DNA from: Malassezia furfur
Taxonomy: Eukaryota
Assembly (NCBI GenBank): GCA_052055015.1
Contig: JBQJIT010000016.1
Reading direction: 5' to 3' (one strand)
DNA: 64,000 nt
The notes under the pieces are model-generated. The model was not told where the DNA came from, ran no database searches, and saw nothing but the letters and a program-made list of their open reading frames with translations. The translations under genes were made by a program, and so were the position numbers. How positions within the stretch are numbered: position 1 is the first letter of the stretch; every line of letters begins with the position of its first letter. This document shows positions 1 to 64,000 of the stretch, one piece after another.

Positions 1-1
1 C

Positions 2-2416
2 GCGGCGCCCGGCGCGGCGCCCGGCGCGCCGAGTGCCGACGGTGTCACGGCGCAGATGCAGGCGATGAACGTGAACGGCGCGCGCACGGCGACCGGGCGG
101 CAGGTGAACCAGCTGCTGAACGCCGTGCTTGGGCAGCAGCCGTTCAACATGGACGACGTGTCGATGCCGCCGCCGCCGATCCAGCTGCCGCCCGGCACGG
201 CGCTGTCCGCCAACTCGGGCAACGCCGAGGCGTCGTGGCAGCGGAGCACGCTGAACGCGGTGCCGACAACGTCGTCGATGCTGAGCAAGAGCAAGCTGCC
301 GCTCGCGGTGGTGCTGTCGCCGATGCGGTCGGTGCGCGAGCGCGACGGCGATGCGCCGGTGCCGGTGGTGGGCGACTCGGTGATTGCGCGGTGCCGGCGG
401 TGCCGCACATACATCAACCCGTTTGTGACGTTTGTCGAGGGCGGGCACCGCTGGCGCTGCTGCATGTGCAACATCACCAACGAGGTGCCGCAGCTGTTTG
501 ACTGGGACGCGGAGACGAACCAGCCCGCGGACCGCTGGAAGCGCGCCGAGCTCACGTCGCCCGTCGTCGAGTTCGTCGCGCCCCGCGAATACATGGTGCG
601 CCCGCCTCAGCCGCCCGTGTACGTCTTCCTGCTGGACGTGAACCATGCGGCGGTGCAGGCGGGCGTCGTGGCGACGGCCGCGTCGACGATCCTCGGCGCG
701 CTCGACCGCATCCCCAACAAGGACAACCGCACGCGCGTCGCGGTGATCGGCTTCGACGCGCAGCTGCACTTTTTCCGCATCGCCCCCGGCGAGACGGAGG
801 CGTCGCTGCTCGTCGTGAGCGACCTGGACGACGTCTTCTTGCCGCAGCCGAACGACCTGCTCGTGAACCTGTCCGAGGCGCGCGAGGGGCTCGTGTCGCT
901 CCTGTCGAACCTCGGCGCGATGTACGAGCACGCCACGTCGCCGGGCAGCGCGCTCGGCGCCGCGCTCCAGGCGGCGTTCAAGCTGATCTCGGTGCACGGC
1001 GGCAAGATCGAGGTGCTCACCGCGTCGCTGCCGTCGCTCGGGCCAGGCGCGCTCAAGCGCCGCGAGGACCCCAAGCTGTACGGCGGCCCGCGCGAGTCGT
1101 CCATGCTCACGCCCGGCTCGCCGTTCTACAAGACGTTCCCGATCGACTGCTCGCGCCACCAGGTGTCGGTCGACATGTGGGTGTTCGGCGCGGCGTACAA
1201 CGACCTCGCGACGCTGTCGTGCCTGCCGCGCTACACGGGCGGCCAGACGTTCTACTACCCCAAGTTTGACGCGCGCGTGCCGCAGGACGCGGAGCGCTTC
1301 GCGACCGAGCTCGGCAACGTGCTCGCGAGCCCGGTGAGCTTCGAGGCGGTGCTCCGCATGCGTGCGACGCGTGGCATCCGCCCGACGTCCTTCTACGGCA
1401 ACTTCTTCGTGCGCTCCTCGGACCTGCTCGCGCTGCCGAGTGTCGCGCCGGACCAGAGCTACGTGATCGAGTGCGAGATCGAGGAGACGCTCAACCAGCC
1501 GATCGTCGTGTTCCAGAGCGTGGTGCTGCACAGCACCTCGGACGGCGAGCGCCGCATCCGCGTCATCACCCTCGCGCTGCCGACCACCACGAGCCTCTCG
1601 GAGGTGTACGCGAGCGCCGACCCGGTCGCCATCACCGCCGTGCTCGCCGCCAAGGCGGTGGAAAAGAGCCTGCACGCCCGCCTCGACGACGCGCGCGGCT
1701 ACCTGCGCACGCGCCTAGCCGAGATGCTGTACAACTACCGTGCCACGATGACCAACGCGCGCGGCTCCTCGGGCGCGCAGCCGCTCTCGATCGCCGCCAA
1801 CCTCGTGTCGCTCCCGCTGCTCGTCCTCGGGCTGCTCCGCTGCCCGGGGCTGCGCATCTCGACGCAGCTCTCGCCGGACCAGCGCGCGTACAGCCACACG
1901 CTGCTCAGCACGCTGCCGATGCAGCGCCTCGTGCCGTACCTTGTGCCCAACTTCTACGCGCTGCACTCGATGCCGTCCACCGCCGGGCTCGTCGACCCCG
2001 CGACGCAGCTCGTGATGCTGCCGCCGCGCATGAACCTGAGCAGCGAGCGCCTCGAGCGCCACGGCCTCTACCTGATCGACAACGGCCTCGACCTTATCCT
2101 GTGGCTCGGGCGCGCCGCCGTGCCCAACCTCACGATGGACGTGTTCGGCGCGCCGGACTACGCGAGCCTCCGCTCGGGCAAGCTCGCCCTGCCGGTGCTC
2201 GACAACCCCATGTCGCGCCGCGTCCACGCCATCCTCCACTACCTCGGCGGCTCGCGCCGCGGCGCGTATGCGCCAACTCTCTACCTCGTCAAGGAGGACG
2301 GCGAGGCGTCGCTCCGCCTCTACGCCCTCTCGCAGCTCATCGAGGACCGCTTCGAGCAGACCAGCGGCTACATCCAGTTCCTCAGCCAGATCCGCGACAA
2401 GGTCAACGGGCACTAG
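2..2416 (+). CDS. SEC24: COPII coat subunit Sec24 (5'-truncated by window edge)
   Basis: Zn finger [12 protein letters not shown]...WRCCMC, trunk [27 protein letters not shown] and gelsolin-like C-terminus. The frame is open from nt 2. Confidence 0.96.
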
Positions 2417-3415
2417 GCGCGCGACGCCACGCCCAGCGCCTGCGCCGCGCCGTGCGCGAGCAGCCCGTGCACATGCGCCGTAGGGTGGTACAGGTCAAAG
2501 AAAAAGTAGCGATCCGGGTCGGCACACTCGTGCCGCGCCACGCCCGCGGCACGCTCGAGCTTTTGCGTGCCGACGAGGCACGCAGAGCGCGTGTTGTGCA
2601 CACCGTAGCGTGTCGGGTGGTCCAGAATGCGCGCCTCGAGCGCCGCCAGGTCCACCAGCGTCACGTTCGCCGTGCCGTCGTGCACCCACGTGCGCAGCGC
2701 CGCATTCACCCGGTGCGTAAAGTGCGTCGTGTTGGCACGCGTCGCCGCATCCGCATAGTCGAGCGCGTACGGCGTCGACTGCATCGGGCTCAGCGTCGGC
2801 ACCATCACATGGCGCGCGCCGTGGCGCTGCAGCCGCACGACGTCGCGCTGCAGCGCGTGCACCACGTCGTGCGCCAGCTCCGTCACGTTGCGCTCCGCAC
2901 TCAGCCCAAAGAAGGCATCGTTCGAGCCGCCCGACACAATGTACAGCGCGTCGCCGTCCGCATGCGCGTCGACGTGCGCAAGGTAGCGCGACACCTGCTC
3001 GCGCACGTCGGGCACGGGCAGCGTCGAGTTGTAGCCCGAGTAGCCGCGCGCAATGCGGTTGTCCGTCGTCGCGCTGCCGTACGCGTAGTCGTCGACGTGC
3101 GTCACGTTGAGCAGGCCCGCAAGCTGCTCAGGCCACGTCAGTCCGTTGCTGAAGCGCCCGCTGCGGTCAGTACGCGCGCCGCGCCGCCTACGCACTCGTA
3201 GTACGCCTTGTCCGCCGGCCACGTCCGGTTCGACAGCAGGTACGTCCCATTGCCCTGCGTCAGCGCCAGTCACGCACATTGTCCACCAAGGAGTCGCCAA
3301 ACACGACGACCCGCGAGTACGGCGCAGGCGTATTGTGCGCCGCGACAAACGGCACCTGCAGCGCGCCGCTCACGCACGCGGCGACCAGCGCCAGACCGGA
3401 CCAGCGCAGCACCAT
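2413..3415 (-). CDS. Secreted GDSL/SGNH lipase-esterase, 3 exons
   Basis: ATG 3415 gives signal-peptide-like [18 protein letters not shown] then [11 protein letters not shown]. Introns 3255-3277 (23 nt) and 3161-3195 (35 nt) join to GRFSNG, GGSND and FFDLYHPT blocks. Confidence 0.9.
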
Positions 3416-3455
3416 GGAGGCAGAAAAAGAAGGATGCACACCTATCTGTACAATG

Positions 3456-3922
3456 CTACACGGCAGAGCGGCGCACCCCGGCCAGCCGGTCCATCACCGT
3501 GCCCACGACCGGCATGGACAGCAGCTGGCCAACGCCGGGCACCTGCCGCAAAAAGTTGAGGATCACCGGGAAGAAGTCACTGCACGTCAGCCGCGCACCA
3601 CCTACCCAAACAGGTTCAAAAACCCGATCGTCTCGACCAACATCCCAAGGAACGTCAGCCGCAAAAACACGAGCACCATGCCCGTGAAGAAGCACAGCGT
3701 CCCGCGGATTTTTTGCTTGCGCGCGAAGAACGCGAGCGTACGCTGGGGGCCAATGAGCATCGCAATGCCTGCGACGAACAGCACATTGCCGAGCGCGAGC
3801 AGCGTCGCATCGAAAAAGAGCACCACGCCCAGGAACAGAAAAAAGACCCCGCCCGAGACTAGGCCGACGCCAATCTCTGCACGTTAGCGCACCCACGCAC
3901 TCTGCTGATCACTGAGCCACAT
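3456..3922 (-). CDS. GOT1: Golgi transport protein Got1, 3 exons
   Basis: Spliced product MWLSDQQKIGVGL...FFDATLLALGNVLF...GFLNLFGDFFP. Introns 3877-3900 (24 nt) and 3580-3605 (26 nt). Confidence 0.92.
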
Positions 3923-3959
3923 CGCCGTCGGGTCGACGTGTCGACGGCATATTTCCTCG

Positions 3960-5213
3960 TCACGCCGCACGCCGCGCACGCGCCGACGCAATAGGGTGCG
4001 TGTCGCTCACCACCACCTTGCCGGGGGGGTACGGCGACGCCGCGTTCGCAAACGTCGCAAACGCACTGCGTCAGCATCCTGCACGTACTTGGCCGTCGGC
4101 AGCGGCTCCTCCGCAAACCACGGGTGCTGCAGCGCCTGCGCCGCCGTGCATCGCCGTGCGGGGTCGTACTGCAGCAGCTTGTCCAGTAGATCGTAGCCCG
4201 CCGAGGTGCCCGCGCGATTCGTGTACCACTGATACAGCGTCTTGGGGATAGCATCGCCACGCCGTAGCGCATGCCACGTCGCATAGTCGGGCAGCGCATC
4301 GAGCATCGGCCACCGCTCGCGCGTCGGCGTGCCAAGAATGTCGACAATCTTGCCCAGCTGGTTGCTGTGTGAGTGGGGCAGCAGGCACGTACGTCTGCAG
4401 CGGCATCGCTTTCACCTTGGAGCTCATGCGGATCTCCTCACCTTTAAACATGGGGCGCAGCGCAATCAGCTCGCCCCAGATGCACCCGACCGCCCACAGA
4501 TCGATCGCGGGGGTGTAGTGCCGCGCGCCAAGCAGCAGCTCCGGCGCACGGTACCAAATCGTGACGACCACCATATCGCTCGCGTGCAGCGACACAAGCG
4601 GGTCGCAGTACACGCGCGCGAGGCCCAGGTCGCCGATCTTGACGACGCCGCGCGCGGTCATCAGGATGTTGGCCGGCTTCAAGTCGCGGTGCATCACCCA
4701 ATTTTCATGCAGGTACTGCACACCGTTGAGTACCTGCCACAGCAGCGACTTGATCATTGCGCCGCTGATCGGCGTACGCAGCACCGTGAGGTGGTGGTGG
4801 ATGATTTGCAGAAAGTCGTGCTCGACGTACTCGTACACCAGAAAGATGGCATTCTCCTCCAGCAGCACCTCGCGCAGCCAGACGACATTGTTGTGCCGTA
4901 GCTCGCGATTCAGGCCGATCTCACGGATCGCGCTCTGGCTGATACCGGTAAACGTCGTCGTGTTCCCCTCGCGGTCCGGCTTAAACTTCTTGATCGCGTA
5001 CACGCGCGGCTCGCGCACCGCACTGTTGGGCGGCAGCAATTCCTGCGCCTTGTACACGCGGCCGTACGTCCCGGAGTTGAGGAAACCCATCACACGGTAG
5101 CGCGCCAGGACAGGCGTACGCTGTGCATTGCGTCGCGCACGGTACGCACGCATAATGTCCGCTGCCGATGCCGACGCCGGCACCGGCACGGACGCCGCGC
5201 CGTCTTGGGGCAT
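3960..5213 (-). CDS. SSN3: Mediator kinase CDK8/Srb10, 3 exons
   Basis: SGTYGRVYKA, YAIKKFKPDREG, GISQSAIREI, HRDLKPANI, DLGLAR, VVVTIWYRAPELLLG. Introns 4365-4392 (28 nt) and 4066-4088 (23 nt). Confidence 0.93.
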
Positions 5214-5249
5214 CGAGCGCACAGACAGCCTCCACCTCCTTCTGCCACG

Positions 5250-6287
5250 ATGTCGGGGGGCTTCTCGATCGTGGATGCCTTCCACAATGCGCTGCGTGAA
5301 GACGACGAGCTGCCGCACCCTATTGCGGCAATCTTTGCGCTGAGCGAGATGATCGGCTCGTCCCAGGCAGAGACCACGTCGGAGCTGATGGAGAGCATTA
5401 AGCGCGCATCGGAGGAGCTGAAGAACAGCCTGCCGAACCCCATCCCGGCGTCGGCAGGCCTCGAACTGTTCATGCGGTTTGTCACGACGAAGAACTGGGC
5501 TGGCGGCGTACGTGTTCGTACTCACGCAGGACTTTGAAACGCACAAACAGAGCCTCATCACCACCGCGCTCGAGTTTGCGCACAACACCGTGCCGAGCTG
5601 CCGCGAGCGGATTACGGCGCTCCTTGTGCCGTTCATTAAGGACGATACGGTGATTCTCACACACGCCTACTCGCGCGTTGTGATGCAGGTGCTGCTTACC
5701 GCGGTCAAGACGCACCGCAAGCGCATCAGCGTGTACGTCACGGAAAGTCGGCCGTCTGAGCATGGGTACGTTTTTTTATGGGCGTCTAACCTAGCTTGCG
5801 CACCTACCATGTGCTGTCCGAGGCGGGCATCCCGTGCACGGTGGTGCTTGACTCTGCCGTCGGTTACATTATCCACAAGGTGGACATGTGCCTGATCGGC
5901 GCCGAGGGTGTCGCCGAGTCGGGCGGCCTGTTCAATGCGATCGGCAGCTACCAGCTCGGCGTGATTGCCAAGGCGGCATGCAAGCCCGTGTTTGCCGCCG
6001 CAGAGAGGTACGTCGCAATGACTCACGCCAGCTTCAAGTTCCTGCGCATGTTCCCGCTGTCGCAGTACGACGTGCCGCTCTCGCACAAGATGCTGCCCTT
6101 CCCCACCAAGGCCGAGATGGAGAAGCACGTCGAGGCACAGGAAAACATGACCCCGGCGATGGAGGCCCTCAACCCTTCGTTCGACTATACCCTGCCGGAG
6201 CTCGTGACGTTCATTGTGAGCGACATCGGGATCCTGACGCCGTCGGGTGTCTCGGACGCGCTGCTCGCCGTGTACGGCGGCGCATAG
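5250..6287 (+). CDS. GCN3: Translation initiation factor eIF2B alpha subunit, 4 exons
   Basis: ILTHAYSRVV, VYVTESRP, GAEGVAESGG, AAES/FKFLRMFPLSQ, GILTPSGVSD. Introns 5508-5529 (22), 5766-5794 (29), 6008-6031 (24). Confidence 0.93.
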
Positions 6288-6332
6288 TGCATACATAGCG
6301 ACCTCGCCCTATGTGTCTACTTCGGCGCACGC

Positions 6333-8810
6333 TCAGCGGCGCCCTCCTTTTTTGCCGCCGCGCGCACTCGGTTTGCTCGGCTTGCCGGCGCCGCCCTTGG
6401 ACGGCTTGCCCCGCGCGCTGCTCATGTCGCGCCCAAACGCGCCGCCCTTGTCGCTGGAGCGCAGCTCGGTCGAAATTTTGCGCTTCTTCGGCTTGCTCGG
6501 CTTGGCCTTGTACTTGGGCTCGTTCACGCCAAGCTCCTTGGGGCGCTGCGCACGCTTCGCGGCGCGGATGCTTGCATCGATCTCGCGTGAATTGTTCTCC
6601 TTTGCGTCCTCCTCACGCATGAGCTTGAGCCGCTTCTGCCGCCGCGACAAGCCCGCAAAGCGGTCCTTCTCCTTGGCCTTGCGCTTCTCCGCCGCGCGCG
6701 CCGCATCCATCTTGGCGACGTACTCCTCGCGCGACGCGCCCTTCGACTCCGCCTTGTCCTTCTCGCTCTGGAACCAGGTGCGCGCAGGGCGCGAGTAGAT
6801 CTCATCCTGGTGCGCCAGCATATTCTCGCTCTTTTGCATCTGCATCTCGGCCTGGCGCAGCGCACGCTCCTCTTTCTCTTCGGCAATCACCTCCTCGATG
6901 TCCGATTTGAGCGCGTCGATCGCCGTGCTCATCTTCTGCACCGCCTCGGCGGGGACCAGCCGGTGCTTGACCTGCTCCGGCGGCGTGCGCTTCAGCACCG
7001 CCTTGAGCAGACGACGGTCTGCCTCGCCCACCAGCGTCACCGAGCGGCCCTGGCGCCCGGCACGCGCAGTACGACCGACACGGTGCAGGTAGGGCTCGAG
7101 CTGTGCCGGCATGTCGTAGTTGATCACGGTCTGCACGCCACGGATATCGATACCACGGCTTGCGAGATCCGTCGCAAGCAAAAAGTCGACCTTGCGGTCG
7201 CGGAAGTTGGTGAGCGACTGCAACCGCTGTTCTTGCGACAGGTCGCCGTGCAGCTCGGCAGCCGACAGGCCTAGTAGGCCAAAGATGATCTTGAGCTGGT
7301 GCGCAAGCCGCTTGCTGCGCACAAAGATGATCACCTGGTCCCGGAACGTGCGCATACACAGCGCCAGCAACAGCGCCGCCCGCTGTGCGTCCTCAGCGGC
7401 CTTGCGCTCCGCCGCCGAGCCGGTCGTCGGCGCACGCACACGCACAAACTCTTGGGTAAGCTTGGCGGCCGTCGAGCGCTTCGGGTCGACAAACAGACGC
7501 ACAGGCTGCCGCAGGCTCAGGCGCACGAGCTGATCGACGTCGTCGGTCATCGTGGCCGAGAAGAGCATCGTCTGCCGCTGCTGGGGGCACGAGCGGACGA
7601 TCTCGTTGAGCTGGTCCTCGAACCCATCCTCGAGCATACGGTCGGCCTCGTCCATGACCAGGATCTCGATGTCGTCCAGTCCGAACGACGAGCTGTTCTG
7701 CACGTGGTCAATCAGACGACCGGGCGTCGCAATTATAATGTCAGGGCGCGTCTTCAGCTCGGCCTCTTGTGCCTTGACGGAGAGACCACCCACACACAGG
7801 CAGAACCGCACCTGCATGTATTGTGCCAGCGCCATACCAACGCTGTGGCACTGGATCGCCAGCTCACGCGTCGGGCAAAGAATCACGACGCGCGACTTGG
7901 CGTCTTCGACGCCCTTTTGCCGGTACGACAACCGCTCCAGAATCGGAATCAAAAACGCCGCGGTTTTACCACTGCCCGTCACGGCGCCGGCCACAATGTC
8001 CTTGCCGGCGAGCGCAATGGGAATCGTGCGCGACTGGATCGGCGTGGGCTTCTGGAAGTTCATCGCACTCAAAGCGCGCAACAGCGCGCGGTTCAGACGC
8101 AGCGCAGAGAACGACGCCATAGGCGCCTCAGCAGATGGCTCCTCGGCCGCAAAGTACTGCGCCTTGCGCTCGGCGTCCGCGTCGTCCTCGTCGTCGTCAT
8201 CGCTGTCGTCCTCGTCCTCTTCCTCCTCTGATTCGGACGCATCTTCGTTGTCTTCGGCATCGCTGGCGTCCTTGTCGTCCTCAAGCGGGTCCTCCTCGCT
8301 GTCTTCTTCTTCTTCTTCTTCGTCACTGGCTTGGTTCGCCCGGGCACCGGTACCGAACCCTTCGCCCTCGCTGCTCTCGCTCTCGTAGTCAGGTACATCG
8401 TCATCCTCTTCCTCATCTTCTTCCTCTTCCTCCTCGTCGAGCTCAGGCAGGCGCGGCTTTACATCCGCACGACGCCGCTCAATGATATCGTCCACTGTGA
8501 GCCGCGATGCCTCGGCGCTGTTCGCACCGTTCGCACGCGCCACATGAAAGTTCCAGTCCTGCGGGTTGTTGTCGTCAATACCGTCGTCAAATTCAAACTC
8601 GGCGCCCATCTCGAGCACCTCGTCGTCGTTCTGGCTCGGCTTCCCAGTGTCCACAACCTTTTCCCGCGCATTGATACTGGCTTTGGTACCCTTCTTCTTG
8701 GGTACCACTTCTTCCTCCTCGATAGGCTCCTCGGGAACCTCATCATCGGAGTCCAGCGTCATGACAAAGTCATCGCGCTTGGCGCGCGGCTCGCGCGCTT
8801 TCGACACCAT
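6333..8810 (-). CDS. DRS1: DEAD-box RNA helicase Drs1/DDX27 (60S biogenesis)
   Basis: Acidic N-terminus, AVTGSGKTAAF, PTRELA, DEADRML, SAT, HRVGRTARAG, RPARTWFQSEK. Likely ATG at 8810. Confidence 0.93.
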   Translation of the reverse strand: MVSKAREPRAKRDDFVMTLDSDDEVPEEPIEEEEVVPKKKGTKASINAREKVVDTGKPSQNDDEVLEMGAEFEFDDGIDDNNPQDWNFHVARANGANSAEASRLTVDDIIERRRADVKPRLPELDEEEEEEDEEEDDDVPDYESESSEGEGFGTGARANQASDEEEEEEDSEEDPLEDDKDASDAEDNEDASESEEEEDEDDSDDDDEDDADAERKAQYFAAEEPSAEAPMASFSALRLNRALLRALSAMNFQKPTPIQSRTIPIALAGKDIVAGAVTGSGKTAAFLIPILERLSYRQKGVEDAKSRVVILCPTRELAIQCHSVGMALAQYMQVRFCLCVGGLSVKAQEAELKTRPDIIIATPGRLIDHVQNSSSFGLDDIEILVMDEADRMLEDGFEDQLNEIVRSCPQQRQTMLFSATMTDDVDQLVRLSLRQPVRLFVDPKRSTAAKLTQEFVRVRAPTTGSAAERKAAEDAQRAALLLALCMRTFRDQVIIFVRSKRLAHQLKIIFGLLGLSAAELHGDLSQEQRLQSLTNFRDRKVDFLLATDLASRGIDIRGVQTVINYDMPAQLEPYLHRVGRTARAGRQGRSVTLVGEADRRLLKAVLKRTPPEQVKHRLVPAEAVQKMSTAIDALKSDIEEVIAEEKEERALRQAEMQMQKSENMLAHQDEIYSRPARTWFQSEKDKAESKGASREEYVAKMDAARAAEKRKAKEKDRFAGLSRRQKRLKLMREEDAKENNSREIDASIRAAKRAQRPKELGVNEPKYKAKPSKPKKRKISTELRSSDKGGAFGRDMSSARGKPSKGGAGKPSKPSARGGKKGGRR

Positions 8811-8950
8811 CGCTGCAAGGCGACTCCTCCACGCGCCCAAAAAAAATGTGGACGAAGCCGTCACGTGGCGATCGGGCGAGTCGGCCTGGGGACCCGCGGG
8901 TTGCTGCAGGTACGGTCTTCGATCGTAGTCGTCCGACTCATAACCCCAGC

Positions 8951-10480
8951 ATGACCGATCTGGGCGCGACCTCGACGTCCCCACCCAACTCAGCAGGATC
9001 GGCCCCACGCCGGCTCGGACAGATCCTACGGAGGTACAGTGTCGGTCAAAATTCTTCGCAAATGTCCACATCCCCGCTCGGGGATGCCGCAACGGCCCTC
9101 GGCACCAGCCCCCCCACATCGCCGGCTCGGCCGCGCTCGCGCCGGTCGTCCGAGGGACAGGGAAGCTCGTCGTCGATACCGCTCGGTGTGCGACTCGCGC
9201 CGCTGCGTGCTGCCGCAGCCTCCGTGTTCGGCTCGAGCCGAAATGCGACCAGCAGCGATGCGTCGCAGTCGGCCTCGGCCACTAGCAACTCGCCCACGCC
9301 GTCGCACCCACTGCAGGACTCGCACAGCGAAGGAAATACCTCTTTGCCTAACACGGTGGGCGCAACGCACAAGCTGCGCCTCGTGCCGTTCTTGGACATG
9401 ACTCGCTCGCTGCTGTTTGTCCCCACCGAAATTGAGCTGCGTGAAAATGGTCACGCTGTCCAGTTGGGCCGCTTCACGGAGCGCAGGCGTACCGATACCC
9501 AAGCGGAAGTCGACACGACGGCGCCGGCCGTCGAGGTCTCGACGGCCGAGCCTCTCCCCCCGGCGCTCGCAGAGGACCAAGCGGCGACTACTGCCCGTGC
9601 GTCGGCAGCGACGGTGAACCGGCAGCAGTCGCGCATCAACTTCAAAAGCAAGGTCGTGAGCCGACTCCACGCAGAGATGTGGTGCGAGTCGGGTGGCAAG
9701 GTGTACATCCGCGACACGCGCTCCAGCAGCGGGACGTTTTTGAACCATTTGCGACTATCGCCACCGGGCACGCTCAGCCGGCCGTTCGCGCTGAAAGACG
9801 GCGACGTGCTCCAGTTTGGCATCGACTACCAAGGCGGTGTGCAAGAGCTGTACCGCTGCATCAAGCTGCGCATCGAGCTTGACCACGACACACGCCTGCA
9901 GCCCACGGCGTACGGCGCCAATATGCTCCGTCAGCTGCAGTCCATGCAGCCGGTGGCCGAAGCCACCGGTGCCAACGCACCCACGATTGGGATCGTGCCG
10001 CCGCCCGCGGAAGATGCGTCCCGGACGCCCGCAGTGCAGGCGACCTCCCGCGCAAGCCTCGCAGAATGCTGCATCTGTCTCTTCAAAATCAAAGTCTGCC
10101 AGGCACTGTTCATCGCACCTTGTTCGCACATGTTCCATTACAAATGCATTCGCCCGATCCTCACGCTGCACCACCCGGGCTTCTCGTGCCCGCTGTGCCG
10201 CGTGTTTGTCAACCTCGACGACGACGTCGAGATCGAAGAGGAGGAGGAGGCAGAAGACTGCCTGGTGGTCACCGACATCCAGCCTTCGCCTGCGGGCGGC
10301 GCTGGAACGCCGCTCTCGAATGTCGCCTCGGAGCATACCGAAGATACCTCGGGATCCATCGGCGAAGTGCATTCCGCACCGACGTCCCCGCTGCAGGCAT
10401 CGTTTAGCGACGTGGCGGCCAGCACCCAGCCTCTAGACGCGATCGCCGAGCAGGACAGTCCGGCGCTCGGTCCTTCGTAG
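8951..10480 (+). CDS. DMA1: FHA plus RING-H2 E3 ubiquitin ligase Dma1-like
   Basis: FHA motifs FKSKVVSRLHA and RDTRSSSGTFLN, GIDYQGG. RING CCICL...PCSHMFHYKC...CPLCR. Confidence 0.9.
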   Translation: MTDLGATSTSPPNSAGSAPRRLGQILRRYSVGQNSSQMSTSPLGDAATALGTSPPTSPARPRSRRSSEGQGSSSSIPLGVRLAPLRAAAASVFGSSRNATSSDASQSASATSNSPTPSHPLQDSHSEGNTSLPNTVGATHKLRLVPFLDMTRSLLFVPTEIELRENGHAVQLGRFTERRRTDTQAEVDTTAPAVEVSTAEPLPPALAEDQAATTARASAATVNRQQSRINFKSKVVSRLHAEMWCESGGKVYIRDTRSSSGTFLNHLRLSPPGTLSRPFALKDGDVLQFGIDYQGGVQELYRCIKLRIELDHDTRLQPTAYGANMLRQLQSMQPVAEATGANAPTIGIVPPPAEDASRTPAVQATSRASLAECCICLFKIKVCQALFIAPCSHMFHYKCIRPILTLHHPGFSCPLCRVFVNLDDDVEIEEEEEAEDCLVVTDIQPSPAGGAGTPLSNVASEHTEDTSGSIGEVHSAPTSPLQASFSDVAASTQPLDAIAEQDSPALGPS

Positions 10481-10558
10481 GCATTTGCTACATCGGCACC
10501 CCGCGGCGCGGGTGTGTCGTTCCTAATGACATTGTATACCATCCGACTCGTCTATGAA

Positions 10559-11731
<1,173 letters not shown>

Positions 11732-11774
11732 GGCGGCCAAAAAATGGCTTACGTCAGTCCAACATGCACGCAGT

Positions 11775-14700
11775 ATGACGGTGCTCCGTGCCCCGCATGC
11801 GATCCCCCTCGGCGTGGTCCTCACCACGGTAGGACCCGGCCCGATCAGCGAGCCACATCAAGGCGACGAGGAGATCGTCCTGGATGCATCACAGCTGTCG
11901 TGCCTCGCCGCGTGTGCACACGATGCAGCGCTACTGGACCACCTCGTCGCCCTGCACCGGCTCGAGGCCGCCGACATCGCGCTGGAACGCGATGCATGGA
12001 ACCTGTGGTGCGCAGGAATGTACGCGGGTACCATACGTTTTCGTGTGTATGCCCACTATGCGGAGCGACACTCGCCCAGGAAACAGAAACGCGCCGCGCC
12101 CCAGCGTCCACCGGCCGCCGAGCACTGGCACGCCGTGCTGCCCCATGTGTGCATCGATGCAGCGGAATGGCACGCGCTCAGTCGCGAGTCGGATACCCTT
12201 GCTGCATCGGCGCCCATGTTCTGGATACCCGGGCTGGTACGTGCCCCGCGCTGACGCAGCCGCAATGGCCCCTAGCCGAGCTGTACCGCCAGCTGCCCAG
12301 TCCCCCGCGCCGGTACGTCGACGTCGACGACCTGCCGCTCCGGTGTACGCTGTATACCTACCAGCAAAACTCGCTCTCCAAGCTCCTGCAGCGTGAAAAC
12401 GACCCCGAGAGTTACTGCGATCCCTACTACCTCCAGCGCACCGCGCCCATTCCGTTCCAGGGCCAGCGCACCTATGTCATGGACCCAACGACGTACGAGT
12501 TCTTCCCCCGCACAAGTGTAAACGTGTACCCGGACGTACTCGGGGGCATTTTGTGCGATGAGATGGGCGTGGGGAAAACCATGATCTGCCTTGCGCTGAT
12601 CCTTGCGACGCTCACGGAAGTATCGCAACCGGCGCAGGAGCCCATGGCGAGCGCCACGACGAGCGAGCTGGCGCTGTCGTTCCCAGAGCGCGAGTACCAG
12701 GCGAGCGACCCGGCCGAGGCGCTCACGATGGACCGCATCGTCACTGCAGAGTTTGGCGCACCGAGTCCAGGCGAGCGGCTCAGTCGCGTGCGCAAACCCA
12801 CGCAGCCCGAGCCGGAACCGGCGCCGCCCGTTGAACAGCCGCAGCGCACCGTGTCGCTCGCACACATTGCCGCACACCGCCTGCGCACGACGAGCCGCGC
12901 ACCGCCGCTCGACACGCTGCCGCCGCAGCTGCAGGAACTGATGGGCGCCGTCTCGGCGCCGTTCATCCATCTGTGGCCGCCGCCGCCCACACGCATGTCG
13001 CGCGTGAGCCAGAGCCGCACGCCACTGCGTGTATATTTGACGTCGGCGACGCTGGTGCTGGTGCCGCTCACCCTGCTCGTGCAGTGGACCGAGGAAATCG
13101 AGAAACACTGTCTCCCCGGCTCGCTGCGTGTGTTGGCGCTCGCCGATGCACACACACCGCTCCCCGATGCTCTGTGCCTCGCGCAAGACTACGACGTAGT
13201 CCTCATGTCGCACGCGCGCTTCGGCAAGGAGGCAGGTGACGAGCAGCACGGCATGCGCTCCGACCTGGACGCATCGCCGCTCCTGCAAGTGTTTTGGAAG
13301 CGCTTGATCATCGACGAGGGCAACATCCTTGCGGGCGACTCGCTCGTCGTACGCTTGTGCTCGTACCTGCGCGTGGAGCGCCGCTGGATCGTCACCGGCA
13401 CGCCGACCGAGGCCATGGTCGGCTCGAGCCTCCGGGCTGCCGGCCACACCGCCCAGGAACGCGCGCGGTCGGCCAAGGCATGGAGCGCGGCAGAGCGCAA
13501 GAGCTTGGACCGGCTCAAGCTGCTCCTCGTGCGCTTTCTGCGCCTTGCGCCTTTCGTAGGTGCGCCGGTCGGCATGGCGTCGGCGGCACGCGCGTCCGGA
13601 CTGCCGTCGGGCAAGGAACGCGACTGGAACGCGCTCATGGCATCGCCGCCGCAGGCGGACGGGCTGTGGTCCGCCAAGTTTCGGTTGTACGACGTGCTCT
13701 CGCGCCTGATGGTGCGCAACCGCGTCGAGGACGTCGACAAAGAGTGCCCGCTGCCCCCGCTCGAGCACCGTGTCGTACCCCTCGTACTGTCGGACGTGGA
13801 GCGCAAGACGTACAATGTGTTGCAGTCGCTCATTGTGCTCAATGCCGCGCTCTCGGAAGAGACGGACAAGGACTACTTTTTCCACGCGAGCAACCGCAAG
13901 GCACTCGCGGCGGTGATGGAAAACTTGGCGCTCGCCTGCTTCCACTTTGCCGGGCAGGGCTTCCTGGAGCAGACCCAGAGCGCCCGCCAGCTCATCGAGT
14001 CGCAGCAGGCCAAGCTCCAGCCGCGCTACCAAACGCCGGTGCGCGAGGCCATTGCGCAGCTCGATGGCGCACTAGGCGACGCAGCGTGGCAGGCGCACTT
14101 GGCCGCCGGCGACGTGCTGTATGCCGTGGACGACGCCGCTTCGGCGCTCGTTCAAGCGTGGTCCGGCGGACGACCAGGCGGCATAACCGCCGATGAGCTT
14201 GTACATCTCCGCCGTGCAGCTGCTGCCGTATTTCGTGATGCAGACCTTGACGCAGAGGACATGCTAGAAGAGCTGATTACCAAGGGCATGCACTATGCGC
14301 GGCGCAAGGCAGGCAAGCCGGTGGCTGCCCACGACACGCTCAAGGCCGCCGCCGCGCTGGCCTCCGACTCGGCTACGGCGTCGGCCAACCTGCAGCGCGC
14401 GCGGCACTCGGTACAGCCGCGTGGCCGTGCGCGTGCACCGTGGGAGGACGTCGTCGAAGTGCCGGCCGGCCTGCACGATATCGGCATCCGCGCCACGTCC
14501 TCGACCAAGCTCAATGCGCTCCTCGACGAGATCCTCGCAGCAGCCCCTTCCGAGAAGATCCTCGTGTTTTCTATGCATGAAAACATGCTCTTTGAGCTTG
14601 CGGCCGCTCTGGATGTCGCGCAGGTACCCTACTTGTGCTACGTCGCAGGCATGCCGCAGAAACTGCGCAACGAGTATGCTAGCACGTTTGCTCGCACACC

Positions 14701-15118
14701 CACCTACCGCTGCCTGCTGATGTCAACCACGGTCGGCGGGCGTGGGCTGGACCTGCACTGTGCGAGCCGCGTCATTTTTACCGAACCCGTGTGGCAGCCG
14801 GACCTCGAGAGCCAGGCGGTGAAGCGCGCGTGGCGCATGGGGCAGACCCAGCGCGTCGTCGTCTCGACGTACGTGATGCAGAACACATTTGAGCAAGAGA
14901 TGCTCGCTCGCAAGCACGACCGAATGAAGCACGTCGGAGAAGAGGTTGCCGGTGATACCAAACAGCTCACCGACGACCCGGGCATGCGCGACTTTGTGGC
15001 GCACCCACGCTTTGTGCCGGCCCAGGCACACTCCGGCACAACCCTTGGCCTAAGCCTGTTTGACACCGAGCGGCCGTGGCATGAGGGCGCATCGAAACGA
15101 AGGAAGTATGTAGAATAG
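11775..15118 (+). CDS. SNF2-family ATPase/helicase (Rad5/Rad16-like group), 2 exons
   Basis: GGILCDEMGVGKT, QWTEEI, RLIIDEGN, WIVTGTP, GRGLDL...SQAVKRAWRMGQ. Intron 12237-12259 (23 nt). The 5' end is inferred. Confidence 0.85.
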
Positions 15119-16204
15119 TTAGGTGTGCCACAGATGTGTTTGGAGCCATGCCAACGACGACTGCGACAGGTTGATCGCAGGGTCCAGCGGCGGGAACGGC
15201 AGGTCAGATTGCGGTAGCTGGTCGTGCCGGTGCATCGCAAGTGCCGCGTACGACAGATAGGAATGCAGCACGTCGGGGGGATGCTCAGGCACCTTTGCGA
15301 TGCCGCCCATGGGTGACTGCGCCGACAGCATGTAGGCGGCATCGGACGCCGCGTCAATCGCTGCATGGCACCCCAGCATCATCGCCGTAGCGCCGCACCA
15401 GAACGAGTAGCACGTATCTGCCGTCTTTTCGACGCGACCTTGGAAGCCCGAGTGCGGTACCTGGCGTGATAAAATCCAGCGCTCCAGCTGCGCACGGTCG
15501 CGGAGCACGTCGAGTCGCTGCGCAAGTGACAGTGCACCCACGACGCAATACGTCGACCCCGCATGCGACTCGAGTCCAGGCTCTTGCGCAAACGCACCCT
15601 CGTAGTTTTGGCAGCGCCCAATGTACTTAATTGCTTTGTCCATGTCAAAGATGGCCCAGTCGTTCAGCATGTAGGCGATGGCAAAGGCACAGTAGGTAAA
15701 GCGCACGTCGTGCTCGGTCCAACCGGGGGTCGAGAGGAAGCAGCCGTCAGGTTGCTGCAGATCGCGCACGTGCCTCTTCACCGCATCACGGTCCAGCCGC
15801 GTGAAGTCGTCCCGCAGGATCGCCAGGGCCAACAGTGCGGTATATGTCATGGGTAGGTCCCCCTGGGGTCAGTCAACCACACGCACCTTGTTTCCGGCCG
15901 GTGAGCCACGGAACCCGCCGCCCTCGGACGCCGCTGAATAAGTATATGGTTACGTACGTAGCTGCTGGGCATAGATCCAGTCGATATACGCCGCCCGCTC
16001 CTTCTCCGAGATCACATCGGTGTGCTGCAGCAGGTCGAGTCCGCCAAGACAAAAATACGCAAGGGTCATTCTGAATCAGCCCAACACATACCTCTGGTTA
16101 TCGGCGCTCGTATACGGTCGTTGTAACATGGACATGTGCAGCGTCCAAAACTTGACATGGCGCTTGACGGACAGGGCCGCCAGCGGCGCGTCCTTCGCGG
16201 TCAT
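15119..16204 (-). CDS. CDC43: Geranylgeranyltransferase type I beta subunit, 4 exons
   Basis: DNQ/RMTLAYFCLGGLDLL, GGFRG, MTYTALLAL, ESHAGSTYC, GFQGRVEKTADTCYSFW, DVLHSYL. Introns 16071-16091 (21), 15934-15957 (24), 15863-15886 (24). Confidence 0.9.
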
Positions 16205-16426
16205 GCTGCTGGTCCAAGCTCCTCAACACCTCCACTTGACCAGCACGTGGTGCGCCGGGTCCCCACCGAAACAGAATGCGCCTGCACGGAGGACACAGCC
16301 GCGCTGCATGCACGCCGCCAAAGCCGGTGCTGCACCACGGCAGTGCATCGCACTGCCAAACATAGGTCGTTGCAGATATGGGGTGCCCACCAGCAATGAA
16401 GAGTCTATCCATCGCTAATGAATTAA

Positions 16427-18367
16427 CTAATCCTCGAGGAAGAAGTACTGGCCGCTGGCCTTTTGCTCCTTGTCCTTCACACTGTTGTGCTTGTTGATGC
16501 GTGGCCGCATGTTGGTCGGGTCACGACGCATGCTGACATCCAAGGTAGCCAAGAAGGAGTTCATGCCCGTGAGCAGCGACTCGGGGCTGCGCGCGTGCGC
16601 CTTGACGGACGGCTGGCCCTCGTACACAATCACGCGGTCGGCAAGATAGGTTGCCATAATAATGTCGTGCTCAATGATCATCGCCGTCTTCTTCGCGTGG
16701 AGAATGAAACGCTTGATCACCTTGGAGGCCTGGATACGCTGCTCCGAGTCGAGGTAGGCACTCGGTTCGTCGATCAGGTAGATGTCCGCGGGCTTGCCCA
16801 GCGCAAGCACCAGCGCAACACGCTGCAGCTCACCACCCGACAGCGTCTGCACATCGTTGTCGATAATCGGCTCGATGCTCATCGGCTTCACGACGTCCGT
16901 CTGGAATTGAGGGTGCATGAACGCCGCCTTGATCTGCTTCAACAGCAGCATGCGCACCGTGCCCTGGAACTTGGGCGTGATCGTCTGGGGCTTCAACGAG
17001 ACGTTCAGCTGAGGCAGACCCTCGGCACCCGTGTCCGGCGCGAGCTTGCCCGCCAGCATCTTAACGAACGTCGTCTTACCCGTACCGTTCTCACCGAGGA
17101 AGACGATGATCTCCGAGTTGGAGAAGTTGCCGGGGTCGATGGTCAGCTCGAAGTTGCCAAGCTTCTTGGTCATTTTGGGGTATTCGTACAGAGCCGTGCG
17201 CTCTGTTTCCTTGTCCTCGGCAGTCTCGGCAATCTTGAAGGTGAGCGACTCCTCACGGAAACGCATGTTTTCGGCAGGGATATAACCATCCAAGAAAATG
17301 TTGATACCGTCGCGCACAGGGCTGGGCACCGTCACCACACCGTACACACTGGGAACACCGTAGAGACAGCAAATGAAGTCACTCAGGTAGTCCAGCACGG
17401 ACAGATCGTGCTCGACGGTAATCACATAGGTGCTCGGGTCGAGCAGCGTGCGAATCGATCGCGCCACGTTCAGACGCTGCTTCACATCCAGATAGGACGA
17501 CGGCTCGTCAAACATGTACATGTTGGCGTTCTGCACACAGGTCATCGCGATCGCGAAGCGCTGCAATTCACCACCCGACAGGTTGTGCACGTCGCGGTCG
17601 AGAACGGGCGTGAGATCACAAGCATTGATCACCTCCTCCTTGTTCTCGCGCTCGCTCTTGCTGTCGAGCAGCTGCTGCACAGTCGCCTTTGACTTGAGTG
17701 CGCGCGGAATATTGTCAACGTATTGCGGCTTAATGAGCGCCTTGATGTTGTCCTCCAACACCTTGGTGAAAAAGTTTTGCAGCTCCGAGCCACGGAAGTA
17801 TTTCAGAATCTCGGCCCAGTCCGGCGGGTCGTCGTAGCGGCCCAGATTGGGCTTTTGCTTGCCGGCCAAAATCTTCAGGGCCGTGCTCTTGCCGATACCG
17901 TTGGTACCGACCAGACCCAGGACCTGGCCCACACGCGGCACGGGCAGGCGGTGCAGCTTGAAGCTATTCGCGCTGTACCGGTGCGTCGTCTCATTCTCCA
18001 GGTTCGTGGGCAGCTTGATAATGTTGATGGCCTCGAACGGGCACTTTTTCACACACTGCGCGGTCAGACCTCCTTATGCGCACAACGTACAATACCACAA
18101 CCAATGCACAGCGTTTCACTGATAAACGCAATTTTGCTAGAGGGAGCCACCTCGATACACAGACGTCCTGCAGTGTGAGCGCGATCGATTTTGTGCACAC
18201 GTACCCATGCGGACGACGGGACAGGAGCGCTTGCATTCCTGGCGACACTTGCTGGGTTTGCACTTATCCGAGTTGACTGCACGTGTGTAAGCTACCTGTC
18301 GCGCGAACGCGCTCTGTCACGTACCAATGGCAATGCGCTCTTCGCGCTTTGTCGGCGGAGGTGCCAT
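16427..18367 (-). CDS. RLI1: ABCE1/Rli1 ribosome recycling ATPase with Fe-S domain, 4 exons
   Basis: Spliced N-terminus [26 protein letters not shown]...CIGCGICVKKCPF. Two ABC domains ([17 protein letters not shown] twice). Confidence 0.96.
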
Positions 18368-18805
18368 CTTCTCCCGCGATGAGCCCAAGCGAAGCTCGAA
18401 TTCTTTTCTTCACGCTTGACAAAAACGCTGCCTGGAATTGGCCCATTCTCGTTCACGTGACCGTTCGTTTGCCCCCATGTGGACTCCACGTGGAAGTTGG
18501 GGCCGTGACGTCATGGGTGATCTAGGGGCCGGACCCCTTAAAGTGTTGAATCTGCACGCGCCGCCCTGGACGAGGCAGTGTCGCGGCGAATGACACACGC
18601 ATTGGGAATAGGTTATGTCGCAAATTCCACCCAGTCGTCGGTGTTCCTGGGGTACTAAAACGCACGCCAAGATCGCGGATGTGAAACGCAGTTATCCTTA
18701 CCGACGCATTGATCTCGCCGCCCAGCCTGGCTCTAGCGGGGTTGTTTTTCTCGCAAACCATCTGGACAAATCCCTTGTCTTTTTGGCGAACTTGGCGGCC
18801 CCACT

Positions 18806-19519
18806 GTGCTTGAAGCCAGCATGTTGGCTCCTGCTCCTCGGGGAAGAATTATCGCGCTGGACGTGCTCTCCATCCTGCCTAATTCGCCACTGTCGGCACA
18901 ATGGATGATTGCGGTCAAGACGACACGGTTTGATGACGGGCATGTTATCGCATGGCACATTCAGCAAGATGACGCAGGCCGATGCTGGCCCACAAAAGTA
19001 AGGCTGGATCCGTCCTTGCTGTATGCGGACGAAAGCAGCAAGTCGATGCACGCAATGGGTATCGGCTACCGGTGGTCCCTCTCGCTTGGCCCCAAGCCGC
19101 TGTGTCTGGACGACTTGGAATTGATTTGTCTCCGATCCTCCATGCCGGATATGGAGCTTGGGGAAGACCATGGAAGCTGGTGCCTGGACATTCTCTTTAA
19201 ATTGGAGCGCCTGCAGGCCCTCGTCAAGGGCCAGGCACTCCAACTCGAAACCTGGCTGGGTCTGCCGCACGGTATGACGGCGAGCAATGCGGGCGTAGCT
19301 GCGCTGGAGCCTGCTGTGCAGCTCAGCCATGCGCTGCGCCATTCAAAGGAGCTGCGTTCCGCCTCAGACCCCATGATGCACCAAACGATCGCGTGTTGGC
19401 CACCGCCCGAGCGTCCGATGACGCCCGAGGCGCGTTCGATCGGTACTTTTGGCCTTAACCAAACCGCTCAGCTCACCTGGTCCCCCATTGCTCTCCCAAC
19501 GTCGTCGCTCATGGTGTAA
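18806..19519 (+). CDS. Hypothetical protein, 5' structure unresolved
   Basis: 237-codon ORF filling the gap between RLI1 and the SPX-RING gene. No family recognised. Confidence 0.4.
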   Translation: MLEASMLAPAPRGRIIALDVLSILPNSPLSAQWMIAVKTTRFDDGHVIAWHIQQDDAGRCWPTKVRLDPSLLYADESSKSMHAMGIGYRWSLSLGPKPLCLDDLELICLRSSMPDMELGEDHGSWCLDILFKLERLQALVKGQALQLETWLGLPHGMTASNAGVAALEPAVQLSHALRHSKELRSASDPMMHQTIACWPPPERPMTPEARSIGTFGLNQTAQLTWSPIALPTSSLMV

Positions 19520-19692
19520 ATATGCGAAAGGGCCGAGTCTCGGCAAGTCCCCTTGGGTTGAATGAGTGTGAGAATATGGGTACACGGTTCCATACATAGA
19601 CGACCGCTTCCCCGTTCCAGTAGCTGGTCTCCTGGACACGTAACGATGAACCTCACGGAAAATGACACGAAGCCCGAGATTGCAATGCTCCC

Positions 19693-19704
19693 TATATATA
19701 TATA
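19693..19704. repeat. (TA)6 tract, possible shared 3'-end formation element
   Basis: TATATATATATA lies 14 nt beyond the SPX-RING stop in otherwise GC-rich DNA. Confidence 0.45.
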
Positions 19705-19718
19705 CCGACAGGCCCTCA

Positions 19719-22058
19719 TTACGCAATAACACAGTCTTGGTTGCCATCCCCCCCGCGGTTTCGGCGACGCAGTGCACCGAACCGCTTTTTGCGCCGTATC
19801 TCCACCTCGCAACGGTCCTCCAAGACCCGATCGGACTGGTTTTCGCGGATCTTTTCCTCGACTTCCTGCGGGAACCATGTCCGGAGGTACTCTGCCATCT
19901 CGTAGTCGACATTGTCCCCGTCCGCATCCAGCACCGCATTTTCAGAGCGGCACAGCGGGCAGTGGTTGTCGCCGCGCTTCTGCAGCTTGACCAGGCACCG
20001 GATACAGAAGATGTGGTCGCAGCGCAGCCGGATCGGCTGGTACGCAAGGCCCGTGCATACGAGACAGCTGTAGTCGTCCACGCTGGGCAGCACGGGAAGC
20101 AGCGACTTGGTCAGGATCGAGGCAAGGATGCGAGGGAGTGACAGCTGCGTCGTAGTCGACAGACTCGTAGGCACCAGCGCGGAAAGCGACTGCAAAATGT
20201 CCGCGTGGCTCACCGTGTCCCAGTCGAGGTCCGGCAGGGGCGAGTCGGTGGACGCCGCACGCACCATGCTGTTCGGCTGCATCTTGACCATCATGCGGCC
20301 CAGCGCCTGGTGCGCGTGCAGCGCCGTCTTCTTTTCGTGCTTTTTAAGGATCTTGCGCACCGTCTCGATGTTGACGCGCTGGAAGCGCTTGAGCGACAGG
20401 AGTGCCACGTTCAGGCGTAAAAAGTGCTCGAGCGCCTTGACGCTGCGCGCGTCCTGCATCGGATTCGTCTGCGTGTACTCGTCAAAGTCCCACGCATACA
20501 GCTTCGACGGCGCTCGCTTGCGCTCGAGCACGAGTGAGCGATGCGGCGCCAGGTAGCCACGCTTCTCGAGCTCGCCGAGGTACTTGCGCAGCCGCTGCTC
20601 CGACGCCGCGACACTCAGCTCGCCACGGTCCTTTTCGCGCGAGCTCTCAAAGATGTCGTGCTCAATCCACAGCGTGAAAACCTCGCGCCACCGGTACAGG
20701 TCCTTGGGTGAGTTCTCGGGGCTCGCGACCAGTGCAATCGTGTCGCGCAGCGCATTGACGTGTCGCACAAGCGCGGCCTGCTGCATGACGTGCAGCTGCA
20801 GCAGCTTGCGCAGCGCCGCCGAGAGCGACTCGAAGAAGCGCTCGTCGGCGTGCAGAGGGATCACGATGCGCCGGTGATGGAAGCCGGTGGGCGGCGGTGG
20901 CTCCGTCTTCTTCTCCTTGAACACCTTGGGCGACGAGATGGTCGGGATCTCCTTGGCAGCGGGCCCCAAACTGATCTCGTTGAGCGAGAGGTTGCGCGCG
21001 CGCTTCGTGAGCGCAACCGTCGGCGAGTTGGTCGTGGATGCCGAGGATGCCAAGTCGCGCGAGCCCGTGCGAGCCATGCGGGGCGTATCGGCCCCTCGTT
21101 GCGAGTCGGGCGACGTCTGGTTGCTAAGCGTGTCGGGCGACTCAACGTGCACCACGAGCTGGGGGTGCAGGTGCAGCGATTCGTTCAGCATCTGGTACTC
21201 AGCCCAGGCGCGCCGCCCAGACTCGAGCTCGACCCAGCCTGAGTGCGATGTGACGGCCTCCTGCTGCAATGATACAAACGACCGTGCGTCCTCCGGGAAG
21301 ACGGTGGGCACTTTTTGGTCTTTCCAGTGCGATGCGTTCCAGTCGCGCTCGTCCTGCCCCGCCACCGGTTTTTGTGGCGGTGGCAAAAAGGGTGCGCTGG
21401 GACGCACCGACTTGTTCAGGAGGGGGTTGCGCGGGCTTTCGCTCCCGCTGGGCAGCATCAGCGGCGGCAGCTGCTCCGACTCGGACGTCTGGCGCAGCGG
21501 CGAGGTGCGCCCCGTAGAGTACCGGCGCGGGCTCGACGTAGACTGCACGGGCGAGTCGTGCTTCGTCTCGAGCACAAAGGTGTTGGGCGAGTTTTCCGCG
21601 GTATGAAGCACGGGGCTTGTGCCCGTACTGTACGAGCGCTTGCGCGTCTTCCGGCGCTGCTTGCGGTACTTGTGGTCGTCCGGTAGGGTCGCGAGCCAGG
21701 CAGCCGCAGGCGACGGCTCCTGGGACGCACCTGCGTCGGGGGCCGTGGGCATGGTGCGGAGCAGCATCGACGGCGTGGCGCGTTGCCCCGTGACGCTGGC
21801 GGGCTCCGTCGAGTACACGGCCACCTCTTGCGAGCTGCTGCTAGGCTGCTCGTGATACATCCCGGCATCGAGCAGCTCGCTGACGACCTCGGGCTTGAGG
21901 TTGACCGACTCCAGTTCCTCGGTGACCATGCGGAGAAGTTTTTTCAGCTGCGTGTGAGTGTGGCGACGTACCTTGTTGTATTCGATGGCGCCCTTGCGCC
22001 ATTCCTCTGGGAATGTCGGGTCCTCAAGGACCTCGGCATACGATTTGCCAAACCGCAT
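19719..22058 (-). CDS. SPX-RING E3 ubiquitin ligase (Pqr1/Spx1/NLA-like), 2 exons
   Basis: SPX start MRFGK...IEYNK/LKK, FQRVNIETVRKILKKHEKKT. RING CLVC...CDHIFCIRC...CPLCR. In-frame 24-nt intron at 21948-21971. Confidence 0.88.
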   Translation of the reverse strand: MRFGKSYAEVLEDPTFPEEWRKGAIEYNKVRRHTHTQLKKLLRMVTEELESVNLKPEVVSELLDAGMYHEQPSSSSQEVAVYSTEPASVTGQRATPSMLLRTMPTAPDAGASQEPSPAAAWLATLPDDHKYRKQRRKTRKRSYSTGTSPVLHTAENSPNTFVLETKHDSPVQSTSSPRRYSTGRTSPLRQTSESEQLPPLMLPSGSESPRNPLLNKSVRPSAPFLPPPQKPVAGQDERDWNASHWKDQKVPTVFPEDARSFVSLQQEAVTSHSGWVELESGRRAWAEYQMLNESLHLHPQLVVHVESPDTLSNQTSPDSQRGADTPRMARTGSRDLASSASTTNSPTVALTKRARNLSLNEISLGPAAKEIPTISSPKVFKEKKTEPPPPTGFHHRRIVIPLHADERFFESLSAALRKLLQLHVMQQAALVRHVNALRDTIALVASPENSPKDLYRWREVFTLWIEHDIFESSREKDRGELSVAASEQRLRKYLGELEKRGYLAPHRSLVLERKRAPSKLYAWDFDEYTQTNPMQDARSVKALEHFLRLNVALLSLKRFQRVNIETVRKILKKHEKKTALHAHQALGRMMVKMQPNSMVRAASTDSPLPDLDWDTVSHADILQSLSALVPTSLSTTTQLSLPRILASILTKSLLPVLPSVDDYSCLVCTGLAYQPIRLRCDHIFCIRCLVKLQKRGDNHCPLCRSENAVLDADGDNVDYEMAEYLRTWFPQEVEEKIRENQSDRVLEDRCEVEIRRKKRFGALRRRNRGGDGNQDCVIA

Positions 22059-22246
22059 CGCGAGCTTGGGTAGTGCAGTGACAGGTGCGCGAGCCCCAGG
22101 TCGCTCCCGGCCCCGGCCTAGGGAAAAATGAACTCCACATGCGCCGCCCTCGGACGACCTGTCGGATCCACGCAAGTGCGCACGTGCAATGATTAGGGCA
22201 AGCGGACGTCGGACCCCTACGAGCAGTTTTACGGGAAACGCGCGAA

Positions 22247-25126
22247 TTACGCTGCGGCCTTTTGTGCCAAGGTAATTTTGTCGCCAAGGCTGAGCGCAAT
22301 CCCTTGGGTCTTGGACCGGATGCGCACATGGCCCTGGATCGTCCCGTCGTCGAGGCGCTCGATGCTGACGTTGGCCAGCGCATCCTCGCCAAACAGGCTG
22401 CCCGCCGACAGGTTCGCGCTGAGGAAGCCGCACTCGCCCGCGAGGCTCGCCTCGGGCGTAAGGCATGCCATGTTGGTGGACTTCATGATGTGTTCGAGGT
22501 ACTCGCGCACGTCGGAGATGTTCGTCTTGACGTTCACCTTGTTCTCCCACTCGAAGCCCGTCCACATGCTGCGGAACTCGGTCTCGGTGACGTACGACGG
22601 CGAGATGTAGTCCATGATGTCGACGTGGATGTCGTTCAGCACAACGTAGCGCGCCTCGCCGGAGCCGTTGGTGCCGGCACCCGCGGCGCCCTCGTAGACA
22701 ATGTTGCCAAAGATGACACCCGTCTCGGTCGAGGAGACCTTGATGGTCGCCTTGATGCTCTGGTAGCTGAACGGCGCCAGCGTGTACGTCGAGGGGCGCT
22801 CCACGACCTTGAGGTCGCCCAACGTCGCGAGCTCAATGCTCAGGTTCTGCAGCGTCTCGTCGGTCTGGTTCACAACGAGCACGTCGAGCAGGATGTCGAA
22901 CTGGTGCACCTCGACGTACGCCTCGGCATACACCGGGTCCGAGAAGCCCGTGAGCTGCACGACACGCTGCAGCTTGCTGATGAAGTCGTCCTTGGCCGTC
23001 TTGACCATGCCCGTCGCGCGGCTCAGCTCCGCCTCGTAGTCGATGTCGTCGTCGGCGCCGCCGGCCGCGCCGAGCTGCCGGAAGCGCAGCTGCTCGTGCG
23101 GCTGCGTGGTGATCCGCTTCTGCTCGCTCTCGCCCTCGGCCGCAGCCTTGGTGCGCTCGTGCTGCAGCAACTGCGCATAGGCATCGCGCGTGTCGCGCAA
23201 GAAGACATCGGCGGCCTCGATCGCCTCGTCGTGCGACAGTGTCGACTGGCCGAGGATCTTGAGGCAGGTCATCACGCGCTCCTCCGAGTCCTCGTCGATC
23301 TGCGTCGCGACATACTTGGAGTGGCCCACGCGGATGATCGAGGTCATGATCAGCATCGCCTCCGCCCGCAGCGCATTCTTCGCCGCCTCGTCGGACGAGA
23401 GCTGTGCAAAGCGCAGCACAAGCTTGACCAGCGTCGCGGCAAGCACCGACGCCGTGTAAAAGTCGCCAAACAGGATCAGGCTGCGCAGCGGCGGCTTGGT
23501 CAGGTTCCGCGCGGGCGCCTTGTCGGCATCGGCCGTGAGCGCCGTCTCGGTGGCATAGGTGCCGTCCGCACGGACGCGCGTCGCCGTACTTGGCTTGGGT
23601 GCCGCCGGGGCATCCTCGGGGACGCTCGCCGCCGGCTCGTTCTCGGCATGCAGCCGCTCCTCGGCCGCGAGCATGGGGATTTCGCCGATCACCTTGCGGA
23701 TCTGCTGCATGGCGTCGCTCACGCTCGCGGGCGTCATGCAGTAGTCGCCGACGATCCAGAGCGCGCCACGGTACACCTTGCCGCTGCGGAACTCGGGGAA
23801 GGTGCGGATGAGCTTCGAGAGGAGGTCGTCGCGCAGGTTCGGGAAGCGCTCGACGACCTCGCGCACAAACGCAATCACCTCGACGGCGCTGGGGTTGTTG
23901 GCGTCGCCCAGGAAGTTCATCAGCTCGTGCATCACGTCGCCTGCCACCTCGGAGAAACGCACCGCACACGCGTGCAGCGTCTGGATCACCAGCCGGCGGT
24001 ACTCGGCGTTGTTGTCCTGCGACGGCAGCCCCGTCTTGGCAAGCTCCTTCTTCAGCAGGAGGATCACCTCCTCGACGGAGCGCACCGACAGCATCTCGAG
24101 CACCATGCCCAGCACCTTCTTGCGCACGTCCATGTCGGGGCTCGACAGCACGCGCAGCAGGTCGGTCACGAGCGGGTCAAGCACATGCTCGTGGCGCATG
24201 CGCAGCGCGTCCAGACGGTCGAGCACAATCAGCTTGACGTTGTTGTCGCTCTCCTGCACGGTCAGGTCGATCAGCGCGCTTGCCACGGCCTTGACCGACG
24301 GCACGTTCTGCGCCAGGCCAGCGAGCGTAATCGCCGCCTCGTACTTGACCGCATGGCTCGGCGACGCCAGCAGCTCCGAGATGATCTCGACATACTCGGC
24401 GCGGTCGGGGTTGTCGTGCTTCGCGACCTTGCGCACCAGCTCGATCACCGCGAGCTGCATCAGCTCGTCCATCGCGCCCACCTGCGCCGAGACACCGGAC
24501 AGGTAGGCCACCGCACGCTCCGGCGCCGTCTGGACGAGCATCATGAACGCATTGCGCTTGCACGTCGCGTCGTTCTCCGACGCAAGGAACTCTTCGATCA
24601 GCTCAGGCGCGTCGCTGATCAGCTGCTCGTGCCGCTGGTAGATGGTGAGGATGGCCAGCACCGCATTCTTGCGCACGTAGCTGTGCCGGTGCTCGAGGCT
24701 CTGCCGGATCGTGGGGATGAGCGGCTCGAGAAGCTCGGCCTCCCGGATCTTTTGCAGGAAACGCAGCGTCGAGCCGCGGATGTACTCGTTGGGGTGCTGC
24801 AGGTCGTTGCGGATCGCATTGCACACCAGGATCATCTCCTGCTTCAGTTTGCCCTCGGCATCGAGCTTCGGGCACACCTCCCAGTAAAAGTGCAGCATCT
24901 TTTTGAGCTGCTTGCTCTTACTCGGAAGCACATATTGTATGATGGGCATCAGCAGCGACGCGTGCGGCTCGCCGTTCAGCGTCGACACAATGATCGCACG
25001 CAACGTCTCGAGCTTCACCGCGTCATTGTTGCTCTGAAGGTTCTTCCGCAGCTCCTGTGCGGAAAGATCCAGGCGGTACCCCGCATCCGAGGCAACCAGC
25101 GTGTACGCCGAGGGGTCCGACGGCAT
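22247..25126 (-). CDS. SEC26: Coatomer beta subunit (beta-COP)
   Basis: LKQEMILVCNAIRNDLQHPNEYIRG, QLTGFSDPVYAEAYV, RIRSKTQGIALSLGDKI. Confidence 0.97.
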   Translation of the reverse strand: MPSDPSAYTLVASDAGYRLDLSAQELRKNLQSNNDAVKLETLRAIIVSTLNGEPHASLLMPIIQYVLPSKSKQLKKMLHFYWEVCPKLDAEGKLKQEMILVCNAIRNDLQHPNEYIRGSTLRFLQKIREAELLEPLIPTIRQSLEHRHSYVRKNAVLAILTIYQRHEQLISDAPELIEEFLASENDATCKRNAFMMLVQTAPERAVAYLSGVSAQVGAMDELMQLAVIELVRKVAKHDNPDRAEYVEIISELLASPSHAVKYEAAITLAGLAQNVPSVKAVASALIDLTVQESDNNVKLIVLDRLDALRMRHEHVLDPLVTDLLRVLSSPDMDVRKKVLGMVLEMLSVRSVEEVILLLKKELAKTGLPSQDNNAEYRRLVIQTLHACAVRFSEVAGDVMHELMNFLGDANNPSAVEVIAFVREVVERFPNLRDDLLSKLIRTFPEFRSGKVYRGALWIVGDYCMTPASVSDAMQQIRKVIGEIPMLAAEERLHAENEPAASVPEDAPAAPKPSTATRVRADGTYATETALTADADKAPARNLTKPPLRSLILFGDFYTASVLAATLVKLVLRFAQLSSDEAAKNALRAEAMLIMTSIIRVGHSKYVATQIDEDSEERVMTCLKILGQSTLSHDEAIEAADVFLRDTRDAYAQLLQHERTKAAAEGESEQKRITTQPHEQLRFRQLGAAGGADDDIDYEAELSRATGMVKTAKDDFISKLQRVVQLTGFSDPVYAEAYVEVHQFDILLDVLVVNQTDETLQNLSIELATLGDLKVVERPSTYTLAPFSYQSIKATIKVSSTETGVIFGNIVYEGAAGAGTNGSGEARYVVLNDIHVDIMDYISPSYVTETEFRSMWTGFEWENKVNVKTNISDVREYLEHIMKSTNMACLTPEASLAGECGFLSANLSAGSLFGEDALANVSIERLDDGTIQGHVRIRSKTQGIALSLGDKITLAQKAAA

Positions 25127-25301
25127 GGCAGTCAGCACAGCTCAAGCAGCCCCGTCGCGTCGGTCACGAGCCAAGAACGACCGCGGGCGCTGCCGCGTTG
25201 TCACACAACGTGTTGCCCGGCCTATTGGGTCGCCCCAAGGCCACGTGGCCGCGAATGCCTCCCTGTGCAACCAAGTGGAGGCCTACACCGGCGCGGAGGA
25301 C

Positions 25302-26564
25302 ATGCGAAGCTGGCTGCGTCCGGCGTGTCGCGCGGCGTGCCGCAACGTGTACGCCGCGGCACCACGGCGCTTTGCATCGACACAGATCGCCCGCGAGCTC
25401 GAGCTCGCACCGTTCATGCTGCGCGAGCGCGACGCGCTCCTGCGCAATCCAAACCCGTCCGGCGCGGACTCACAGCAGATCAAGGACCTCGATCCGGTCG
25501 CCAAGGCTTGGGAGGCTTGGGAGGAGAAAAAACGCAATTTGGACTCTACCAAGCACCTATGCGAAACCGAGCAGGACCAGGACATGCGTGAGCTTGCCGA
25601 GGCAGAGTTGCATACCCTCCACGAAGATTTGTCCGCCCTGCAGAACGAGCTTCGTCAAAAAATTCTCGCAACCACGACGAGCAATGCCGAGAGCCACGGC
25701 GCCATCATTGAACTTAAGCAGGGCGTGGGCGGCCAAGAATCATGCCTGTTCCTGAGCGAAATGCTCCGTATGTACACCAAGTACTGCGAAAGCCGGGCAC
25801 AGGAAGCCGAAGACGCGCAAGATCCCAACGCGCTCGGCGCCGGGTGGAAGACGGAACTGCTCTCTTCTACACCCGTAGACGTCTCGGCATCCACCGGCGG
25901 TGCGGATGCCATGCGTGAGGCCATTCTCCAGGTCGAAGGTCCGGGCGCCTTCCACGCCCTGCGCTTCGAGGGCGGCGTCCACCGCGTGCAGCGCGTGCCC
26001 ACTACCCAAAACCTCGGGAAACTCCAGACAAGCACAATTGCTATCCTCGTGCTACCCATGCAGGGCAATAACACGGACCAGGCCGATGACATTGTCGATC
26101 CTAAGGATGTCAAAATCGAGACTATGCGTGCGCGCGGTGCCGGCGGCCAGCACGTCAACCGCACTGAGTCGGCCGTGCGCCTTACGCACCTGCCCACCAA
26201 AATCACTGTGTCGATGCAAGATTCACGGAGTCAGCATGCGAACCGCACCAAGGCATGGGGGGTGCTGCGTGCGCGGCTGATGGATTTGAAACTCCGCGAA
26301 GACGCGGCACAAAACCGCGCAATGCGCCGGTCTCAAGTCGCCAGTGCCGACCGAAGCGAGCGCGTGCGCACCTACAACTTCCCGCAGGATCGTGTCACGG
26401 ACCACCGCGTGAACATCTCGCTGTCCGGCATCTCGAGCATCATGGACGGCGATGACGACGGCGGCGCTGGTCTCACGTATTTGATCCGCGAGCTCATCGA
26501 GGCGGACGAAGAGCAGCGGTTACTCGGCATGCTCGAGACATACAAAGAAAAAGAGGGGTCGTAG
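25302..26564 (+). CDS. MRF1: Mitochondrial class I peptide chain release factor
   Basis: Arg-rich presequence, EGGVHRVQRVPTT (PxT), GAGGQHVN (GGQ), RSERVRTYNFPQDRVTDHR. Confidence 0.92.
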   Translation: MRSWLRPACRAACRNVYAAAPRRFASTQIARELELAPFMLRERDALLRNPNPSGADSQQIKDLDPVAKAWEAWEEKKRNLDSTKHLCETEQDQDMRELAEAELHTLHEDLSALQNELRQKILATTTSNAESHGAIIELKQGVGGQESCLFLSEMLRMYTKYCESRAQEAEDAQDPNALGAGWKTELLSSTPVDVSASTGGADAMREAILQVEGPGAFHALRFEGGVHRVQRVPTTQNLGKLQTSTIAILVLPMQGNNTDQADDIVDPKDVKIETMRARGAGGQHVNRTESAVRLTHLPTKITVSMQDSRSQHANRTKAWGVLRARLMDLKLREDAAQNRAMRRSQVASADRSERVRTYNFPQDRVTDHRVNISLSGISSIMDGDDDGGAGLTYLIRELIEADEEQRLLGMLETYKEKEGS

Positions 26565-26575
26565 ACGCAATAGTC

Positions 26576-26765
26576 TCACTTGAGCGAGCGCGCAATGCGC
26601 GTTTTGTTGGCAAGTAACACAATCACGCCGCAGGACACCACGAAGCCCAGTAGGCGGAGCCATGCCGCAAACCATAGCTCACGATCCTGTGCCTCGGTTC
26701 GTGCCGACCTGTGTGAGTGGGAGGCACACTTACCGAAAGATGCTGCGAAGGTTGGGCAGGGCCAT
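26576..26765 (-). CDS. 54-aa single-TM microprotein resembling ERMES regulator Emr1/Mco6, 2 exons
   Basis: MALPNLRSIFR/SARTEAQDRELWFAAWLRLLGFVVSCGVIVLLANKTRIARSLK. Intron 26709-26733 (25 nt, GTAAGT...CTCACACAG). Family assignment is from recalled similarity. Confidence 0.75.
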
Positions 26766-26862
26766 CGTGGGAAGCAGATCTCCGCGTTGACTGCATGCCC
26801 CGCTTGGGTAATTTGGGCGAATTCGCCAACTCCTCCACACGACACCGACTCCCAACGTCTCC

Positions 26863-27851
26863 ATGGCGAGTCGCAACCGGGCGTCATTGACTGGCTCGTC
26901 AGAGGAGCTGCACGTCTGGCAGACCGTGCGCAGCCAGGTCAAGAGCCTGGAAAACGCACGCAATGCATCCTTATCAGGCTACGAGCGCCTTGTGCGCGCA
27001 CAGAGCGAAAGTCCCACCAAGAACCTCGAAGGGATCTACAATGTTGTGGAGAACTGCATCCTAGACGAACAACGGTATGCCTCGCACTAATTCAGCGCCA
27101 TAAGTGGTGCATTGGAACAGATTGACGTGCTAATTGCTCTACGCCAGGCGTCGATGGACGGCTCGGCGGATGTCCGGCGCCGGAAACGCAAGGCCGACGA
27201 ATCCGTCGACGATTTTGCGGACGGCGTTGCAGATACGAAAGGAAAGCTCACTGCCGATGCACGCCGCACACGTACAGCCTCTTCCTCGTTTACGAAACGC
27301 GGGAGCGAGGCCGATACACGTCTCGCGCAAATCTCTGCACAGCTTCCCCTGCAGCGCGGCCGCAAAGTCGCTTTTTGCCAGCCACAAAAGAACGATGGAT
27401 TTGCTGGGGACGACGGCGAGGTGTGGATTATGGCCACGGTGATCTCCTGCATCAATAACGATACCCACCGCTACATTGTCCAGGACGCCGAGGACGAAGG
27501 TAACAATGGACCGTACGTGACCACCTCTTACGCAGCACCTACAACACCAACATCAAATCCATTTCTCCTCTACCTGAATCGCTCGAGACGCTTCCGGCGG
27601 AAGACTACCGGCCAGGTACCCGTGTCCTGGCACTATACCCCGACACGAGCTGTTTCTACAATGCCACGATCCAGGGCGGCGGACCCAACATTTCGTCGGC
27701 TACGTCCCGGTCCAAGGTACGCAACGTGTCCCACTAACCACTCCAGAAGCGCGAAGCCGAGCTCCTACACACGCCGTACCAGCTTATGTTTGATGACGAC
27801 GGCTCCGACATCAAGCAAGTGCCAGCCTACCTGGTGGTCGAGCACCCATAG
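26863..27851 (+). CDS. SGF29: SAGA subunit Sgf29 (tandem Tudor), 4 exons
   Basis: GRKVAF, WIMATV, YIVQDAE, VLALYPDTSCFYNATI, YQLMFDDD. Introns 27075-27095 (21), 27513-27535 (23), 27717-27746 (30). Confidence 0.88.
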
Positions 27852-28031
27852 ATGACTAAACATTACCGACTCCGGCGTGGGACGTGGCAGGGATTCCCTT
27901 GATTGCGACGTGCATGACGACCCCGGACTCATCACACTTGTCTCCTTGCTCATCCCTACACGAGACACATTGGTAGAGTCCAATTGAAGCGGAGTTGTAC
28001 GACACGCAACACATCAAGAAACCAGCAACGT

Positions 28032-29213
28032 ATGACCGAAACCGAGTATGGAGCCGCCAGTGCTCCGCCCATCCTTACCAACAATGCGGCGCTAACGTGG
28101 CAGCAGCAGCTGCTCAACGAGTCGCAGGCGCAGAAGAAGAAGAACAACAAGCGCCCCCAGGAGAAGCGCGCGCCTAAGCCTAAGGCAGACAATGCCAAGT
28201 CCAAGCCGAAGGAAGCCGACTCGGCAGCGTCGGCCTCGGCGCTGACCTGGCAACAGGAACTGTTCCGCCAGTCGCAGCGGCCGGCCGCCTTTGACTACGC
28301 GGCCGACTCGCGCGACGTAGAGACGTTTGGCGAGGGCAAAGGACGCGCTGTCGCCGCGGCATCGACACCGGACCGCCGGAAAAACAAGGCCAAGCCACGC
28401 ATCGAGTCCAAGTCGCCGAGCACGCCGAACAAGAAGGCGGCAGCGGCCATGGCCTATGCAGGCCCCACGTTTCACAACTCGCCTGCGGCTACGAGCTTAC
28501 CTGCGCCCAAGTTCGGAGGGAAGTCCAAGATCACCTACACCGACGAAGCCCCTGCCTCGACGGACGCCGCTGCTGCGGTTCCTGCCGGCACGTCAGCAGC
28601 ACGGGACGCCACGGGGGAGGATGCAGCGAGCGTGGGCGCAGACACCTCATCCATGTCGCTGCCCCCGAGCGTGACTGCACCTGAGCCGATCGCGGCCCCT
28701 GCGACGGTGCTGTCGCCGCCGAGTAGCAATGCGCGCGCCTCTGTGCCGCCCCAAGATGCGAGTCAGAGTCAGGCACCTTTGGCCAGGCCGCCGCAGGGGG
28801 CCTGGGCTACGCTCGCGCCGCCGCACCAGCCCATGCCGGTGCAGCCCATGCCGGGTGCGTATGCGTACCAGCCCCACCCGGGTGCGCAGTACCCGCCATC
28901 GGGCCCTCCGCCCGGCACCTATATGCCCTACCCACCGTCGATGGGACCGCCGCCCGCGCATCTCTACCCCCCCGTCACGAGCCCTGGCCCGTACTCGCCG
29001 ATGCCGGCACCTCATGGATCGGCGGCGCCGCCTCCTGCTGCGTCGCCTGCCGTGCCGCACCCGAGTGCGGGGCCGTCGACCCCTGCGCCCTCTGCGGCGC
29101 CGTCCAACCCGGCCGGTGCCGCTGCTTCTCCTGCGCCCTCCAACGCGAAATTCCAGTCTGTGGACAATTTGTTGGCCAGCATGTTGAATTCGTCCAGCCT
29201 GTTCCGTCGCTAA
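28032..29213 (+). CDS. Disordered PNRC/Edc1-type mRNA decapping activator
   Basis: YAGPTFHNSPAATSLPAPKF matches the YAGxxF...LPxP motif. Pro/Ala-rich low-complexity remainder. Confidence 0.72.
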   Translation: MTETEYGAASAPPILTNNAALTWQQQLLNESQAQKKKNNKRPQEKRAPKPKADNAKSKPKEADSAASASALTWQQELFRQSQRPAAFDYAADSRDVETFGEGKGRAVAAASTPDRRKNKAKPRIESKSPSTPNKKAAAAMAYAGPTFHNSPAATSLPAPKFGGKSKITYTDEAPASTDAAAAVPAGTSAARDATGEDAASVGADTSSMSLPPSVTAPEPIAAPATVLSPPSSNARASVPPQDASQSQAPLARPPQGAWATLAPPHQPMPVQPMPGAYAYQPHPGAQYPPSGPPPGTYMPYPPSMGPPPAHLYPPVTSPGPYSPMPAPHGSAAPPPAASPAVPHPSAGPSTPAPSAAPSNPAGAAASPAPSNAKFQSVDNLLASMLNSSSLFRR

Positions 29214-29269
29214 CCTCGCTTGTTGTTTACGAGGCACTGGCCTTTGCCATCCGCGCTGGCCGTTCGCGC

Positions 29270-31982
29270 ATGCTGGTCTGTACCATAGCAGATTTTTCCC
29301 TGTCCGTAGCGAATTCGCTCCTCCACATCCACCGTGGGCACCTGCACCTCGCCTGGTGCCGGCGCGCGTCACCACGAGCTCGCTACAGTACCTCGAGGAG
29401 CCGGGGTCCGTTGCACTCGTCCCGGCGCCGGCCGCGTCCAGCCCGCGCTTGCGGGCGGACGCCCGTGGCGCGCCCGTGGCCTGGCAGGTGCACGCACGCG
29501 CAGCCAAAACAGGTAGGTGCTGTCCTGACGCAGACCCTGTGCTCGTTGCCGGCCCTGCACCCATCCAGGCGGTGCCCGCGTCGGGACCGCACGCGATACC
29601 AGGGATTCATGACCTCCCCATTCACATACGCGCGATGCAAGGGGTACGTGGTGTGCTGATGCAGTCGTCTTTTCTACGGAGGTACCACCCAGGCATCCAT
29701 GTCCCTTCGCGGCTGCTTGCCAGCATGATTCTCGACGATGAGCAGACACTCATCCGGAACGAGGACGATGGTGCAGACCTTGTCAAGTGCACGATGACGA
29801 CGCTGGCGTCCGAGCACACCTCGGCGATGCTGTTGGTGTGTGTCGGAGGGACGAACCGCGACGAGTTGTGTACGTGAGGCGCTCATGCAGTTGTGTCCGA
29901 GCTTCGGACGGACGGGTGCATATATGCATCCGGCCATGCCGCTTGGAAGGCACATGCGCCCATCGTGCAGGTACAGAGCACCGCACACCGCACGCTGCTC
30001 GTGCGCACGCGCGTAGCGACGGTGGTGGGCGACGTGCGCCGGACGGAAAGGGAGCGCGACGCCGGACCGTCATTCCGCTTTCGTCCCACACAAAAATTCG
30101 CGCATACCGCGGCGACATGTGCCGACGCATGCCTTGCGTCGGAGGCATGCGCCTACACGATCAATACCCGAGGCATCGTCCAGGTCTGGGACGTTGCGTC
30201 CAACAAGCGGTAGGTGCTCCACTGACCCAGGCGGCGGATGACCGACGTAGGCCATGGCGAACACGATGCATTCTGGGCTTTGGGCGCCGCAGGACACACG
30301 CTCGACGTGGCCTCGTGTTATACCCTTTCTTCGCTCGACATGCGCGTACGTCTCCTGGCTCACACAGGCGCCGCAGCCGACAACGATGGTACAGACCGCC
30401 CACTCCAACCACCTGCTTCGGCGCACCAAAATCACCTCCTTCCGACCATCGCTCGGCGCAGACGACAGTCCGTTCTTGGCGCTCTGCACCACCGAAGAGG
30501 TACAGTTTTACGACCGGCGTTATACCCACGTCCCCTTGTACTCTTGGGCCCACCGGCGGGGCTACGATCGGACATTGTCGCTCACGGACGTGCCCATCGC
30601 AGCACCACACAGCGTGCTGCTCTCGTCGCAACACAACCGGCTCCTTGTGACCTACGGCATGCACACCGAGCCACGGCGCGGCGTCGATACACTCCAGCTC
30701 TATGCACCACGCAGCGTCCCATCGGCAGTACCACCGCAGACGTGCGCTCCATCGCCCACTCCGCCGTACCTCACGAATCTCGATGCACTAGGGTGGGGGG
30801 ACGACGTGGTGTGCATTCTAGAGCAAACGATGCGTGGCGCACTGTGGATGCGGCTCCTGCGCACGTCTCCGAGCGAGACGTGGCCGTCTCTGCATACGGA
30901 TTGGTCACAGCGTGCGCAACAGCGCGAACGTGACGCGTCCGACACGGAGGACGCGGGGCCGTTTGGCGATGCGGAAATGACCCCCGTGGACTACCGACAG
31001 CTCTACCAAGGTGCGTGTGGATTCTCTGATGCAGCGAGTGTACTAGGCTACCTCGGTACGGACGACCCAGAGGCATGGGAGGCCTCGACGCCAACTCGAC
31101 TCGAGGCACTGACTCACGAACCGCGGGGCGCTCAGCCCGAGACGCTGTACGTCGGCCCACTCACGCAGCTTGGACTTGCTCGCGAAGCAAGGACCACACC
31201 ATGCAGGCGCCTCGGAGATGCATACCGACCAGACGCTGTGTGCGCACAAAACGGATCCTGCACAGCTCGCGCGCCTCTTGCACCAAGCACAGGACGGACA
31301 CGCACGCAACCAACTTGCAGTCGGCCTGCCGTGGCTCGGCGCGGTGCCTACGGACGCTGCGTCGCTGTGGCCGTGGCTCGCGGACCAACTCAGCGATGCG
31401 GATGCGCCCGTCGTACGCAACGCCGCGTCGCAGATGGCGCTCGATGTCCTCCTTGCCTCGTACTGCTACCCAGGCTCTGATCCGGTGCCAGCCGAGGCAC
31501 ACAACACCAACTGGCGCTGGGACCACCGCGGCGCTCCCGTGTGTCCACCTGCTCCGGAGCTGTCGCTCATCCCAAAGAATGTGGCCCATACCAGTCCTCT
31601 CTCCGACACGGCGCGCCTGCTCCTGTCCGAATGGCCTGATGGAGAGGACGCGGCTGCGTTTACGTACCACAACCCCTACCGCGGCCTCGACTTTGGCCGC
31701 CGCGTTGAGGACGAGGTGCCGCCGTCGGCGAGTCAGCCGGTGCGTCCGACGGTCGTCGCGGCGCAGAAACCACGCGTGGTCTCGCGACGACCGCGGCTGG
31801 GTGCGGAGCGTGCGAGTTCGCCAATTACGATGCGCTTCTCACAGGAAGCGCCGGCGCCAAGCTCGTCGCAGGACGCCGAGGAGCCGCCACGTATTCCCCA
31901 GACGCAGATCGAGCCTGGCCGGTTCGGGCAGCGTGCCGCGCCCAAACCGCCTAAGCGCAAGAAACGCATGGGGGGTTTCTGA
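29270..31982 (+). CDS. RRN6: RNA polymerase I core factor subunit Rrn6/TAF1C-like, at least 8 exons, start uncertain
   Basis: FYDRRYTHVPLYSWAH, LLSEWPDGED, C-terminal TQIEPGRFG...KRKKRMGGF. Introns 29513-29533, 29644-29664, 29870-29890, 30210-30230 (21 each), 30346-30367 (22), 31011-31034 (24), 31147-31168 (22). Confidence 0.72.
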
Positions 31983-31991
31983 GTAGAGCAC

Positions 31992-32321
31992 TTAGTTCTT
32001 CGACGCGAGGTTCTTGTTGATGCTTTCGATGTAAGACCGCAGCATCTCGTTGTTGGTCTCCGACTTAGCGGCATCGGCCTGTGCCTGGTTCACGCGCTGC
32101 TGCAAAGCTGGGGTCAGGGTACGCATCACGTACTGTGCAAGTCGCTCTGGAGGGCGGTAATTTCACTGTGTGAGTCCAGTGGCACGAACCTGAGCAGCCG
32201 TTCCTTTTCGGCGACATCGCTCATGGATGGCTCAGAGCTGGCCGTCTAGGTGAGTGTGCGCACGTACCCAAGCCACCTGCTCGTTGTACGTCCGTGCTGC
32301 CGTGTCGTTCTCCAGCGCCAT
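31992..32321 (-). CDS. Short coiled-coil protein SCOC/Slo1-like (about 85 aa), 4 exons, absent from ORF track
   Basis: Spliced ...AEKERLLSEITALQSDLHTLQQRVNQAQADAAKSETNNEMLRSYIESINKNL. Introns 32246-32267 (22), 32166-32189 (24), 32108-32133 (26). Confidence 0.8.
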
Positions 32322-32414
32322 GGTGGAGTAGTCGAGCGCTGCACGCGCTTAGTCAGGTGTCAAGGAAAAGTTGGTTGTCAGCGCGTCTTTCGCACACGCA
32401 CCTCTGCACTGACC

Positions 32415-33810
32415 ATGGCGGGCGCTAACGCGTTAGCGGGTGCCGCTGGAAAGCAGCTGGACAGCATGGCCGACATTACGCGCCTCACTACACGCACCAT
32501 CCGCATTCTTGGCCAGAACCCCAGTTCGTTCACGTTGAATGGTGCGTTGGTTGCAGCCCACTGACAGTCAGGCACCAACACGTACCTCGTCACACCGTCA
32601 TGCGACCTGAACTGGCCGGGGCGCAGCACATTGCTTCCCGCCATGCTCGTGGACACGGGCGATGCACGCGACGACTACGCACCGTTTCTCGAGGCCGTGC
32701 TTCGCGGAAACCTGCGCCGCGAGGACGCGCAGGATACGCAGCCCGTTTGTATTGGCATCACCGATATGTACGTGGAATACTCACCACAGCATCATGACGC
32801 ATTGGCACCACGACCATGTCGGCGGCATGCCGTACGTGCTGCGCATGCTCGAAAAGCTCCGCCGGCAGGACCCGCGCGTGCCTCAGCCCCGCATCCACAA
32901 ATTCGCCGAGCCTGTCACGGACGGTACGTTCTTTGACCGGATTGCCGATGTCGACCCTGCGGCATATGCACACGCACCCAACGCCGAGGGTACGCGCGCC
33001 GTGTTGTGGCCCTTGCGCGATGCCCAGACGATCTCGGTGGTCGACCCCGAGAACTCGGAGCTGGTGTCGTCCCTGCGCGCAATCTTTACGCCAGGGCATG
33101 CAGCAGACCATGCCTCGCTCTTATTGGAAGAGGAAAACATTTTGCTCACGGGTGATAATGTACTGGGCCGCGGCTCAACGGTCTTTGAGGATCTCGTGCT
33201 GTACCTGCGCAGCTTGCAACGCAGCTTGGCATTGTTGTCAGCACGGCGACCCACCATGCCGGGTGTGTATGGCACACCGGTGGGCGGCGTGCCCGGTGAG
33301 AATGTGCTTTACCCCGGGCATGGCCCCGTGATCCCCAAAGGGCGCGACACGATCCGCCGCTACATTCGGCACCGGCTCGAGCGCGAGGAACAGATTCTGG
33401 CCTTACTCACCGGGCGCCCTGGGGACAAGGCCTTCTCGACCGAGGCGATGGCATTCCCTGAAAAAGTACTGGCCGCACGCATGCATACACACGAGCCACG
33501 GCATACGTGGACGCTGCACCAGATGATCGCGGTGCTCTACGCAAACTACGAGACCAAAATGTACCCTGCCGTCGCACGCGGCTTGCTGTTGCATCTACAA
33601 AAATTATCGCAACCCATTGAGGACCTGCCCAGCCCGCCGTTCTACCTGGCTGACCCATTGCCGACGACGCAGTGGGCGAAAGACGACCGGCTGGTACGCA
33701 GCATGCGTCTCCCGTCGTACCAACGCAGCGCGAACGGGATTCCGGACGCCGCATCGAACGAAGCCGAGTGGTGGGAGCTTATGGACATCCCCTGGGTGCT
33801 ATCGCAGTGA
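32415..33810 (+). CDS. Metallo-beta-lactamase fold protein, LACTB2-like, 3 exons
   Basis: ILGQNPSSFTLN/GTNTYLV, THWHHDHVGG, TPGHAADH, TGDNVLG, YPGHGP, HRLEREEQI. Introns 32542-32571 (30) and 32768-32789 (22). Confidence 0.88.
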
Positions 33811-33997
33811 GTAGGCGCAGTTAGGCGCCGTGGGCGCGTCCGTGCGCGGCGGCCGGAGCGTCTCGGGACGCGCGTGGAACAATCGTTGGCCGCGACCAAC
33901 CTTCGACGCACACGCCTTCTCCACGCTGCACGACGCACGTGCCGGTAAGTAAGCCGGCCGGGCCCCGCACGACCGGGGTAGGGACGCCCACCTAGAT

Positions 33998-34004
33998 TAT
34001 ATAA
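33998..34004 (+). promoter_or_regulatory. TATA box of enolase
   Basis: TATATAA about 40 nt upstream of the enolase ATG, in GC-rich context. Confidence 0.6.
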
Positions 34005-34042
34005 GACCGGGGCGCCCGGGCGGGGGCACATTGGACTCCAAC

Positions 34043-35374
34043 ATGAGCAACATTCAGAAGGTGCAAGGTCGTATTATTATCGACTCGCGTGGTAACCCCA
34101 CGGTCGAGGTCGACATCGTGACCGACAAGGGTCTGTTCCGCGCCGGCGTGCCCTCGGGTGCCTCGACGGGTATCCACGAGGCCGTGGAGCTGCGCGACAA
34201 CGACTCTTCGCGCTGGGTCGGCAAGGGTGTCGACAAGGCCGTTGCCAACGTCAACGACGTGATCGGCCCTGCGCTGATCAAGTCGGGCATCCCGATCACC
34301 TCGCAGAAGGAGATTGACGACTTCCTGATCAAGCTCGACGGCACGCCGAACAAGGGCAAGCTGGGTGCGAACGCGATCCTCGGTGTGTCGATTGCCGCGG
34401 CCAAGGCCGGCGCGGGTGAGAAGGGTGTGCCGCTGTACCAGTACCTCTCGGAGATCGCGAACACCAAGGCGCCCTACATTCTGCCTGCGCCTGCGATGAA
34501 CGTCATCAACGGTGGCTCGCACGCCGGCAACTCGCTGGCCTTCCAGGAGTTCATGATTGTGCCCACCGGCGCCGAGACGTTCACCGAGGCGATGCGCATG
34601 GGTACCGAGACATACCACACGCTCAAGAAGGTCATCAAGGCCAAGTACGGCATTGACGCGACCAACGTCGGTGACGAGGGTGGCTTTGCGCCCAACGTCA
34701 AGTCGGCGGACGAGGCGCTCGACCTGCTTGTCGAGGCGATCACCAAGGCCGGCTACAAGGGCAAGGTGAACATCTCGCTCGATGTGGCCAGCTCCGAGTT
34801 CTACAAGGACGGCAAGTACGACCTTGACTTCAAGAACCCCAACTCGGACCCGAGCAAGTGGATCTCGGGCAAGGACCTTGCGCAGATCTACCTGGGCTAC
34901 ATCAAGAAGTACCCGATCATCTCGATCGAGGACCCCTTCGACCAGGACGACTGGGAGGCGTGGAGCGTGCTGCGCGCCGAGGCGGGCATCACCATCATTG
35001 GTGACGACCTGACTGTCACCAACCCGCTGCGCATCAAGACGGCCATCGAGAAGAAGGCGTGCAACGGTCTGCTGCTCAAGATCAACCAGATTGGCACCAT
35101 CTCGGAGTCGATCCAGGCCGCGCAGCTCGCGCAGTCGGACAACTGGGCCGTGATGGTCTCGCACCGCTCGGGTGAGACGGAGGACACGACGATCGCCGAC
35201 GTCGCCGTCGCGCTCAACGCGGGAATCATCAAGACGGGTGCGCCCGCCCGCTCGGAGCGTGTCGCCAAGTACAACGCGCTGCTCCGCATCGAGTCCACCG
35301 AGAAGGACGCCGTGTACGCGGGCATTGACGGCTTCACCCAGGGCGACGCGGCGCCCAAGGTGATCCGCAAGTAG
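34043..35374 (+). CDS. ENO1: Enolase
   Basis: [43 protein letters not shown]. Strong codon bias. Confidence 0.98.
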
Positions 35375-35443
35375 GCTGACGGCGCATCGCGTCGTGGCCT
35401 GCGCTGTAGACATTATCTTTTGTAGCAAGTACGATATATGCTA

Positions 35444-38400
35444 CTACATGTTGGCGCGCACGCTGCGCGGCGCAGCGTCCCGCGCGTCGGGCACGGCAAG
35501 CTCGGCGTCGCGCGTCTCTTGCGGCGCCTGCTCGTAGGCGGACCACGGCAGGATGGGGTGCGGCACATCACTTGCGCGCAGCGATGCCTTGAACGCACGC
35601 ACGTCGTCAATCGTGTGCACGGGCAGCACGTCGCGCACCGCCGCCTCCGACGTGGCTGCGGGCTGCGCCGCGGGGTGTGCGGCCGCCACGCGGTCGACGG
35701 CCGCGAGCACGTCGGCCTGCGGCAGGTCCGCGGACACGGCGCCCTGTGCGTAGAGCGCCTCGACGATCGCACGCAGCGCCTCGACGCTCTGTGCCTGCGC
35801 TGCGAGGTCGGCGCGTGCCTCGTCGGGCACGGGCGCGCCGCGCTCCGCGAGGAACGCAAGGAACGCGTCAAACGCCGCGGGGCTGAGCGGCGTCGAGGTG
35901 CCCTGCGCCTGGAGGTGCGTGACGTTCTTGGCACGCACGCGGCTGCTGGGGTGGACGTAGGTGTCCATGAGGCGCAGCACGTCGTCCTTGGTGAGCCGCT
36001 CGAGCTCCTCAATGTCGCGCTCGCGGCTGAGGAAGTCGTAGTAGCCCGAGTGGATGCTCGTCCAGAAGCGGTTCGTCTCCTCGGCGAGGTTCTTGACGCT
36101 CTCGCGCTTCTTGTGGATGAGCGAGCGCTTGTGCGCGGCAAACTCCTCCGGCGTCAGGTTGCGCAGAAGCGTACGCAGCTGGTCAAAGAAGGCGTCGATG
36201 CGCGACTCGAGGTAGTCCGAGTCGCGCTCCGACTGCACAATCACGCGGAAGCCCATCGAGCCGGGGTTGCGCCGCACGCCGCTAAACACAAGGTATCCGA
36301 GCTGCTCCTTGGTGCGCAGCTGGTCGAAGCACGGCTCGTGCGCGATCTGCGCAAAGAGCGCGAGCGTCGCACGCAGCGCCACGTCGGTCGGGTCGCCGAC
36401 CTGCACGTAGTACTCCAAGCTCGAGTTGACGTTGCCGGGGTTCGCCACCGGCAGCTTCCACGCCGAGTTGCTTCCTGGCGCGAGCAGCAGCGAGCGCGGC
36501 GGGAGCGTCTCGCGCTCGGGCAGCGGCTCGGCGTCGACGTGCGACACGACACGGTCGAGCAGCGCCTCGGCCTGCGCAGCGTCGACGTTGCCGTGCACGA
36601 GCATCTCGACGTGCAGCTGCTCGCACACCCACGGGATGTACGCCTGGACGTCGGCGGCGGTGATGCCGTCCATCGCAGCAAGCTTCTCGTGCTGCGTCCA
36701 GATCTGCTCGGTGAGCAGGTAGAGCGAGTAGTACGCCGCGTGCTGGTACGGCTCCTCCATGTCAAAGTTTTGGTAGTTGCGCCGCACCTGGTCCATGACG
36801 ATCGCAAAGCGCTTCTCGTCGACCACGAGCTGCGTCAGCGTGTCGAGCACCGACTGGAGCAGCAGCGGCAGCTTGTCGTTGTAGCCGGCCACCACCACCA
36901 CCAGGCCCTCGAGCTGGCTGTCGACGTTGTACAGCAGGCCCGCGACCTCGGCGTCGTACGAGAACTCGGACAGCGCGTCCTTGACCAGCTCGACCATCAC
37001 GCGCGACAGCACCGCCGTGCGCGGCGACTCGTTCACACGCGGCGTGCGCAGCAGGATCGACACGTTGGCCTTTGGCAGGAAGAACCGGTCGTCCTGCTTG
37101 TGCCACAGGCGCACCAGCGGTGTGTTGCGCAGCAGCCGCGGGCGGCCCGCGGGCGCACCCGCCGCGTCCTTCGCGCCGAGCACCTGCAGGTCCGCAGGGA
37201 TGAACTCGTTCTGCTTCGGCAGCGCCATGCCGTCGAGCGCCGAGGCGCGCGTCGCCAGCGACGCCGGCAGCGGCACGATGGTGTACTCGGTGCCGTACCA
37301 GCGCTCCTTGGCGTCCAGCGTGTGGCCGGCAGGCGGCTCGCGGCCCGCGAGCATGATGCGGCACCGATCGGGGCGCAGGCAGGCGAGCGTGTCTTGGATG
37401 AGCGGCAGATCGAACTCGCGCAGCAGGTAGTGGCCCGACAGAATCCACTCGGGCGGCATGGGCGTCTGCATCTGGCTCGCGAGCGCCGAGCCGTACGACG
37501 ACGGCGCCGTCTTTTCCTTGAACGCGAACCGCAGCTCGCTCAGCTTCTCCACCTCGTGGTACATCCACTCTTCGATCGACTGCGTGCGCAGCAAATCGAG
37601 GTACTGGAACACGGCGGCAGCCACCTCCTCGTAGTGCTCGTACCCTTCGGGCGTCAGGTCGATCGCCACCTTGAACAGCTCAAAGCCCTCGGCGCCCACG
37701 CCGGAGCCGGCGCTCAGCATGTTCGCCCACCCGCGCTGCTTCAGGCACGAAAACAGCGAGCCGTGGCCCTCGTGACCGAGGAAATGCGAGATGAGCTGGC
37801 CAGGCTTGGACTTGTACAGGTGCACCTGCTCGGGGAAGGGGAACGTCAGCTCCAGCGAGCGCAGGTCCTTGATCGTGCGGAAAAGCACCTGCGTGCCGAG
37901 CTGCTCGGGGCCCAGCGGCGACGCAGGGAAGCGCGGCACCGCATTCCCCTTGTTCGGCACGTTCGAAAACTTCTCCACCACCCAGCGCGTCAGCTGCTCC
38001 ACCGACTCGCGGCCGATCACCACGAGCTTCATCATGTTGGCGCTGTAGTACCTCGCGTGGAACTTGAGCAGCTCCTCGCGGATATCGACACCACGCGCAC
38101 ACGGCTCCTCCCAGAGCGTCGCGAGGTTGCCCGTGCCAAACTTGGAGTAGGGGTGCGACGCGTCCGACAAGCTCTTCTCCAGCTGGAACGAACGCCACAG
38201 GTCCGACTGCAGATTCTTCTTGTGCTCCGAGTCCACCGCACGGATCTCGCGCTCCGAGCAGCTCGCATCAAACAGCGGCTCCAAGAAGAACTGCGCAAAA
38301 CGGTCCAGCGCACCCTCAAAGTGCTCGTGGCCCACATCGAAAAAGTAGTTGGTGTTCTCCAGCGAGGTGAACGCGTTCGAGCTCCCGCTGTGGTTCGACA

Positions 38401-38956
38401 GGTACTCGCTGTACTCGTTCTCGCGGGGGTATTTCTTCGTGCCCATAAACAGCAGGTGCTCACAGTAGTGCGCCATGCCTTGCAAGTCGTGGGGGTCCGA
38501 CAGGTGACCCACGCGCACGTCCATCGCCGCACTCGCCTTGTCCGTCTCGGGGTCACTGACAATCATCACCTCGAGCTCGTTCGGCAGGCGGATCAGCTTG
38601 TACTCGCGGTCGTCCAGCAGCGGCTTCTCAATCGGCCGCTCAAACGCCGCATACTCGCCCGTACGGCCGTCCGAGAGCGCAATCTGCTTCGAGACAAAGC
38701 CAGAGTCCGACTGCGCCGTCTTGGGCAGCGACGACGAGATCGTCGCAAGCGCACGCGCGCCCAGCGCCTTGGCTGTCATGGGGGCGGATGTGCGGGAAGC
38801 AGGGGACAGATGCAGCTTCGCCGATGGGCTCGCGCGCAACGAATACGGACGCACCGTCGCTGGCAGACAAGCCGGTACACCGCTCACACGTGCGGAAACA
38901 GAAGGAAGCCTCGAGCGAACAAGAGGCCTCAGCAGCAGATGCTTGGTGGCAAGCAT
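35444..38956 (-). CDS. STE23: M16A insulysin-family metalloprotease Ste23/IDE
   Basis: HYCEHLLFMGTKKYP (HxxEH), REIRAVDSEH, QLRTKEQLGY. Confidence 0.93.
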   Translation of the reverse strand: MLATKHLLLRPLVRSRLPSVSARVSGVPACLPATVRPYSLRASPSAKLHLSPASRTSAPMTAKALGARALATISSSLPKTAQSDSGFVSKQIALSDGRTGEYAAFERPIEKPLLDDREYKLIRLPNELEVMIVSDPETDKASAAMDVRVGHLSDPHDLQGMAHYCEHLLFMGTKKYPRENEYSEYLSNHSGSSNAFTSLENTNYFFDVGHEHFEGALDRFAQFFLEPLFDASCSEREIRAVDSEHKKNLQSDLWRSFQLEKSLSDASHPYSKFGTGNLATLWEEPCARGVDIREELLKFHARYYSANMMKLVVIGRESVEQLTRWVVEKFSNVPNKGNAVPRFPASPLGPEQLGTQVLFRTIKDLRSLELTFPFPEQVHLYKSKPGQLISHFLGHEGHGSLFSCLKQRGWANMLSAGSGVGAEGFELFKVAIDLTPEGYEHYEEVAAAVFQYLDLLRTQSIEEWMYHEVEKLSELRFAFKEKTAPSSYGSALASQMQTPMPPEWILSGHYLLREFDLPLIQDTLACLRPDRCRIMLAGREPPAGHTLDAKERWYGTEYTIVPLPASLATRASALDGMALPKQNEFIPADLQVLGAKDAAGAPAGRPRLLRNTPLVRLWHKQDDRFFLPKANVSILLRTPRVNESPRTAVLSRVMVELVKDALSEFSYDAEVAGLLYNVDSQLEGLVVVVAGYNDKLPLLLQSVLDTLTQLVVDEKRFAIVMDQVRRNYQNFDMEEPYQHAAYYSLYLLTEQIWTQHEKLAAMDGITAADVQAYIPWVCEQLHVEMLVHGNVDAAQAEALLDRVVSHVDAEPLPERETLPPRSLLLAPGSNSAWKLPVANPGNVNSSLEYYVQVGDPTDVALRATLALFAQIAHEPCFDQLRTKEQLGYLVFSGVRRNPGSMGFRVIVQSERDSDYLESRIDAFFDQLRTLLRNLTPEEFAAHKRSLIHKKRESVKNLAEETNRFWTSIHSGYYDFLSRERDIEELERLTKDDVLRLMDTYVHPSSRVRAKNVTHLQAQGTSTPLSPAAFDAFLAFLAERGAPVPDEARADLAAQAQSVEALRAIVEALYAQGAVSADLPQADVLAAVDRVAAAHPAAQPAATSEAAVRDVLPVHTIDDVRAFKASLRASDVPHPILPWSAYEQAPQETRDAELAVPDARDAAPRSVRANM

Positions 38957-39064
38957 GTACTCGGCGGATGGAACTGCACGGATCCACGCTGCTCCTTTGT
39001 GCTTCGTGATCGCCGCACACGCTGACTAAGGATTAGGCCACCCGCGACGAACCCCGCGGCGAGC

Positions 39065-40614
39065 ATGCGTGTACGTGGTGGTGCATTGACCTAGATCGCG
39101 GTCGAGGGGTGCTCGCACGGCGAGCTGGATACCATCTATGACCAAATCCTCGCCAAAGAGAAGGCAACGTCGCAGCGCGTAGACCTCCTGCTACTTTGTG
39201 GAGATGTACAGGCCGCACGCAACGACGCCGACCTGCATAGCTTGGCGGTGCCCGTCAAGTACCGCCGCCTGGGCGACTTTCACCGGTACTATTCGGGCGA
39301 ACGCACAGCACCGATTCTGACCATCGTCATTGGCGGTAACCATGAGGCTAGCAACTACCTCTGGGAGCTGTACTTTGGTGGTTGGCTTGCGCCAAACATT
39401 TACTACCTCGGCGCGGCTGGGTGTGTGCAGGTCGGCGGCCTCGTCATTGCGGGAGCCTCGGGCATATACAAATCCAATGACTACAACAAGGGACACTACG
39501 AACGCCAGCCGTATTCGCCTGGTGATTTGCGCAGCGTCTACCACACGCGCCTGTTCGAAATCAGTAAACTATGCTTTCTGCACCGTCCCGACATCTTCCT
39601 GTCGCACGACTGGCCTAACACCATCGAACAATATGGCGAAGTGCACGAGCTGATCCGGAAAAAACCCTTTTTTCGACAGGAGATCGAGTCGTCCTCACTC
39701 GGCTCGCCGCCGCTCCAGTCTGTGCTCATGGCGCTGCATCCTCGCCATTGGTTTTCGGCCCATCTCCATGTACGGTATGCGGCAAAAATCCTCTTTGACG
39801 GACCGTCCCCCACTAAAGTTCCTACGGCATCTTACCTCCCTCCGACCCAACTACACCTGGCTGATGAGCCCAATCCAGAGGCACTCGAGATTGACGACGA
39901 TTTTGACGAGTCCCCCAACGAGGCTGTACAGGATACCGCTAAATCTACGGCAGCCGGCGCGGACGTCACCGAATTCTTGGCCTTGAGCAAGTGTTCCCCA
40001 AGGCTCGATTATCTCGAGTATATCGACGTGTCGTCGTCACACGACGCAGATCTCGGTGCTGTCCCAATGAATGAGCGTCCAAAGCTTCCCTTTGCATTTG
40101 ACTCGCGCTGGCTGGCCATTACCAAAGTGCTTCAACCCTACTTTTCGCTTCAGCGACACCAGAAGCGTGTCCCCGATCACCAGGACTCCTCGGTTTGCGA
40201 GCAAATCCGCGAGGAACAACAAAAGTTTGAAACACTTGCACAGACGGATCCACATGCACTCTCGATTTGGCGTGTGCAACAATTCGCGCAAACCGCGCCG
40301 ACAAAAGCCGAGCAGGCCGATGCTCGCCGCCCATGTACGTTGCTTCTTGCTTACACACAGCCCCTATTTTCTCCAATCCTCAGACACAGGCGTTCTGTAC
40401 ATTGGTCCAGATACCCAACCCTATTAATTCTAATTCCTACGTTGCCAACGACGAACACCACCGCGGGACGACAGGGGGGCATATCTCTGGACACGCCGAC
40501 AAGGTCCCTGAAGTCGATGCATGCCAAGACGAGCTTGCCCGAATTCAGGCCATTGCACAAGATCGGAAACGTAAACGCCATGCAGCGCAGTCTGCGCAGA
40601 ATGCATCGCCGTAG
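39065..40614 (+). CDS. DBR1: RNA lariat debranching enzyme Dbr1, 3 exons
   Basis: MR/IAVEGCSHGELD, GGNHEASNY, FLSHDWP, WFSAHLH, FLALSKC, NPQTQAFC. Introns 39071-39094 (24) and 40335-40360 (26). Confidence 0.95.
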
Positions 40615-40857
40615 CGAATATGCGCATTGAGCAGACACATCACAAACGCCATTGGCTCTTTGTAGCCGAGTGCGATCGGAAATGTGTCAGCATAGGTATT
40701 ATCTCCGTCAAGGCGGTACAAAGTATTGAATTTTTGCCCTGAACTGACGCGAGTCTGACAAATATCGCACGTGGGCGTCATCATCGGGCCTCGATTAAGA
40801 ATTTTGGTCAGCATAAAACACCTGGGCGTAACATCGTTTTCTTGGCCCCCCACCAAG

Positions 40858-42270
40858 ATGTCAGCCGTTGCCGACATGCACTATACCGAGGCGCGGAAGC
40901 GCGTGGTTGAGCCCGAGTCGGACCCGAAGGTCGAGGTCGATAAGGAGGTTCCTCGCTACGCGTCGCGCCAGGAACAAGTGGCGGACCCGAACGAACTCTT
41001 TCAGTACAAGGTGCCAGAATTGACGGTGCGCGACCTGCTCTCGGCGATCCCTAAGCATTGCTTTGAGCGCTCGACGTTCCGCTCGAGCCTTTACCTGCTT
41101 GGCGATCTGATTCAAATTGCGGTGCTTGCGTATGCCGCCTCTTGGATCGACACACTCTCTGGCTACGTGCACGTCTCGACGTCGTTTGCATCGGAGGAGA
41201 CGATCCAGCGCTCCCTTCGTTGGATCCTGTGGGGTATTTACAGTTTCTACCAGGGGCTCGTTTTTACCGGCATCTGGGTCATTGCCCACGAATGTGGCCA
41301 CCAAGCGTACAGCCCTAGCAAGACGGTTAACAACGCCGTTGGCTGGGTGCTGCACTCGGCCCTCTTGGTCCCGTACCACTCGTGGCGGATTTCGCACGCC
41401 CGTCACCACGCGGGTACCGGGCACATGACGCGCGATGAGGTCTTTGTTCCTCGCACCCGCGAAGACCGTGGCATGCTTCCGCTGCGTCCTGCCGGCAGCG
41501 ATGTGGCCCCGCAAGAGACGTTTAGTGAGTGGCTCAGCGAGACGCTCGAGGACGTTCCCCTGTACAACTTCATTGAGTTGGTCGTTCAACAGCTCATTGG
41601 GTGGCCGCTCTACCTCCTCTTCGATGTGTCTAGCCAGATGCACCACCCCAAGGGGACCAACCGTACGTAACTACGACTGACCTCAGACTTCTCTCCCAAT
41701 TCGGTGATCTTTGAGAAGCGCCACCGCAACCAAATCATCATGTCGGACGTTGGCATCGCTCTTATGCTGGGCGCTCTCGTTGCCTGGGGTCAATTCTCGT
41801 CCGGTGGCTGGAAAGAGGTGGCTCAGTACTACCTCGTTCCTTATCTTTGGACGAACAACTGGCTGGTGATGATCACCTACCTGCAGCACACGGACCCCTT
41901 GCTTCCTCATTACGATGCCTCTACGTGGAACTTTGCCCGTGGTGCTCTTTGCACCATGGACCGCAACTGGCTGGGTCCGGTCGGTCCTTACCTGTTGCAT
42001 GGCATCAGCGAGACGCACGTTCTGCACCACGTGTGCAGCAAGATCCCTCATTATCATGCGTGGGAGGCCTCCGAGGCGCTCCAAAAGCGCATTGGTGTAC
42101 ACTACATGAAGTCGGACGAAAATGTCCTTGTTTCTCTTTGGAAGTCGATTCGGAGCTGCCGTTTTGTGAAGAACGAACCTGTGGCTTTCTATCACAATGC
42201 CAACGGCGTTCCAAAGAGCGTTGCTGTTATGCCCCAGAACGAAGACTCTGGGGTGGCATTTTCGAGCTAG
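40858..42270 (+). CDS. Delta-12 (omega-6)-type membrane fatty acid desaturase, 2 exons
   Basis: AIPKHCFERS, His boxes HECGH, HARHH, HVLHH, ITYLQHTDP. Intron 41663-41686 (24 nt). Confidence 0.92.
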
Positions 42271-42454
42271 GAAAGAACGACAGCGTGTTTGTTTGAAATC
42301 TCATTCTCGTTTAGCTGCTGCTGTTTCTCTTTGTACATAGCACGAAAATGATACCTAGATGACTGCCCACTCGTTCGTCGTTCCTCAATATTGGAGAATA
42401 GAACTGCTTAGTAAGCAAAACTTGGTAACCAACACCCCACTTGCTTTCTACAAA

Positions 42455-42936
42455 ATGGGTTTGGAGCCGAGCACAAAGCCGACTGAGTAAGTGAACGCTG
42501 CTCACGCGCAGGCCTCCCAAGGAAGATCCGATCACTGCGGCAGAGCTTGCGAAATACGATGGTTCGGATTCATCAAAGCCTGTTTACGTTGCTGTAAAAG
42601 GTGGGTCGGGCTTGCTGCAGACTAACCCCAGGTATCGTCTTCGATGTCTCGCCCCGGCGTGAGATGTATGGTAGGTGAAACAACCAGAGGTTTTGACCTT
42701 GCAGCTCCGGGAAATGGGTATCACGTTTTTGCCGGAAAGGATGCTTCTCGTGGCTTGGGCATGTCCAGTTTGAAACCTGAAGACGCCGTGTCGGACTACT
42801 CCACCCTTACTGAAGCACAGATGAAGGTGCTCAATGACTGGGTATGTCAAACTGTCGCGTGTGCAGATGCTAACAAACACTACAGTTTGAATATTATAAG
42901 AAGCGATACAACATCGTTGGCAAACTTGTTTCGTAG
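42455..42936 (+). CDS. Cytochrome b5-like heme/steroid-binding protein (MAPR/Dap1-like), 5 exons
   Basis: Spliced ELAKYDGSDSSKPVYVAVKGIVFDVS...YHVFAGKDASRGLG...LNDWFEYYKKRYNIVG. Four short GT-AG introns. Confidence 0.87.
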
Positions 42937-42937
42937 A

Positions 42938-43476
42938 TCAACTAGTAGTTGCAATGTCTTGCAATGCGTCCTGTGGGATTTGTCCTTGTTTCCGCCTAGG
43001 TTAGCATCTAGTCGCGTACGTTAGAGCTCCTTTAAAGATAAAAGTATACTTTCCACCACTTTTGATCGGTGGTGGCGTGTGCTCATAGCCAATAGGTAGA
43101 CCACATCTCATACAAAGGAAGTCGTACTGTTGCTCCAGTCTCCCGTCATCGCTAGTGGGTAAGCCAGAAGTAACATACCGTCTGACCATCTGGCCCTCTC
43201 CTTGCGATGCGCTGATTTTGTATACATGAGCAGGGAGTATTTTCCCATCAGGCTGCTCCGCATCCATGCATCGCAATATCCGCGACTTGTCAAAGGGGCG
43301 TTCTGCGAGAAGCTCTAGTGCCTTGTTGCAAACCAAGACGAATTCGCCACATAAACAGTAGTACACAAGCAAATCATTTTGTGCTCGTTCATCCACGGTC
43401 TGGCCCTTATGCGCCCTAATAAGTGTCAGTATACAAAGAACGTGCAGTCCACCTACATGGGAGTATGTCGTGACAT
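42938..43476 (-). CDS. STEEP1/CXorf56-family protein, 4 exons
   Basis: LLVYYCLCGEFVLV, LEQQYDFLCMRCGLPIGY, YTFIFKGAL. Introns include 43152-43178 (27) and 42996-43019 (24). Confidence 0.8.
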
Positions 43477-43570
43477 GATCGTCCCAGTCCGGGGAAATTG
43501 CGACACGACAGTAAGACTTGCGTTACTAATTACATAAATTTCTCACCATCCCCACGGCGGTCTACACGTC

Positions 43571-45073
43571 ATGGGCGCAGAACTCTCAAAACTACGCAGC
43601 CAGAGTAAGGACCAGTTTCAAAAGCAAACATCAGTCGAAGCAGCAGCAGCAGAAGAAAAGGCTCCTGTGTCTGACAACTCGCGTGAATCAGCTGGACCTG
43701 CACCGGCAGAGGAGCAAGCCGTTTTGCAGACCGAAGGAAAGCCTACTAATGACCAAGTTGCTTTTACCGAGGAGTCTACATCATCTCGTTCAGAAAATAC
43801 CAAGTCGGATGGCACACTAGAAGAACAAGAATCCCTCGTCCATGATGTCTCGCTGTCTAGCTTCCGTGAGCGAGTACAGCGTCTACGTGCAGAAGGTCCA
43901 CAATCTGAGCTGGATGGCGATATTCGCGCTGAACTCCAGGCTTCAGGACTCCTTGATCCTGTCGAAGAAGTTGCAGAGGAGCTTGGCGGTATGGACTCGT
44001 CGAGTGAATCAGAAAGCGAATCTTCGAGCGATGAGTCTGATGACGAATCTGAAGACGAGCCTGTCAACGAACCCGATGCTGTGGATGACCAGAAGGGAAG
44101 CGATATACCCCCCAAGACGAAACATGAAATCTTGGATGAGGAGATTCCCATGCCTCCGATTTCTCAGCTTGAACCTGCAGACTTGCCACTGCTTCATCAC
44201 ATCGGCAAAATCCATTCCATCGTGGACAACGTCGTTTTGGTTGCACAAACAGAGGAGCCTACCGAGGATCAGTCGCAGCGAGCTTTTGATGTTCTCGACT
44301 CTGGCAGTTTGCTTTCGTTGGAAGACGGGCGCGTCCTTGGCTTGGTCTATGAAACGTTCGGATCCGTCAAGGCACCCTTTTATTCTGTGCGATTCCCTTC
44401 AGAAGATTCCATCGATAGGGACACCATTAATCCCGGTGTTCCTGTATACTACCTTCCTACAAGCAGTACGTATGTTCTTGCTCGCGCAATTCGAACCAAA
44501 GGAAGTGATGCAAGCAATATTTGGGATGAAGAGGTCGGAGAAGACGAAGCAGAATACAGTGACGATGAAGAGGAAGCAGCCGCAAAGCGTCGGGCAAAGC
44601 AGGAGCGAAAGATGAAAGGTGAAGATGCAACTCCGTTCTCCCCTCCATCGGAAATCGATCCGATGGAGGCATCACTTGGTCCACTTGGAGGTTACCCGGC
44701 GGGCGGGCCATCCAATCCTCGTGGGCGGAAGCGGAAGGACCGGAGTCGTCGGGGGCGTGGGGGCTCGCAAGAAGGAAAGCGCGGTCGACCCCATTTCTAC
44801 GGAAATTATCCTTCCGCTCCTCATATCAACCCGCGCTTTGCTGGGCAATGGATTCAAGGTGCTCCCTACGGCATGCCTCCAGTAATGCCCCCTTTCCCAC
44901 CCGGGTTCGCTATGCCAAACATGGACTCCTTCCGTTCGGAAGGCTATGGTGCATACTCTCCCCACCATGCGCACATTGATACGTCTCAGCCGACCACCTA
45001 CGACCCACACGCACCAAGTCTCTCGCCTCGGGTGGAAAACAACACCCCGGACCGCTATACCCCCTCGTCGTAG
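43571..45073 (+). CDS. NAF1: H/ACA snoRNP assembly factor Naf1
   Basis: PKTKHE, GLVYETFGSVKAPFYSVRF, KGSDASNIWDEEV...YSDDEEE, Pro-rich tail. Confidence 0.9.
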   Translation: MGAELSKLRSQSKDQFQKQTSVEAAAAEEKAPVSDNSRESAGPAPAEEQAVLQTEGKPTNDQVAFTEESTSSRSENTKSDGTLEEQESLVHDVSLSSFRERVQRLRAEGPQSELDGDIRAELQASGLLDPVEEVAEELGGMDSSSESESESSSDESDDESEDEPVNEPDAVDDQKGSDIPPKTKHEILDEEIPMPPISQLEPADLPLLHHIGKIHSIVDNVVLVAQTEEPTEDQSQRAFDVLDSGSLLSLEDGRVLGLVYETFGSVKAPFYSVRFPSEDSIDRDTINPGVPVYYLPTSSTYVLARAIRTKGSDASNIWDEEVGEDEAEYSDDEEEAAAKRRAKQERKMKGEDATPFSPPSEIDPMEASLGPLGGYPAGGPSNPRGRKRKDRSRRGRGGSQEGKRGRPHFYGNYPSAPHINPRFAGQWIQGAPYGMPPVMPPFPPGFAMPNMDSFRSEGYGAYSPHHAHIDTSQPTTYDPHAPSLSPRVENNTPDRYTPSS

Positions 45074-45130
45074 GTTTCCCATAATTTACTGGGTATCATG
45101 TGGTAATATACATCCATCTACACGAGTTGT

Positions 45131-46732
45131 TTACATTTTTGAGAAGGATGCACTGTTGTCCAAGTACGGATACAGATCCGTCGTCAGATTTTCACTGGGC
45201 TTATTTGCGCGAATTTGTTGCATAAGGTAGCGGCAGCACAAGTCCAAAGCTTTGGGATCAAGCCCACGCAACTTCTTGGCTTCGTCAACAATGAGTTCGT
45301 CAATGTATTGCGGTGTAACCTTTTTGCCGTCATCGGTGCTCACGCCATGAAACACCCATTGCCAAAGTGAGACACGGGAAATTTCCGCGGTCGCTGCCTC
45401 GGCGACCGTATAGTTGATAGGAAGACAGGCTTTCCCACGTAACCAGTTGGCACAGTACACGAGCACAGTTTCGATGTTAATTCGTGCACCTTTTTCAGTA
45501 ATCTTTCCAGAAAAATTGGTGTTGAGCAGGTCTTGGGCAGTCACATGCACGTCTTCACGGCGTACGTAGTACTGGTTTGGACCAGGCATTTGCTTGTTGA
45601 AGATTTCAATCGCCATGGGAACAAACGCTGGATCAGACACACAACCACCGTCGTGCCCAGCTTGGGCCTCTCGAAGTTTATCAGCAGCGACTTTCTTCCG
45701 GGCGGCTTCATTCGCAGCTTTGTCATGCTCAATGGGGATCTGTGCGGCCATACCGCCAACTGCAGCAACCCCGCGCTTATGACAGACCTGAATGAGGAGC
45801 TCCACATAAGCCTTCATAAATGGCACGGTCATGGTGACATCGTCACGATCAGGTAGCACAGCACCTTGGTTATAACGCTGACGCTTAATGAACGAGAAGA
45901 TATAGTCCCAGCGACCACAGTTGAGACCGGCCGAATGTTCGCGAAGCTCATAAATGATTTCTTCCATTTCAAACGTGGCAGTAATGGTCTCAATTAGCAC
46001 GGTGCCACGAATTGTGCCGCGTGGCATAGCAGTGTAATCCTCGGCGAAGTTGAAGATATCGTTCCATAGGCGTGCCTCGAATTGTGACTCGAGTTTGGGG
46101 AGGTAGAAATAAGGACCGACGCCATTCTTAAGGAGCTGCTTGGCATTGTGGAAGAAATAAAGGCCAAAGTCAAAGAGGCCACCAGCAATTGGCTTTCCAT
46201 CCACGAGAAAAAATCCTTCGTTCAAATGCCAGCTGCGTGGTCGAATAATTAGCGTTGCGAGTTCTTGGTTCGGCCTGAGTTTCCATTCCGTCCCGTTTTC
46301 GTCCTTGTAGTCAAATGTACGATGAATTGCTGCCTTCAGGTTTACATGCCCGTCCAGAATGTTTGCCCAAGTAGGCGTGGTCTGATCTTCGAAATCGGCC
46401 ATGTAAGCGTACGCTCCAGAGTTCAACAGTTTCATGACAGTTTCTCGGTCCACAGGGCCGGACGTTTCAACACGTCGGTCGCAGAGTCCCGGCGGAGGAG
46501 GCGCGCCCATCCATGTCGGATCCTCGCGAATGTGAGCGGTCTGAGGTAGAAAGTCCAGCGGACGACCAGCATCCAACTCAATCTGACGCGCTGCACGGGC
46601 CTGGAGGCGCTCCTGGCGCCTGTCTTCAAAGATACGGTGCAATGCCGTTAAAAATGTGACAGCTTCAGGAGTCAAGATGTTGGCATGTTCACCATGAACA
46701 GGGGCAAGAATACGGACCCCCTCGACAGACAT
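45131..46732 (-). CDS. Malate synthase A paralog with altered active-site motifs (copy B)
   Basis: 533 aa, collinear with the adjacent copy. Keeps [10 protein letters not shown] and LIET but has TVAEAATAE and GHDGGCVSDP. Ends in SKM. Confidence 0.9.
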   Translation of the reverse strand: MSVEGVRILAPVHGEHANILTPEAVTFLTALHRIFEDRRQERLQARAARQIELDAGRPLDFLPQTAHIREDPTWMGAPPPPGLCDRRVETSGPVDRETVMKLLNSGAYAYMADFEDQTTPTWANILDGHVNLKAAIHRTFDYKDENGTEWKLRPNQELATLIIRPRSWHLNEGFFLVDGKPIAGGLFDFGLYFFHNAKQLLKNGVGPYFYLPKLESQFEARLWNDIFNFAEDYTAMPRGTIRGTVLIETITATFEMEEIIYELREHSAGLNCGRWDYIFSFIKRQRYNQGAVLPDRDDVTMTVPFMKAYVELLIQVCHKRGVAAVGGMAAQIPIEHDKAANEAARKKVAADKLREAQAGHDGGCVSDPAFVPMAIEIFNKQMPGPNQYYVRREDVHVTAQDLLNTNFSGKITEKGARINIETVLVYCANWLRGKACLPINYTVAEAATAEISRVSLWQWVFHGVSTDDGKKVTPQYIDELIVDEAKKLRGLDPKALDLCCRYLMQQIRANKPSENLTTDLYPYLDNSASFSKM

Positions 46733-46989
46733 CCTACCGAATTTCGTACACGAAAGTGACTAGGATGAAAGGCTACCCTATTTCCAGATAAGATTCGCCA
46801 GGGTCTGATAACCTCCACAGGTGTGACACCGTCTATGAGAAGATTAAACGCGGACAGCACCTGGACGCTGGTTAATGCCCGGGCGCAAAGTCTGGCGCCT
46901 ACTGCGCCGGCAATAGATGGTGTTGAGTCCACACAAAGAGCGGGTGACGCCGTTCGCTTTCGCTACGCATATCTACCAAGTATATTTTA

Positions 46990-48591
46990 TTAGATCTTCG
47001 AAAGGCTGGCGCTGTTGTCGAGGTGCGCCGTGAGATCCGTGGTCAAGAACTCACTCGGCTTCTTCGCGCGCACCTGCTGCGAGAGGTAGCGGCGCGAAAG
47101 GTCGACCGCCTTGGGGTCGAGCTTGGTGAGCTTCTTGGCCTCGTCGGCCAGGAGCTCATCAATGTACTGCGGCGTAATCTTCTTGCCGTCGACGGTGCTC
47201 GCACCGTGGAAGACCCACTGCCAGAGCGAGATACGCGAGATCTCGGCGGTCGCAGCATCCTCCATGAGGAAGTTGATCGGAACACAGCCGAGACCGTGCA
47301 CCCAGTTGGCGCAGTAGGCAAGCAGCGCCGAGACGTTCGCACGCGCGCCCTTCTCGGTGATCTTGCCCGTAACGTTGGGGTTGAGCAGGTCGAGCGCAGT
47401 GACGTTGACCTCCTCGCGGCGCACGTAGTACCGGTTGGGGCCAATCATATACTTGTCAAAGATCTCGAGGGCGATCTTGACCAGCGCGGGGTGCGCCACC
47501 CAGGTGCCGTCGTGGCCGGCCTTGACCTCGCGGAGCTTGTCAGCGCGCACCTTCTCCATGGCGGCGTCGTTGGCCTTGGGGTCGTCCTTGATCGGGATCT
47601 GCGCAGCCATACCACCGATCGCTGCCACACCACGCTTGTGGCAGGTCTGGATCAGCAGGTTCACGTAGGCCTGCATGAAGGGCGCCGTCATGGTGACGTC
47701 ACCACGGTCGGGCAGCACGGCGCTCTGGTTGTAGCGCTGGCGCTTGATGAACGAGAAGATGTAGTCCCAGCGACCGCAGTTGAGACCGGACGAGTGCTCG
47801 CGCAGCTCGTAAATGATCTCCTCCATCTCAAAGGCAGCCGTGATGGTCTCAATCAGCACGGTACCACGGATCGTGCCGCGGGGCATGCCAATGTAGTCCT
47901 GCGAGAAGTTGAACACGTCGTTCCACAGACGCGCCTCGAGGTGCGACTCCATCTTGGGGAGGTAGAAGTAGGGGCCGAAGCCGTTCTTGACGAGCTGCTC
48001 GGCGTTGTGGAAGAAGTACAGACCGAAGTCGAACAGACCACCCGAGATGGGCTTGCCGTCCACGAGGAAGAACTCCTCGTTGAGGTGCCAGCCACGGGGG
48101 CGCACAATCAGAGTGGCAAGCTGGTCAGCCGGCTTCAGCTTGTATTCCTTGCCGTTCGACTGCTTAAAGTCGACGCGGCGGTTGATGGCAGCGTTCAGGT
48201 TGACCTGGCCGTCGAGGTTGTTCGCCCAGGTGGGCGAGTTCGAGTCCTCGAAGTCGGCCATGTACGTGTAGGCGCCGGAGTTGAGCGCGTTGATCACCAT
48301 CTTGCGGTCGACCGGACCAGTGATCTCGACGCGGCGGTCACGCAGACCCGGCGCAGGCTTGGCACCCATCCAGGTGGGGTCCTCACGGATGTGGGCCGTC
48401 TGCGGCAGGAAGTCGAGCTGCTTGCCAGCGTCCAGCTCAACCTGGCGCGCCTCACGGGCACGCAGGCGCTCCTGGCGCGTGCTCTCGAAGACACGGTGCA
48501 GGGTCGCCACGAACTTGATCGCCTCGGGCGTGAGGATCTTGGCGTGCTCGCCGAGCACAGGGGCAAGAATACGAACACCTTCAACCGACAT
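46990..48591 (-). CDS. MLS1: Malate synthase (glyoxylate cycle), canonical copy A
   Basis: [47 protein letters not shown]. 533 aa from ATG 48591, ends in SKI. Confidence 0.97.
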
Positions 48592-49221
48592 GATGTGTAG
48601 AAAGATAGACGTTCCACCACTCACTCCGTTCCATTTCCTTATATTGCCCCGGGCGTTCTGAACCTCACCCCGGCTCGGCGAGCCCCGCGCACCCCGCAGT
48701 CTGTGCGCCTCTTACCTAGAGGTTCTCTCGGGTGTTTGCACCAATCACAGCGGAGGCACGTTGCAGATGTCCGGTTAGTTCCTCGCCAAGGCTGTGCCGG
48801 ACTCCCGGTTATGTCATGCTGAGCAAACGCTCTCGGCTCGTTATTCAGACCTAGGTAATCTGCGATAGTTGCGCACGTTGCGCAGTCGGCGCCCCCGACT
48901 GCAGGACCAGGGGCTTATCTGCAGCTCAGGTATCACGAGAGCAGGCACGTGTTTTTGCGCAGACGCGTCAGCGCGGCCAAGCCAGGCTGTGATTGTAGGG
49001 AAATCGCGTGCAGTATGCAGCTTCTAATTTCGAACGAGGCGTCCGCCGTTATCACGATCTTATAGTCTTATTGGGATACGCGCGGCGCGATTAATTAGGT
49101 GTGCAATCTAGCAGGGGGTAGGTGGCCTGTTTCAGTGCTTCCAGGGGGAGACCGCGTGTCGCTTACGTCCTTGCACTCGTTGCACTCGCGCGCTCGTACC
49201 TCAGGTACTGAGTACGCAGCG

Positions 49222-50205
49222 ATGGCACCGAAATCGTCGGGCGCCCCCGCTCGACCACCATCCAAGAGATGGTCGTCCATTATCAGCCAGCCTTCCATCT
49301 TCCGAAAGTCCTCGGCAGACAATACCCATCGCTTTTCCACCGTCGACCCGGCTGGTCCGGGCTCGGACGTGATGCGCATGTTTCGCCCTAAACGCTTCAT
49401 GTCCTCCGACCATGCGGCTCTCGACGATGCATGGGAAATCCGCTCGTCTTCATGCTGCGAGTTCGACCGTCTCCGGAAGAATCTGGCTTTAGACGACGAC
49501 CCTATCTGTCTCGAGTCGCTCTTTTGCCGTTTGATCGATTTCAGCTTGATCCCAGACCCGCAGGAGAAGCCGGAATTGAACTCAGACGCAGAAACGCTCT
49601 CTTCGACCGACGACGACCAGAGCATGGGCGATATCAGTCTGCCGTCTCCTTCTCTCGAAGGTCCAAAACCGGGCGCACGCCTCCCGACAAGCGCCACTAT
49701 GCCTACCATCATTGCTCCTGAAGCACCGCCCAAGCCGCCGCGGTCCAGTCTTCGACCCAAATACACTCAAACGCCGGCGGCGCGCCCCACGCTGAACAAA
49801 CTTCCTTTAATGGAGCTGTCGCTTTCTCAGAGCAGCTCACAGCGTGCATCGCCAGCGCCTTCGGGGCTCGAGACGCCTCCGTTGGAGCCCAGTCGGAGTG
49901 GTCCCTACCTCGGCGACGCAGGGCACTCGAGCCGTGGCACGCTGCCTGGACTCGACTCCACATCCGAGTCTGACTGGTACACTGGGTTCATTCGTTCGTC
50001 GTCGTATGCGACGCTGAGTGTGAGCCCGAGTGCTGACTGGTCGGGTGTGCGGCGGCCTGAGTTGCCGAGCCCACTGCGCGAGAAAAGCGCTGCCCATTAC
50101 GCACCTGCATCCAAGTCGGGACCGATTTCGGACGACTATTTACACGAAATTGCACGGCTCGATACGCATCTCCTTGTGGAGCCGCCCCGTTTTGTTCGCG
50201 GATAA
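49222..50205 (+). CDS. Hypothetical Ser/Pro-rich protein
   Basis: Long ORF in otherwise unassigned space, largely low complexity, no recognised domain. Confidence 0.55.
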   Translation: MAPKSSGAPARPPSKRWSSIISQPSIFRKSSADNTHRFSTVDPAGPGSDVMRMFRPKRFMSSDHAALDDAWEIRSSSCCEFDRLRKNLALDDDPICLESLFCRLIDFSLIPDPQEKPELNSDAETLSSTDDDQSMGDISLPSPSLEGPKPGARLPTSATMPTIIAPEAPPKPPRSSLRPKYTQTPAARPTLNKLPLMELSLSQSSSQRASPAPSGLETPPLEPSRSGPYLGDAGHSSRGTLPGLDSTSESDWYTGFIRSSSYATLSVSPSADWSGVRRPELPSPLREKSAAHYAPASKSGPISDDYLHEIARLDTHLLVEPPRFVRG

Positions 50206-50778
50206 TGCCGCGTTCTTGTGCTCACTACCTTATTTGGCCTGACTCACCGTGCCATGCATCCCGACGCTGACATCCATGGGACGTGGCACATCGGTCGGTG
50301 ATAAGGTCCTTGTTGCATTCTGCTCGGTTGAATGGGACTTGGCCATGTATGAATGCTGGCTATCGTTCTCTCCTACCAGCGCATCTCACTACTTGCATGT
50401 GCCCTAGATAAAGACATTCGTTCGATTTTGTAATATACCTCTTCCAATTCCCCGCGCGCGCGACAATCACACGAGCAGTGGAACTGCCGCACTCATCTGA
50501 CGTCGGATTAGTCATCTATAGCTGTTACGCGCCATCGCCTCCAAAAACGGTCTCATCGATCGCGGCTCGTGTACGATTTGGAAGGAGGCGCAGAAACCGT
50601 CTTTTCCGAAGAAGAGCCGAGGCGTGATACTTGACGTTTTTGTGTACCTGTATACGGTCCTATATTCGCGTTGGTTTTTTTCCCCAAACAGGCCAAGCGT
50701 ATTTGGACCAACGTCCCTGAAAGAGAAAAACAGAATTGCAACCGCGTAACGTTCGCCAGAACGATCTAGTTCGGCAAC

Positions 50779-53700
50779 ATGTTTGTGCGTATCCGCTGAG
50801 ATGACGTTGTTTGTTACTAACACACCTCCAGTGGCGTTTTGGCGTGGCTCCGGTCTCGACACTGACCACGCTGCTGGAAAAACCTGATATTACCGTCGAG
50901 GATGTGTTGAACGAGCCCGACCTCCTGCAGGAATGCAAGTCGAACAACCACAAACTCGTTGCATACCTCCAGCAGCCTGAGGTCCTTCAGCGGCTGCTCG
51001 ACTACGTCATCGGCGCTGTGGAAGTGGAAGATGTCTCGGACAGTTCCAACCAGGAAAAGATTGCCTTCAAGTACGTCCCAAGTCGTTGTCGCGCATACTA
51101 ACCACAGATATCCCTACTTTGCTTCTGAGGTGCTTAGCAGCGAGATACCCGAGATCTCCCTGGTTCTCTTTCAAAACGCACAGGCGCTGCTCGCGCCCTT
51201 CTGGGATAATTTCCTCTCCACTCCCTCGGATGCATTTGAGCGGCCCATGCCGCTGCATGCCCATCCCCTCACTTCGGCAACCTACGTCAAGTCGGAGGTG
51301 GGCGGCCCTAGCGATGACAACGAGGAGAAGAAGCAGGAGGAGAAGTCGACCGGCGAGACAGTCAAGTACTCGGGCCGCTCGCATGGTCCTGGGCACACGG
51401 TGTTGGCTGGGTACTGGTCCAAGGTGAACATGGCGTTGCTTGAAAAGCATCCGCAGGAGATGCTGGCGTTTGTGCAGACGCTGCCGACAGCCGTCGAGGG
51501 GCTTGTGTCGCACTTTGAGACGTCGTCGGTAGTCGACCTCTTGTTCCGCCTGATCCAGACGGAAGATTCCGTGCCGGATGCCGGCATCATCCAGTGGTTC
51601 GCCGACAACGACCTGATTGCGCGTATCGTGGCGCTACTGTCTCCGCATGTCTCGACCGAGCAGCACAAGGCGGCGGCCGAGTTCCTGAAGGCGATCATCT
51701 CGCTGTCGGCGCCGTCGCCCTCGGCCCTCAACCAAATTACCATGCAGGAGACCTTTGGCGGACCGGGCGAGATGCTGATGGGTGCCGGTGGTGTCAACAA
51801 CCTGCTGGTGCGCGAGCTCGCAAGCGAGGAGACGGTGAACAAGATGACCTACTTCATGCTGGACTTTAAGCCGACGTTCAAGCCGTTTGCGAGCGGCAGC
51901 GGCTCCGAGGGCGCAGCGTCGCGCAAAGCATCGATGCGTGGCACGCTCGACTCGTCGCTGCCTGCGCTGCGCGAATCGCTCTCATCGGATGAGTCGGCGG
52001 TCGAGGAAGAAGAAGACGACGACGATGATGACGAGTGGCAGTTGCGGCTTAGTTTCAAGAACCGCCGCATGTCGCTCGCGCAAGGGATGAACGGCGGCCG
52101 CGGCCCGGCGCACCGCGACTCCACGGCGACGGTGCGCCCCTCCGACCTACGCCGCGACAGTATTGTGCGGCAGGGCCCCTCGCAAGCCGCCATCACCTCG
52201 TCATTCACCAACTGTGCCGGAGTGTTTATCGAGTTGATCCGCAAAAACAACAGCGACTACTTTGAGCAGCACCTGTTCCACACGCTGCGCAACTACCTGC
52301 TCCTCCGGCAGCAGGAGGTCTCTGGAAAGCGCCAGCAGGAGCGCCTCGCGCAAAAGACGGCCGAGGGGCAATCGGACAAGCAGGACCTGACGCTGGAGGA
52401 CCTTCCATTCGAGGACGACGACGACGTTGAGGGCATGGAGGAGGCCATGGCCGAAGTCGCTGAAAAGATGGGCATCGTCCACCTTGGCCCGCTGCTCCAG
52501 GTTCTCTCTAACAGGATACCCGATTTGCAAGAGATGATGAAGAGCCCCAAGTTGGCGGTGCCGTTTGTCTCGACGACTCTAGGCCAGATTGAGCCGCTCA
52601 CGCAGACGCGCTACTGCATCGCCGAGCTCTACGCCGAGATGCTGCACTGCTCCAACATGGTCTTACTCAACCGCGAGCCCAATGTCGGGCCGCAGTACTC
52701 GCCAACAGGCACGCTGCTAGGCGGCATCGAGGGCCTTCAGCGGCTCGCGCGTGCGCTTCAGGGAGACGACGGCGGTCCGCTGTTTGAGTCGAACGAGCCG
52801 TCGAGCAGCGCCCCGCAGCACAGCGCCCCGCAGCCTGAGCTGCACGTCGAGTGCTCGGACGACGACGAACCGCCCGCCGGGGTGCCGACCACCTCCACTT
52901 CGAGCGACCGGCTGGCGGCGCCGCAGCCGGGGAGCGCCAGCGGGCACAGCAGCGAAGGCGAGTCGTCCGACTCGGAGGCTGACAACGCCGCGGACGATGA
53001 GGACGCCAAGAGCATTGCGTCAGCGCTGTCGAGCATGTCGCTGGCCGACCTCACGGCGCAGTTTGCGAGTCGGCCGCCGAGTGTCAACGACGACCACCTG
53101 TATGCGACGGTGGGCGACTACCTGAAAAAGCAGTTCTACGACTTCCAGGTGGTGCCGACGCTCGTCGAGCTCTTCTTGAACCATCCGTGGAACAACTTCC
53201 TGCACAACGTCGTCTACGACATTATCCAGCAGCTCTTCAACGGCGACATGGACGCCGGCATCAACAAGAAGCTCACCATCGCCACGTTTGAGCAGGCCGG
53301 GCTCATCGACGCCATCCTCGAGGGCTCGCGCCGCAACCAAGAGTCCAGCAGCCAGCTGCGCCACATCCGCCTCGCGTTCATGGGCCACCTCAATCTGATC
53401 GCCGAAGAGGTCATCAAGCTCATGGAAAAGTACCCCGCGGCCGTCGGCGAAAAGGTCAAGAACTGCTTCCCGCAGCCCGATTGGGACACGTTCGTGAACG
53501 ACGAGCTGCGCGTGTCGCGTGTCAAGGAGGCCATGCCGCTCGCCGGTGGGCGCCCCAACGCCAATGCCAGCAACGACCAGAGCTGGAACAAGGACTCGGA
53601 CAACTGGTATGCGGACTCCGAGGGGAACAACACTTTCGCACGCTACCTCTCGTCGCAGATGCGCAACGAGTCCACGGAGGACGAGGCGCAGGAGAACGAC

Positions 53701-54396
53701 ATCCTCGCACAGCTCGAGGAGCGCACCATCGGCTCGTTCCCGGGCGACGACGAGGAGGGCGACGAGGACGAGTGGGGACCGTTCTCCGACTCGAACCGCG
53801 CCTCCGACTTCAACTTCATCTCGACGGGCGCCATTGCTCGTGCACAGGCGAACGCCGGGAGCTCGGTGCAAGAAAACCTTACCCCCGCCGACTGGGCCGC
53901 CGAGTTCCGGCGCGGGGGGATGGGTGCCATTCCGTCGGACGATGCGGTCGACAACGACTCGGACTCGGACTCGGCAGGCAGTGGCCGCAACCGCGACGAC
54001 AAGGACGGCACGGACTCGGACGACAACGGCGCCGACGACTCGCCGTTCGTTGACCTGCACAAGCCGGCGACGCTGCGCCAGCGCGCTCAAACCAGCGAGT
54101 CGCTTCCGACGGCACGCAGCCCCGAGGCCATGGAGGAGGTCATGAAAAACCAGGGCGAGCGCTGGCCGGCCGCCGAAGCCGCCAAGCACGTGCGGTCGCT
54201 CAGCAGCGGCAGCGAGGACCGCGCGCAGGACTGGGCCCTGGCTCAGCTCCCGCCGGATGTGGAGCCCACCAAGGACGGTCTGCTTCGCCGCAAGCTCTCG
54301 GACGGTACCAGCGTCACTGTGCCATTGGACGACGCCGAGCTCATGGCGACCGAGTCTGCGCTGGATATTTCGGACGACGAACAGAGCGCCTCATAG
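50779..54396 (+). CDS. SIT4/PP6 phosphatase-associated (SAPS) protein, 3 exons
   Basis: MF/WRFG start, DLLQECK, LIRKNNSDY, IAELYAEMLHCSNM, HPWNNFLHNVVYD, FMGHL. Introns 50785-50831 and 51071-51107. Confidence 0.92.
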
Positions 54397-54649
54397 TACA
54401 CGTCCCCCGCAGGCGAAACGACGTAACGCCGACCCACTTCCCTCCACCTGCCGCGATGCGCACGCGCACGACGGGCGATGCAATCCGCACGTATGCAGCG
54501 AATGACCGTCCGTACCCCACTCGGCCGAGACGGAGATTACCGGGCGGGAGGTGAGATCGGACTGCTTCAGCGCGCAGTTAGTTACCCCGCAGAGCGGTTC
54601 GGTAACTGTGTACAAGAATTACCGGGGTTTCTTAGTTTCCTGCATCATC

Positions 54650-55834
54650 ATGACGAACGCATTCATTGTTGGCTCGAAGCGCACGGCATTTGGCTCTTTC
54701 GGTGGCAAGCTGAGCCAGATCAACGCTGCTCAGCTTGGTGGCCACGCCGCCAAGGCTGCGCTGGCTCAAGCTAAGGCTGATACCCCCATCTCGTCGACCG
54801 TCTTCGGTGTGGTGACCCAGTCGGACTCTACGACGCCCTACCTCTCCCGCCACGTCGGCCACCACGCCGGCCTGCCCATCACGGTGCCGGCCCTCACGAT
54901 CAACCGTCTGTGTGGCAGTGGGTTCCAGGCGGCGATCAACGCCTTCCAGGAGATCAAGAGTGGCGACTCCGAGGTGGTGCTCACCGGTGGCACGGAGAAC
55001 ATGAGCATGTCGCCCTACACGCTCCACGGTGTTCGCTTTGGTAACACGCGCTATGGCGTCGACCTCAAGCTGGCGGACAGCCTCGCGAGCTCCCTGGTCG
55101 ACCAGGTGCCCGTTCCTACCCCTATGGGTGTCACTGCTGAGAACCTCGCCGTGAAGTACGGCATCACGCGCGAGCAGTGCGACCAGTTCGCGCTCCAGTC
55201 GCAGCAGCGCTGGGCCGAGGCGAACAAGAACGGTGCCTTCAAGGACGAGATCGAGCCTATCGAAGTCAAGGTGAAGAAGGCCACTGAGACCTTCGAGGTG
55301 GACGAGCACCCGCGCGCGAACGCTTCGCTGGAGTCGCTTGCGAAGCTGCCCCCGGTGTTCAAGAAGGACGGTGTCGTGACCGCCGGTAACGCGTCGGGTA
55401 TCTCGGACGGTGCCGCGGCCAACGTGATTGCCAGCGAGGATGCGCTCACGAAGTACGGCCTCAAGCCCCTTGCGCGTATCGTTAGCTACGGTGTGACGGG
55501 CTGCGAGCCGTCGCTCATGGGCATTGGTCCCGTCGAGGCCTCGCGTGTGGCTCTCAAGCGCGCGGGTCTGACCATTGCTGATATGGACCTGATCGAGGTG
55601 AACGAGGCCTTTGCTGCCCAGTTCCTCGCGGTCCAGAAGGAGCTCGAGCTGCCTAACGACAAGACGAACATCAACGGTGGCGCTATCGCGCTCGGTCACC
55701 CGCTTGGCGCCAGCGGTGCCCGCATCATGGCGAACCTGACCTACAGCCTGCACCGCCTCGACAAGAAGTACGCTCTTGGCGCGGCCTGCATTGGTGGTGG
55801 CCAGGGTATCGCGGTTGTCCTTGAACGTGTTTAA
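54650..55834 (+). CDS. 3-ketoacyl-CoA thiolase (ACAA2-like)
   Basis: NRLCGSG, NEAFAAQ, GHPLGASG, CIGGGQG. Confidence 0.93.
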   Translation: MTNAFIVGSKRTAFGSFGGKLSQINAAQLGGHAAKAALAQAKADTPISSTVFGVVTQSDSTTPYLSRHVGHHAGLPITVPALTINRLCGSGFQAAINAFQEIKSGDSEVVLTGGTENMSMSPYTLHGVRFGNTRYGVDLKLADSLASSLVDQVPVPTPMGVTAENLAVKYGITREQCDQFALQSQQRWAEANKNGAFKDEIEPIEVKVKKATETFEVDEHPRANASLESLAKLPPVFKKDGVVTAGNASGISDGAAANVIASEDALTKYGLKPLARIVSYGVTGCEPSLMGIGPVEASRVALKRAGLTIADMDLIEVNEAFAAQFLAVQKELELPNDKTNINGGAIALGHPLGASGARIMANLTYSLHRLDKKYALGAACIGGGQGIAVVLERV

Positions 55835-55995
55835 ATAGCTCTTGGAATCGCCTCGACTTGAAAACCTGAACAGATAAGAAAAGCAAAATGAGCTCGTGCG
55901 AAGACGCTGGCGGGCAGAGCGGGGTAGGCTTGGCAGCACAAAAAACGGATGCGACACGTTCTAGAGCGATCTTCTGAGGAAAGAGTCTCGAGATT

Positions 55996-56085
55996 GACTT
56001 TATAACTCAGTTGGTTAGAGTACCACGTTAACAACGTGGAAACGGAATTCCGTGGAAGTCCCCGGTTCGAGCCCGGGTAAAGTCA
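55996..56085 (+). tRNA. tRNA-Val(AAC) with a probable 16-nt intron (56034-56049)
   Basis: Acceptor GACTTTA/TAAAGTC plus A73, D arm ACTC/GAGT, anticodon stem CCACG/CGTGG with AAC at 56030-56032, T arm CCCGG-TTCGAGC-CCGGG. Confidence 0.9.
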
Positions 56086-56095
56086 TTCTTTTTTT
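56086..56095 (+). terminator. RNA polymerase III oligo-T terminator
   Basis: TTCTTTTTTT immediately after the tRNA. Confidence 0.75.
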
Positions 56096-56114
56096 ATCCT
56101 GGTTGGGAGATGGC

Positions 56115-58879
56115 CTATTTTTTAGCGTGCGACCCGGCGAGTATGTCTTTCCAAGCCAGCAGAACTTGGAGGGTATCACGATCTGCTGGGTCGTCTTGAG
56201 GTTGAGAATGCTGTTCATGAGCACGAATCCATTCATAGAGGGTGGATGAGACCACATTCGTGGCTTCATTCGCATAGTCGTGCGAATGGGGTACGCCAAG
56301 GTCCAGCAGCCATTCTGCATACTCCAGCTTGTTTTTCCGGCACTGCTCATTGGGTAGCGGGAATGTGGCCGAGCGCGAAAAAAGATGCTGTGCCCAAAGG
56401 AACAGTGGCATCGCAAAGGCTTGCATGGCGACCGTAGGGTTGTGCAATTTGTCCGAAGGCAGGAACATAATGTTCCGAAAGTTTTGCAGGAAGGTGAATG
56501 CCCCGCCACAGTCTTCCAGTGTGGAAGTAGCCTCGTTAGGTGTAGAAATACAGGACAGCAACTGTTGCAAAGACGTCTCCAGCATCGAGATATCGCGGAC
56601 AATTTGCACCTTTTCGTCTTCCTCGTGCAGTCGGATCAAGGTCACGAACAGAAGGAAAGCCCGCAAGACAAACTGCACCAAATCTTTCACTGCCGTCTTG
56701 ACCTCGTCTAAAGCCGTAATACGGTTCAGAACGCCGTTTCGGAGCGACGTGAGTCGTGCGTGCAACTCCAACATATATGTACTCACTGGAGCTTTGTTCG
56801 GATGGGCTCCTGGCGCCGCTCTTGCCTTTTCGAGCTTGAACCGGGACATTCGTGCCAATACGCTCACCAGCTCAGCTTGAACCGACCGACACAACGGATC
56901 CATCAGGTCCTGGTGGAGTATACGGCTCGCCGTTCGTTCCCATTCCAAAGCCTGTTCAGAAACGTGGGCGTGAAGCGAATCGGAACGAGCGCGAAGGTCT
57001 TGTAGAAAGGCGATTAACACAGCCATCACAGCTGCATTTTGCAACTGCTGACGTGGGGGCTGCGGTTTTTGAAGTGTATACGCCAAGTCGTCGCGCGAAA
57101 TTTGGGTACTCAGGTCGACGAACATAGCATTTACCGCAGAAGAAAGTGTCTCGGCCACCCTGCTCGCCAGTCGCTCATCGGTAGCACATGCGCTGGACTC
57201 GGTCGTAACAATGCGCATCAGGGCGTGAGTCAGCGCAGGTGTGTCAGCCGCACTGCTTGGGCTGGACAGGAGGGTATGCACAAATTGTCGTCTCTCGCCC
57301 AATTCCTGGGTCACAGTCCGCAAGTACGACTGTTCAAGTTCGCCCAGCAGAGAGAGTACAGATTTGGGCCAATCCTCGTAGCCTGTCGGCACAGACGACT
57401 CGTCTGTTAGCAGTGCGATTCTCGCGAAAAGCTCCTTGAAGATGGCCAGCAGGTGAGGGTAGGTCGAAGTCACAATGAATCGCCAAAAGTCGGACTCCTC
57501 AATGCACTCGTGCACAATCATGCGAAAGTTGCGCGCAAAAGACATCCATAGCAGGTCAGTTGGCTTTTCGTGCAATTGCTGCGTAAGTATTCCGACATAC
57601 GTGCATCAAGGACTCCTGGAGTGTCGCGCCTGACTTGCTGGTATGCTTGGAGCGCAGGACATACTCGAGCATGTTAATCTTGGTAAAAATGGGTGCCATC
57701 TCATCGACGATTAACGAGCGCAGCTGCGTCCATACGCCCGATGTCCACTGTTGCAGGAGTTGTGCATCCTCGGCGGTCAGTGCACGGTCTGGAAGTTGGT
57801 AATGCATCGAGAGCAACGTCTTGAAGGAGAACGATGGTGGCTGGGCTTTCCCGAGCCCCTTGCCAATGGTGTACAAATCCAAGGCCGAGCGGATGCGCTC
57901 GAGCAAGACGGCATTGAGGTCCTCGATGAAGTTCTCGACCAGGCGCGCAAGCTGGTTGCGATGTTCGGCTGCCTGAAGCGCAAGACCGAGAAGCGCGGGC
58001 GACAGGTTCCGAAGACCGTACAGTAACGTATTCTCGACCTGCTCCTGGAGCAGCTGCGACGCATCCGGCAGCAGCGCCAGGTGCGGCGCAAGAAAGTCGA
58101 GCTGTACACAGTCCTCCCGTAGCTGTTTGTCCAGTTCGTCCTCATCTTCCCAAGGCTCGAGCAATTGCTCCAACTGCTCCAGTGTGATGCAGGCAGACAG
58201 AATGTGGGTCGCCTGTTGCTGCATTAACTTGGGATCTTGTCCGGAGCCTGCCGCTTCCGAGCCAAGAATGGTATCCATCTGAGAAGACAATCGTGTGCAC
58301 AAAGCAATCATCTCTTGTGCACGAAAAACGAGCTCTTCTCTCTCCTGCAGCGCTTCGAGGTGCGTTTGGTTTTCTTCGATGCGCCGAAGAGACGACGTGA
58401 CATTCGAGCGTGCGCTGCGTCAGTTTCCATCGCACGTACGATTTCACACGGTGATGAAGCTTGTTAAACTCTTGCAAGATGTCAGACACAGAGTCACGAA
58501 GAGGCGCGACGTTGGTGATGCGCTCCAGGAACTGCGTCGAATGCAAGGTGATCTGGGATGAGATTCGCACTTACCAGACCATGAATGTCCTGGTCGACCT
58601 CAGTGATGGACACATTCAAGCGGCTCAGTGCAACACGCATGTCTGTGTCAACTGATGCTACGCGGTTCGAGACATCCAGCGTGTTCTCCGACGCCGACCC
58701 CGGGTCCTGGGGCTGCGCCGGCGAGCTCAGAAACTGACTCGCGTACGTTTGTGCATCAAAGTCATCGCGCAGAAATACAGCGTGGTCTGCGTAAGTAGAT
58801 TTCACCTACCGAATGAGCCAGATCCGGGCTTCGCCGGGGCCGAGCTTTTCTCGGAGTGGGCCAAGCTCGTGTCGGCCAT
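56115..58879 (-). CDS. COG5: Conserved oligomeric Golgi complex subunit 5, 5 exons
   Basis: DHAVFLRDDFDAQTYA...ALSRLNVSITEVDQDIHGL, FWRFIVTSTYPHLL. Introns 58787-58809 (23), 58553-58574 (22), about 58415-58439 (25), 57579-57600 (22). Confidence 0.78.
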
Positions 58880-59045
58880 GGCAGCGCACCTCCGCAATTG
58901 TCGAACGCGGAGCGTGCACGCGCACGGGCTGGGAATTATGCAAGAATGGTAGGACCCGGCATCGGCGGGGGCGGTCGGACGGGCATAGACACTGGTTGAT
59001 GGTGCCTAGGCAGTGTCTATGAGCATGTTTCTGGAGAGTCGTGGT

Positions 59046-59566
59046 CTATGCTGGGGCGCCCGGTGCTTGCTTTGACCGGCTTTCAATTTCGCGCTGAATC
59101 AGCTCCTCCTGCCATTTCTGGATTTCCCTCTCGCTGGCAACGATCCCGCGCTGGCCCAGCTCGCGCATGGCGCGGTTCCGAATGAGGTTATCATGAGTAC
59201 GCTTTTCGTATTCGAACCGCTGCAGCGCGGTCTCGGCGGCAAACACCAACCCGATAGAAGCCGCTGTGTAAGTGTATAGACGTGCCTGACATAGTCAAGA
59301 ACGCTTTAAAGGCCAGCGTCTGGCGTCTTCATCATAAGTAGACCGACGTACCGGAACGAAGGAAAGATGTGGTGCGACGCGAAGACACCGGTAAAACCTA
59401 CGAAGCCCCACACCAAGGCTCCGCGAATGCCCGCACGCTGCATGAGCCACGCATTGCTCTTACGTACCACCTGGACCTGATGCGCATTTTTGACGTTCTC
59501 CTTATCGAACTGTCTCCGCTCTCGGTGGGTGAGCAAACCAGACGAAGACGACCCCCGCGAGTCCAT
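59046..59566 (-). CDS. Conserved-looking small two-TM membrane protein (weakly HIG1/Rcf-like), 4 exons
   Basis: Spliced GIRGALVWGFVG...FPSFRRQTLAFKAFLTMSAASIGLVFAAETALQRFE. Requires a GC-AG third intron. Confidence 0.65.
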
Positions 59567-59667
59567 CGCGTTCAACGTAGATCCGATCGGAGTAGCAACT
59601 CAGGGCCGGAGGCACGAATGTGGAGAAAAATGCGCCGAAAAAAAGTCATCCGGAAGCCTGCATCATT

Positions 59668-60521
59668 ATGGGCAGCTCGAAGAGTGGTGCGAATTCGAGC
59701 AGCGTAGTGGTGTCGCCAGGTACGTGATCTTTTCCTAACCAAGACGCCCTGCGGCTGGTGTATTCCTTTCTCTATACGCATGCGAAGCCGAAGCTTGCGT
59801 CCAAGCTTGCGGATCAATACCCTAAGCTGAATTTGGAGGAAGACGCGAGTCGCGCGGAGGAGCTGTCGAACGCGCTCGTGCACACGGTGACCAGTGCGCT
59901 GGCGGTCCCCAACTCTGAAATTGCCAAGGCGCTGAACGGGGAGAAGAAGAAAGCGCGCAAGTCGGAGGAAAAGGAGTCGAAGAAGTCGAAGAAGGCCAAG
60001 GTACGTGTGCGAGATTGACCGCAGAAGAATGACGACACACCTGCTCCCGTGGTCGAGGAGCCCGATGCGGCGAATGAGTCTGTCATGCAGGTGGACACCA
60101 CGGAGGCACCTGCGACGGCGCCCGAGACGGTCGCCGAGGTGTCGGTGACCGAGTCGCAGCCGACGGGCGAGACGGTCGTTACGGAAACTGTGCGCACTGA
60201 GGCCCCGAAGCCTTCCAAGAAGACGAAAACGCCAGGCGAGCGCTTCCAGCGGGTTAAGTCGGACCAGGCGACGTTCCTAGACGACCGCTTGCGCGATATG
60301 AGCTATGCGGCCAAGGTACGTGATGTGCTTATGCAGTCGGGTGCGGGTGACTATGGAGCGCGTGCAAATGCCGACCTGATCGTTACGCAGGGCAAGGCGT
60401 TCACGAAGGAGAAAAACAAAAAGAAGCGCGGAAGCTATCGCGGTGGAATTATTGACCAGGGGTCCCAGTACGTGTATGCACTTACACCAGCTCCATCAAA
60501 TTCACGTACGATGACGAATAA
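59668..60521 (+). CDS. SRP40: Srp40/Nopp140-like nucleolar protein, 5 exons
   Basis: LisH-like LRLVYSFL, C-terminal ERFQRV...YGARANADL...GKAFTKEKNKKKRGSYRGG...SHSIKF. Introns of 24, 24, 21 and 23 nt. Confidence 0.9.
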
Positions 60522-60527
60522 TTGTCG

Positions 60528-62398
60528 TCACATGGCGCGCTCGGTGCGCTCGCCGTGGGCTATCGCCTCATCCCACATGCCAATCTCGAGTCGAGTGGCC
60601 CTGTGTGAGTAGTCATCACGTACGTGTTCCATATTTCCTGGAGATGGTCCGTCTCTTCCACCGACGGCATCACGCGCGCGGCGCAGCGCTCGAGCATCTC
60701 CAGGGTAGACCGGACTGCGCCTTGGAAGTCGTCTCCACCGTATTCATCCAACCACGCCTCGTAGCTGGGGTCACGCGGGCCGCTCGGGGTGGGGTGCCGC
60801 TGGCGCTGCTCCTTGAGCCAGAGACCCACCTCGGCGTACCCAAATGCACACGACGCGACCGACACGAGCAGCGGGAGAATGCCTTCACGGGCCATATCCA
60901 TCACGTAGCGCGTGTAGGCCATCGTTGCGCGACTCTCTTCGGTGCGCTCGAGCTCGTCACGCGGAATGCCCGCGCGCTCACACACCGTCGCATGTACACG
61001 TGTCTCGTCAATGGCAGCCCGCGAAATAGTGAGATAGTCGCGCAAATCTTCCGGCGAGCACGTCGGATCGGAAGCCGCCGCGGCCCACACGCGGGCATAG
61101 TGCTTAAGGTACAGATAGTCTTGCCGCATGAACCACACGAACGCCGCCTTGGACAGCTTGCCTTCGCACATGCGCGCCACAAACGGATGGCGCGTGTACA
61201 AGTGCCACAGATGCCACGAACGCGCAATAAGTTTGGTTGCGAGCGGCGCCGCACACCGCGCTGTATGCATGGGAATGCCGCGCGGCATGATGTGCGAGCC
61301 ATGATTAAGCGGCCCCGCACCCTTGCCAAGGTCCTCGATGCTGCTCTGCAGCGCCTCTTGCAGAAACTGGAGGCCGTGCGCCACGGCGACCCGCAGCGGA
61401 AGTCCGTGCGCATGCGCCGCACAGATCGCCGACGACAGCGTACACCCCGTGCCGTGCGTTGCGCTTGTCGAGATCGTCGGCTTAATGAACACCGTCGTGT
61501 GCTGCGTCGCAGACTCGTATAGCACGTCGACCGTGTAGGAGGATGGGCCGACGTCAGGCAGGTTGCGGCGTAGGACACGCATGTCGCTGGGGCCACGTAC
61601 GAGGAATACGTCAAGCCGTGGCGCTTGGAACGCAGATGCACCCAGCACCTGTGCAATGTCACTACGTTCGCTGCGCTCGACGCGCGTAGAGAGTGCCGCC
61701 GTGCCGTGTGCATCGCGCGTCGTCGACACGCGCGTGTCGCTGAAACCGGCGATCGCTTCGTCGTCGGTGCATAGCGGAAGCGAGACACCCGCAGCTCGGA
61801 GCGACTCTTGCAGATCGTCGTGTGCAATGGGAACGTGTCCGCCCTTGACGAGTACGTTGGCGACGCCCAGGCGCGCAATGGACTGGGCCGAGGCCATCAT
61901 CTTGGCAAGGTCATTCGTCGCAGCTGGCGGGGTTACGCCGGCGTTCTGGAGGATCGCGTCGGTCTCGGGCAGATTGGGGGTGAGCAGCGTACACAGCGGA
62001 AAAAGTCCTTCGATCAGCGCGCCGATTGCGTCGCGTTGGAGCAGGAGCGAGCCCGAGGTCGAGACCATCACGGGATCCAACACGACGGGCACGGCGTGCT
62101 GCTTCTGCCACGCGGCGATGCATTGTATGACCTCGCGAACGATGGGCGCATTGGCAAGCATCCCAATCTTGATGGCGTCGATGCGCACATCGGTCGCGAC
62201 CGAGTCAAACTGCGCACGCACAAACGCCGGGTCGGGCGTGTGGACGCTCTGTACGCCCTGGGTGTTTTGGGCGGTGAGCGCGGTCAGCACCGACATGCCG
62301 TACGTCTGCAGGGCAAGGAACGTCTTGAGGTCCGCTTGGATCCCGGCGCCACCGCCGGAGTCGGAGCCCGCGATGGTCAGTGTGCGCGGAAGGGCCAT
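60528..62398 (-). CDS. THI20: HMP/HMP-P kinase fused to TenA thiaminase II (Thi20-like), 2 exons
   Basis: [62 protein letters not shown] after a 23-nt intron at 60601-60623. Confidence 0.9.
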
Positions 62399-62469
62399 GG
62401 TACGTGCGGGGTAGGCAGCAGGGCTTCGGGCGCACGGCGCGCCGGCCTCCACACGCCGCCTGTTCTTCC

Positions 62470-64000
62470 ATGGCGACGGCCGATCCGTTGTCGTACGTCA
62501 GCTCGACGCGCGCGTTTGCCTACCTGACCGAGCGCGGCGAGGATGCGCTGCATGCCGTCAAAGAGGCACTCGGCTCTGGGTCGAACAAGTATCTCGACGC
62601 CGACCCCAGCGCGATCCGCAAGCAGCTCGAAAGTGGGAGCGACGTCGAGCGCCTCGAAGGAGTCAAGCATGTGCTCGCCCTAATCTCCAAGGGGCGCGAC
62701 CCGACACCGTTCCTCGCGTCGGTGTTTAAGCTGGCATCTACGACCTCGCTCGAGGTGCGCAAGCTCGTGTACATCGTCGTGCTCCGGTATGCGCGCACAC
62801 AGCCCGACCTGGCCCTGCTGTCGATCAACAGCTTCCAGCGCGACCTTACCGAGCCCAACGCACTGATCCGCGGCATGGCGCTGCGTACGCTCAGTGGCAT
62901 GCGTGTCAAGGCTGCCGAGTCGATCGTGACGCTTGCTATTGGCAAGGCAGTGCGCGATACCCATCCCTACGTCCGTCGCGTCGCGGCGTATGCGCTGATG
63001 CGCAGCTACCAGGCGGACCCAGACAATGCCGAGACGTACGTCGATCTGGTGCACACGCTCCTGCGCGATCGCTCGCCCCAGGTCCTTGGCCCGGCGCTCG
63101 CCGCATACACGGCAATCTGCCCCGACAAGTGGGACATGCTGCATCGGCACTTCCGCAAGCTGTGCTATGCGCTCAGCGACATGGACGCCTGGTCGCAGCC
63201 GGGCGCTGTCAACCTGCTTGTGCACTACGCGCGCCTGCACCTCCCGGAGCCACACGACGGGCAGGACATGGATCCCGATCTTGCGCTGCTCGTCGACCAC
63301 ATCGAGCCGCTGCTTGCCAGCACCAACCCTGGCGTGGTGGCGGCAGCCGTACAGGCCCTGCTGTCTGTAGCGCCCACGGCACGGCACCGACGCGCTGTCG
63401 CGGCCCTCGTGCGTCTCGTGCGTGATACGCCGGACGTGGCCTACGTCGCGACGCTGCGTGTGCTTGCGCTGGACGCCGCCTACATCCCTCTGGTCGCGCC
63501 GATGGCCGCGCACTTTTACGTGCGTGCCGACGACCCCGAGTACTTGGCGCGCGCCAAGCTACGTGTGCTGCTCCGCGTCGCGCAGCCGAGCACGGCGCGG
63601 GCGCTGGCCGACGAGCTCGTCGTGTATACCCAGGCGGCATCCATCGCCGTAGCGCTCGACAGCGTCACGGCGCTGGGGAACGTCGCGTGCCGCTTCGACG
63701 CCCATGCAGCACACTGTCTCAAGCTGCTCATCGGCATCGCACAGGACCCAAGCAGCCCTGAGCCGGTCGCCAGCCGCGCTGTGCAGGTGGCCAAGATGCT
63801 CATGGCGATCCCCAACGTGATCGGCGACAAGGTCGTTGTGCGCGTGGTTGCACAGTTTGCGCTGCGCCTCTTTGCACCGCTCGCACGTGCGGGGAGACCC
63901 AAGGACGCGCACTTGCCATCCATCCTGCTCGATCCGTCGTCGCGCGCCGCAGCGCTGTGGATGCTCGGGCAATATGCGCGTGCGACGCTGGTGCCGGCCA
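62470..64000 (+). CDS. APL6: AP-3 adaptor beta subunit (3'-truncated by window edge)
   Basis: LISKGRD...SLEVRKLVYI...PDLALLSINSFQRDL...LIRGMALRTLS, LHRHFRKLC...DMDAWSQ. Open to the window end. Confidence 0.88.
   Translation, partial: MATADPLSYVSSTRAFAYLTERGEDALHAVKEALGSGSNKYLDADPSAIRKQLESGSDVERLEGVKHVLALISKGRDPTPFLASVFKLASTTSLEVRKLVYIVVLRYARTQPDLALLSINSFQRDLTEPNALIRGMALRTLSGMRVKAAESIVTLAIGKAVRDTHPYVRRVAAYALMRSYQADPDNAETYVDLVHTLLRDRSPQVLGPALAAYTAICPDKWDMLHRHFRKLCYALSDMDAWSQPGAVNLLVHYARLHLPEPHDGQDMDPDLALLVDHIEPLLASTNPGVVAAAVQALLSVAPTARHRRAVAALVRLVRDTPDVAYVATLRVLALDAAYIPLVAPMAAHFYVRADDPEYLARAKLRVLLRVAQPSTARALADELVVYTQAASIAVALDSVTALGNVACRFDAHAAHCLKLLIGIAQDPSSPEPVASRAVQVAKMLMAIPNVIGDKVVVRVVAQFALRLFAPLARAGRPKDAHLPSILLDPSSRAAALWMLGQYARATLVPA

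Follow-up and report, generated by a model that had tools for sequence, protein, structure and literature searches.

Very short GT-AG introns and a proposed branch-spacing rule in a 64-kb window of Malassezia furfur

Introduction

The genes in the window, by which we mean the whole 64-kb stretch of Malassezia furfur DNA analysed here, are interrupted by segments so short that three questions arise: whether they are introns at all, whether their apparent lower limit of 21 nt is real, and whether an ordinary spliceosome could remove them.

Results

Intron census

Fifty GT-AG introns were placed in the window, with a median length of 24 nt, a mean of 27.0 nt and a range of 21 to 88 nt. Thirty-seven are 21–26 nt long (eight of 21 nt, seven of 22, seven of 23, eleven of 24, one of 25 and three of 26), in agreement with an earlier note on this DNA that claimed more than 35 such introns; the others are 27–30 nt (six), 35–48 nt (six) and 88 nt (one, the longest). 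The coordinates and letters of the four introns cited there match (KRR1 11653–11673 and CDC43 16071–16091 on the minus strand, SGF29 27075–27095 and GCN3 5508–5529 on the plus strand), as does the span it gave, the first introns lying at 3161–3195 and 3255–3277 and the last at 60601–60623. Its statement that introns below 21 nt are missing likewise holds within the window, where no candidate of such a length survived; this floor derives from 50 introns in one 64-kb window, and occasional shorter introns could occur in a genome that carries several thousand.

Several shorter alternatives were considered. A 16-nt alternative nested in GCN3 intron 1 is ruled out because the protein is exactly colinear with two solved eIF2B-alpha structures and because four relatives lack the intron; 15- and 18-nt in-frame matches in two malate synthase genes fall within Pfam alignments that have no gaps; and a 17-nt alternative nested in the SRP40_C-domain intron 60468–60490 has a spacer of just 1 nt.

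Excess over chance and reading-frame evidence

Both strands were scanned for GT[AG]NGT followed by 0–15 nt, CTNA[CT], 0–4 nt and the first AG. This gave 45 occurrences of the full motif, a nine-fold excess over the 4.86 (sd 2.08, maximum 10) found on average in 100 dinucleotide-preserving shuffles. Thirty-four of the matches are introns of 19 ORF-restoring gene models and three more are introns added later; the remaining eight are nested alternatives, antisense or ambiguous, and are about as many as chance predicts. Spacers of 0–5 nt between donor and branch motif give 2 matches (~1.8 by chance) and those of 6–10 nt give 37 (~1.4 by chance), with a sharp onset at 6 nt (9 matches at exactly that spacing). 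The distance between branch motif and AG starts abruptly at 2 nt (28/45), with 0–1 nt in a single match.

Removal is needed for an open reading frame at 41 of the 50 introns (39 of the 45 in gene models, together with 32542–32571 and 59264–59351). Within the gene models 25 of 45 are not a multiple of three (3n) in length, and 14 of the 20 that are 3n carry an in-frame stop, in line with the earlier remark that several do. In nine introns of 3n length there is no stop, and these would be read through; three of them (21948–21971, 32166–32189 and 59438–59467) are placed only by motif or a weak profile match. The interrupted genes include the conserved essential KRR1, RLI1, GCN3 and CDC43.

Junctions gene by gene

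Junctions were confirmed for 29 of the 50 introns, including all eight of 21 nt, where confirmation means orthologue alignment, colinearity with a profile or solved structure, or syntenic relatives in which the intron is absent or resized. At the codons of sixteen introns between 3161 and 18324, the syntenic loci L001–L004 have either no intron or one of another length. Compared with its counterparts in two relatives of lower GC content, the window intron is the shorter at 7 of 9 sites shared with L004 and at 6 of 7 shared with L001–L003. Pfam colinearity supports junctions in GCN3, SGF29, DBR1, COG5, SRP40_C and STEEP1.

In the GDSL lipase gene (minus strand) intron 1 (3255–3277, 23 nt) brings in a stop if retained and intron 2 (3161–3195, 35 nt) must be removed to keep frame because it is not 3n; both are absent in L002–L004, where the flanks abut exactly at the former and are colinear at the latter. 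The Got1/Sft2-like gene (minus) has introns of 24 nt (intron 1, 3877–3900; in-frame stop) and 26 nt (intron 2, 3580–3605; frame and stop), whose orthologous introns are respectively 28 and 29 nt long in L002/L003; those of L004 measure 64 and 60 nt. Neither intron of the CDK-like kinase gene (minus) is 3n; intron 1 (4365–4392, 28 nt) corresponds to 25 nt in L002/L003 and 51 nt in L004, with the Pkinase profile resuming in the next exon, and orthologue mapping is ambiguous for intron 2 (4066–4088, 23 nt). GCN3 (eIF2B-alpha, plus) intron 1 (5508–5529, 22 nt) is residue-exact against 5b04_A and 6i3m_A, the exon 1/2 boundary falling between residues 98 and 99 of the former and 85 and 86 of the latter, and L001–L004 lack it with abutting flanks. 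Intron 2 (5766–5794, 29 nt) is also absent in L001–L004, the IF-2B profile being colinear over the junction; at intron 3 (6008–6031, 24 nt, 3n without stop) the same profile is exactly colinear, and the intron is absent in L001–L003 and 39 nt long in L004.

The KRR1 intron (11653–11673, minus, 21 nt) carries an in-frame TAG and has a 25-nt counterpart at the same site in L001–L004. The protein is 82% identical to that of M. yamatoensis. Among 12 orthologues, which range from Malassezia to chytrids, 11 align with the spliced junction gap-free and the other (P0007) diverges upstream of it. The SNF2-family helicase intron (12237–12259, plus, 23 nt) has an in-frame stop and is absent in L001–L004, where the flanks are colinear at low identity. 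All three CDC43 introns (minus) contain in-frame stops. Intron 1 (16071–16091, 21 nt) is 29 nt in L001–L003 and 26 nt in L004, and its junction is gap-free in 12 of 13 orthologues, all that cover it (P0130 begins just downstream). Intron 2 (15934–15957, 24 nt; 35 nt in L004) is gap-free against most orthologues, with a short gap just downstream of the junction in M. vespertilionis P0125; intron 3 (15863–15886, 24 nt; 25 nt in L001–L003, 47 nt in L004) is gap-free against Malassezia orthologues. RLI1/ABCE1 (minus) has introns of 48 nt (intron 1, 18277–18324; in-frame stop), 37 nt (intron 2, 18168–18204; frame) and 35 nt (intron 3, 18056–18090; frame), all absent in L002/L003, with abutting flanks at intron 3, and measuring 46, 44 and 54 nt in L004.

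The SPX-RING intron (21948–21971, minus, 24 nt, 3n without stop) is placed by motif, with a weak SPX profile match in the upstream exon (E 0.15). In SGF29 (plus) intron 1 (27075–27095, 21 nt, in-frame stop) is gap-free with 9 of 10 homologues, and P0245 has a 7-residue insertion exactly there, as expected from read-through of a 21-nt intron. Intron 2 (27513–27535, 23 nt, not 3n) is colinear with the SGF29_Tudor profile and with homologues, with no or a small indel, and intron 3 (27717–27746, 30 nt, in-frame stop) is gap-free with homologue P0253. The RRN6-like protein (plus) is 88% identical to that of M. brasiliensis, and 6 of its 7 junctions are confirmed by homologue alignment, several of them against one predicted M. 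brasiliensis protein (P0243) that is itself a mis-fused model. Four of these introns are 21 nt long: 29513–29533 (3n without stop; gap-free with P0243 only), 29644–29664 (3n without stop; gap-free with M. nana P0242), 29870–29890 (in-frame TGA; gap-free with P0243, M. nana having eight additional residues there) and 30210–30230 (in-frame stop; gap-free with P0243). The others are 30346–30367 (22 nt, not 3n; alignment variable there), 31011–31034 (24 nt, 3n without stop; gap-free with all three homologues) and 31147–31168 (22 nt, not 3n; gap-free with P0243).

In the short coiled-coil (DUF2205-like) gene (minus) intron 1 (32246–32267, 22 nt) is not 3n, intron 2 (32166–32189, 24 nt, 3n without stop) is placed by motif only, and intron 3 (32108–32133, 26 nt) is placed by motif and affects frame and stop. 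Intron 1 of the LACTB2-like metallo-beta-lactamase gene (32542–32571, plus, 30 nt) has an in-frame TGA between two same-frame exons, the upstream one weakly matching residues 9–29 of 4ad9_A (E 0.3), and skips a proximal AG; intron 2 (32768–32789, 22 nt) is not 3n. DBR1 (plus) intron 1 (39071–39094, 24 nt, in-frame stop) follows a two-codon exon 1 and is placed by motif, and intron 2 (40335–40360, 26 nt), which is not 3n, is flanked by matches to the DBR1 C-terminal profile that are colinear within 1 position. The fatty-acid desaturase intron (41663–41686, plus, 24 nt) has an in-frame stop and the FA_desaturase profile resumes in the next exon; removal of the STEEP1-domain intron (43152–43178, minus, 27 nt, 3n without stop) leaves the STEEP1 profile colinear within 1 position.

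The SAPS (SIT4-associated) gene (plus) likewise has a two-codon exon 1, with intron 1 (50785–50831, 47 nt, in-frame stop) placed by motif and intron 2 (51071–51107, 37 nt) affecting frame and stop. COG5 (minus) contains intron 1 (58787–58809, 23 nt, in-frame stop) and three that are not 3n, intron 2 (58553–58574, 22 nt), intron 3 (58415–58439, 25 nt) and intron 4 (57579–57600, 22 nt), the last with the COG5_C profile colinear within 1–2 positions. A small gene at 59 kb (minus) has intron 1 (59438–59467, 30 nt, 3n without stop), placed by motif only, and intron 2 (59264–59351, 88 nt), which joins two coding frames and ends in CTTAC-ACAG as other introns do. The SRP40_C-domain gene (plus) has in-frame stops in intron 1 (59720–59743, 24 nt) and intron 2 (60001–60024, 24 nt); intron 3 (60316–60336, 21 nt) is 3n without stop, with the SRP40_C profile colinear within 1–2 positions, and intron 4 (60468–60490, 23 nt) is not 3n, nor is the THI20-like intron (60601–60623, minus, 23 nt).

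Motif anatomy and the proposed spacing rule

The donor is GTRYGT in 41 of 51 first-pass candidates and GTACGT in 33, usually with G next; GTAGGT and GTAAGT are also present. The branch motifs listed in the earlier note recur, but its GTRYGT donor is not universal and further branch variants occur (CTCAT, CTTAT, TTGAC and CTAAT). The adenosine of CTNAY is probably the branch point, to judge from the motif. Assigned in this way, branch A lies at intron position 16 in 10 introns, 17 in 8, 18 in 10 and 19 in 8 (n=50), and before position 16 in none; its distance to the 3' end is 5 nt in 29/50, 6 nt in 10/50 and less than 5 nt in none. The absence of a polypyrimidine tract, already remarked on, is borne out, since only 3–9 nt separate branch A from the AG and no tract could fit. 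The short distance from 5' splice site to branch that had been proposed is likewise upheld by arithmetic, the inferred value being 16–20 nt in 38/50 introns; were U1 to pair with intron bases 1–6 and U2 with ~7 bases around branch A, ~4 unpaired bases would be left.

The 21-nt floor equals two minima added up, 16 nt from donor G to the putative branch A and 5 nt from there to the 3' end. An AG 3 nt past branch A is bypassed for the next AG in three cases: the window intron 32542–32571, KRR1 in L001–L003 and Got1 in L002/L003, the choice of AG in the latter two being fixed by the conserved protein. These skipped proximal AGs support a putative minimum for the branch-to-3'-end tail.

Discussion

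From the sequences themselves, their over-representation relative to shuffles, the requirement to remove them if the genes are to be read, and the junctions placed exactly by homology, we think it very probable that the segments are introns of the ordinary U2-type GT-AG kind in a GC-rich yeast of the Malassezia clade, compacted to little beyond three recognition elements and presumably spliced at the sites drawn here. Each of them begins with a donor hexamer, continues through a linker of 6 nt or more to a branch element (A/G)CTNA(C/T), and closes with two or more bases and YAG, four parts in all. Both spacing minima may be imposed by the geometry of a conventional catalytic core, in which the linker would have to span from the donor/U6 helix to the branch/U2 helix and a 3-nt loop between branch A and AG would be the tightest turn with which the AG could still reach back to the active site. 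The structural rationale for such limits comes from published spliceosome structures. Since branch A lies at position 10 in Stentor, 16 nt cannot be a limit for all spliceosomes, and some reason particular to this lineage is needed for the 6-nt linker.

The introns could be real and the 21-nt floor a sampling effect of one window, with shorter introns elsewhere in the genome; we regard this as rather unlikely. Just 50 introns were examined, an 18-nt candidate with a poor donor lies at 32550–32567 in the LACTB2-like gene, and the annotators of M. restricta let AUGUSTUS introns go down to 15 nt (PMC6473144), a setting suggesting that they at least thought shorter introns possible. However, the length and spacer distributions begin at their mode and do not taper, with eight introns of 21 nt and with 9 matches at spacer 6 against a chance-level 2 over spacers 0–5; the one testable shorter candidate, of 16 nt in GCN3, was rejected, and proximal AGs are passed over in three cases.

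Somewhat less likely still is the earlier note's proposal that splicing of these introns requires a modified spliceosome. On this view the ~4 bases left unpaired between the sites of U1 and U2 are too few for the usual E and A complexes to form, and early assembly or branching factors would have been lost, truncated or re-shaped in the lineage. By arithmetic branch A is at position 16–19 in 36/50 introns, and in Stentor the active-site-projecting regions of the branching factors Cwc25 and Isy1 lack conservation, while the size of many spliceosomal proteins is slightly reduced (PMC9505925). The window itself, however, says nothing on spliceosome composition (it holds no snRNA genes, Rfam finding one tRNA only), and the published precedents point the other way, short introns being accompanied there by conventional, nearly complete spliceosomes: all snRNAs, the canonical U2 branch-binding region and U2AF1/2 are present in Stentor (15–16 nt) and in the myxozoans (median 22 bp) (PMC9505925, PMC13644364), and Stentor also has most core proteins, its changes being only local and in branching factors (PMC9505925). 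The donor and branch motifs in the window are strong and conventional, and its DBR1 looks ordinary by Pfam.

That the segments are in-frame insertions, assembly frameshifts or decayed genes with fortuitous GT...AG is highly improbable, for although nine would read through and the relative's predicted protein P0245 does so at SGF29, this is opposed by the nine-fold motif excess, by the 41/50 that break frame or carry stops, including those in KRR1, RLI1, GCN3 and CDC43, by proteins gap-free with orthologues after removal, and by relatives lacking or resizing the segment at the same codon.

Comparison with other short-intron lineages

In Yarrowia lipolytica and in Giardia/Trichomonas, as in the window, hardly anything separates the branch motif from the 3' AG and a pyrimidine tract is lacking, but the introns are much longer overall and only their 3' half is similar. 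Paramecium introns differ from those of the window in being AT-rich and in having no known yeast-like branch consensus. They are alike in length class, with a genome-wide mean of ~25 nt (PMC5014332; bioRxiv 10.1101/2021.08.05.455221). Stentor coeruleus shares GT-AG boundaries, a hard length limit, the lack of a polypyrimidine tract and a 5-nt branch-to-end tail, which here is the minimum; its branch A is at position 10 of 15-nt or 11 of 16-nt introns in a region without strong consensus, whereas that of the window is never before 16 and lies in a strong CTNAY, and its introns are nearly all of one length, unlike the 21 to 88 nt found here (PMC9505925). The ultra-short introns of myxozoans and dicyemids (median 22 bp) are of similar length class with a missing or minimal pyrimidine tract, and conventional U2 and U2AF are kept; their branch is a weakly conserved A run, in contrast to the explicit motif of the window, and they are obligate parasites whereas this organism is a culturable yeast. 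The list of lineages with introns below 30 bp in the same source comprises ciliates, microsporidia and dicyemids and does not mention Malassezia (PMC13644364).

Within the same genus-level clade, the genes of M. sympodialis and M. restricta likewise carry about one very short GT-AG intron each. The literature gives 5,350 introns with a mean of 30 bp, 99% of them RNA-seq supported, for M. sympodialis (PMC5389616, Table 2), and for M. restricta a median of 30 bp (Malassezia sources PMC5389616, PMC9241646, PMC6473144 and the review PMC7426719) and annotation in which the shortest intron allowed was set to 20 and 15 nt (PMC6473144); unlike these, the window introns are shorter still. The portions of the Malassezia texts that were searched state no donor or branch consensus, spacing rule, 21-nt floor or minimum length, the length distribution of M. 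sympodialis being given as a figure (Supplementary Fig. S8). Of the novelty seen by the earlier note, very short Malassezia introns as such were thus already documented, whereas the 21-nt floor and the spacing rule are absent from those portions, and the finding is a known trait of the genus together with a newly explicit spacing rule.

Intron catalogue and excess over chance

The window is gene-dense nuclear DNA of 52-69% GC. It comes from a Malassezia-clade yeast, a basidiomycete, and its best named protein matches are all to Malassezia. For KRR1 these are M. yamatoensis (82%), followed by Malassezia sp. CBS 17886 (80%) and M. cuniculi (74%); the best named match of CDC43 is to M. vespertilionis, and the named matches of an RRN6-like protein are to M. 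brasiliensis (88%) and M. nana.

A first scan of both strands shows that segments of the form GT...CTNAY...AG pile up at 21-27 nt. Joining open reading frames over every GT-AG pair, and segmentation by GC3 or codon usage, proved too noisy in this GC-rich DNA, and motif, frame and homology were therefore used instead. Candidates that combined a donor hexamer with a branch-like motif and an AG were deleted in silico and long open reading frames were then sought, which yielded 19 multi-exon genes with complete, recognisable products. These 19 genes are those for a GDSL lipase, a Got1/Sft2 protein, a CDK-like kinase, GCN3/eIF2B-alpha, KRR1, an SNF2-family helicase, CDC43, RLI1/ABCE1, an SPX-RING protein, SGF29, an RRN6-like protein, a short coiled-coil protein, a LACTB2-like hydrolase, DBR1, a fatty-acid desaturase, a SAPS protein, COG5, an SRP40_C protein and THI20.

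The first list held 51 candidates, and the final list, after drops and additions, holds 50 introns with a median length of 24 nt and a mean of 27.0 nt. Eight are 21 nt long, seven 22 nt, seven 23 nt, eleven 24 nt, one 25 nt and three 26 nt; six fall at 27-30 nt, six at 35-48 nt, and one is 88 nt long. The earlier note had counted more than 35 introns of 21-26 nt and none below 21 nt; we find 37 of 50 in that range and, among the 50 listed introns of this window, none shorter, and the four examples that it cited (in KRR1, CDC43, SGF29 and GCN3) are exactly as written there. In the gene inventory we count one or more introns in about 21 of roughly 35 protein genes. The architecture is of the Malassezia short-intron type, with a mean and a median length no greater than about 30 nt and about one intron per gene.

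The excess over chance was measured with the pattern GT[AG]NGT, 0-15 nt, CTNA[CT], 0-4 nt and the first AG, which occurs 45 times in the window compared with 4.86 +/- 2.08 times (maximum 10) in 100 dinucleotide-preserving shuffles. Thirty-four of the matches fall on introns in the gene models, and a further three on introns that were added later. The eight left over, which include a nested alternative, antisense matches, a 15-nt match in malate synthase and some in a lower-GC stretch, are about as many as chance alone predicts.

Genes whose GC3 and codon bias are strongest are intron-less, and most introns lie in weakly biased genes. The strongly biased ones encode SEC24 (2-2413), beta-COP (22250-25141), enolase (33953-35374), an insulinase-type peptidase (35447-39025), malate synthase (46993-48711) and thiolase (54506-55831). 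This malate synthase gene, on the minus strand, is the second of a tandem pair and has a much stronger codon bias than the first (45134-46759, minus strand), which is also intron-less. The gene for the lariat-debranching enzyme DBR1 (39065-40614, plus strand) has introns of its own, of 24 nt and 26 nt, the first of them after only two codons. A tRNA-Val(AAC) gene (55995-56086, plus strand) spans 92 nt compared with a 71-position model, and so probably contains a tRNA-type intron.

Splice signals

All 50 introns begin with GT and end with AG. The donor has G at +5 in all 50, T at +6 in 48 and A at +3 in 42, and every intron contains the motif [CT]TNA[CT], whose A lies 5-11 nt before the 3' end; C occupies -3 in 48. 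The consensus is (A/C)AG|GTACGTG at the donor (the bar marking the splice site) and (A/G)CTNAC followed by YAG at the branch and acceptor, and the adenosine of CTNAY is the putative branch point. These signals are of the conventional major-spliceosome type.

Just 3-9 nt separate the branch adenosine from the AG, and a polypyrimidine tract is absent, as the earlier note had remarked, because there is no room for one. Such a tract is a metazoan-type feature and is not universal. Other compact-intron lineages also do without it, so its absence is no bar to U2-type membership.

Support from reading frames and homologues

In the first gene models 25 of 45 introns have lengths not divisible by three, and 14 of the remaining 20 carry an in-frame stop, which agrees with the earlier observation that several introns contain stops and must be spliced. 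With the later additions included, an open frame needs the removal of 41 of the 50. Homologues, profiles, solved structures or syntenic loci independently support 29 of the 50 junctions, including all eight of the 21-nt introns, three of these through one predicted M. brasiliensis protein and one through profile colinearity only.

At the junction left by its 21-nt intron, the spliced KRR1 product is gap-free against 11 of 12 orthologues, a set that reaches from Malassezia to Schizosaccharomyces and chytrids; the remaining one (P0007) diverges upstream of the junction. The 21-nt junction of CDC43 is gap-free with 12 of 13 orthologues, these being the ones that cover it, and its two 24-nt junctions are gap-free against most orthologues or against those of Malassezia. 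All three SGF29 junctions (21, 23 and 30 nt) are supported by homologues. A predicted SGF29 of another relative (P0245) has a 7-residue insertion precisely at the 21-nt site 27075-27095, which suggests that an ORF caller read through a stop-less 21-nt intron in that species. Six of the seven introns of the RRN6-like gene are gap-free against at least one Malassezia homologue, and the seventh lies in a variable region. Pfam profile positions continue from exon to exon in GCN3 (three junctions), SGF29, DBR1, COG5, SRP40_C and STEEP1. By all of these sequence-based tests the introns are real, and we infer that they are spliced as drawn.

Two observations concern gene structure in this region. A public M. 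brasiliensis model of 1,125 residues (P0243), compared with 26863-31982 of the window, fuses three neighbouring genes, those for SGF29, for a protein with a PNRC motif and for the RRN6-like protein. It also lacks a portion of the SGF29 Tudor domain and some 150 residues of the RRN6-like product, and is apparently a mis-annotation caused by tiny introns. In the stretch 29338-29512 no start was found for the RRN6-like gene: the frame that matches the N-terminus of the M. nana protein lacks an upstream ATG, and the gene may thus have a further short first exon and intron.

Comparison with syntenic loci

The strongest of the junction tests comes from four syntenic metagenome loci of two lower-GC relatives (L001-L003 and L004), which have 48-49% GC and a gene order collinear with that of the window. 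At the same codons the intron is either absent from these loci, with the flanking peptides abutting exactly, or of a different length. Three GCN3 introns, two lipase introns and one SNF2 intron are absent from L001-L003, and three RLI1 introns are absent from L002 and L003 and present at other lengths in L004. Where introns occupy the same codons in the relatives, that of KRR1 is 25 nt long, those of CDC43 are 29, 26, 30, 35, 25 and 47 nt, and those of Got1 are 28, 29, 60 and 64 nt; no intron below 25 nt was seen in L001-L004. The intron of the window is the shorter at seven of the nine sites common to L004 and at six of the seven common to L001-L003, and this species is apparently a more extreme case of a trait of the genus. 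Intron presence also differs between Malassezia lineages, as seen between the four loci and positions 3161-18324 of the window.

Two putative spacing minima behind the 21-nt floor

Two separate minima, of 16 and 5 nt, add up to the floor of 21 nt. The spacer between donor hexamer and branch motif is never below 6 nt in the introns, and among the pattern matches spacers of 0-5 nt occur twice, which is the chance level, compared with nine of 6 nt, eight of 7 nt and eleven of 8 nt. The putative branch adenosine accordingly never precedes position 16, which it occupies in 10 of 50 introns. The tail from this adenosine to the 3' end of the intron is never below 5 nt, and 29 of the 50 introns have a tail of just this length. 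Each of the eight introns of 21 nt is composed of the hexamer, 6 nt, CTNAY, 2 nt and AG. Both the length and the spacer distributions start at or near their modes and without a taper, which argues for a real limit in this sample.

The sole testable candidate below 21 nt is a 16-nt version nested in the first GCN3 intron (5514-5529), and it is ruled out by colinearity with solved structures and by the relatives. The 22-nt intron places the exon 1/exon 2 boundary between residues 98 and 99 of S. pombe eIF2B-alpha (5b04_A), and the corresponding boundary in the yeast protein lies between residues 85 and 86 (6i3m_A); this intron is missing from four relatives, in which the junction is identical.

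In three natural cases an AG 3 nt past the branch adenosine is predicted to be skipped for the next AG. The conserved protein decides two of these, the KRR1 intron of L001-L003 and the first Got1 intron of L002 and L003. The third is the first intron of the LACTB2-like gene (32542-32571), for which an 18-nt intron with a poor donor is a possible alternative; the downstream exon has no matches in PDB or Pfam, and the 30-nt reading is therefore supported by the quality of the donor, by the frame and by a weak match of the upstream exon to LACTB2. What the analysis adds is a predicted spacing rule (putative branch adenosine no earlier than position 16, at least 5 nt of tail, and proximal AGs skipped) together with corrected gene structures.

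Several further candidates were set aside. Splicing of 62493-62532 (40 nt, GAG acceptor) would break an open reading frame that is continuous when unspliced. The segment 59268-59294 (plus strand) is antisense and lies within the 88-nt intron, 32561-32585 (minus strand) overlaps the plus-strand intron of the LACTB2-like gene, and 26709-26733 (minus strand) and its antisense partner 26713-26739 (plus strand) have no gene context. Among candidates below 21 nt, three (47536-47550, 45628-45642 and 45250-45267) fall within nearly gap-free profile matches to malate synthase and one (11351-11367) within a continuous KRR1 alignment; an 18-nt candidate at 62988-63005 is not contradicted by homology but has a spacer of 1 nt. 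The stretch 42300-43000 has about 52% GC, no recognisable open reading frame and intron-like matches on both strands, such as 42487-42511 and 42601-42631 (plus strand), and may correspond to an unannotated multi-intron or non-coding transcript.

Implications for the spliceosome

The two minima are probably geometric limits of an otherwise ordinary catalytic core, a rationale that draws on published spliceosome structures. The linker would have to reach from the donor/U6 helix to the branch/U2 helix, and a three-base loop would let the AG fold back beside the branch adenosine for the second step. By arithmetic, a U1/donor duplex (bases 1-6) would be separated by about four unpaired bases from a U2/branch duplex (about bases 11-17), and the earlier argument that there is little room for U1 and U2 together is sound to this extent. 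The step taken from it, that such introns need a modified spliceosome, appears unlikely: the available parts of two reports indicate that a nearly complete conventional machinery is retained in lineages whose introns are as short as these or shorter (PMC13644364, PMC9505925), although one of them describes local changes in branching factors in Stentor (PMC9505925). A search of the window against Rfam found no snRNA genes, its sole match being a tRNA.

A further proposal, which we regard as just as doubtful, is that this lineage sits at the two-part limit, that a prespliceosome with U1 plus U2 cannot form on one intron, and that early assembly would follow a different route, for example a handover without co-occupancy or altered bridging or branching factors. 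If this were true, a culturable, transformable yeast would provide the first genetic model of minimal-intron splicing.

Comparison with known systems

Very short introns are on record for the genus. The accessible text of the published work gives 5,350 introns with a mean of 30 bp in the 4,493 genes of M. sympodialis, 99% of them with RNA-seq support (PMC5389616), and an average of 37.2 bp and median of 30 bp in M. restricta (PMC9241646), for which annotation settings included 'minimum intron length = 20' and 'min_intron_len = 15' (PMC6473144); a review refers to 'very short introns' of Malassezia genes (PMC7426719), and older annotations have intron means of 65-79 bp. In the literature searched, with subscription journals outside its scope, no paper was found to describe an intron floor in Malassezia, its branch spacing or an inventory of its spliceosome. 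The published short introns weaken the novelty claimed by the earlier note, although the texts searched do not give the floor or the spacing rule. Since the phenomenon is already on record, the analysis refines and extends it and is not a discovery.

Ultra-short introns test the minimum RNA needed by the spliceosome. They also matter for annotation, since default minimum intron sizes make gene finders and aligners miss or mis-join such genes. The aligner STAR by default takes gaps shorter than 21 nt to be deletions, a setting that could mimic the floor seen here. A fungal survey, in the portion available, classes M. sympodialis as intron-poor despite its curated introns and uses Cryptococcus (63 bp) to illustrate short introns (PMC8476143). 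In the sections available, a 2026 study of the shortest introns in animals presents ciliates, microsporidia and dicyemids as the exceptional lineages with introns under about 30 bp and does not mention Malassezia (PMC13644364).

In the available account of Stentor the branch adenosine lies at position 10 in introns of 15 nt and at position 11 in those of 16 nt, and the tail is again 5 nt (PMC9505925). The shared tail hints at a common limit for the second catalytic step. The earlier branch adenosine of Stentor means that the 16-nt donor-to-branch minimum is not universal and needs a lineage-specific explanation, one possibility being the strong, fixed-length donor and branch motifs. In most lineages with ultra-short introns (ciliates, myxozoans) the branch point is hard to see, whereas in the window both donor and branch motif are explicit, and the minimum spacings of 16 nt and 5 nt can therefore be read straight from the DNA.

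What the first reader, a model, noticed from the sequence alone, without database searches (positions are those of the whole stretch)
45131..46732. Intact malate synthase duplicate with a rewired active site: candidate new enzyme or pseudoenzyme
Seen: the tandem copy B has the same length as copy A (533 aa) with no frameshift or stop. Its changes hit near-invariant motifs: LMEDAAT to [17 protein letters not shown] to [18 protein letters not shown] to [24 protein letters not shown] to VETSGPVDRETVMKLL, RPRGW to RPRSW. It keeps the catalytic Arg and both Mg2+ ligands (LIET Glu, GRWD Asp). Known: the Asp of MEDAAT is the catalytic base for acetyl-CoA enolisation. Inference: retained oxo-acid/Mg binding with Asp to Glu and loss of a conserved Trp suggests altered chemistry (another acyl-CoA or 2-oxo acid, or lyase-type activity) or a regulatory role, rather than simple decay.
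Basis: partly seen in the sequence, partly recalled or inferred. Interest (0 to 1): 0.8.

Follow-up and report, generated by a model that had tools for sequence, protein, structure and literature searches.

The report
Rewired malate synthase paralogue in Malassezia
A skin yeast of the Malassezia furfur group carries, next to its normal malate synthase gene, an old and still intact second copy whose catalytic pocket has been rebuilt, so it probably does a different, still unknown job.

Summary
Copy B (45131-46732, minus strand, 533 aa) lies 257 bp downstream of canonical copy A (46990-48591).

The window is Malassezia furfur. The duplication is old: third codon positions are 42% identical. B forms one clade with a similar paralogue in M. 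yamatoensis and M. psittaci.

All five B/C sequences share Asp->Glu at the catalytic base, Trp->Cys and Thr->Gly beside the glyoxylate aldehyde carbon, and Thr->Ser and Met->Thr in the CoA pocket. They keep both Arg, both Mg ligands and the acyl-side Trp.

B changes about 16 times faster than A, but its changes avoid conserved columns, the frame is open in all five sequences, and the model folds confidently as malate synthase A.

Two published structural points guide the mechanism. This Trp blocks pyruvate. The only other Asp->Glu clade in the superfamily is the hydrolysis-only malyl-CoA thioesterase.

My best reading is a diverged, still catalytic enzyme acting on a substituted malyl-CoA-type thioester or a larger 2-oxo acid. 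Expression and activity are untested.

The parts
45131..46732 (-). Copy B: diverged malate-synthase-family paralogue, 533 aa plus stop. GC3 is 0.53. It ends in SKM, a PTS1-like tripeptide.
46990..48591 (-). Copy A: canonical peroxisomal-type malate synthase, 533 aa. GC3 is 0.865 and it ends in SKI. It differs by 1 aa from M. furfur CBS14141 malate synthase (P0137).
46733..46989 (-). 257-bp spacer between the stop of A and the start of B. It must hold the 3' end of A and any promoter of B. This role is inferred, not shown.
   Evidence: sequence read; no Rfam match in 42-50 kb
45398..45406 (-). Codons Val443-Ala444-Glu445, replacing Met-Glu-Asp. Glu445 stands at the catalytic-base position (E. 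coli MSA Asp447).
45629..45646 (-). Codons Gly363-Cys364-Val-Ser-Asp367-Pro368, replacing Thr-Trp-Val-Ala-His-Pro. Cys364 replaces the Trp next to the glyoxylate aldehyde carbon (E. coli MSA Trp365). Pro368 is the adenine-capping Pro369.
46439..46465 (-). Codons Thr90-Ser91-...-Thr98, replacing Ile94, Thr95 and Met102 of E. coli MSA. These are the CoA adenine and pantothenate pocket.
46232..46243 (-). Codons Arg164-Pro-Arg166-Ser167. Both Arg are kept, and the following Gly is replaced by Ser.
45905..45991 (-). Retained Mg ligands Glu248 (45989-45991) and Asp276 (45905-45907), and retained acyl-side gate Trp275 (45908-45910, E. coli MSA Trp277).

Best explanation
**What it is.** Copy B is a functional but diverged member of the malate synthase A fold. 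It arose by tandem duplication of the peroxisomal malate synthase gene in an ancestor of the M. furfur / M. yamatoensis / M. psittaci group.

**Shown**
- It is intact and predicted to fold like malate synthase A.
- It keeps the Mg/2-oxo-acid carboxylate site (Glu248, Asp276, DFED), both Arg of RPR, the acyl-side Trp275 and most of the CoA site.
- A set of active-site replacements was fixed before the furfur and yamatoensis lineages split and has been kept since: Asp445Glu at the base, Met443Val beside it, Trp364Cys and Thr363Gly next to the electrophile carbon, and Thr91Ser and Met98Thr in the CoA pocket.
- The rest of the protein evolves about 16 times faster than copy A, but under purifying selection.

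**Inferred**
- The lost Trp is the residue that sterically stops pyruvate from completing the reaction in malate synthases.
- The Asp->Glu change is otherwise known only from the malyl-CoA thioesterase clade, which hydrolyses but does not make or break the C-C bond.
- B therefore most likely no longer works as an efficient glyoxylate + acetyl-CoA condensing enzyme.
- I propose that it binds Mg2+ and a CoA thioester and hydrolyses a C2-substituted malyl-CoA-type ester such as citramalyl-CoA. Alternatively it condenses acetyl-CoA with a 2-oxo acid larger than glyoxylate and then hydrolyses the product.
- The SKM ending suggests this happens in the peroxisome.

**Odds.** About 0.55 that B is a selected, catalytically active enzyme with changed specificity or chemistry. 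About 0.25 for the specific thioesterase or alkylmalate-synthase chemistry named here.
For: **Intact and properly folded**
- 533-aa ORF, three Pfam malate synthase domains.
- AlphaFold2 pLDDT 91.9 and pTM 0.91. Foldseek TM 0.95 and rmsd 1.3 A to E. coli MSA 3cv2.

**Old duplication with coding constraint**
- Third-position identity is 42% and pS is 0.77 (saturated), against dN 0.162.
- 0 of 20000 neutral simulations keep the ORF open.

**Single origin with the yamatoensis/psittaci paralogue**
- The B+C clade has 99/98 support and is nested in the furfur-group A clade at 100/98.
- A furfur-only origin is rejected weakly (AU p 0.037).
- The clade persists at SH-aLRT 84 after the six active-site columns are removed.
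- There are 12 identical shared derived residues, 6 of them at or next to named substrate contacts.

**Continued purifying selection**
- B of the window and B of CBS9595 differ at 65 positions. Only 5 fall in the 161 family-invariant columns, against 19.6 expected (p 1e-6).
- C of M. yamatoensis and C of M. psittaci show 1 against 8.2 expected (p 0.004).

**Catalytic scaffold kept**
- R164, R166, E248, W275, D276, M328, P368 and D113-F-E-D116 are kept in all five B/C sequences.

**Residue roles from published structures (passages read)**
- Asp447 of E. coli MSA is the base. Trp534 (MSG) / Trp257 (MSH) lies next to the glyoxylate aldehyde carbon, four residues before the adenine-capping Pro (Pro369 in MSA).
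- Ile94, Thr95, Gly96 and Met102 line the CoA site.
- The methyl group of pyruvate clashes with this Trp (PMC3112382).
- The propionyl gate is Trp277 of MSA, which B keeps. The only Asp->Glu clade in the superfamily is the malyl-CoA thioesterase clade (PMC3832036).
Against: - No paper names these genes.
- B evolves much faster than A. Between the same two lineages there are 65 amino-acid differences in B and 4 in A. Tree branches are 0.29-0.37 against 0-0.04.
- Between the window and CBS14141, B has 14 differences whose spread over conservation classes is not distinguishable from random (p 0.23).
- GC3 of 0.53 suggests low codon adaptation, although the neighbours Naf1 and STEEP1 are equally low.
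- No B-type protein was found for M. obtusa, M. brasiliensis or M. japonica. The gene is therefore dispensable in some relatives, or is unannotated there.
- One frameshifted version (P0156, 3 Logan contigs) exists in the 90% cluster.
- The C type lost the PTS1-like end and 9 residues.
- The thioesterase analogy crosses two distant branches of the superfamily and rests on one residue.
- The grouping of B with C could be inflated by long-branch attraction.
Confidence: 0.5

Rival explanations
1. B is still a malate synthase (EC 2.3.3.9). It would be a second isozyme with altered kinetics, regulation or location, as MLS1 and DAL7 are in baker's yeast (that pair is recalled from memory). Glu would serve as a slightly displaced base.
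For: - Full family architecture and fold.
- Mg ligands, both Arg, the acyl gate Trp275 and Met328 are kept.
- Asp->Glu keeps a carboxylate.
- The PTS1-like SKM end resembles A's SKI.
- M. yamatoensis and M. psittaci databases name their copy 'malate synthase'.
Against: - 140 of 143 close homologue clusters keep both Trp and Asp. Only the B/C type lacks them.
- The Trp contacts the electrophile carbon.
- The one known Asp->Glu clade in the superfamily lacks C-C chemistry.
- Six substrate-contact positions changed together and were then kept. This looks like selection for something new rather than for the old reaction.
Confidence: 0.2
2. B is a redundant copy in slow decay. It has been kept open so far by chance or by weak residual selection and has no distinct function.
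For: - About 16-fold faster protein evolution than A.
- Low GC3.
- No B type detected in M. obtusa, M. brasiliensis or M. japonica.
- A frameshifted variant P0156 and many shorter gene calls in the cluster.
- The 14 window-versus-CBS14141 differences are spread as if at random.
Against: - 0 of 20000 neutral simulations keep the ORF.
- Five independent sequences are all open.
- Changes avoid invariant columns (p 1e-6 and p 0.004).
- The catalytic scaffold is invariant in all five.
- Rough omega is about 0.2. This takes 65 differences as dN of about 0.057 and guesses dS at 0.25-0.35 from the roughly 10% lineage divergence reported in PMC9040865. It is my estimate, not a computation on DNA.
- Most of the short variants look like contig ends or gene-caller start choices. 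One ends in adapter-like residues, which I recognise from memory.
Confidence: 0.15
3. B is a catalytically inert pseudoenzyme that binds ligand, or binds copy A, and has a regulatory or scaffolding role.
For: - The catalytic base and a substrate-contact Trp are replaced while the fold and ligand-binding scaffold are kept.
- Tandem position next to the active paralogue.
Against: - Malate synthases A and G are described as structurally and functionally monomeric (PMC3832036 passage), so there is no known partner interface.
- Mg ligands and both Arg remain invariant despite fast evolution. That is more than binding alone would need.
- A + B exceeds the size limit of complex prediction, so no complex prediction was made.
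Confidence: 0.1

Closest known systems
Malate synthase A (AceB / fungal Mls1 type; PDB 3CUZ, 3CV2, 3CUX)
   Same: - Same three Pfam domains.
- 42-48% identity and TM 0.91-0.95 to the solved structures.
- Same Mg ligands, Arg pair, DFED motif, acyl-side Trp277 and Met330 equivalents.
   Different: - The catalytic base Asp447 is Glu.
- Trp365 and Thr364 next to the glyoxylate are Cys and Gly.
- Met445 and Glu446 are Val and Ala.
- CoA-pocket Ile94, Thr95, Met102 and His368 are Thr, Ser, Thr and Asp.
- Gly169 is Ser.
(3S)-malyl-CoA thioesterase clade of the CitE-like superfamily (Rhodobacter sphaeroides enzyme; Erb et al. 2010, seen only as cited in PMC3832036)
   Same: - A paralogue of a C-C-forming enzyme of the same superfamily that carries Glu instead of the otherwise universal catalytic Asp (PMC3832036 passage).
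- Mg-dependent and acts on CoA thioesters.
   Different: - It belongs to the trimeric CitE-like branch, which lacks the MSA N-terminal domain.
- It is not a phylogenetic relative of B within the family.
Yeast MLS1/DAL7-type duplicated malate synthases (recalled from memory)
   Same: Two malate-synthase genes in one fungal genome.
   Different: Those pairs keep canonical active sites, as far as I recall. All 140 canonical fungal clusters seen here keep Trp and Asp. B does not.
Promiscuous malyl-CoA lyases and haloarchaeal malate synthase (also act on beta-methylmalyl-CoA and citramalyl-CoA)
   Same: Superfamily members whose substrate range is set by single gate residues: Ala183, Leu454 or Trp277 for propionyl-CoA, and Pro plus Trp for pyruvate (PMC3832036 and PMC3112382 passages).
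   Different: They keep both the Asp and the Trp. B opens the pyruvate-side gate, which none of the described enzymes does.

Membership tests
Malate synthase protein family (Pfam MS_N + MS_TIM-barrel + MS_C; MSA fold) | Three-domain architecture above the curated cut-offs | tested here: met
   57.0, 347.8 and 90.7 bits against cut-offs of 23.5, 26.4 and 23.1
Malate synthase protein family (Pfam MS_N + MS_TIM-barrel + MS_C; MSA fold) | Fold superposes on solved MSA structures | tested here: met
   pLDDT 91.9; TM 0.95 and rmsd 1.3 A to 3cv2_B
Malate synthase, EC 2.3.3.9 (function) | Mg2+ ligands Glu250 and Asp278 (E. coli MSA numbering) | tested here: met
   B Glu248 and Asp276. The numbering offset was checked against Trp277, Pro369 and Asp447 as named in PMC3832036 and PMC3112382.
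Malate synthase, EC 2.3.3.9 (function) | Enolate-stabilising Arg (MSG Arg338; the MSA number Arg166 is recalled from memory) | tested here: met
   B Arg164 and Arg166 are both kept
Malate synthase, EC 2.3.3.9 (function) | Catalytic base Asp (MSA Asp447 / MSG Asp631) | tested here: not met
   Glu445 in B and in all five B/C sequences. Asp is present in 140 of 143 close clusters.
Malate synthase, EC 2.3.3.9 (function) | Trp next to the glyoxylate aldehyde carbon (MSA Trp365 / MSG Trp534) | tested here: not met
   Cys364 in all five B/C sequences. The role of the Trp is taken from PMC3112382.
Malate synthase, EC 2.3.3.9 (function) | Acetyl-CoA + glyoxylate -> malate + CoA activity | not testable with these tools
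   needs an enzyme assay
Peroxisomal (PTS1-bearing) fungal malate synthase | C-terminal [SAC][KRH][LMI]-type tripeptide (consensus recalled from memory) | tested here: inconclusive
   B ends in SKM (window, CBS14141) or SKV (CBS9595). A ends in SKI. The C type ends in FSS or FSC. Targeting was not tested.
Malyl-CoA thioesterase clade (CitE-like) | Glu in place of the catalytic Asp | tested here: met
   B Glu445. The clade feature is taken from a PMC3832036 passage.
Malyl-CoA thioesterase clade (CitE-like) | Phylogenetic membership in the CitE-like branch, with no MSA N-terminal domain | tested here: not met
   B has MS_N and nests inside the Malassezia malate synthases. The resemblance is by analogy only.

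The most novel reading that the evidence does not exclude
The B/C paralogues are a new enzyme activity built on the malate synthase A fold. The activity would be either a peroxisomal thioesterase for C2-substituted malyl-CoA-type esters (citramalyl-CoA-like) or a 2-alkylmalate synthase using pyruvate or a larger 2-oxo acid. It would have been created by opening the Trp gate and lengthening the base, in convergence with the bacterial malyl-CoA thioesterase. In a lipid-dependent skin yeast that lives on the glyoxylate cycle, such an enzyme could dispose of CoA esters or oxo acids that would otherwise poison that cycle. That physiological link is speculation.
Probability: 0.25. Interest if true: 0.75.

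Novelty: new variant of a known kind. Interest (0 to 1): 0.55.

Why it matters

Here a natural paralogue has replaced the catalytic base and the residue that enforces glyoxylate specificity, and selection has kept the result in at least three Malassezia species. If it is active, it would show how the malate synthase A fold acquires a new substrate or loses C-C chemistry.

It would also add an uncharacterised reaction to the metabolism of an opportunistic human skin yeast. It would warn against automatic 'malate synthase' annotation, which the M. yamatoensis and M. psittaci copies already carry.

The wider survey hints that this is not isolated. Among 150 family representatives, about a third of those with a residue at the site lack the Trp (47 of 134) and about a quarter lack the Asp (31 of 134). 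None of these is characterised as far as my searches show.

Tried and rejected
- **Whole-genome search.** No genome is held for this window.
- **RNA and DNA read evidence.** Expression and allele-level dN/dS remain open.
- **dN/dS between A and B.** Synonymous sites are saturated (pS 0.77), so only dN 0.162 is usable.
- **Horizontal origin or RIP as the cause of B's low GC3.** Rejected. B nests inside the Malassezia malate synthases, and its neighbours Naf1 and STEEP1 have equally low GC3. The excess of C->T and G->A (196 of 463 differences) fits regional GC decline, and the frame is intact.
Made less likely, because the published propionyl gate Trp277 is retained.
- **Metabolic gene cluster.** The neighbours are Dbr1, a fatty-acid desaturase, STEEP1, Naf1, a SAPS protein and a thiolase. 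There is no evident pathway cluster.
- **More B-type members.** A profile search found only the three known clusters.
- **Origin of non-canonical metagenomic relatives.** Five of the eight looked up are unnamed singletons, one is an unnamed cluster and two are clusters named only 'malate synthase'.
- **Literature.**
  - 'Malassezia' with 'malate synthase': 17 papers, none on this paralogue judging by titles and abstract starts.
  - Accession and locus-tag search: 0 papers.
  - Lohman et al. 2008 and Erb et al. 2010 are not held.
- **Earlier scan notes.** None exist for this genome.
- **A-B complex prediction.** Not attempted. The pair exceeds the 1000-residue limit, and no interface is suggested by the monomeric family.
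Full report
**1. What is in the sequence**

The minus strand holds two tandem 533-codon reading frames. Copy A is at 46990-48591 and copy B at 45131-46732, separated by 257 bp.

They align without gaps at 401/533 identities. Both carry the three Pfam malate synthase domains far above threshold. A direct-repeat scan recovers the 1859-nt register of the duplication.

No RNA family is found in 42-50 kb.

**2. Organism and relatives**

Copy A differs by one residue from the M. furfur CBS14141 malate synthase. Copy B is 97% identical to the adjacent 'hypothetical protein' CBS14141_000599, and 88% identical to CBS9595_002678, which also sits next to that strain's malate synthase.

Among 143 cluster representatives returned by three searches of a 5.8-billion-protein collection, 140 carry Trp and Asp at the two key sites. 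Three carry Cys and Glu: the two M. furfur B clusters and one cluster holding a 524-aa protein of M. yamatoensis and M. psittaci. I call this last protein the C type.

Those two species also have a canonical copy, three accession numbers away on the same contig. No B-type protein was seen for M. obtusa, M. brasiliensis or M. japonica, of which only canonical copies appeared. This does not exclude unannotated or broken copies.

**3. Age and descent**

Nucleotide identity between A and B is 71%. Third codon positions are 42% identical. The proportion of synonymous differences is 0.77 (saturated) and dN is 0.162.

I built a maximum-likelihood tree of 27 sequences that I chose from the hits. It contains the two window proteins, 19 Malassezia proteins and 6 outgroups. 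It places the three B and two C sequences in one clade (99/98), nested inside the clade of canonical copies of M. furfur, M. obtusa, M. brasiliensis, M. yamatoensis and M. psittaci (100/98).

Holding B together with the furfur A copies costs 23 log-likelihood units (AU p 0.037). The group was named after the tree had been seen. With the six active-site columns removed, B and C still group, at SH-aLRT 84.

In 460 columns that are invariant in eight A sequences:
- B and C share 12 identical derived residues.
- 32 further columns changed in both, to different residues.
- 34 columns are fixed changes in B only, and 27 in C only.

Long-branch attraction cannot be excluded, but the shared rare states argue for one origin.

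In the C type, residues of about 205-325 are 100% identical to the canonical copy of the same species, including species-specific states. This indicates gene conversion of the barrel core. The rewired flanks were left untouched.

**4. Selection**

B is not neutral.
- Placing the 463 observed substitutions at random on A left the frame open in 0 of 20000 trials.
- All five B/C sequences are open.
- I defined 161 of 533 columns as invariant (99% or more) in 60 non-redundant canonical sequences.
  - The 65 differences between B of the window and B of CBS9595 hit only 5 of them, against 19.6 expected (chi-square p 1e-6).
  - The 27 differences between the two C sequences hit 1, against 8.2 expected (p 0.004).

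Constraint is nevertheless relaxed.
- The same two M. furfur lineages differ at 4 residues in A.
- Tree branches to B are 0.29 + 0.06-0.08 substitutions per column, against 0-0.04 for A.
- The 14 differences between the window and CBS14141 are too few to distinguish from random (p 0.23).

PMC9040865 (passages read) reports about 10% divergence between the two M. furfur parental lineages. Guessing dS at 0.25-0.35 from this gives an omega of roughly 0.2 for B and 0.01 for A. This is an estimate, not a computation on orthologue DNA, which I could not reach.

B's GC3 of 0.53 contrasts with 0.865 in A. It matches the neighbours Naf1 (0.475) and STEEP1 (0.47) in a 42-47 kb GC trough. It is therefore regional and perhaps expression-related, not a sign of foreign origin.

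**5. Where the changes fall**

Aligning B to the solved E. coli and B. anthracis enzymes gives numbering that I checked against residues named in two structure papers, of which I read passages (PMC3112382; PMC3832036).

| B residue | E. coli MSA equivalent | Published role | State in the C type |
|---|---|---|---|
| Glu445 | Asp447 | catalytic base | Glu |
| Cys364 | Trp365 | next to the glyoxylate aldehyde carbon, four residues before the adenine-capping Pro369; its indole (with MSH Pro231 / MSA Met330) clashes with the methyl of pyruvate | Cys |
| Gly363 | Thr364 | adjacent to that Trp | Gly |
| Ser91 | Thr95 | pantothenate hydrogen bond | Ser |
| Thr98 | Met102 | adenine pocket | Thr |
| Thr90 | Ile94 | adenine pocket | Ile (unchanged) |
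| Asp367 | His368 | precedes the capping Pro | Leu |
| Ser167 | Gly169 | follows the Arg-x-Arg | Asn |

The authors give the clash between this Trp and pyruvate as the reason pyruvate inhibits rather than reacts.

Trp275 is kept. It corresponds to Trp277, which PMC3832036 names as the side chain that keeps propionyl-CoA out of MSA. Met328, both Mg ligands, both Arg and DFED are also kept in all five B/C sequences.

The AlphaFold2 model built with a 44-sequence alignment is confident (pLDDT 91.9). It superposes on 3cv2 at TM 0.95.

**6. Mechanism**

What is shown is an intact, selected scaffold that binds Mg and a CoA ester, with a rebuilt electrophile pocket and a longer base. The rest is inference from two published points.

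First, removing the Trp and the neighbouring Thr opens the side of the pocket that excludes 2-oxo acids carrying a substituent. The acyl side is unchanged.

[quoted passage not shown] That enzyme hydrolyses the thioester without making or breaking the C-C bond.

I therefore propose that B hydrolyses a C2-substituted malyl-CoA-type ester, or condenses acetyl-CoA with a larger 2-oxo acid and then hydrolyses the product. I propose this rather than an efficient malate synthase.

The SKM end suggests a peroxisomal location. The C type, ending in FSS or FSC, would not share it.

**7. Rivals**

- A still-working malate synthase isozyme: 0.2.
- A copy in slow decay: 0.15.
- An inert pseudoenzyme: 0.1.

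All three remain possible, and their tests are given above.

**8. Context in the wider family**

Among 150 representatives of 50%-identity clusters (34-60% identical to B), 134 have a residue at each key site.
- The Trp position holds Trp in 87, Arg in 20, Leu in 6, Cys in 5 and other residues in 16.
- The base position holds Asp in 103, Asn in 10, Glu in 1 (P0297, with the same Ala-Glu pair as B) and other residues in 20.

A few rows are fragments or look frame-shifted, so these counts are approximate.

I looked up eight of them. Five are unnamed singletons, one is an unnamed cluster and two are clusters called 'malate synthase'. B is thus one example of an apparently common and undescribed phenomenon.

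**9. Novelty and verdict**

My searches found no paper on these genes or on a Malassezia malate synthase paralogue, and none on such variants of malate synthase A. Supplementary tables were not searched.

I rate the finding a new variant of a known kind, with interest 0.55. It is a real and evolutionarily coherent active-site rewiring with a testable mechanism. It lacks any expression or activity evidence, and constraint on it is clearly relaxed.

Noticed in passing
proteins P0075 and P0167 (M. yamatoensis, M. psittaci); no window coordinates: In the C-type paralogue, residues of about 205-325 are 100% identical to the canonical malate synthase of the same species, while both flanks are 30-87% identical. 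This looks like gene conversion of the barrel core that spared the rewired motifs. The C type also has a 9-residue deletion and no PTS1-like end.
   Followed up: partly
window 42000-46990: There is a GC trough of 0.45-0.56 in 250-nt windows against 0.60-0.70 in the flanks. GC3 steps from 0.865 (copy A) to 0.53 (copy B), 0.475 (Naf1) and 0.47 (STEEP1) exactly at the A/B boundary. The cause is unknown.
   Followed up: partly
proteins P0171-P0320 (representatives of 50% clusters): Many malate-synthase-A-like proteins in metagenomes lack the canonical Trp365 (47 of 134 with a residue at the site, most often Arg) or Asp447 (31 of 134, most often Asn). P0297 has the same Ala-Glu pair as copy B but keeps the Trp. 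None is named beyond 'malate synthase'.
   Followed up: partly
proteins P0151, P0152, P0156 in the 90% cluster of copy B: Three variants stand out in the cluster. P0156 (401 aa, 3 Logan contigs) shifts frame after ...NEAAR into the frame of the window's ORF 45541-45807. P0151 (459 aa, 25 contigs, one of 1.26 Mb) starts at Met75 although the window's frame is open from Met1. P0152 (530 aa, 15 contigs) has an in-frame 3-residue deletion. It is unresolved whether these are real alleles, assembly errors or gene-caller choices.
   Followed up: no
window 40771-42270 (+): A fatty-acid desaturase is split into two ORFs (40771-41670 and 41704-42270) that match the first and second parts of the Pfam model. 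Most likely this is one gene with a short intron.
   Followed up: no
window 47023-48600 (+): A 525-codon open frame runs antisense to copy A. It is best explained as a by-product of the very high GC3 (0.865) of A, not as a gene.
   Followed up: no
window 54551-55834 (+): A thiolase gene (Thiolase_N + Thiolase_C) lies about 6 kb from the malate synthase pair. Together with the desaturase it gives a loose lipid-metabolism neighbourhood, but there is no evident cluster.
   Followed up: no
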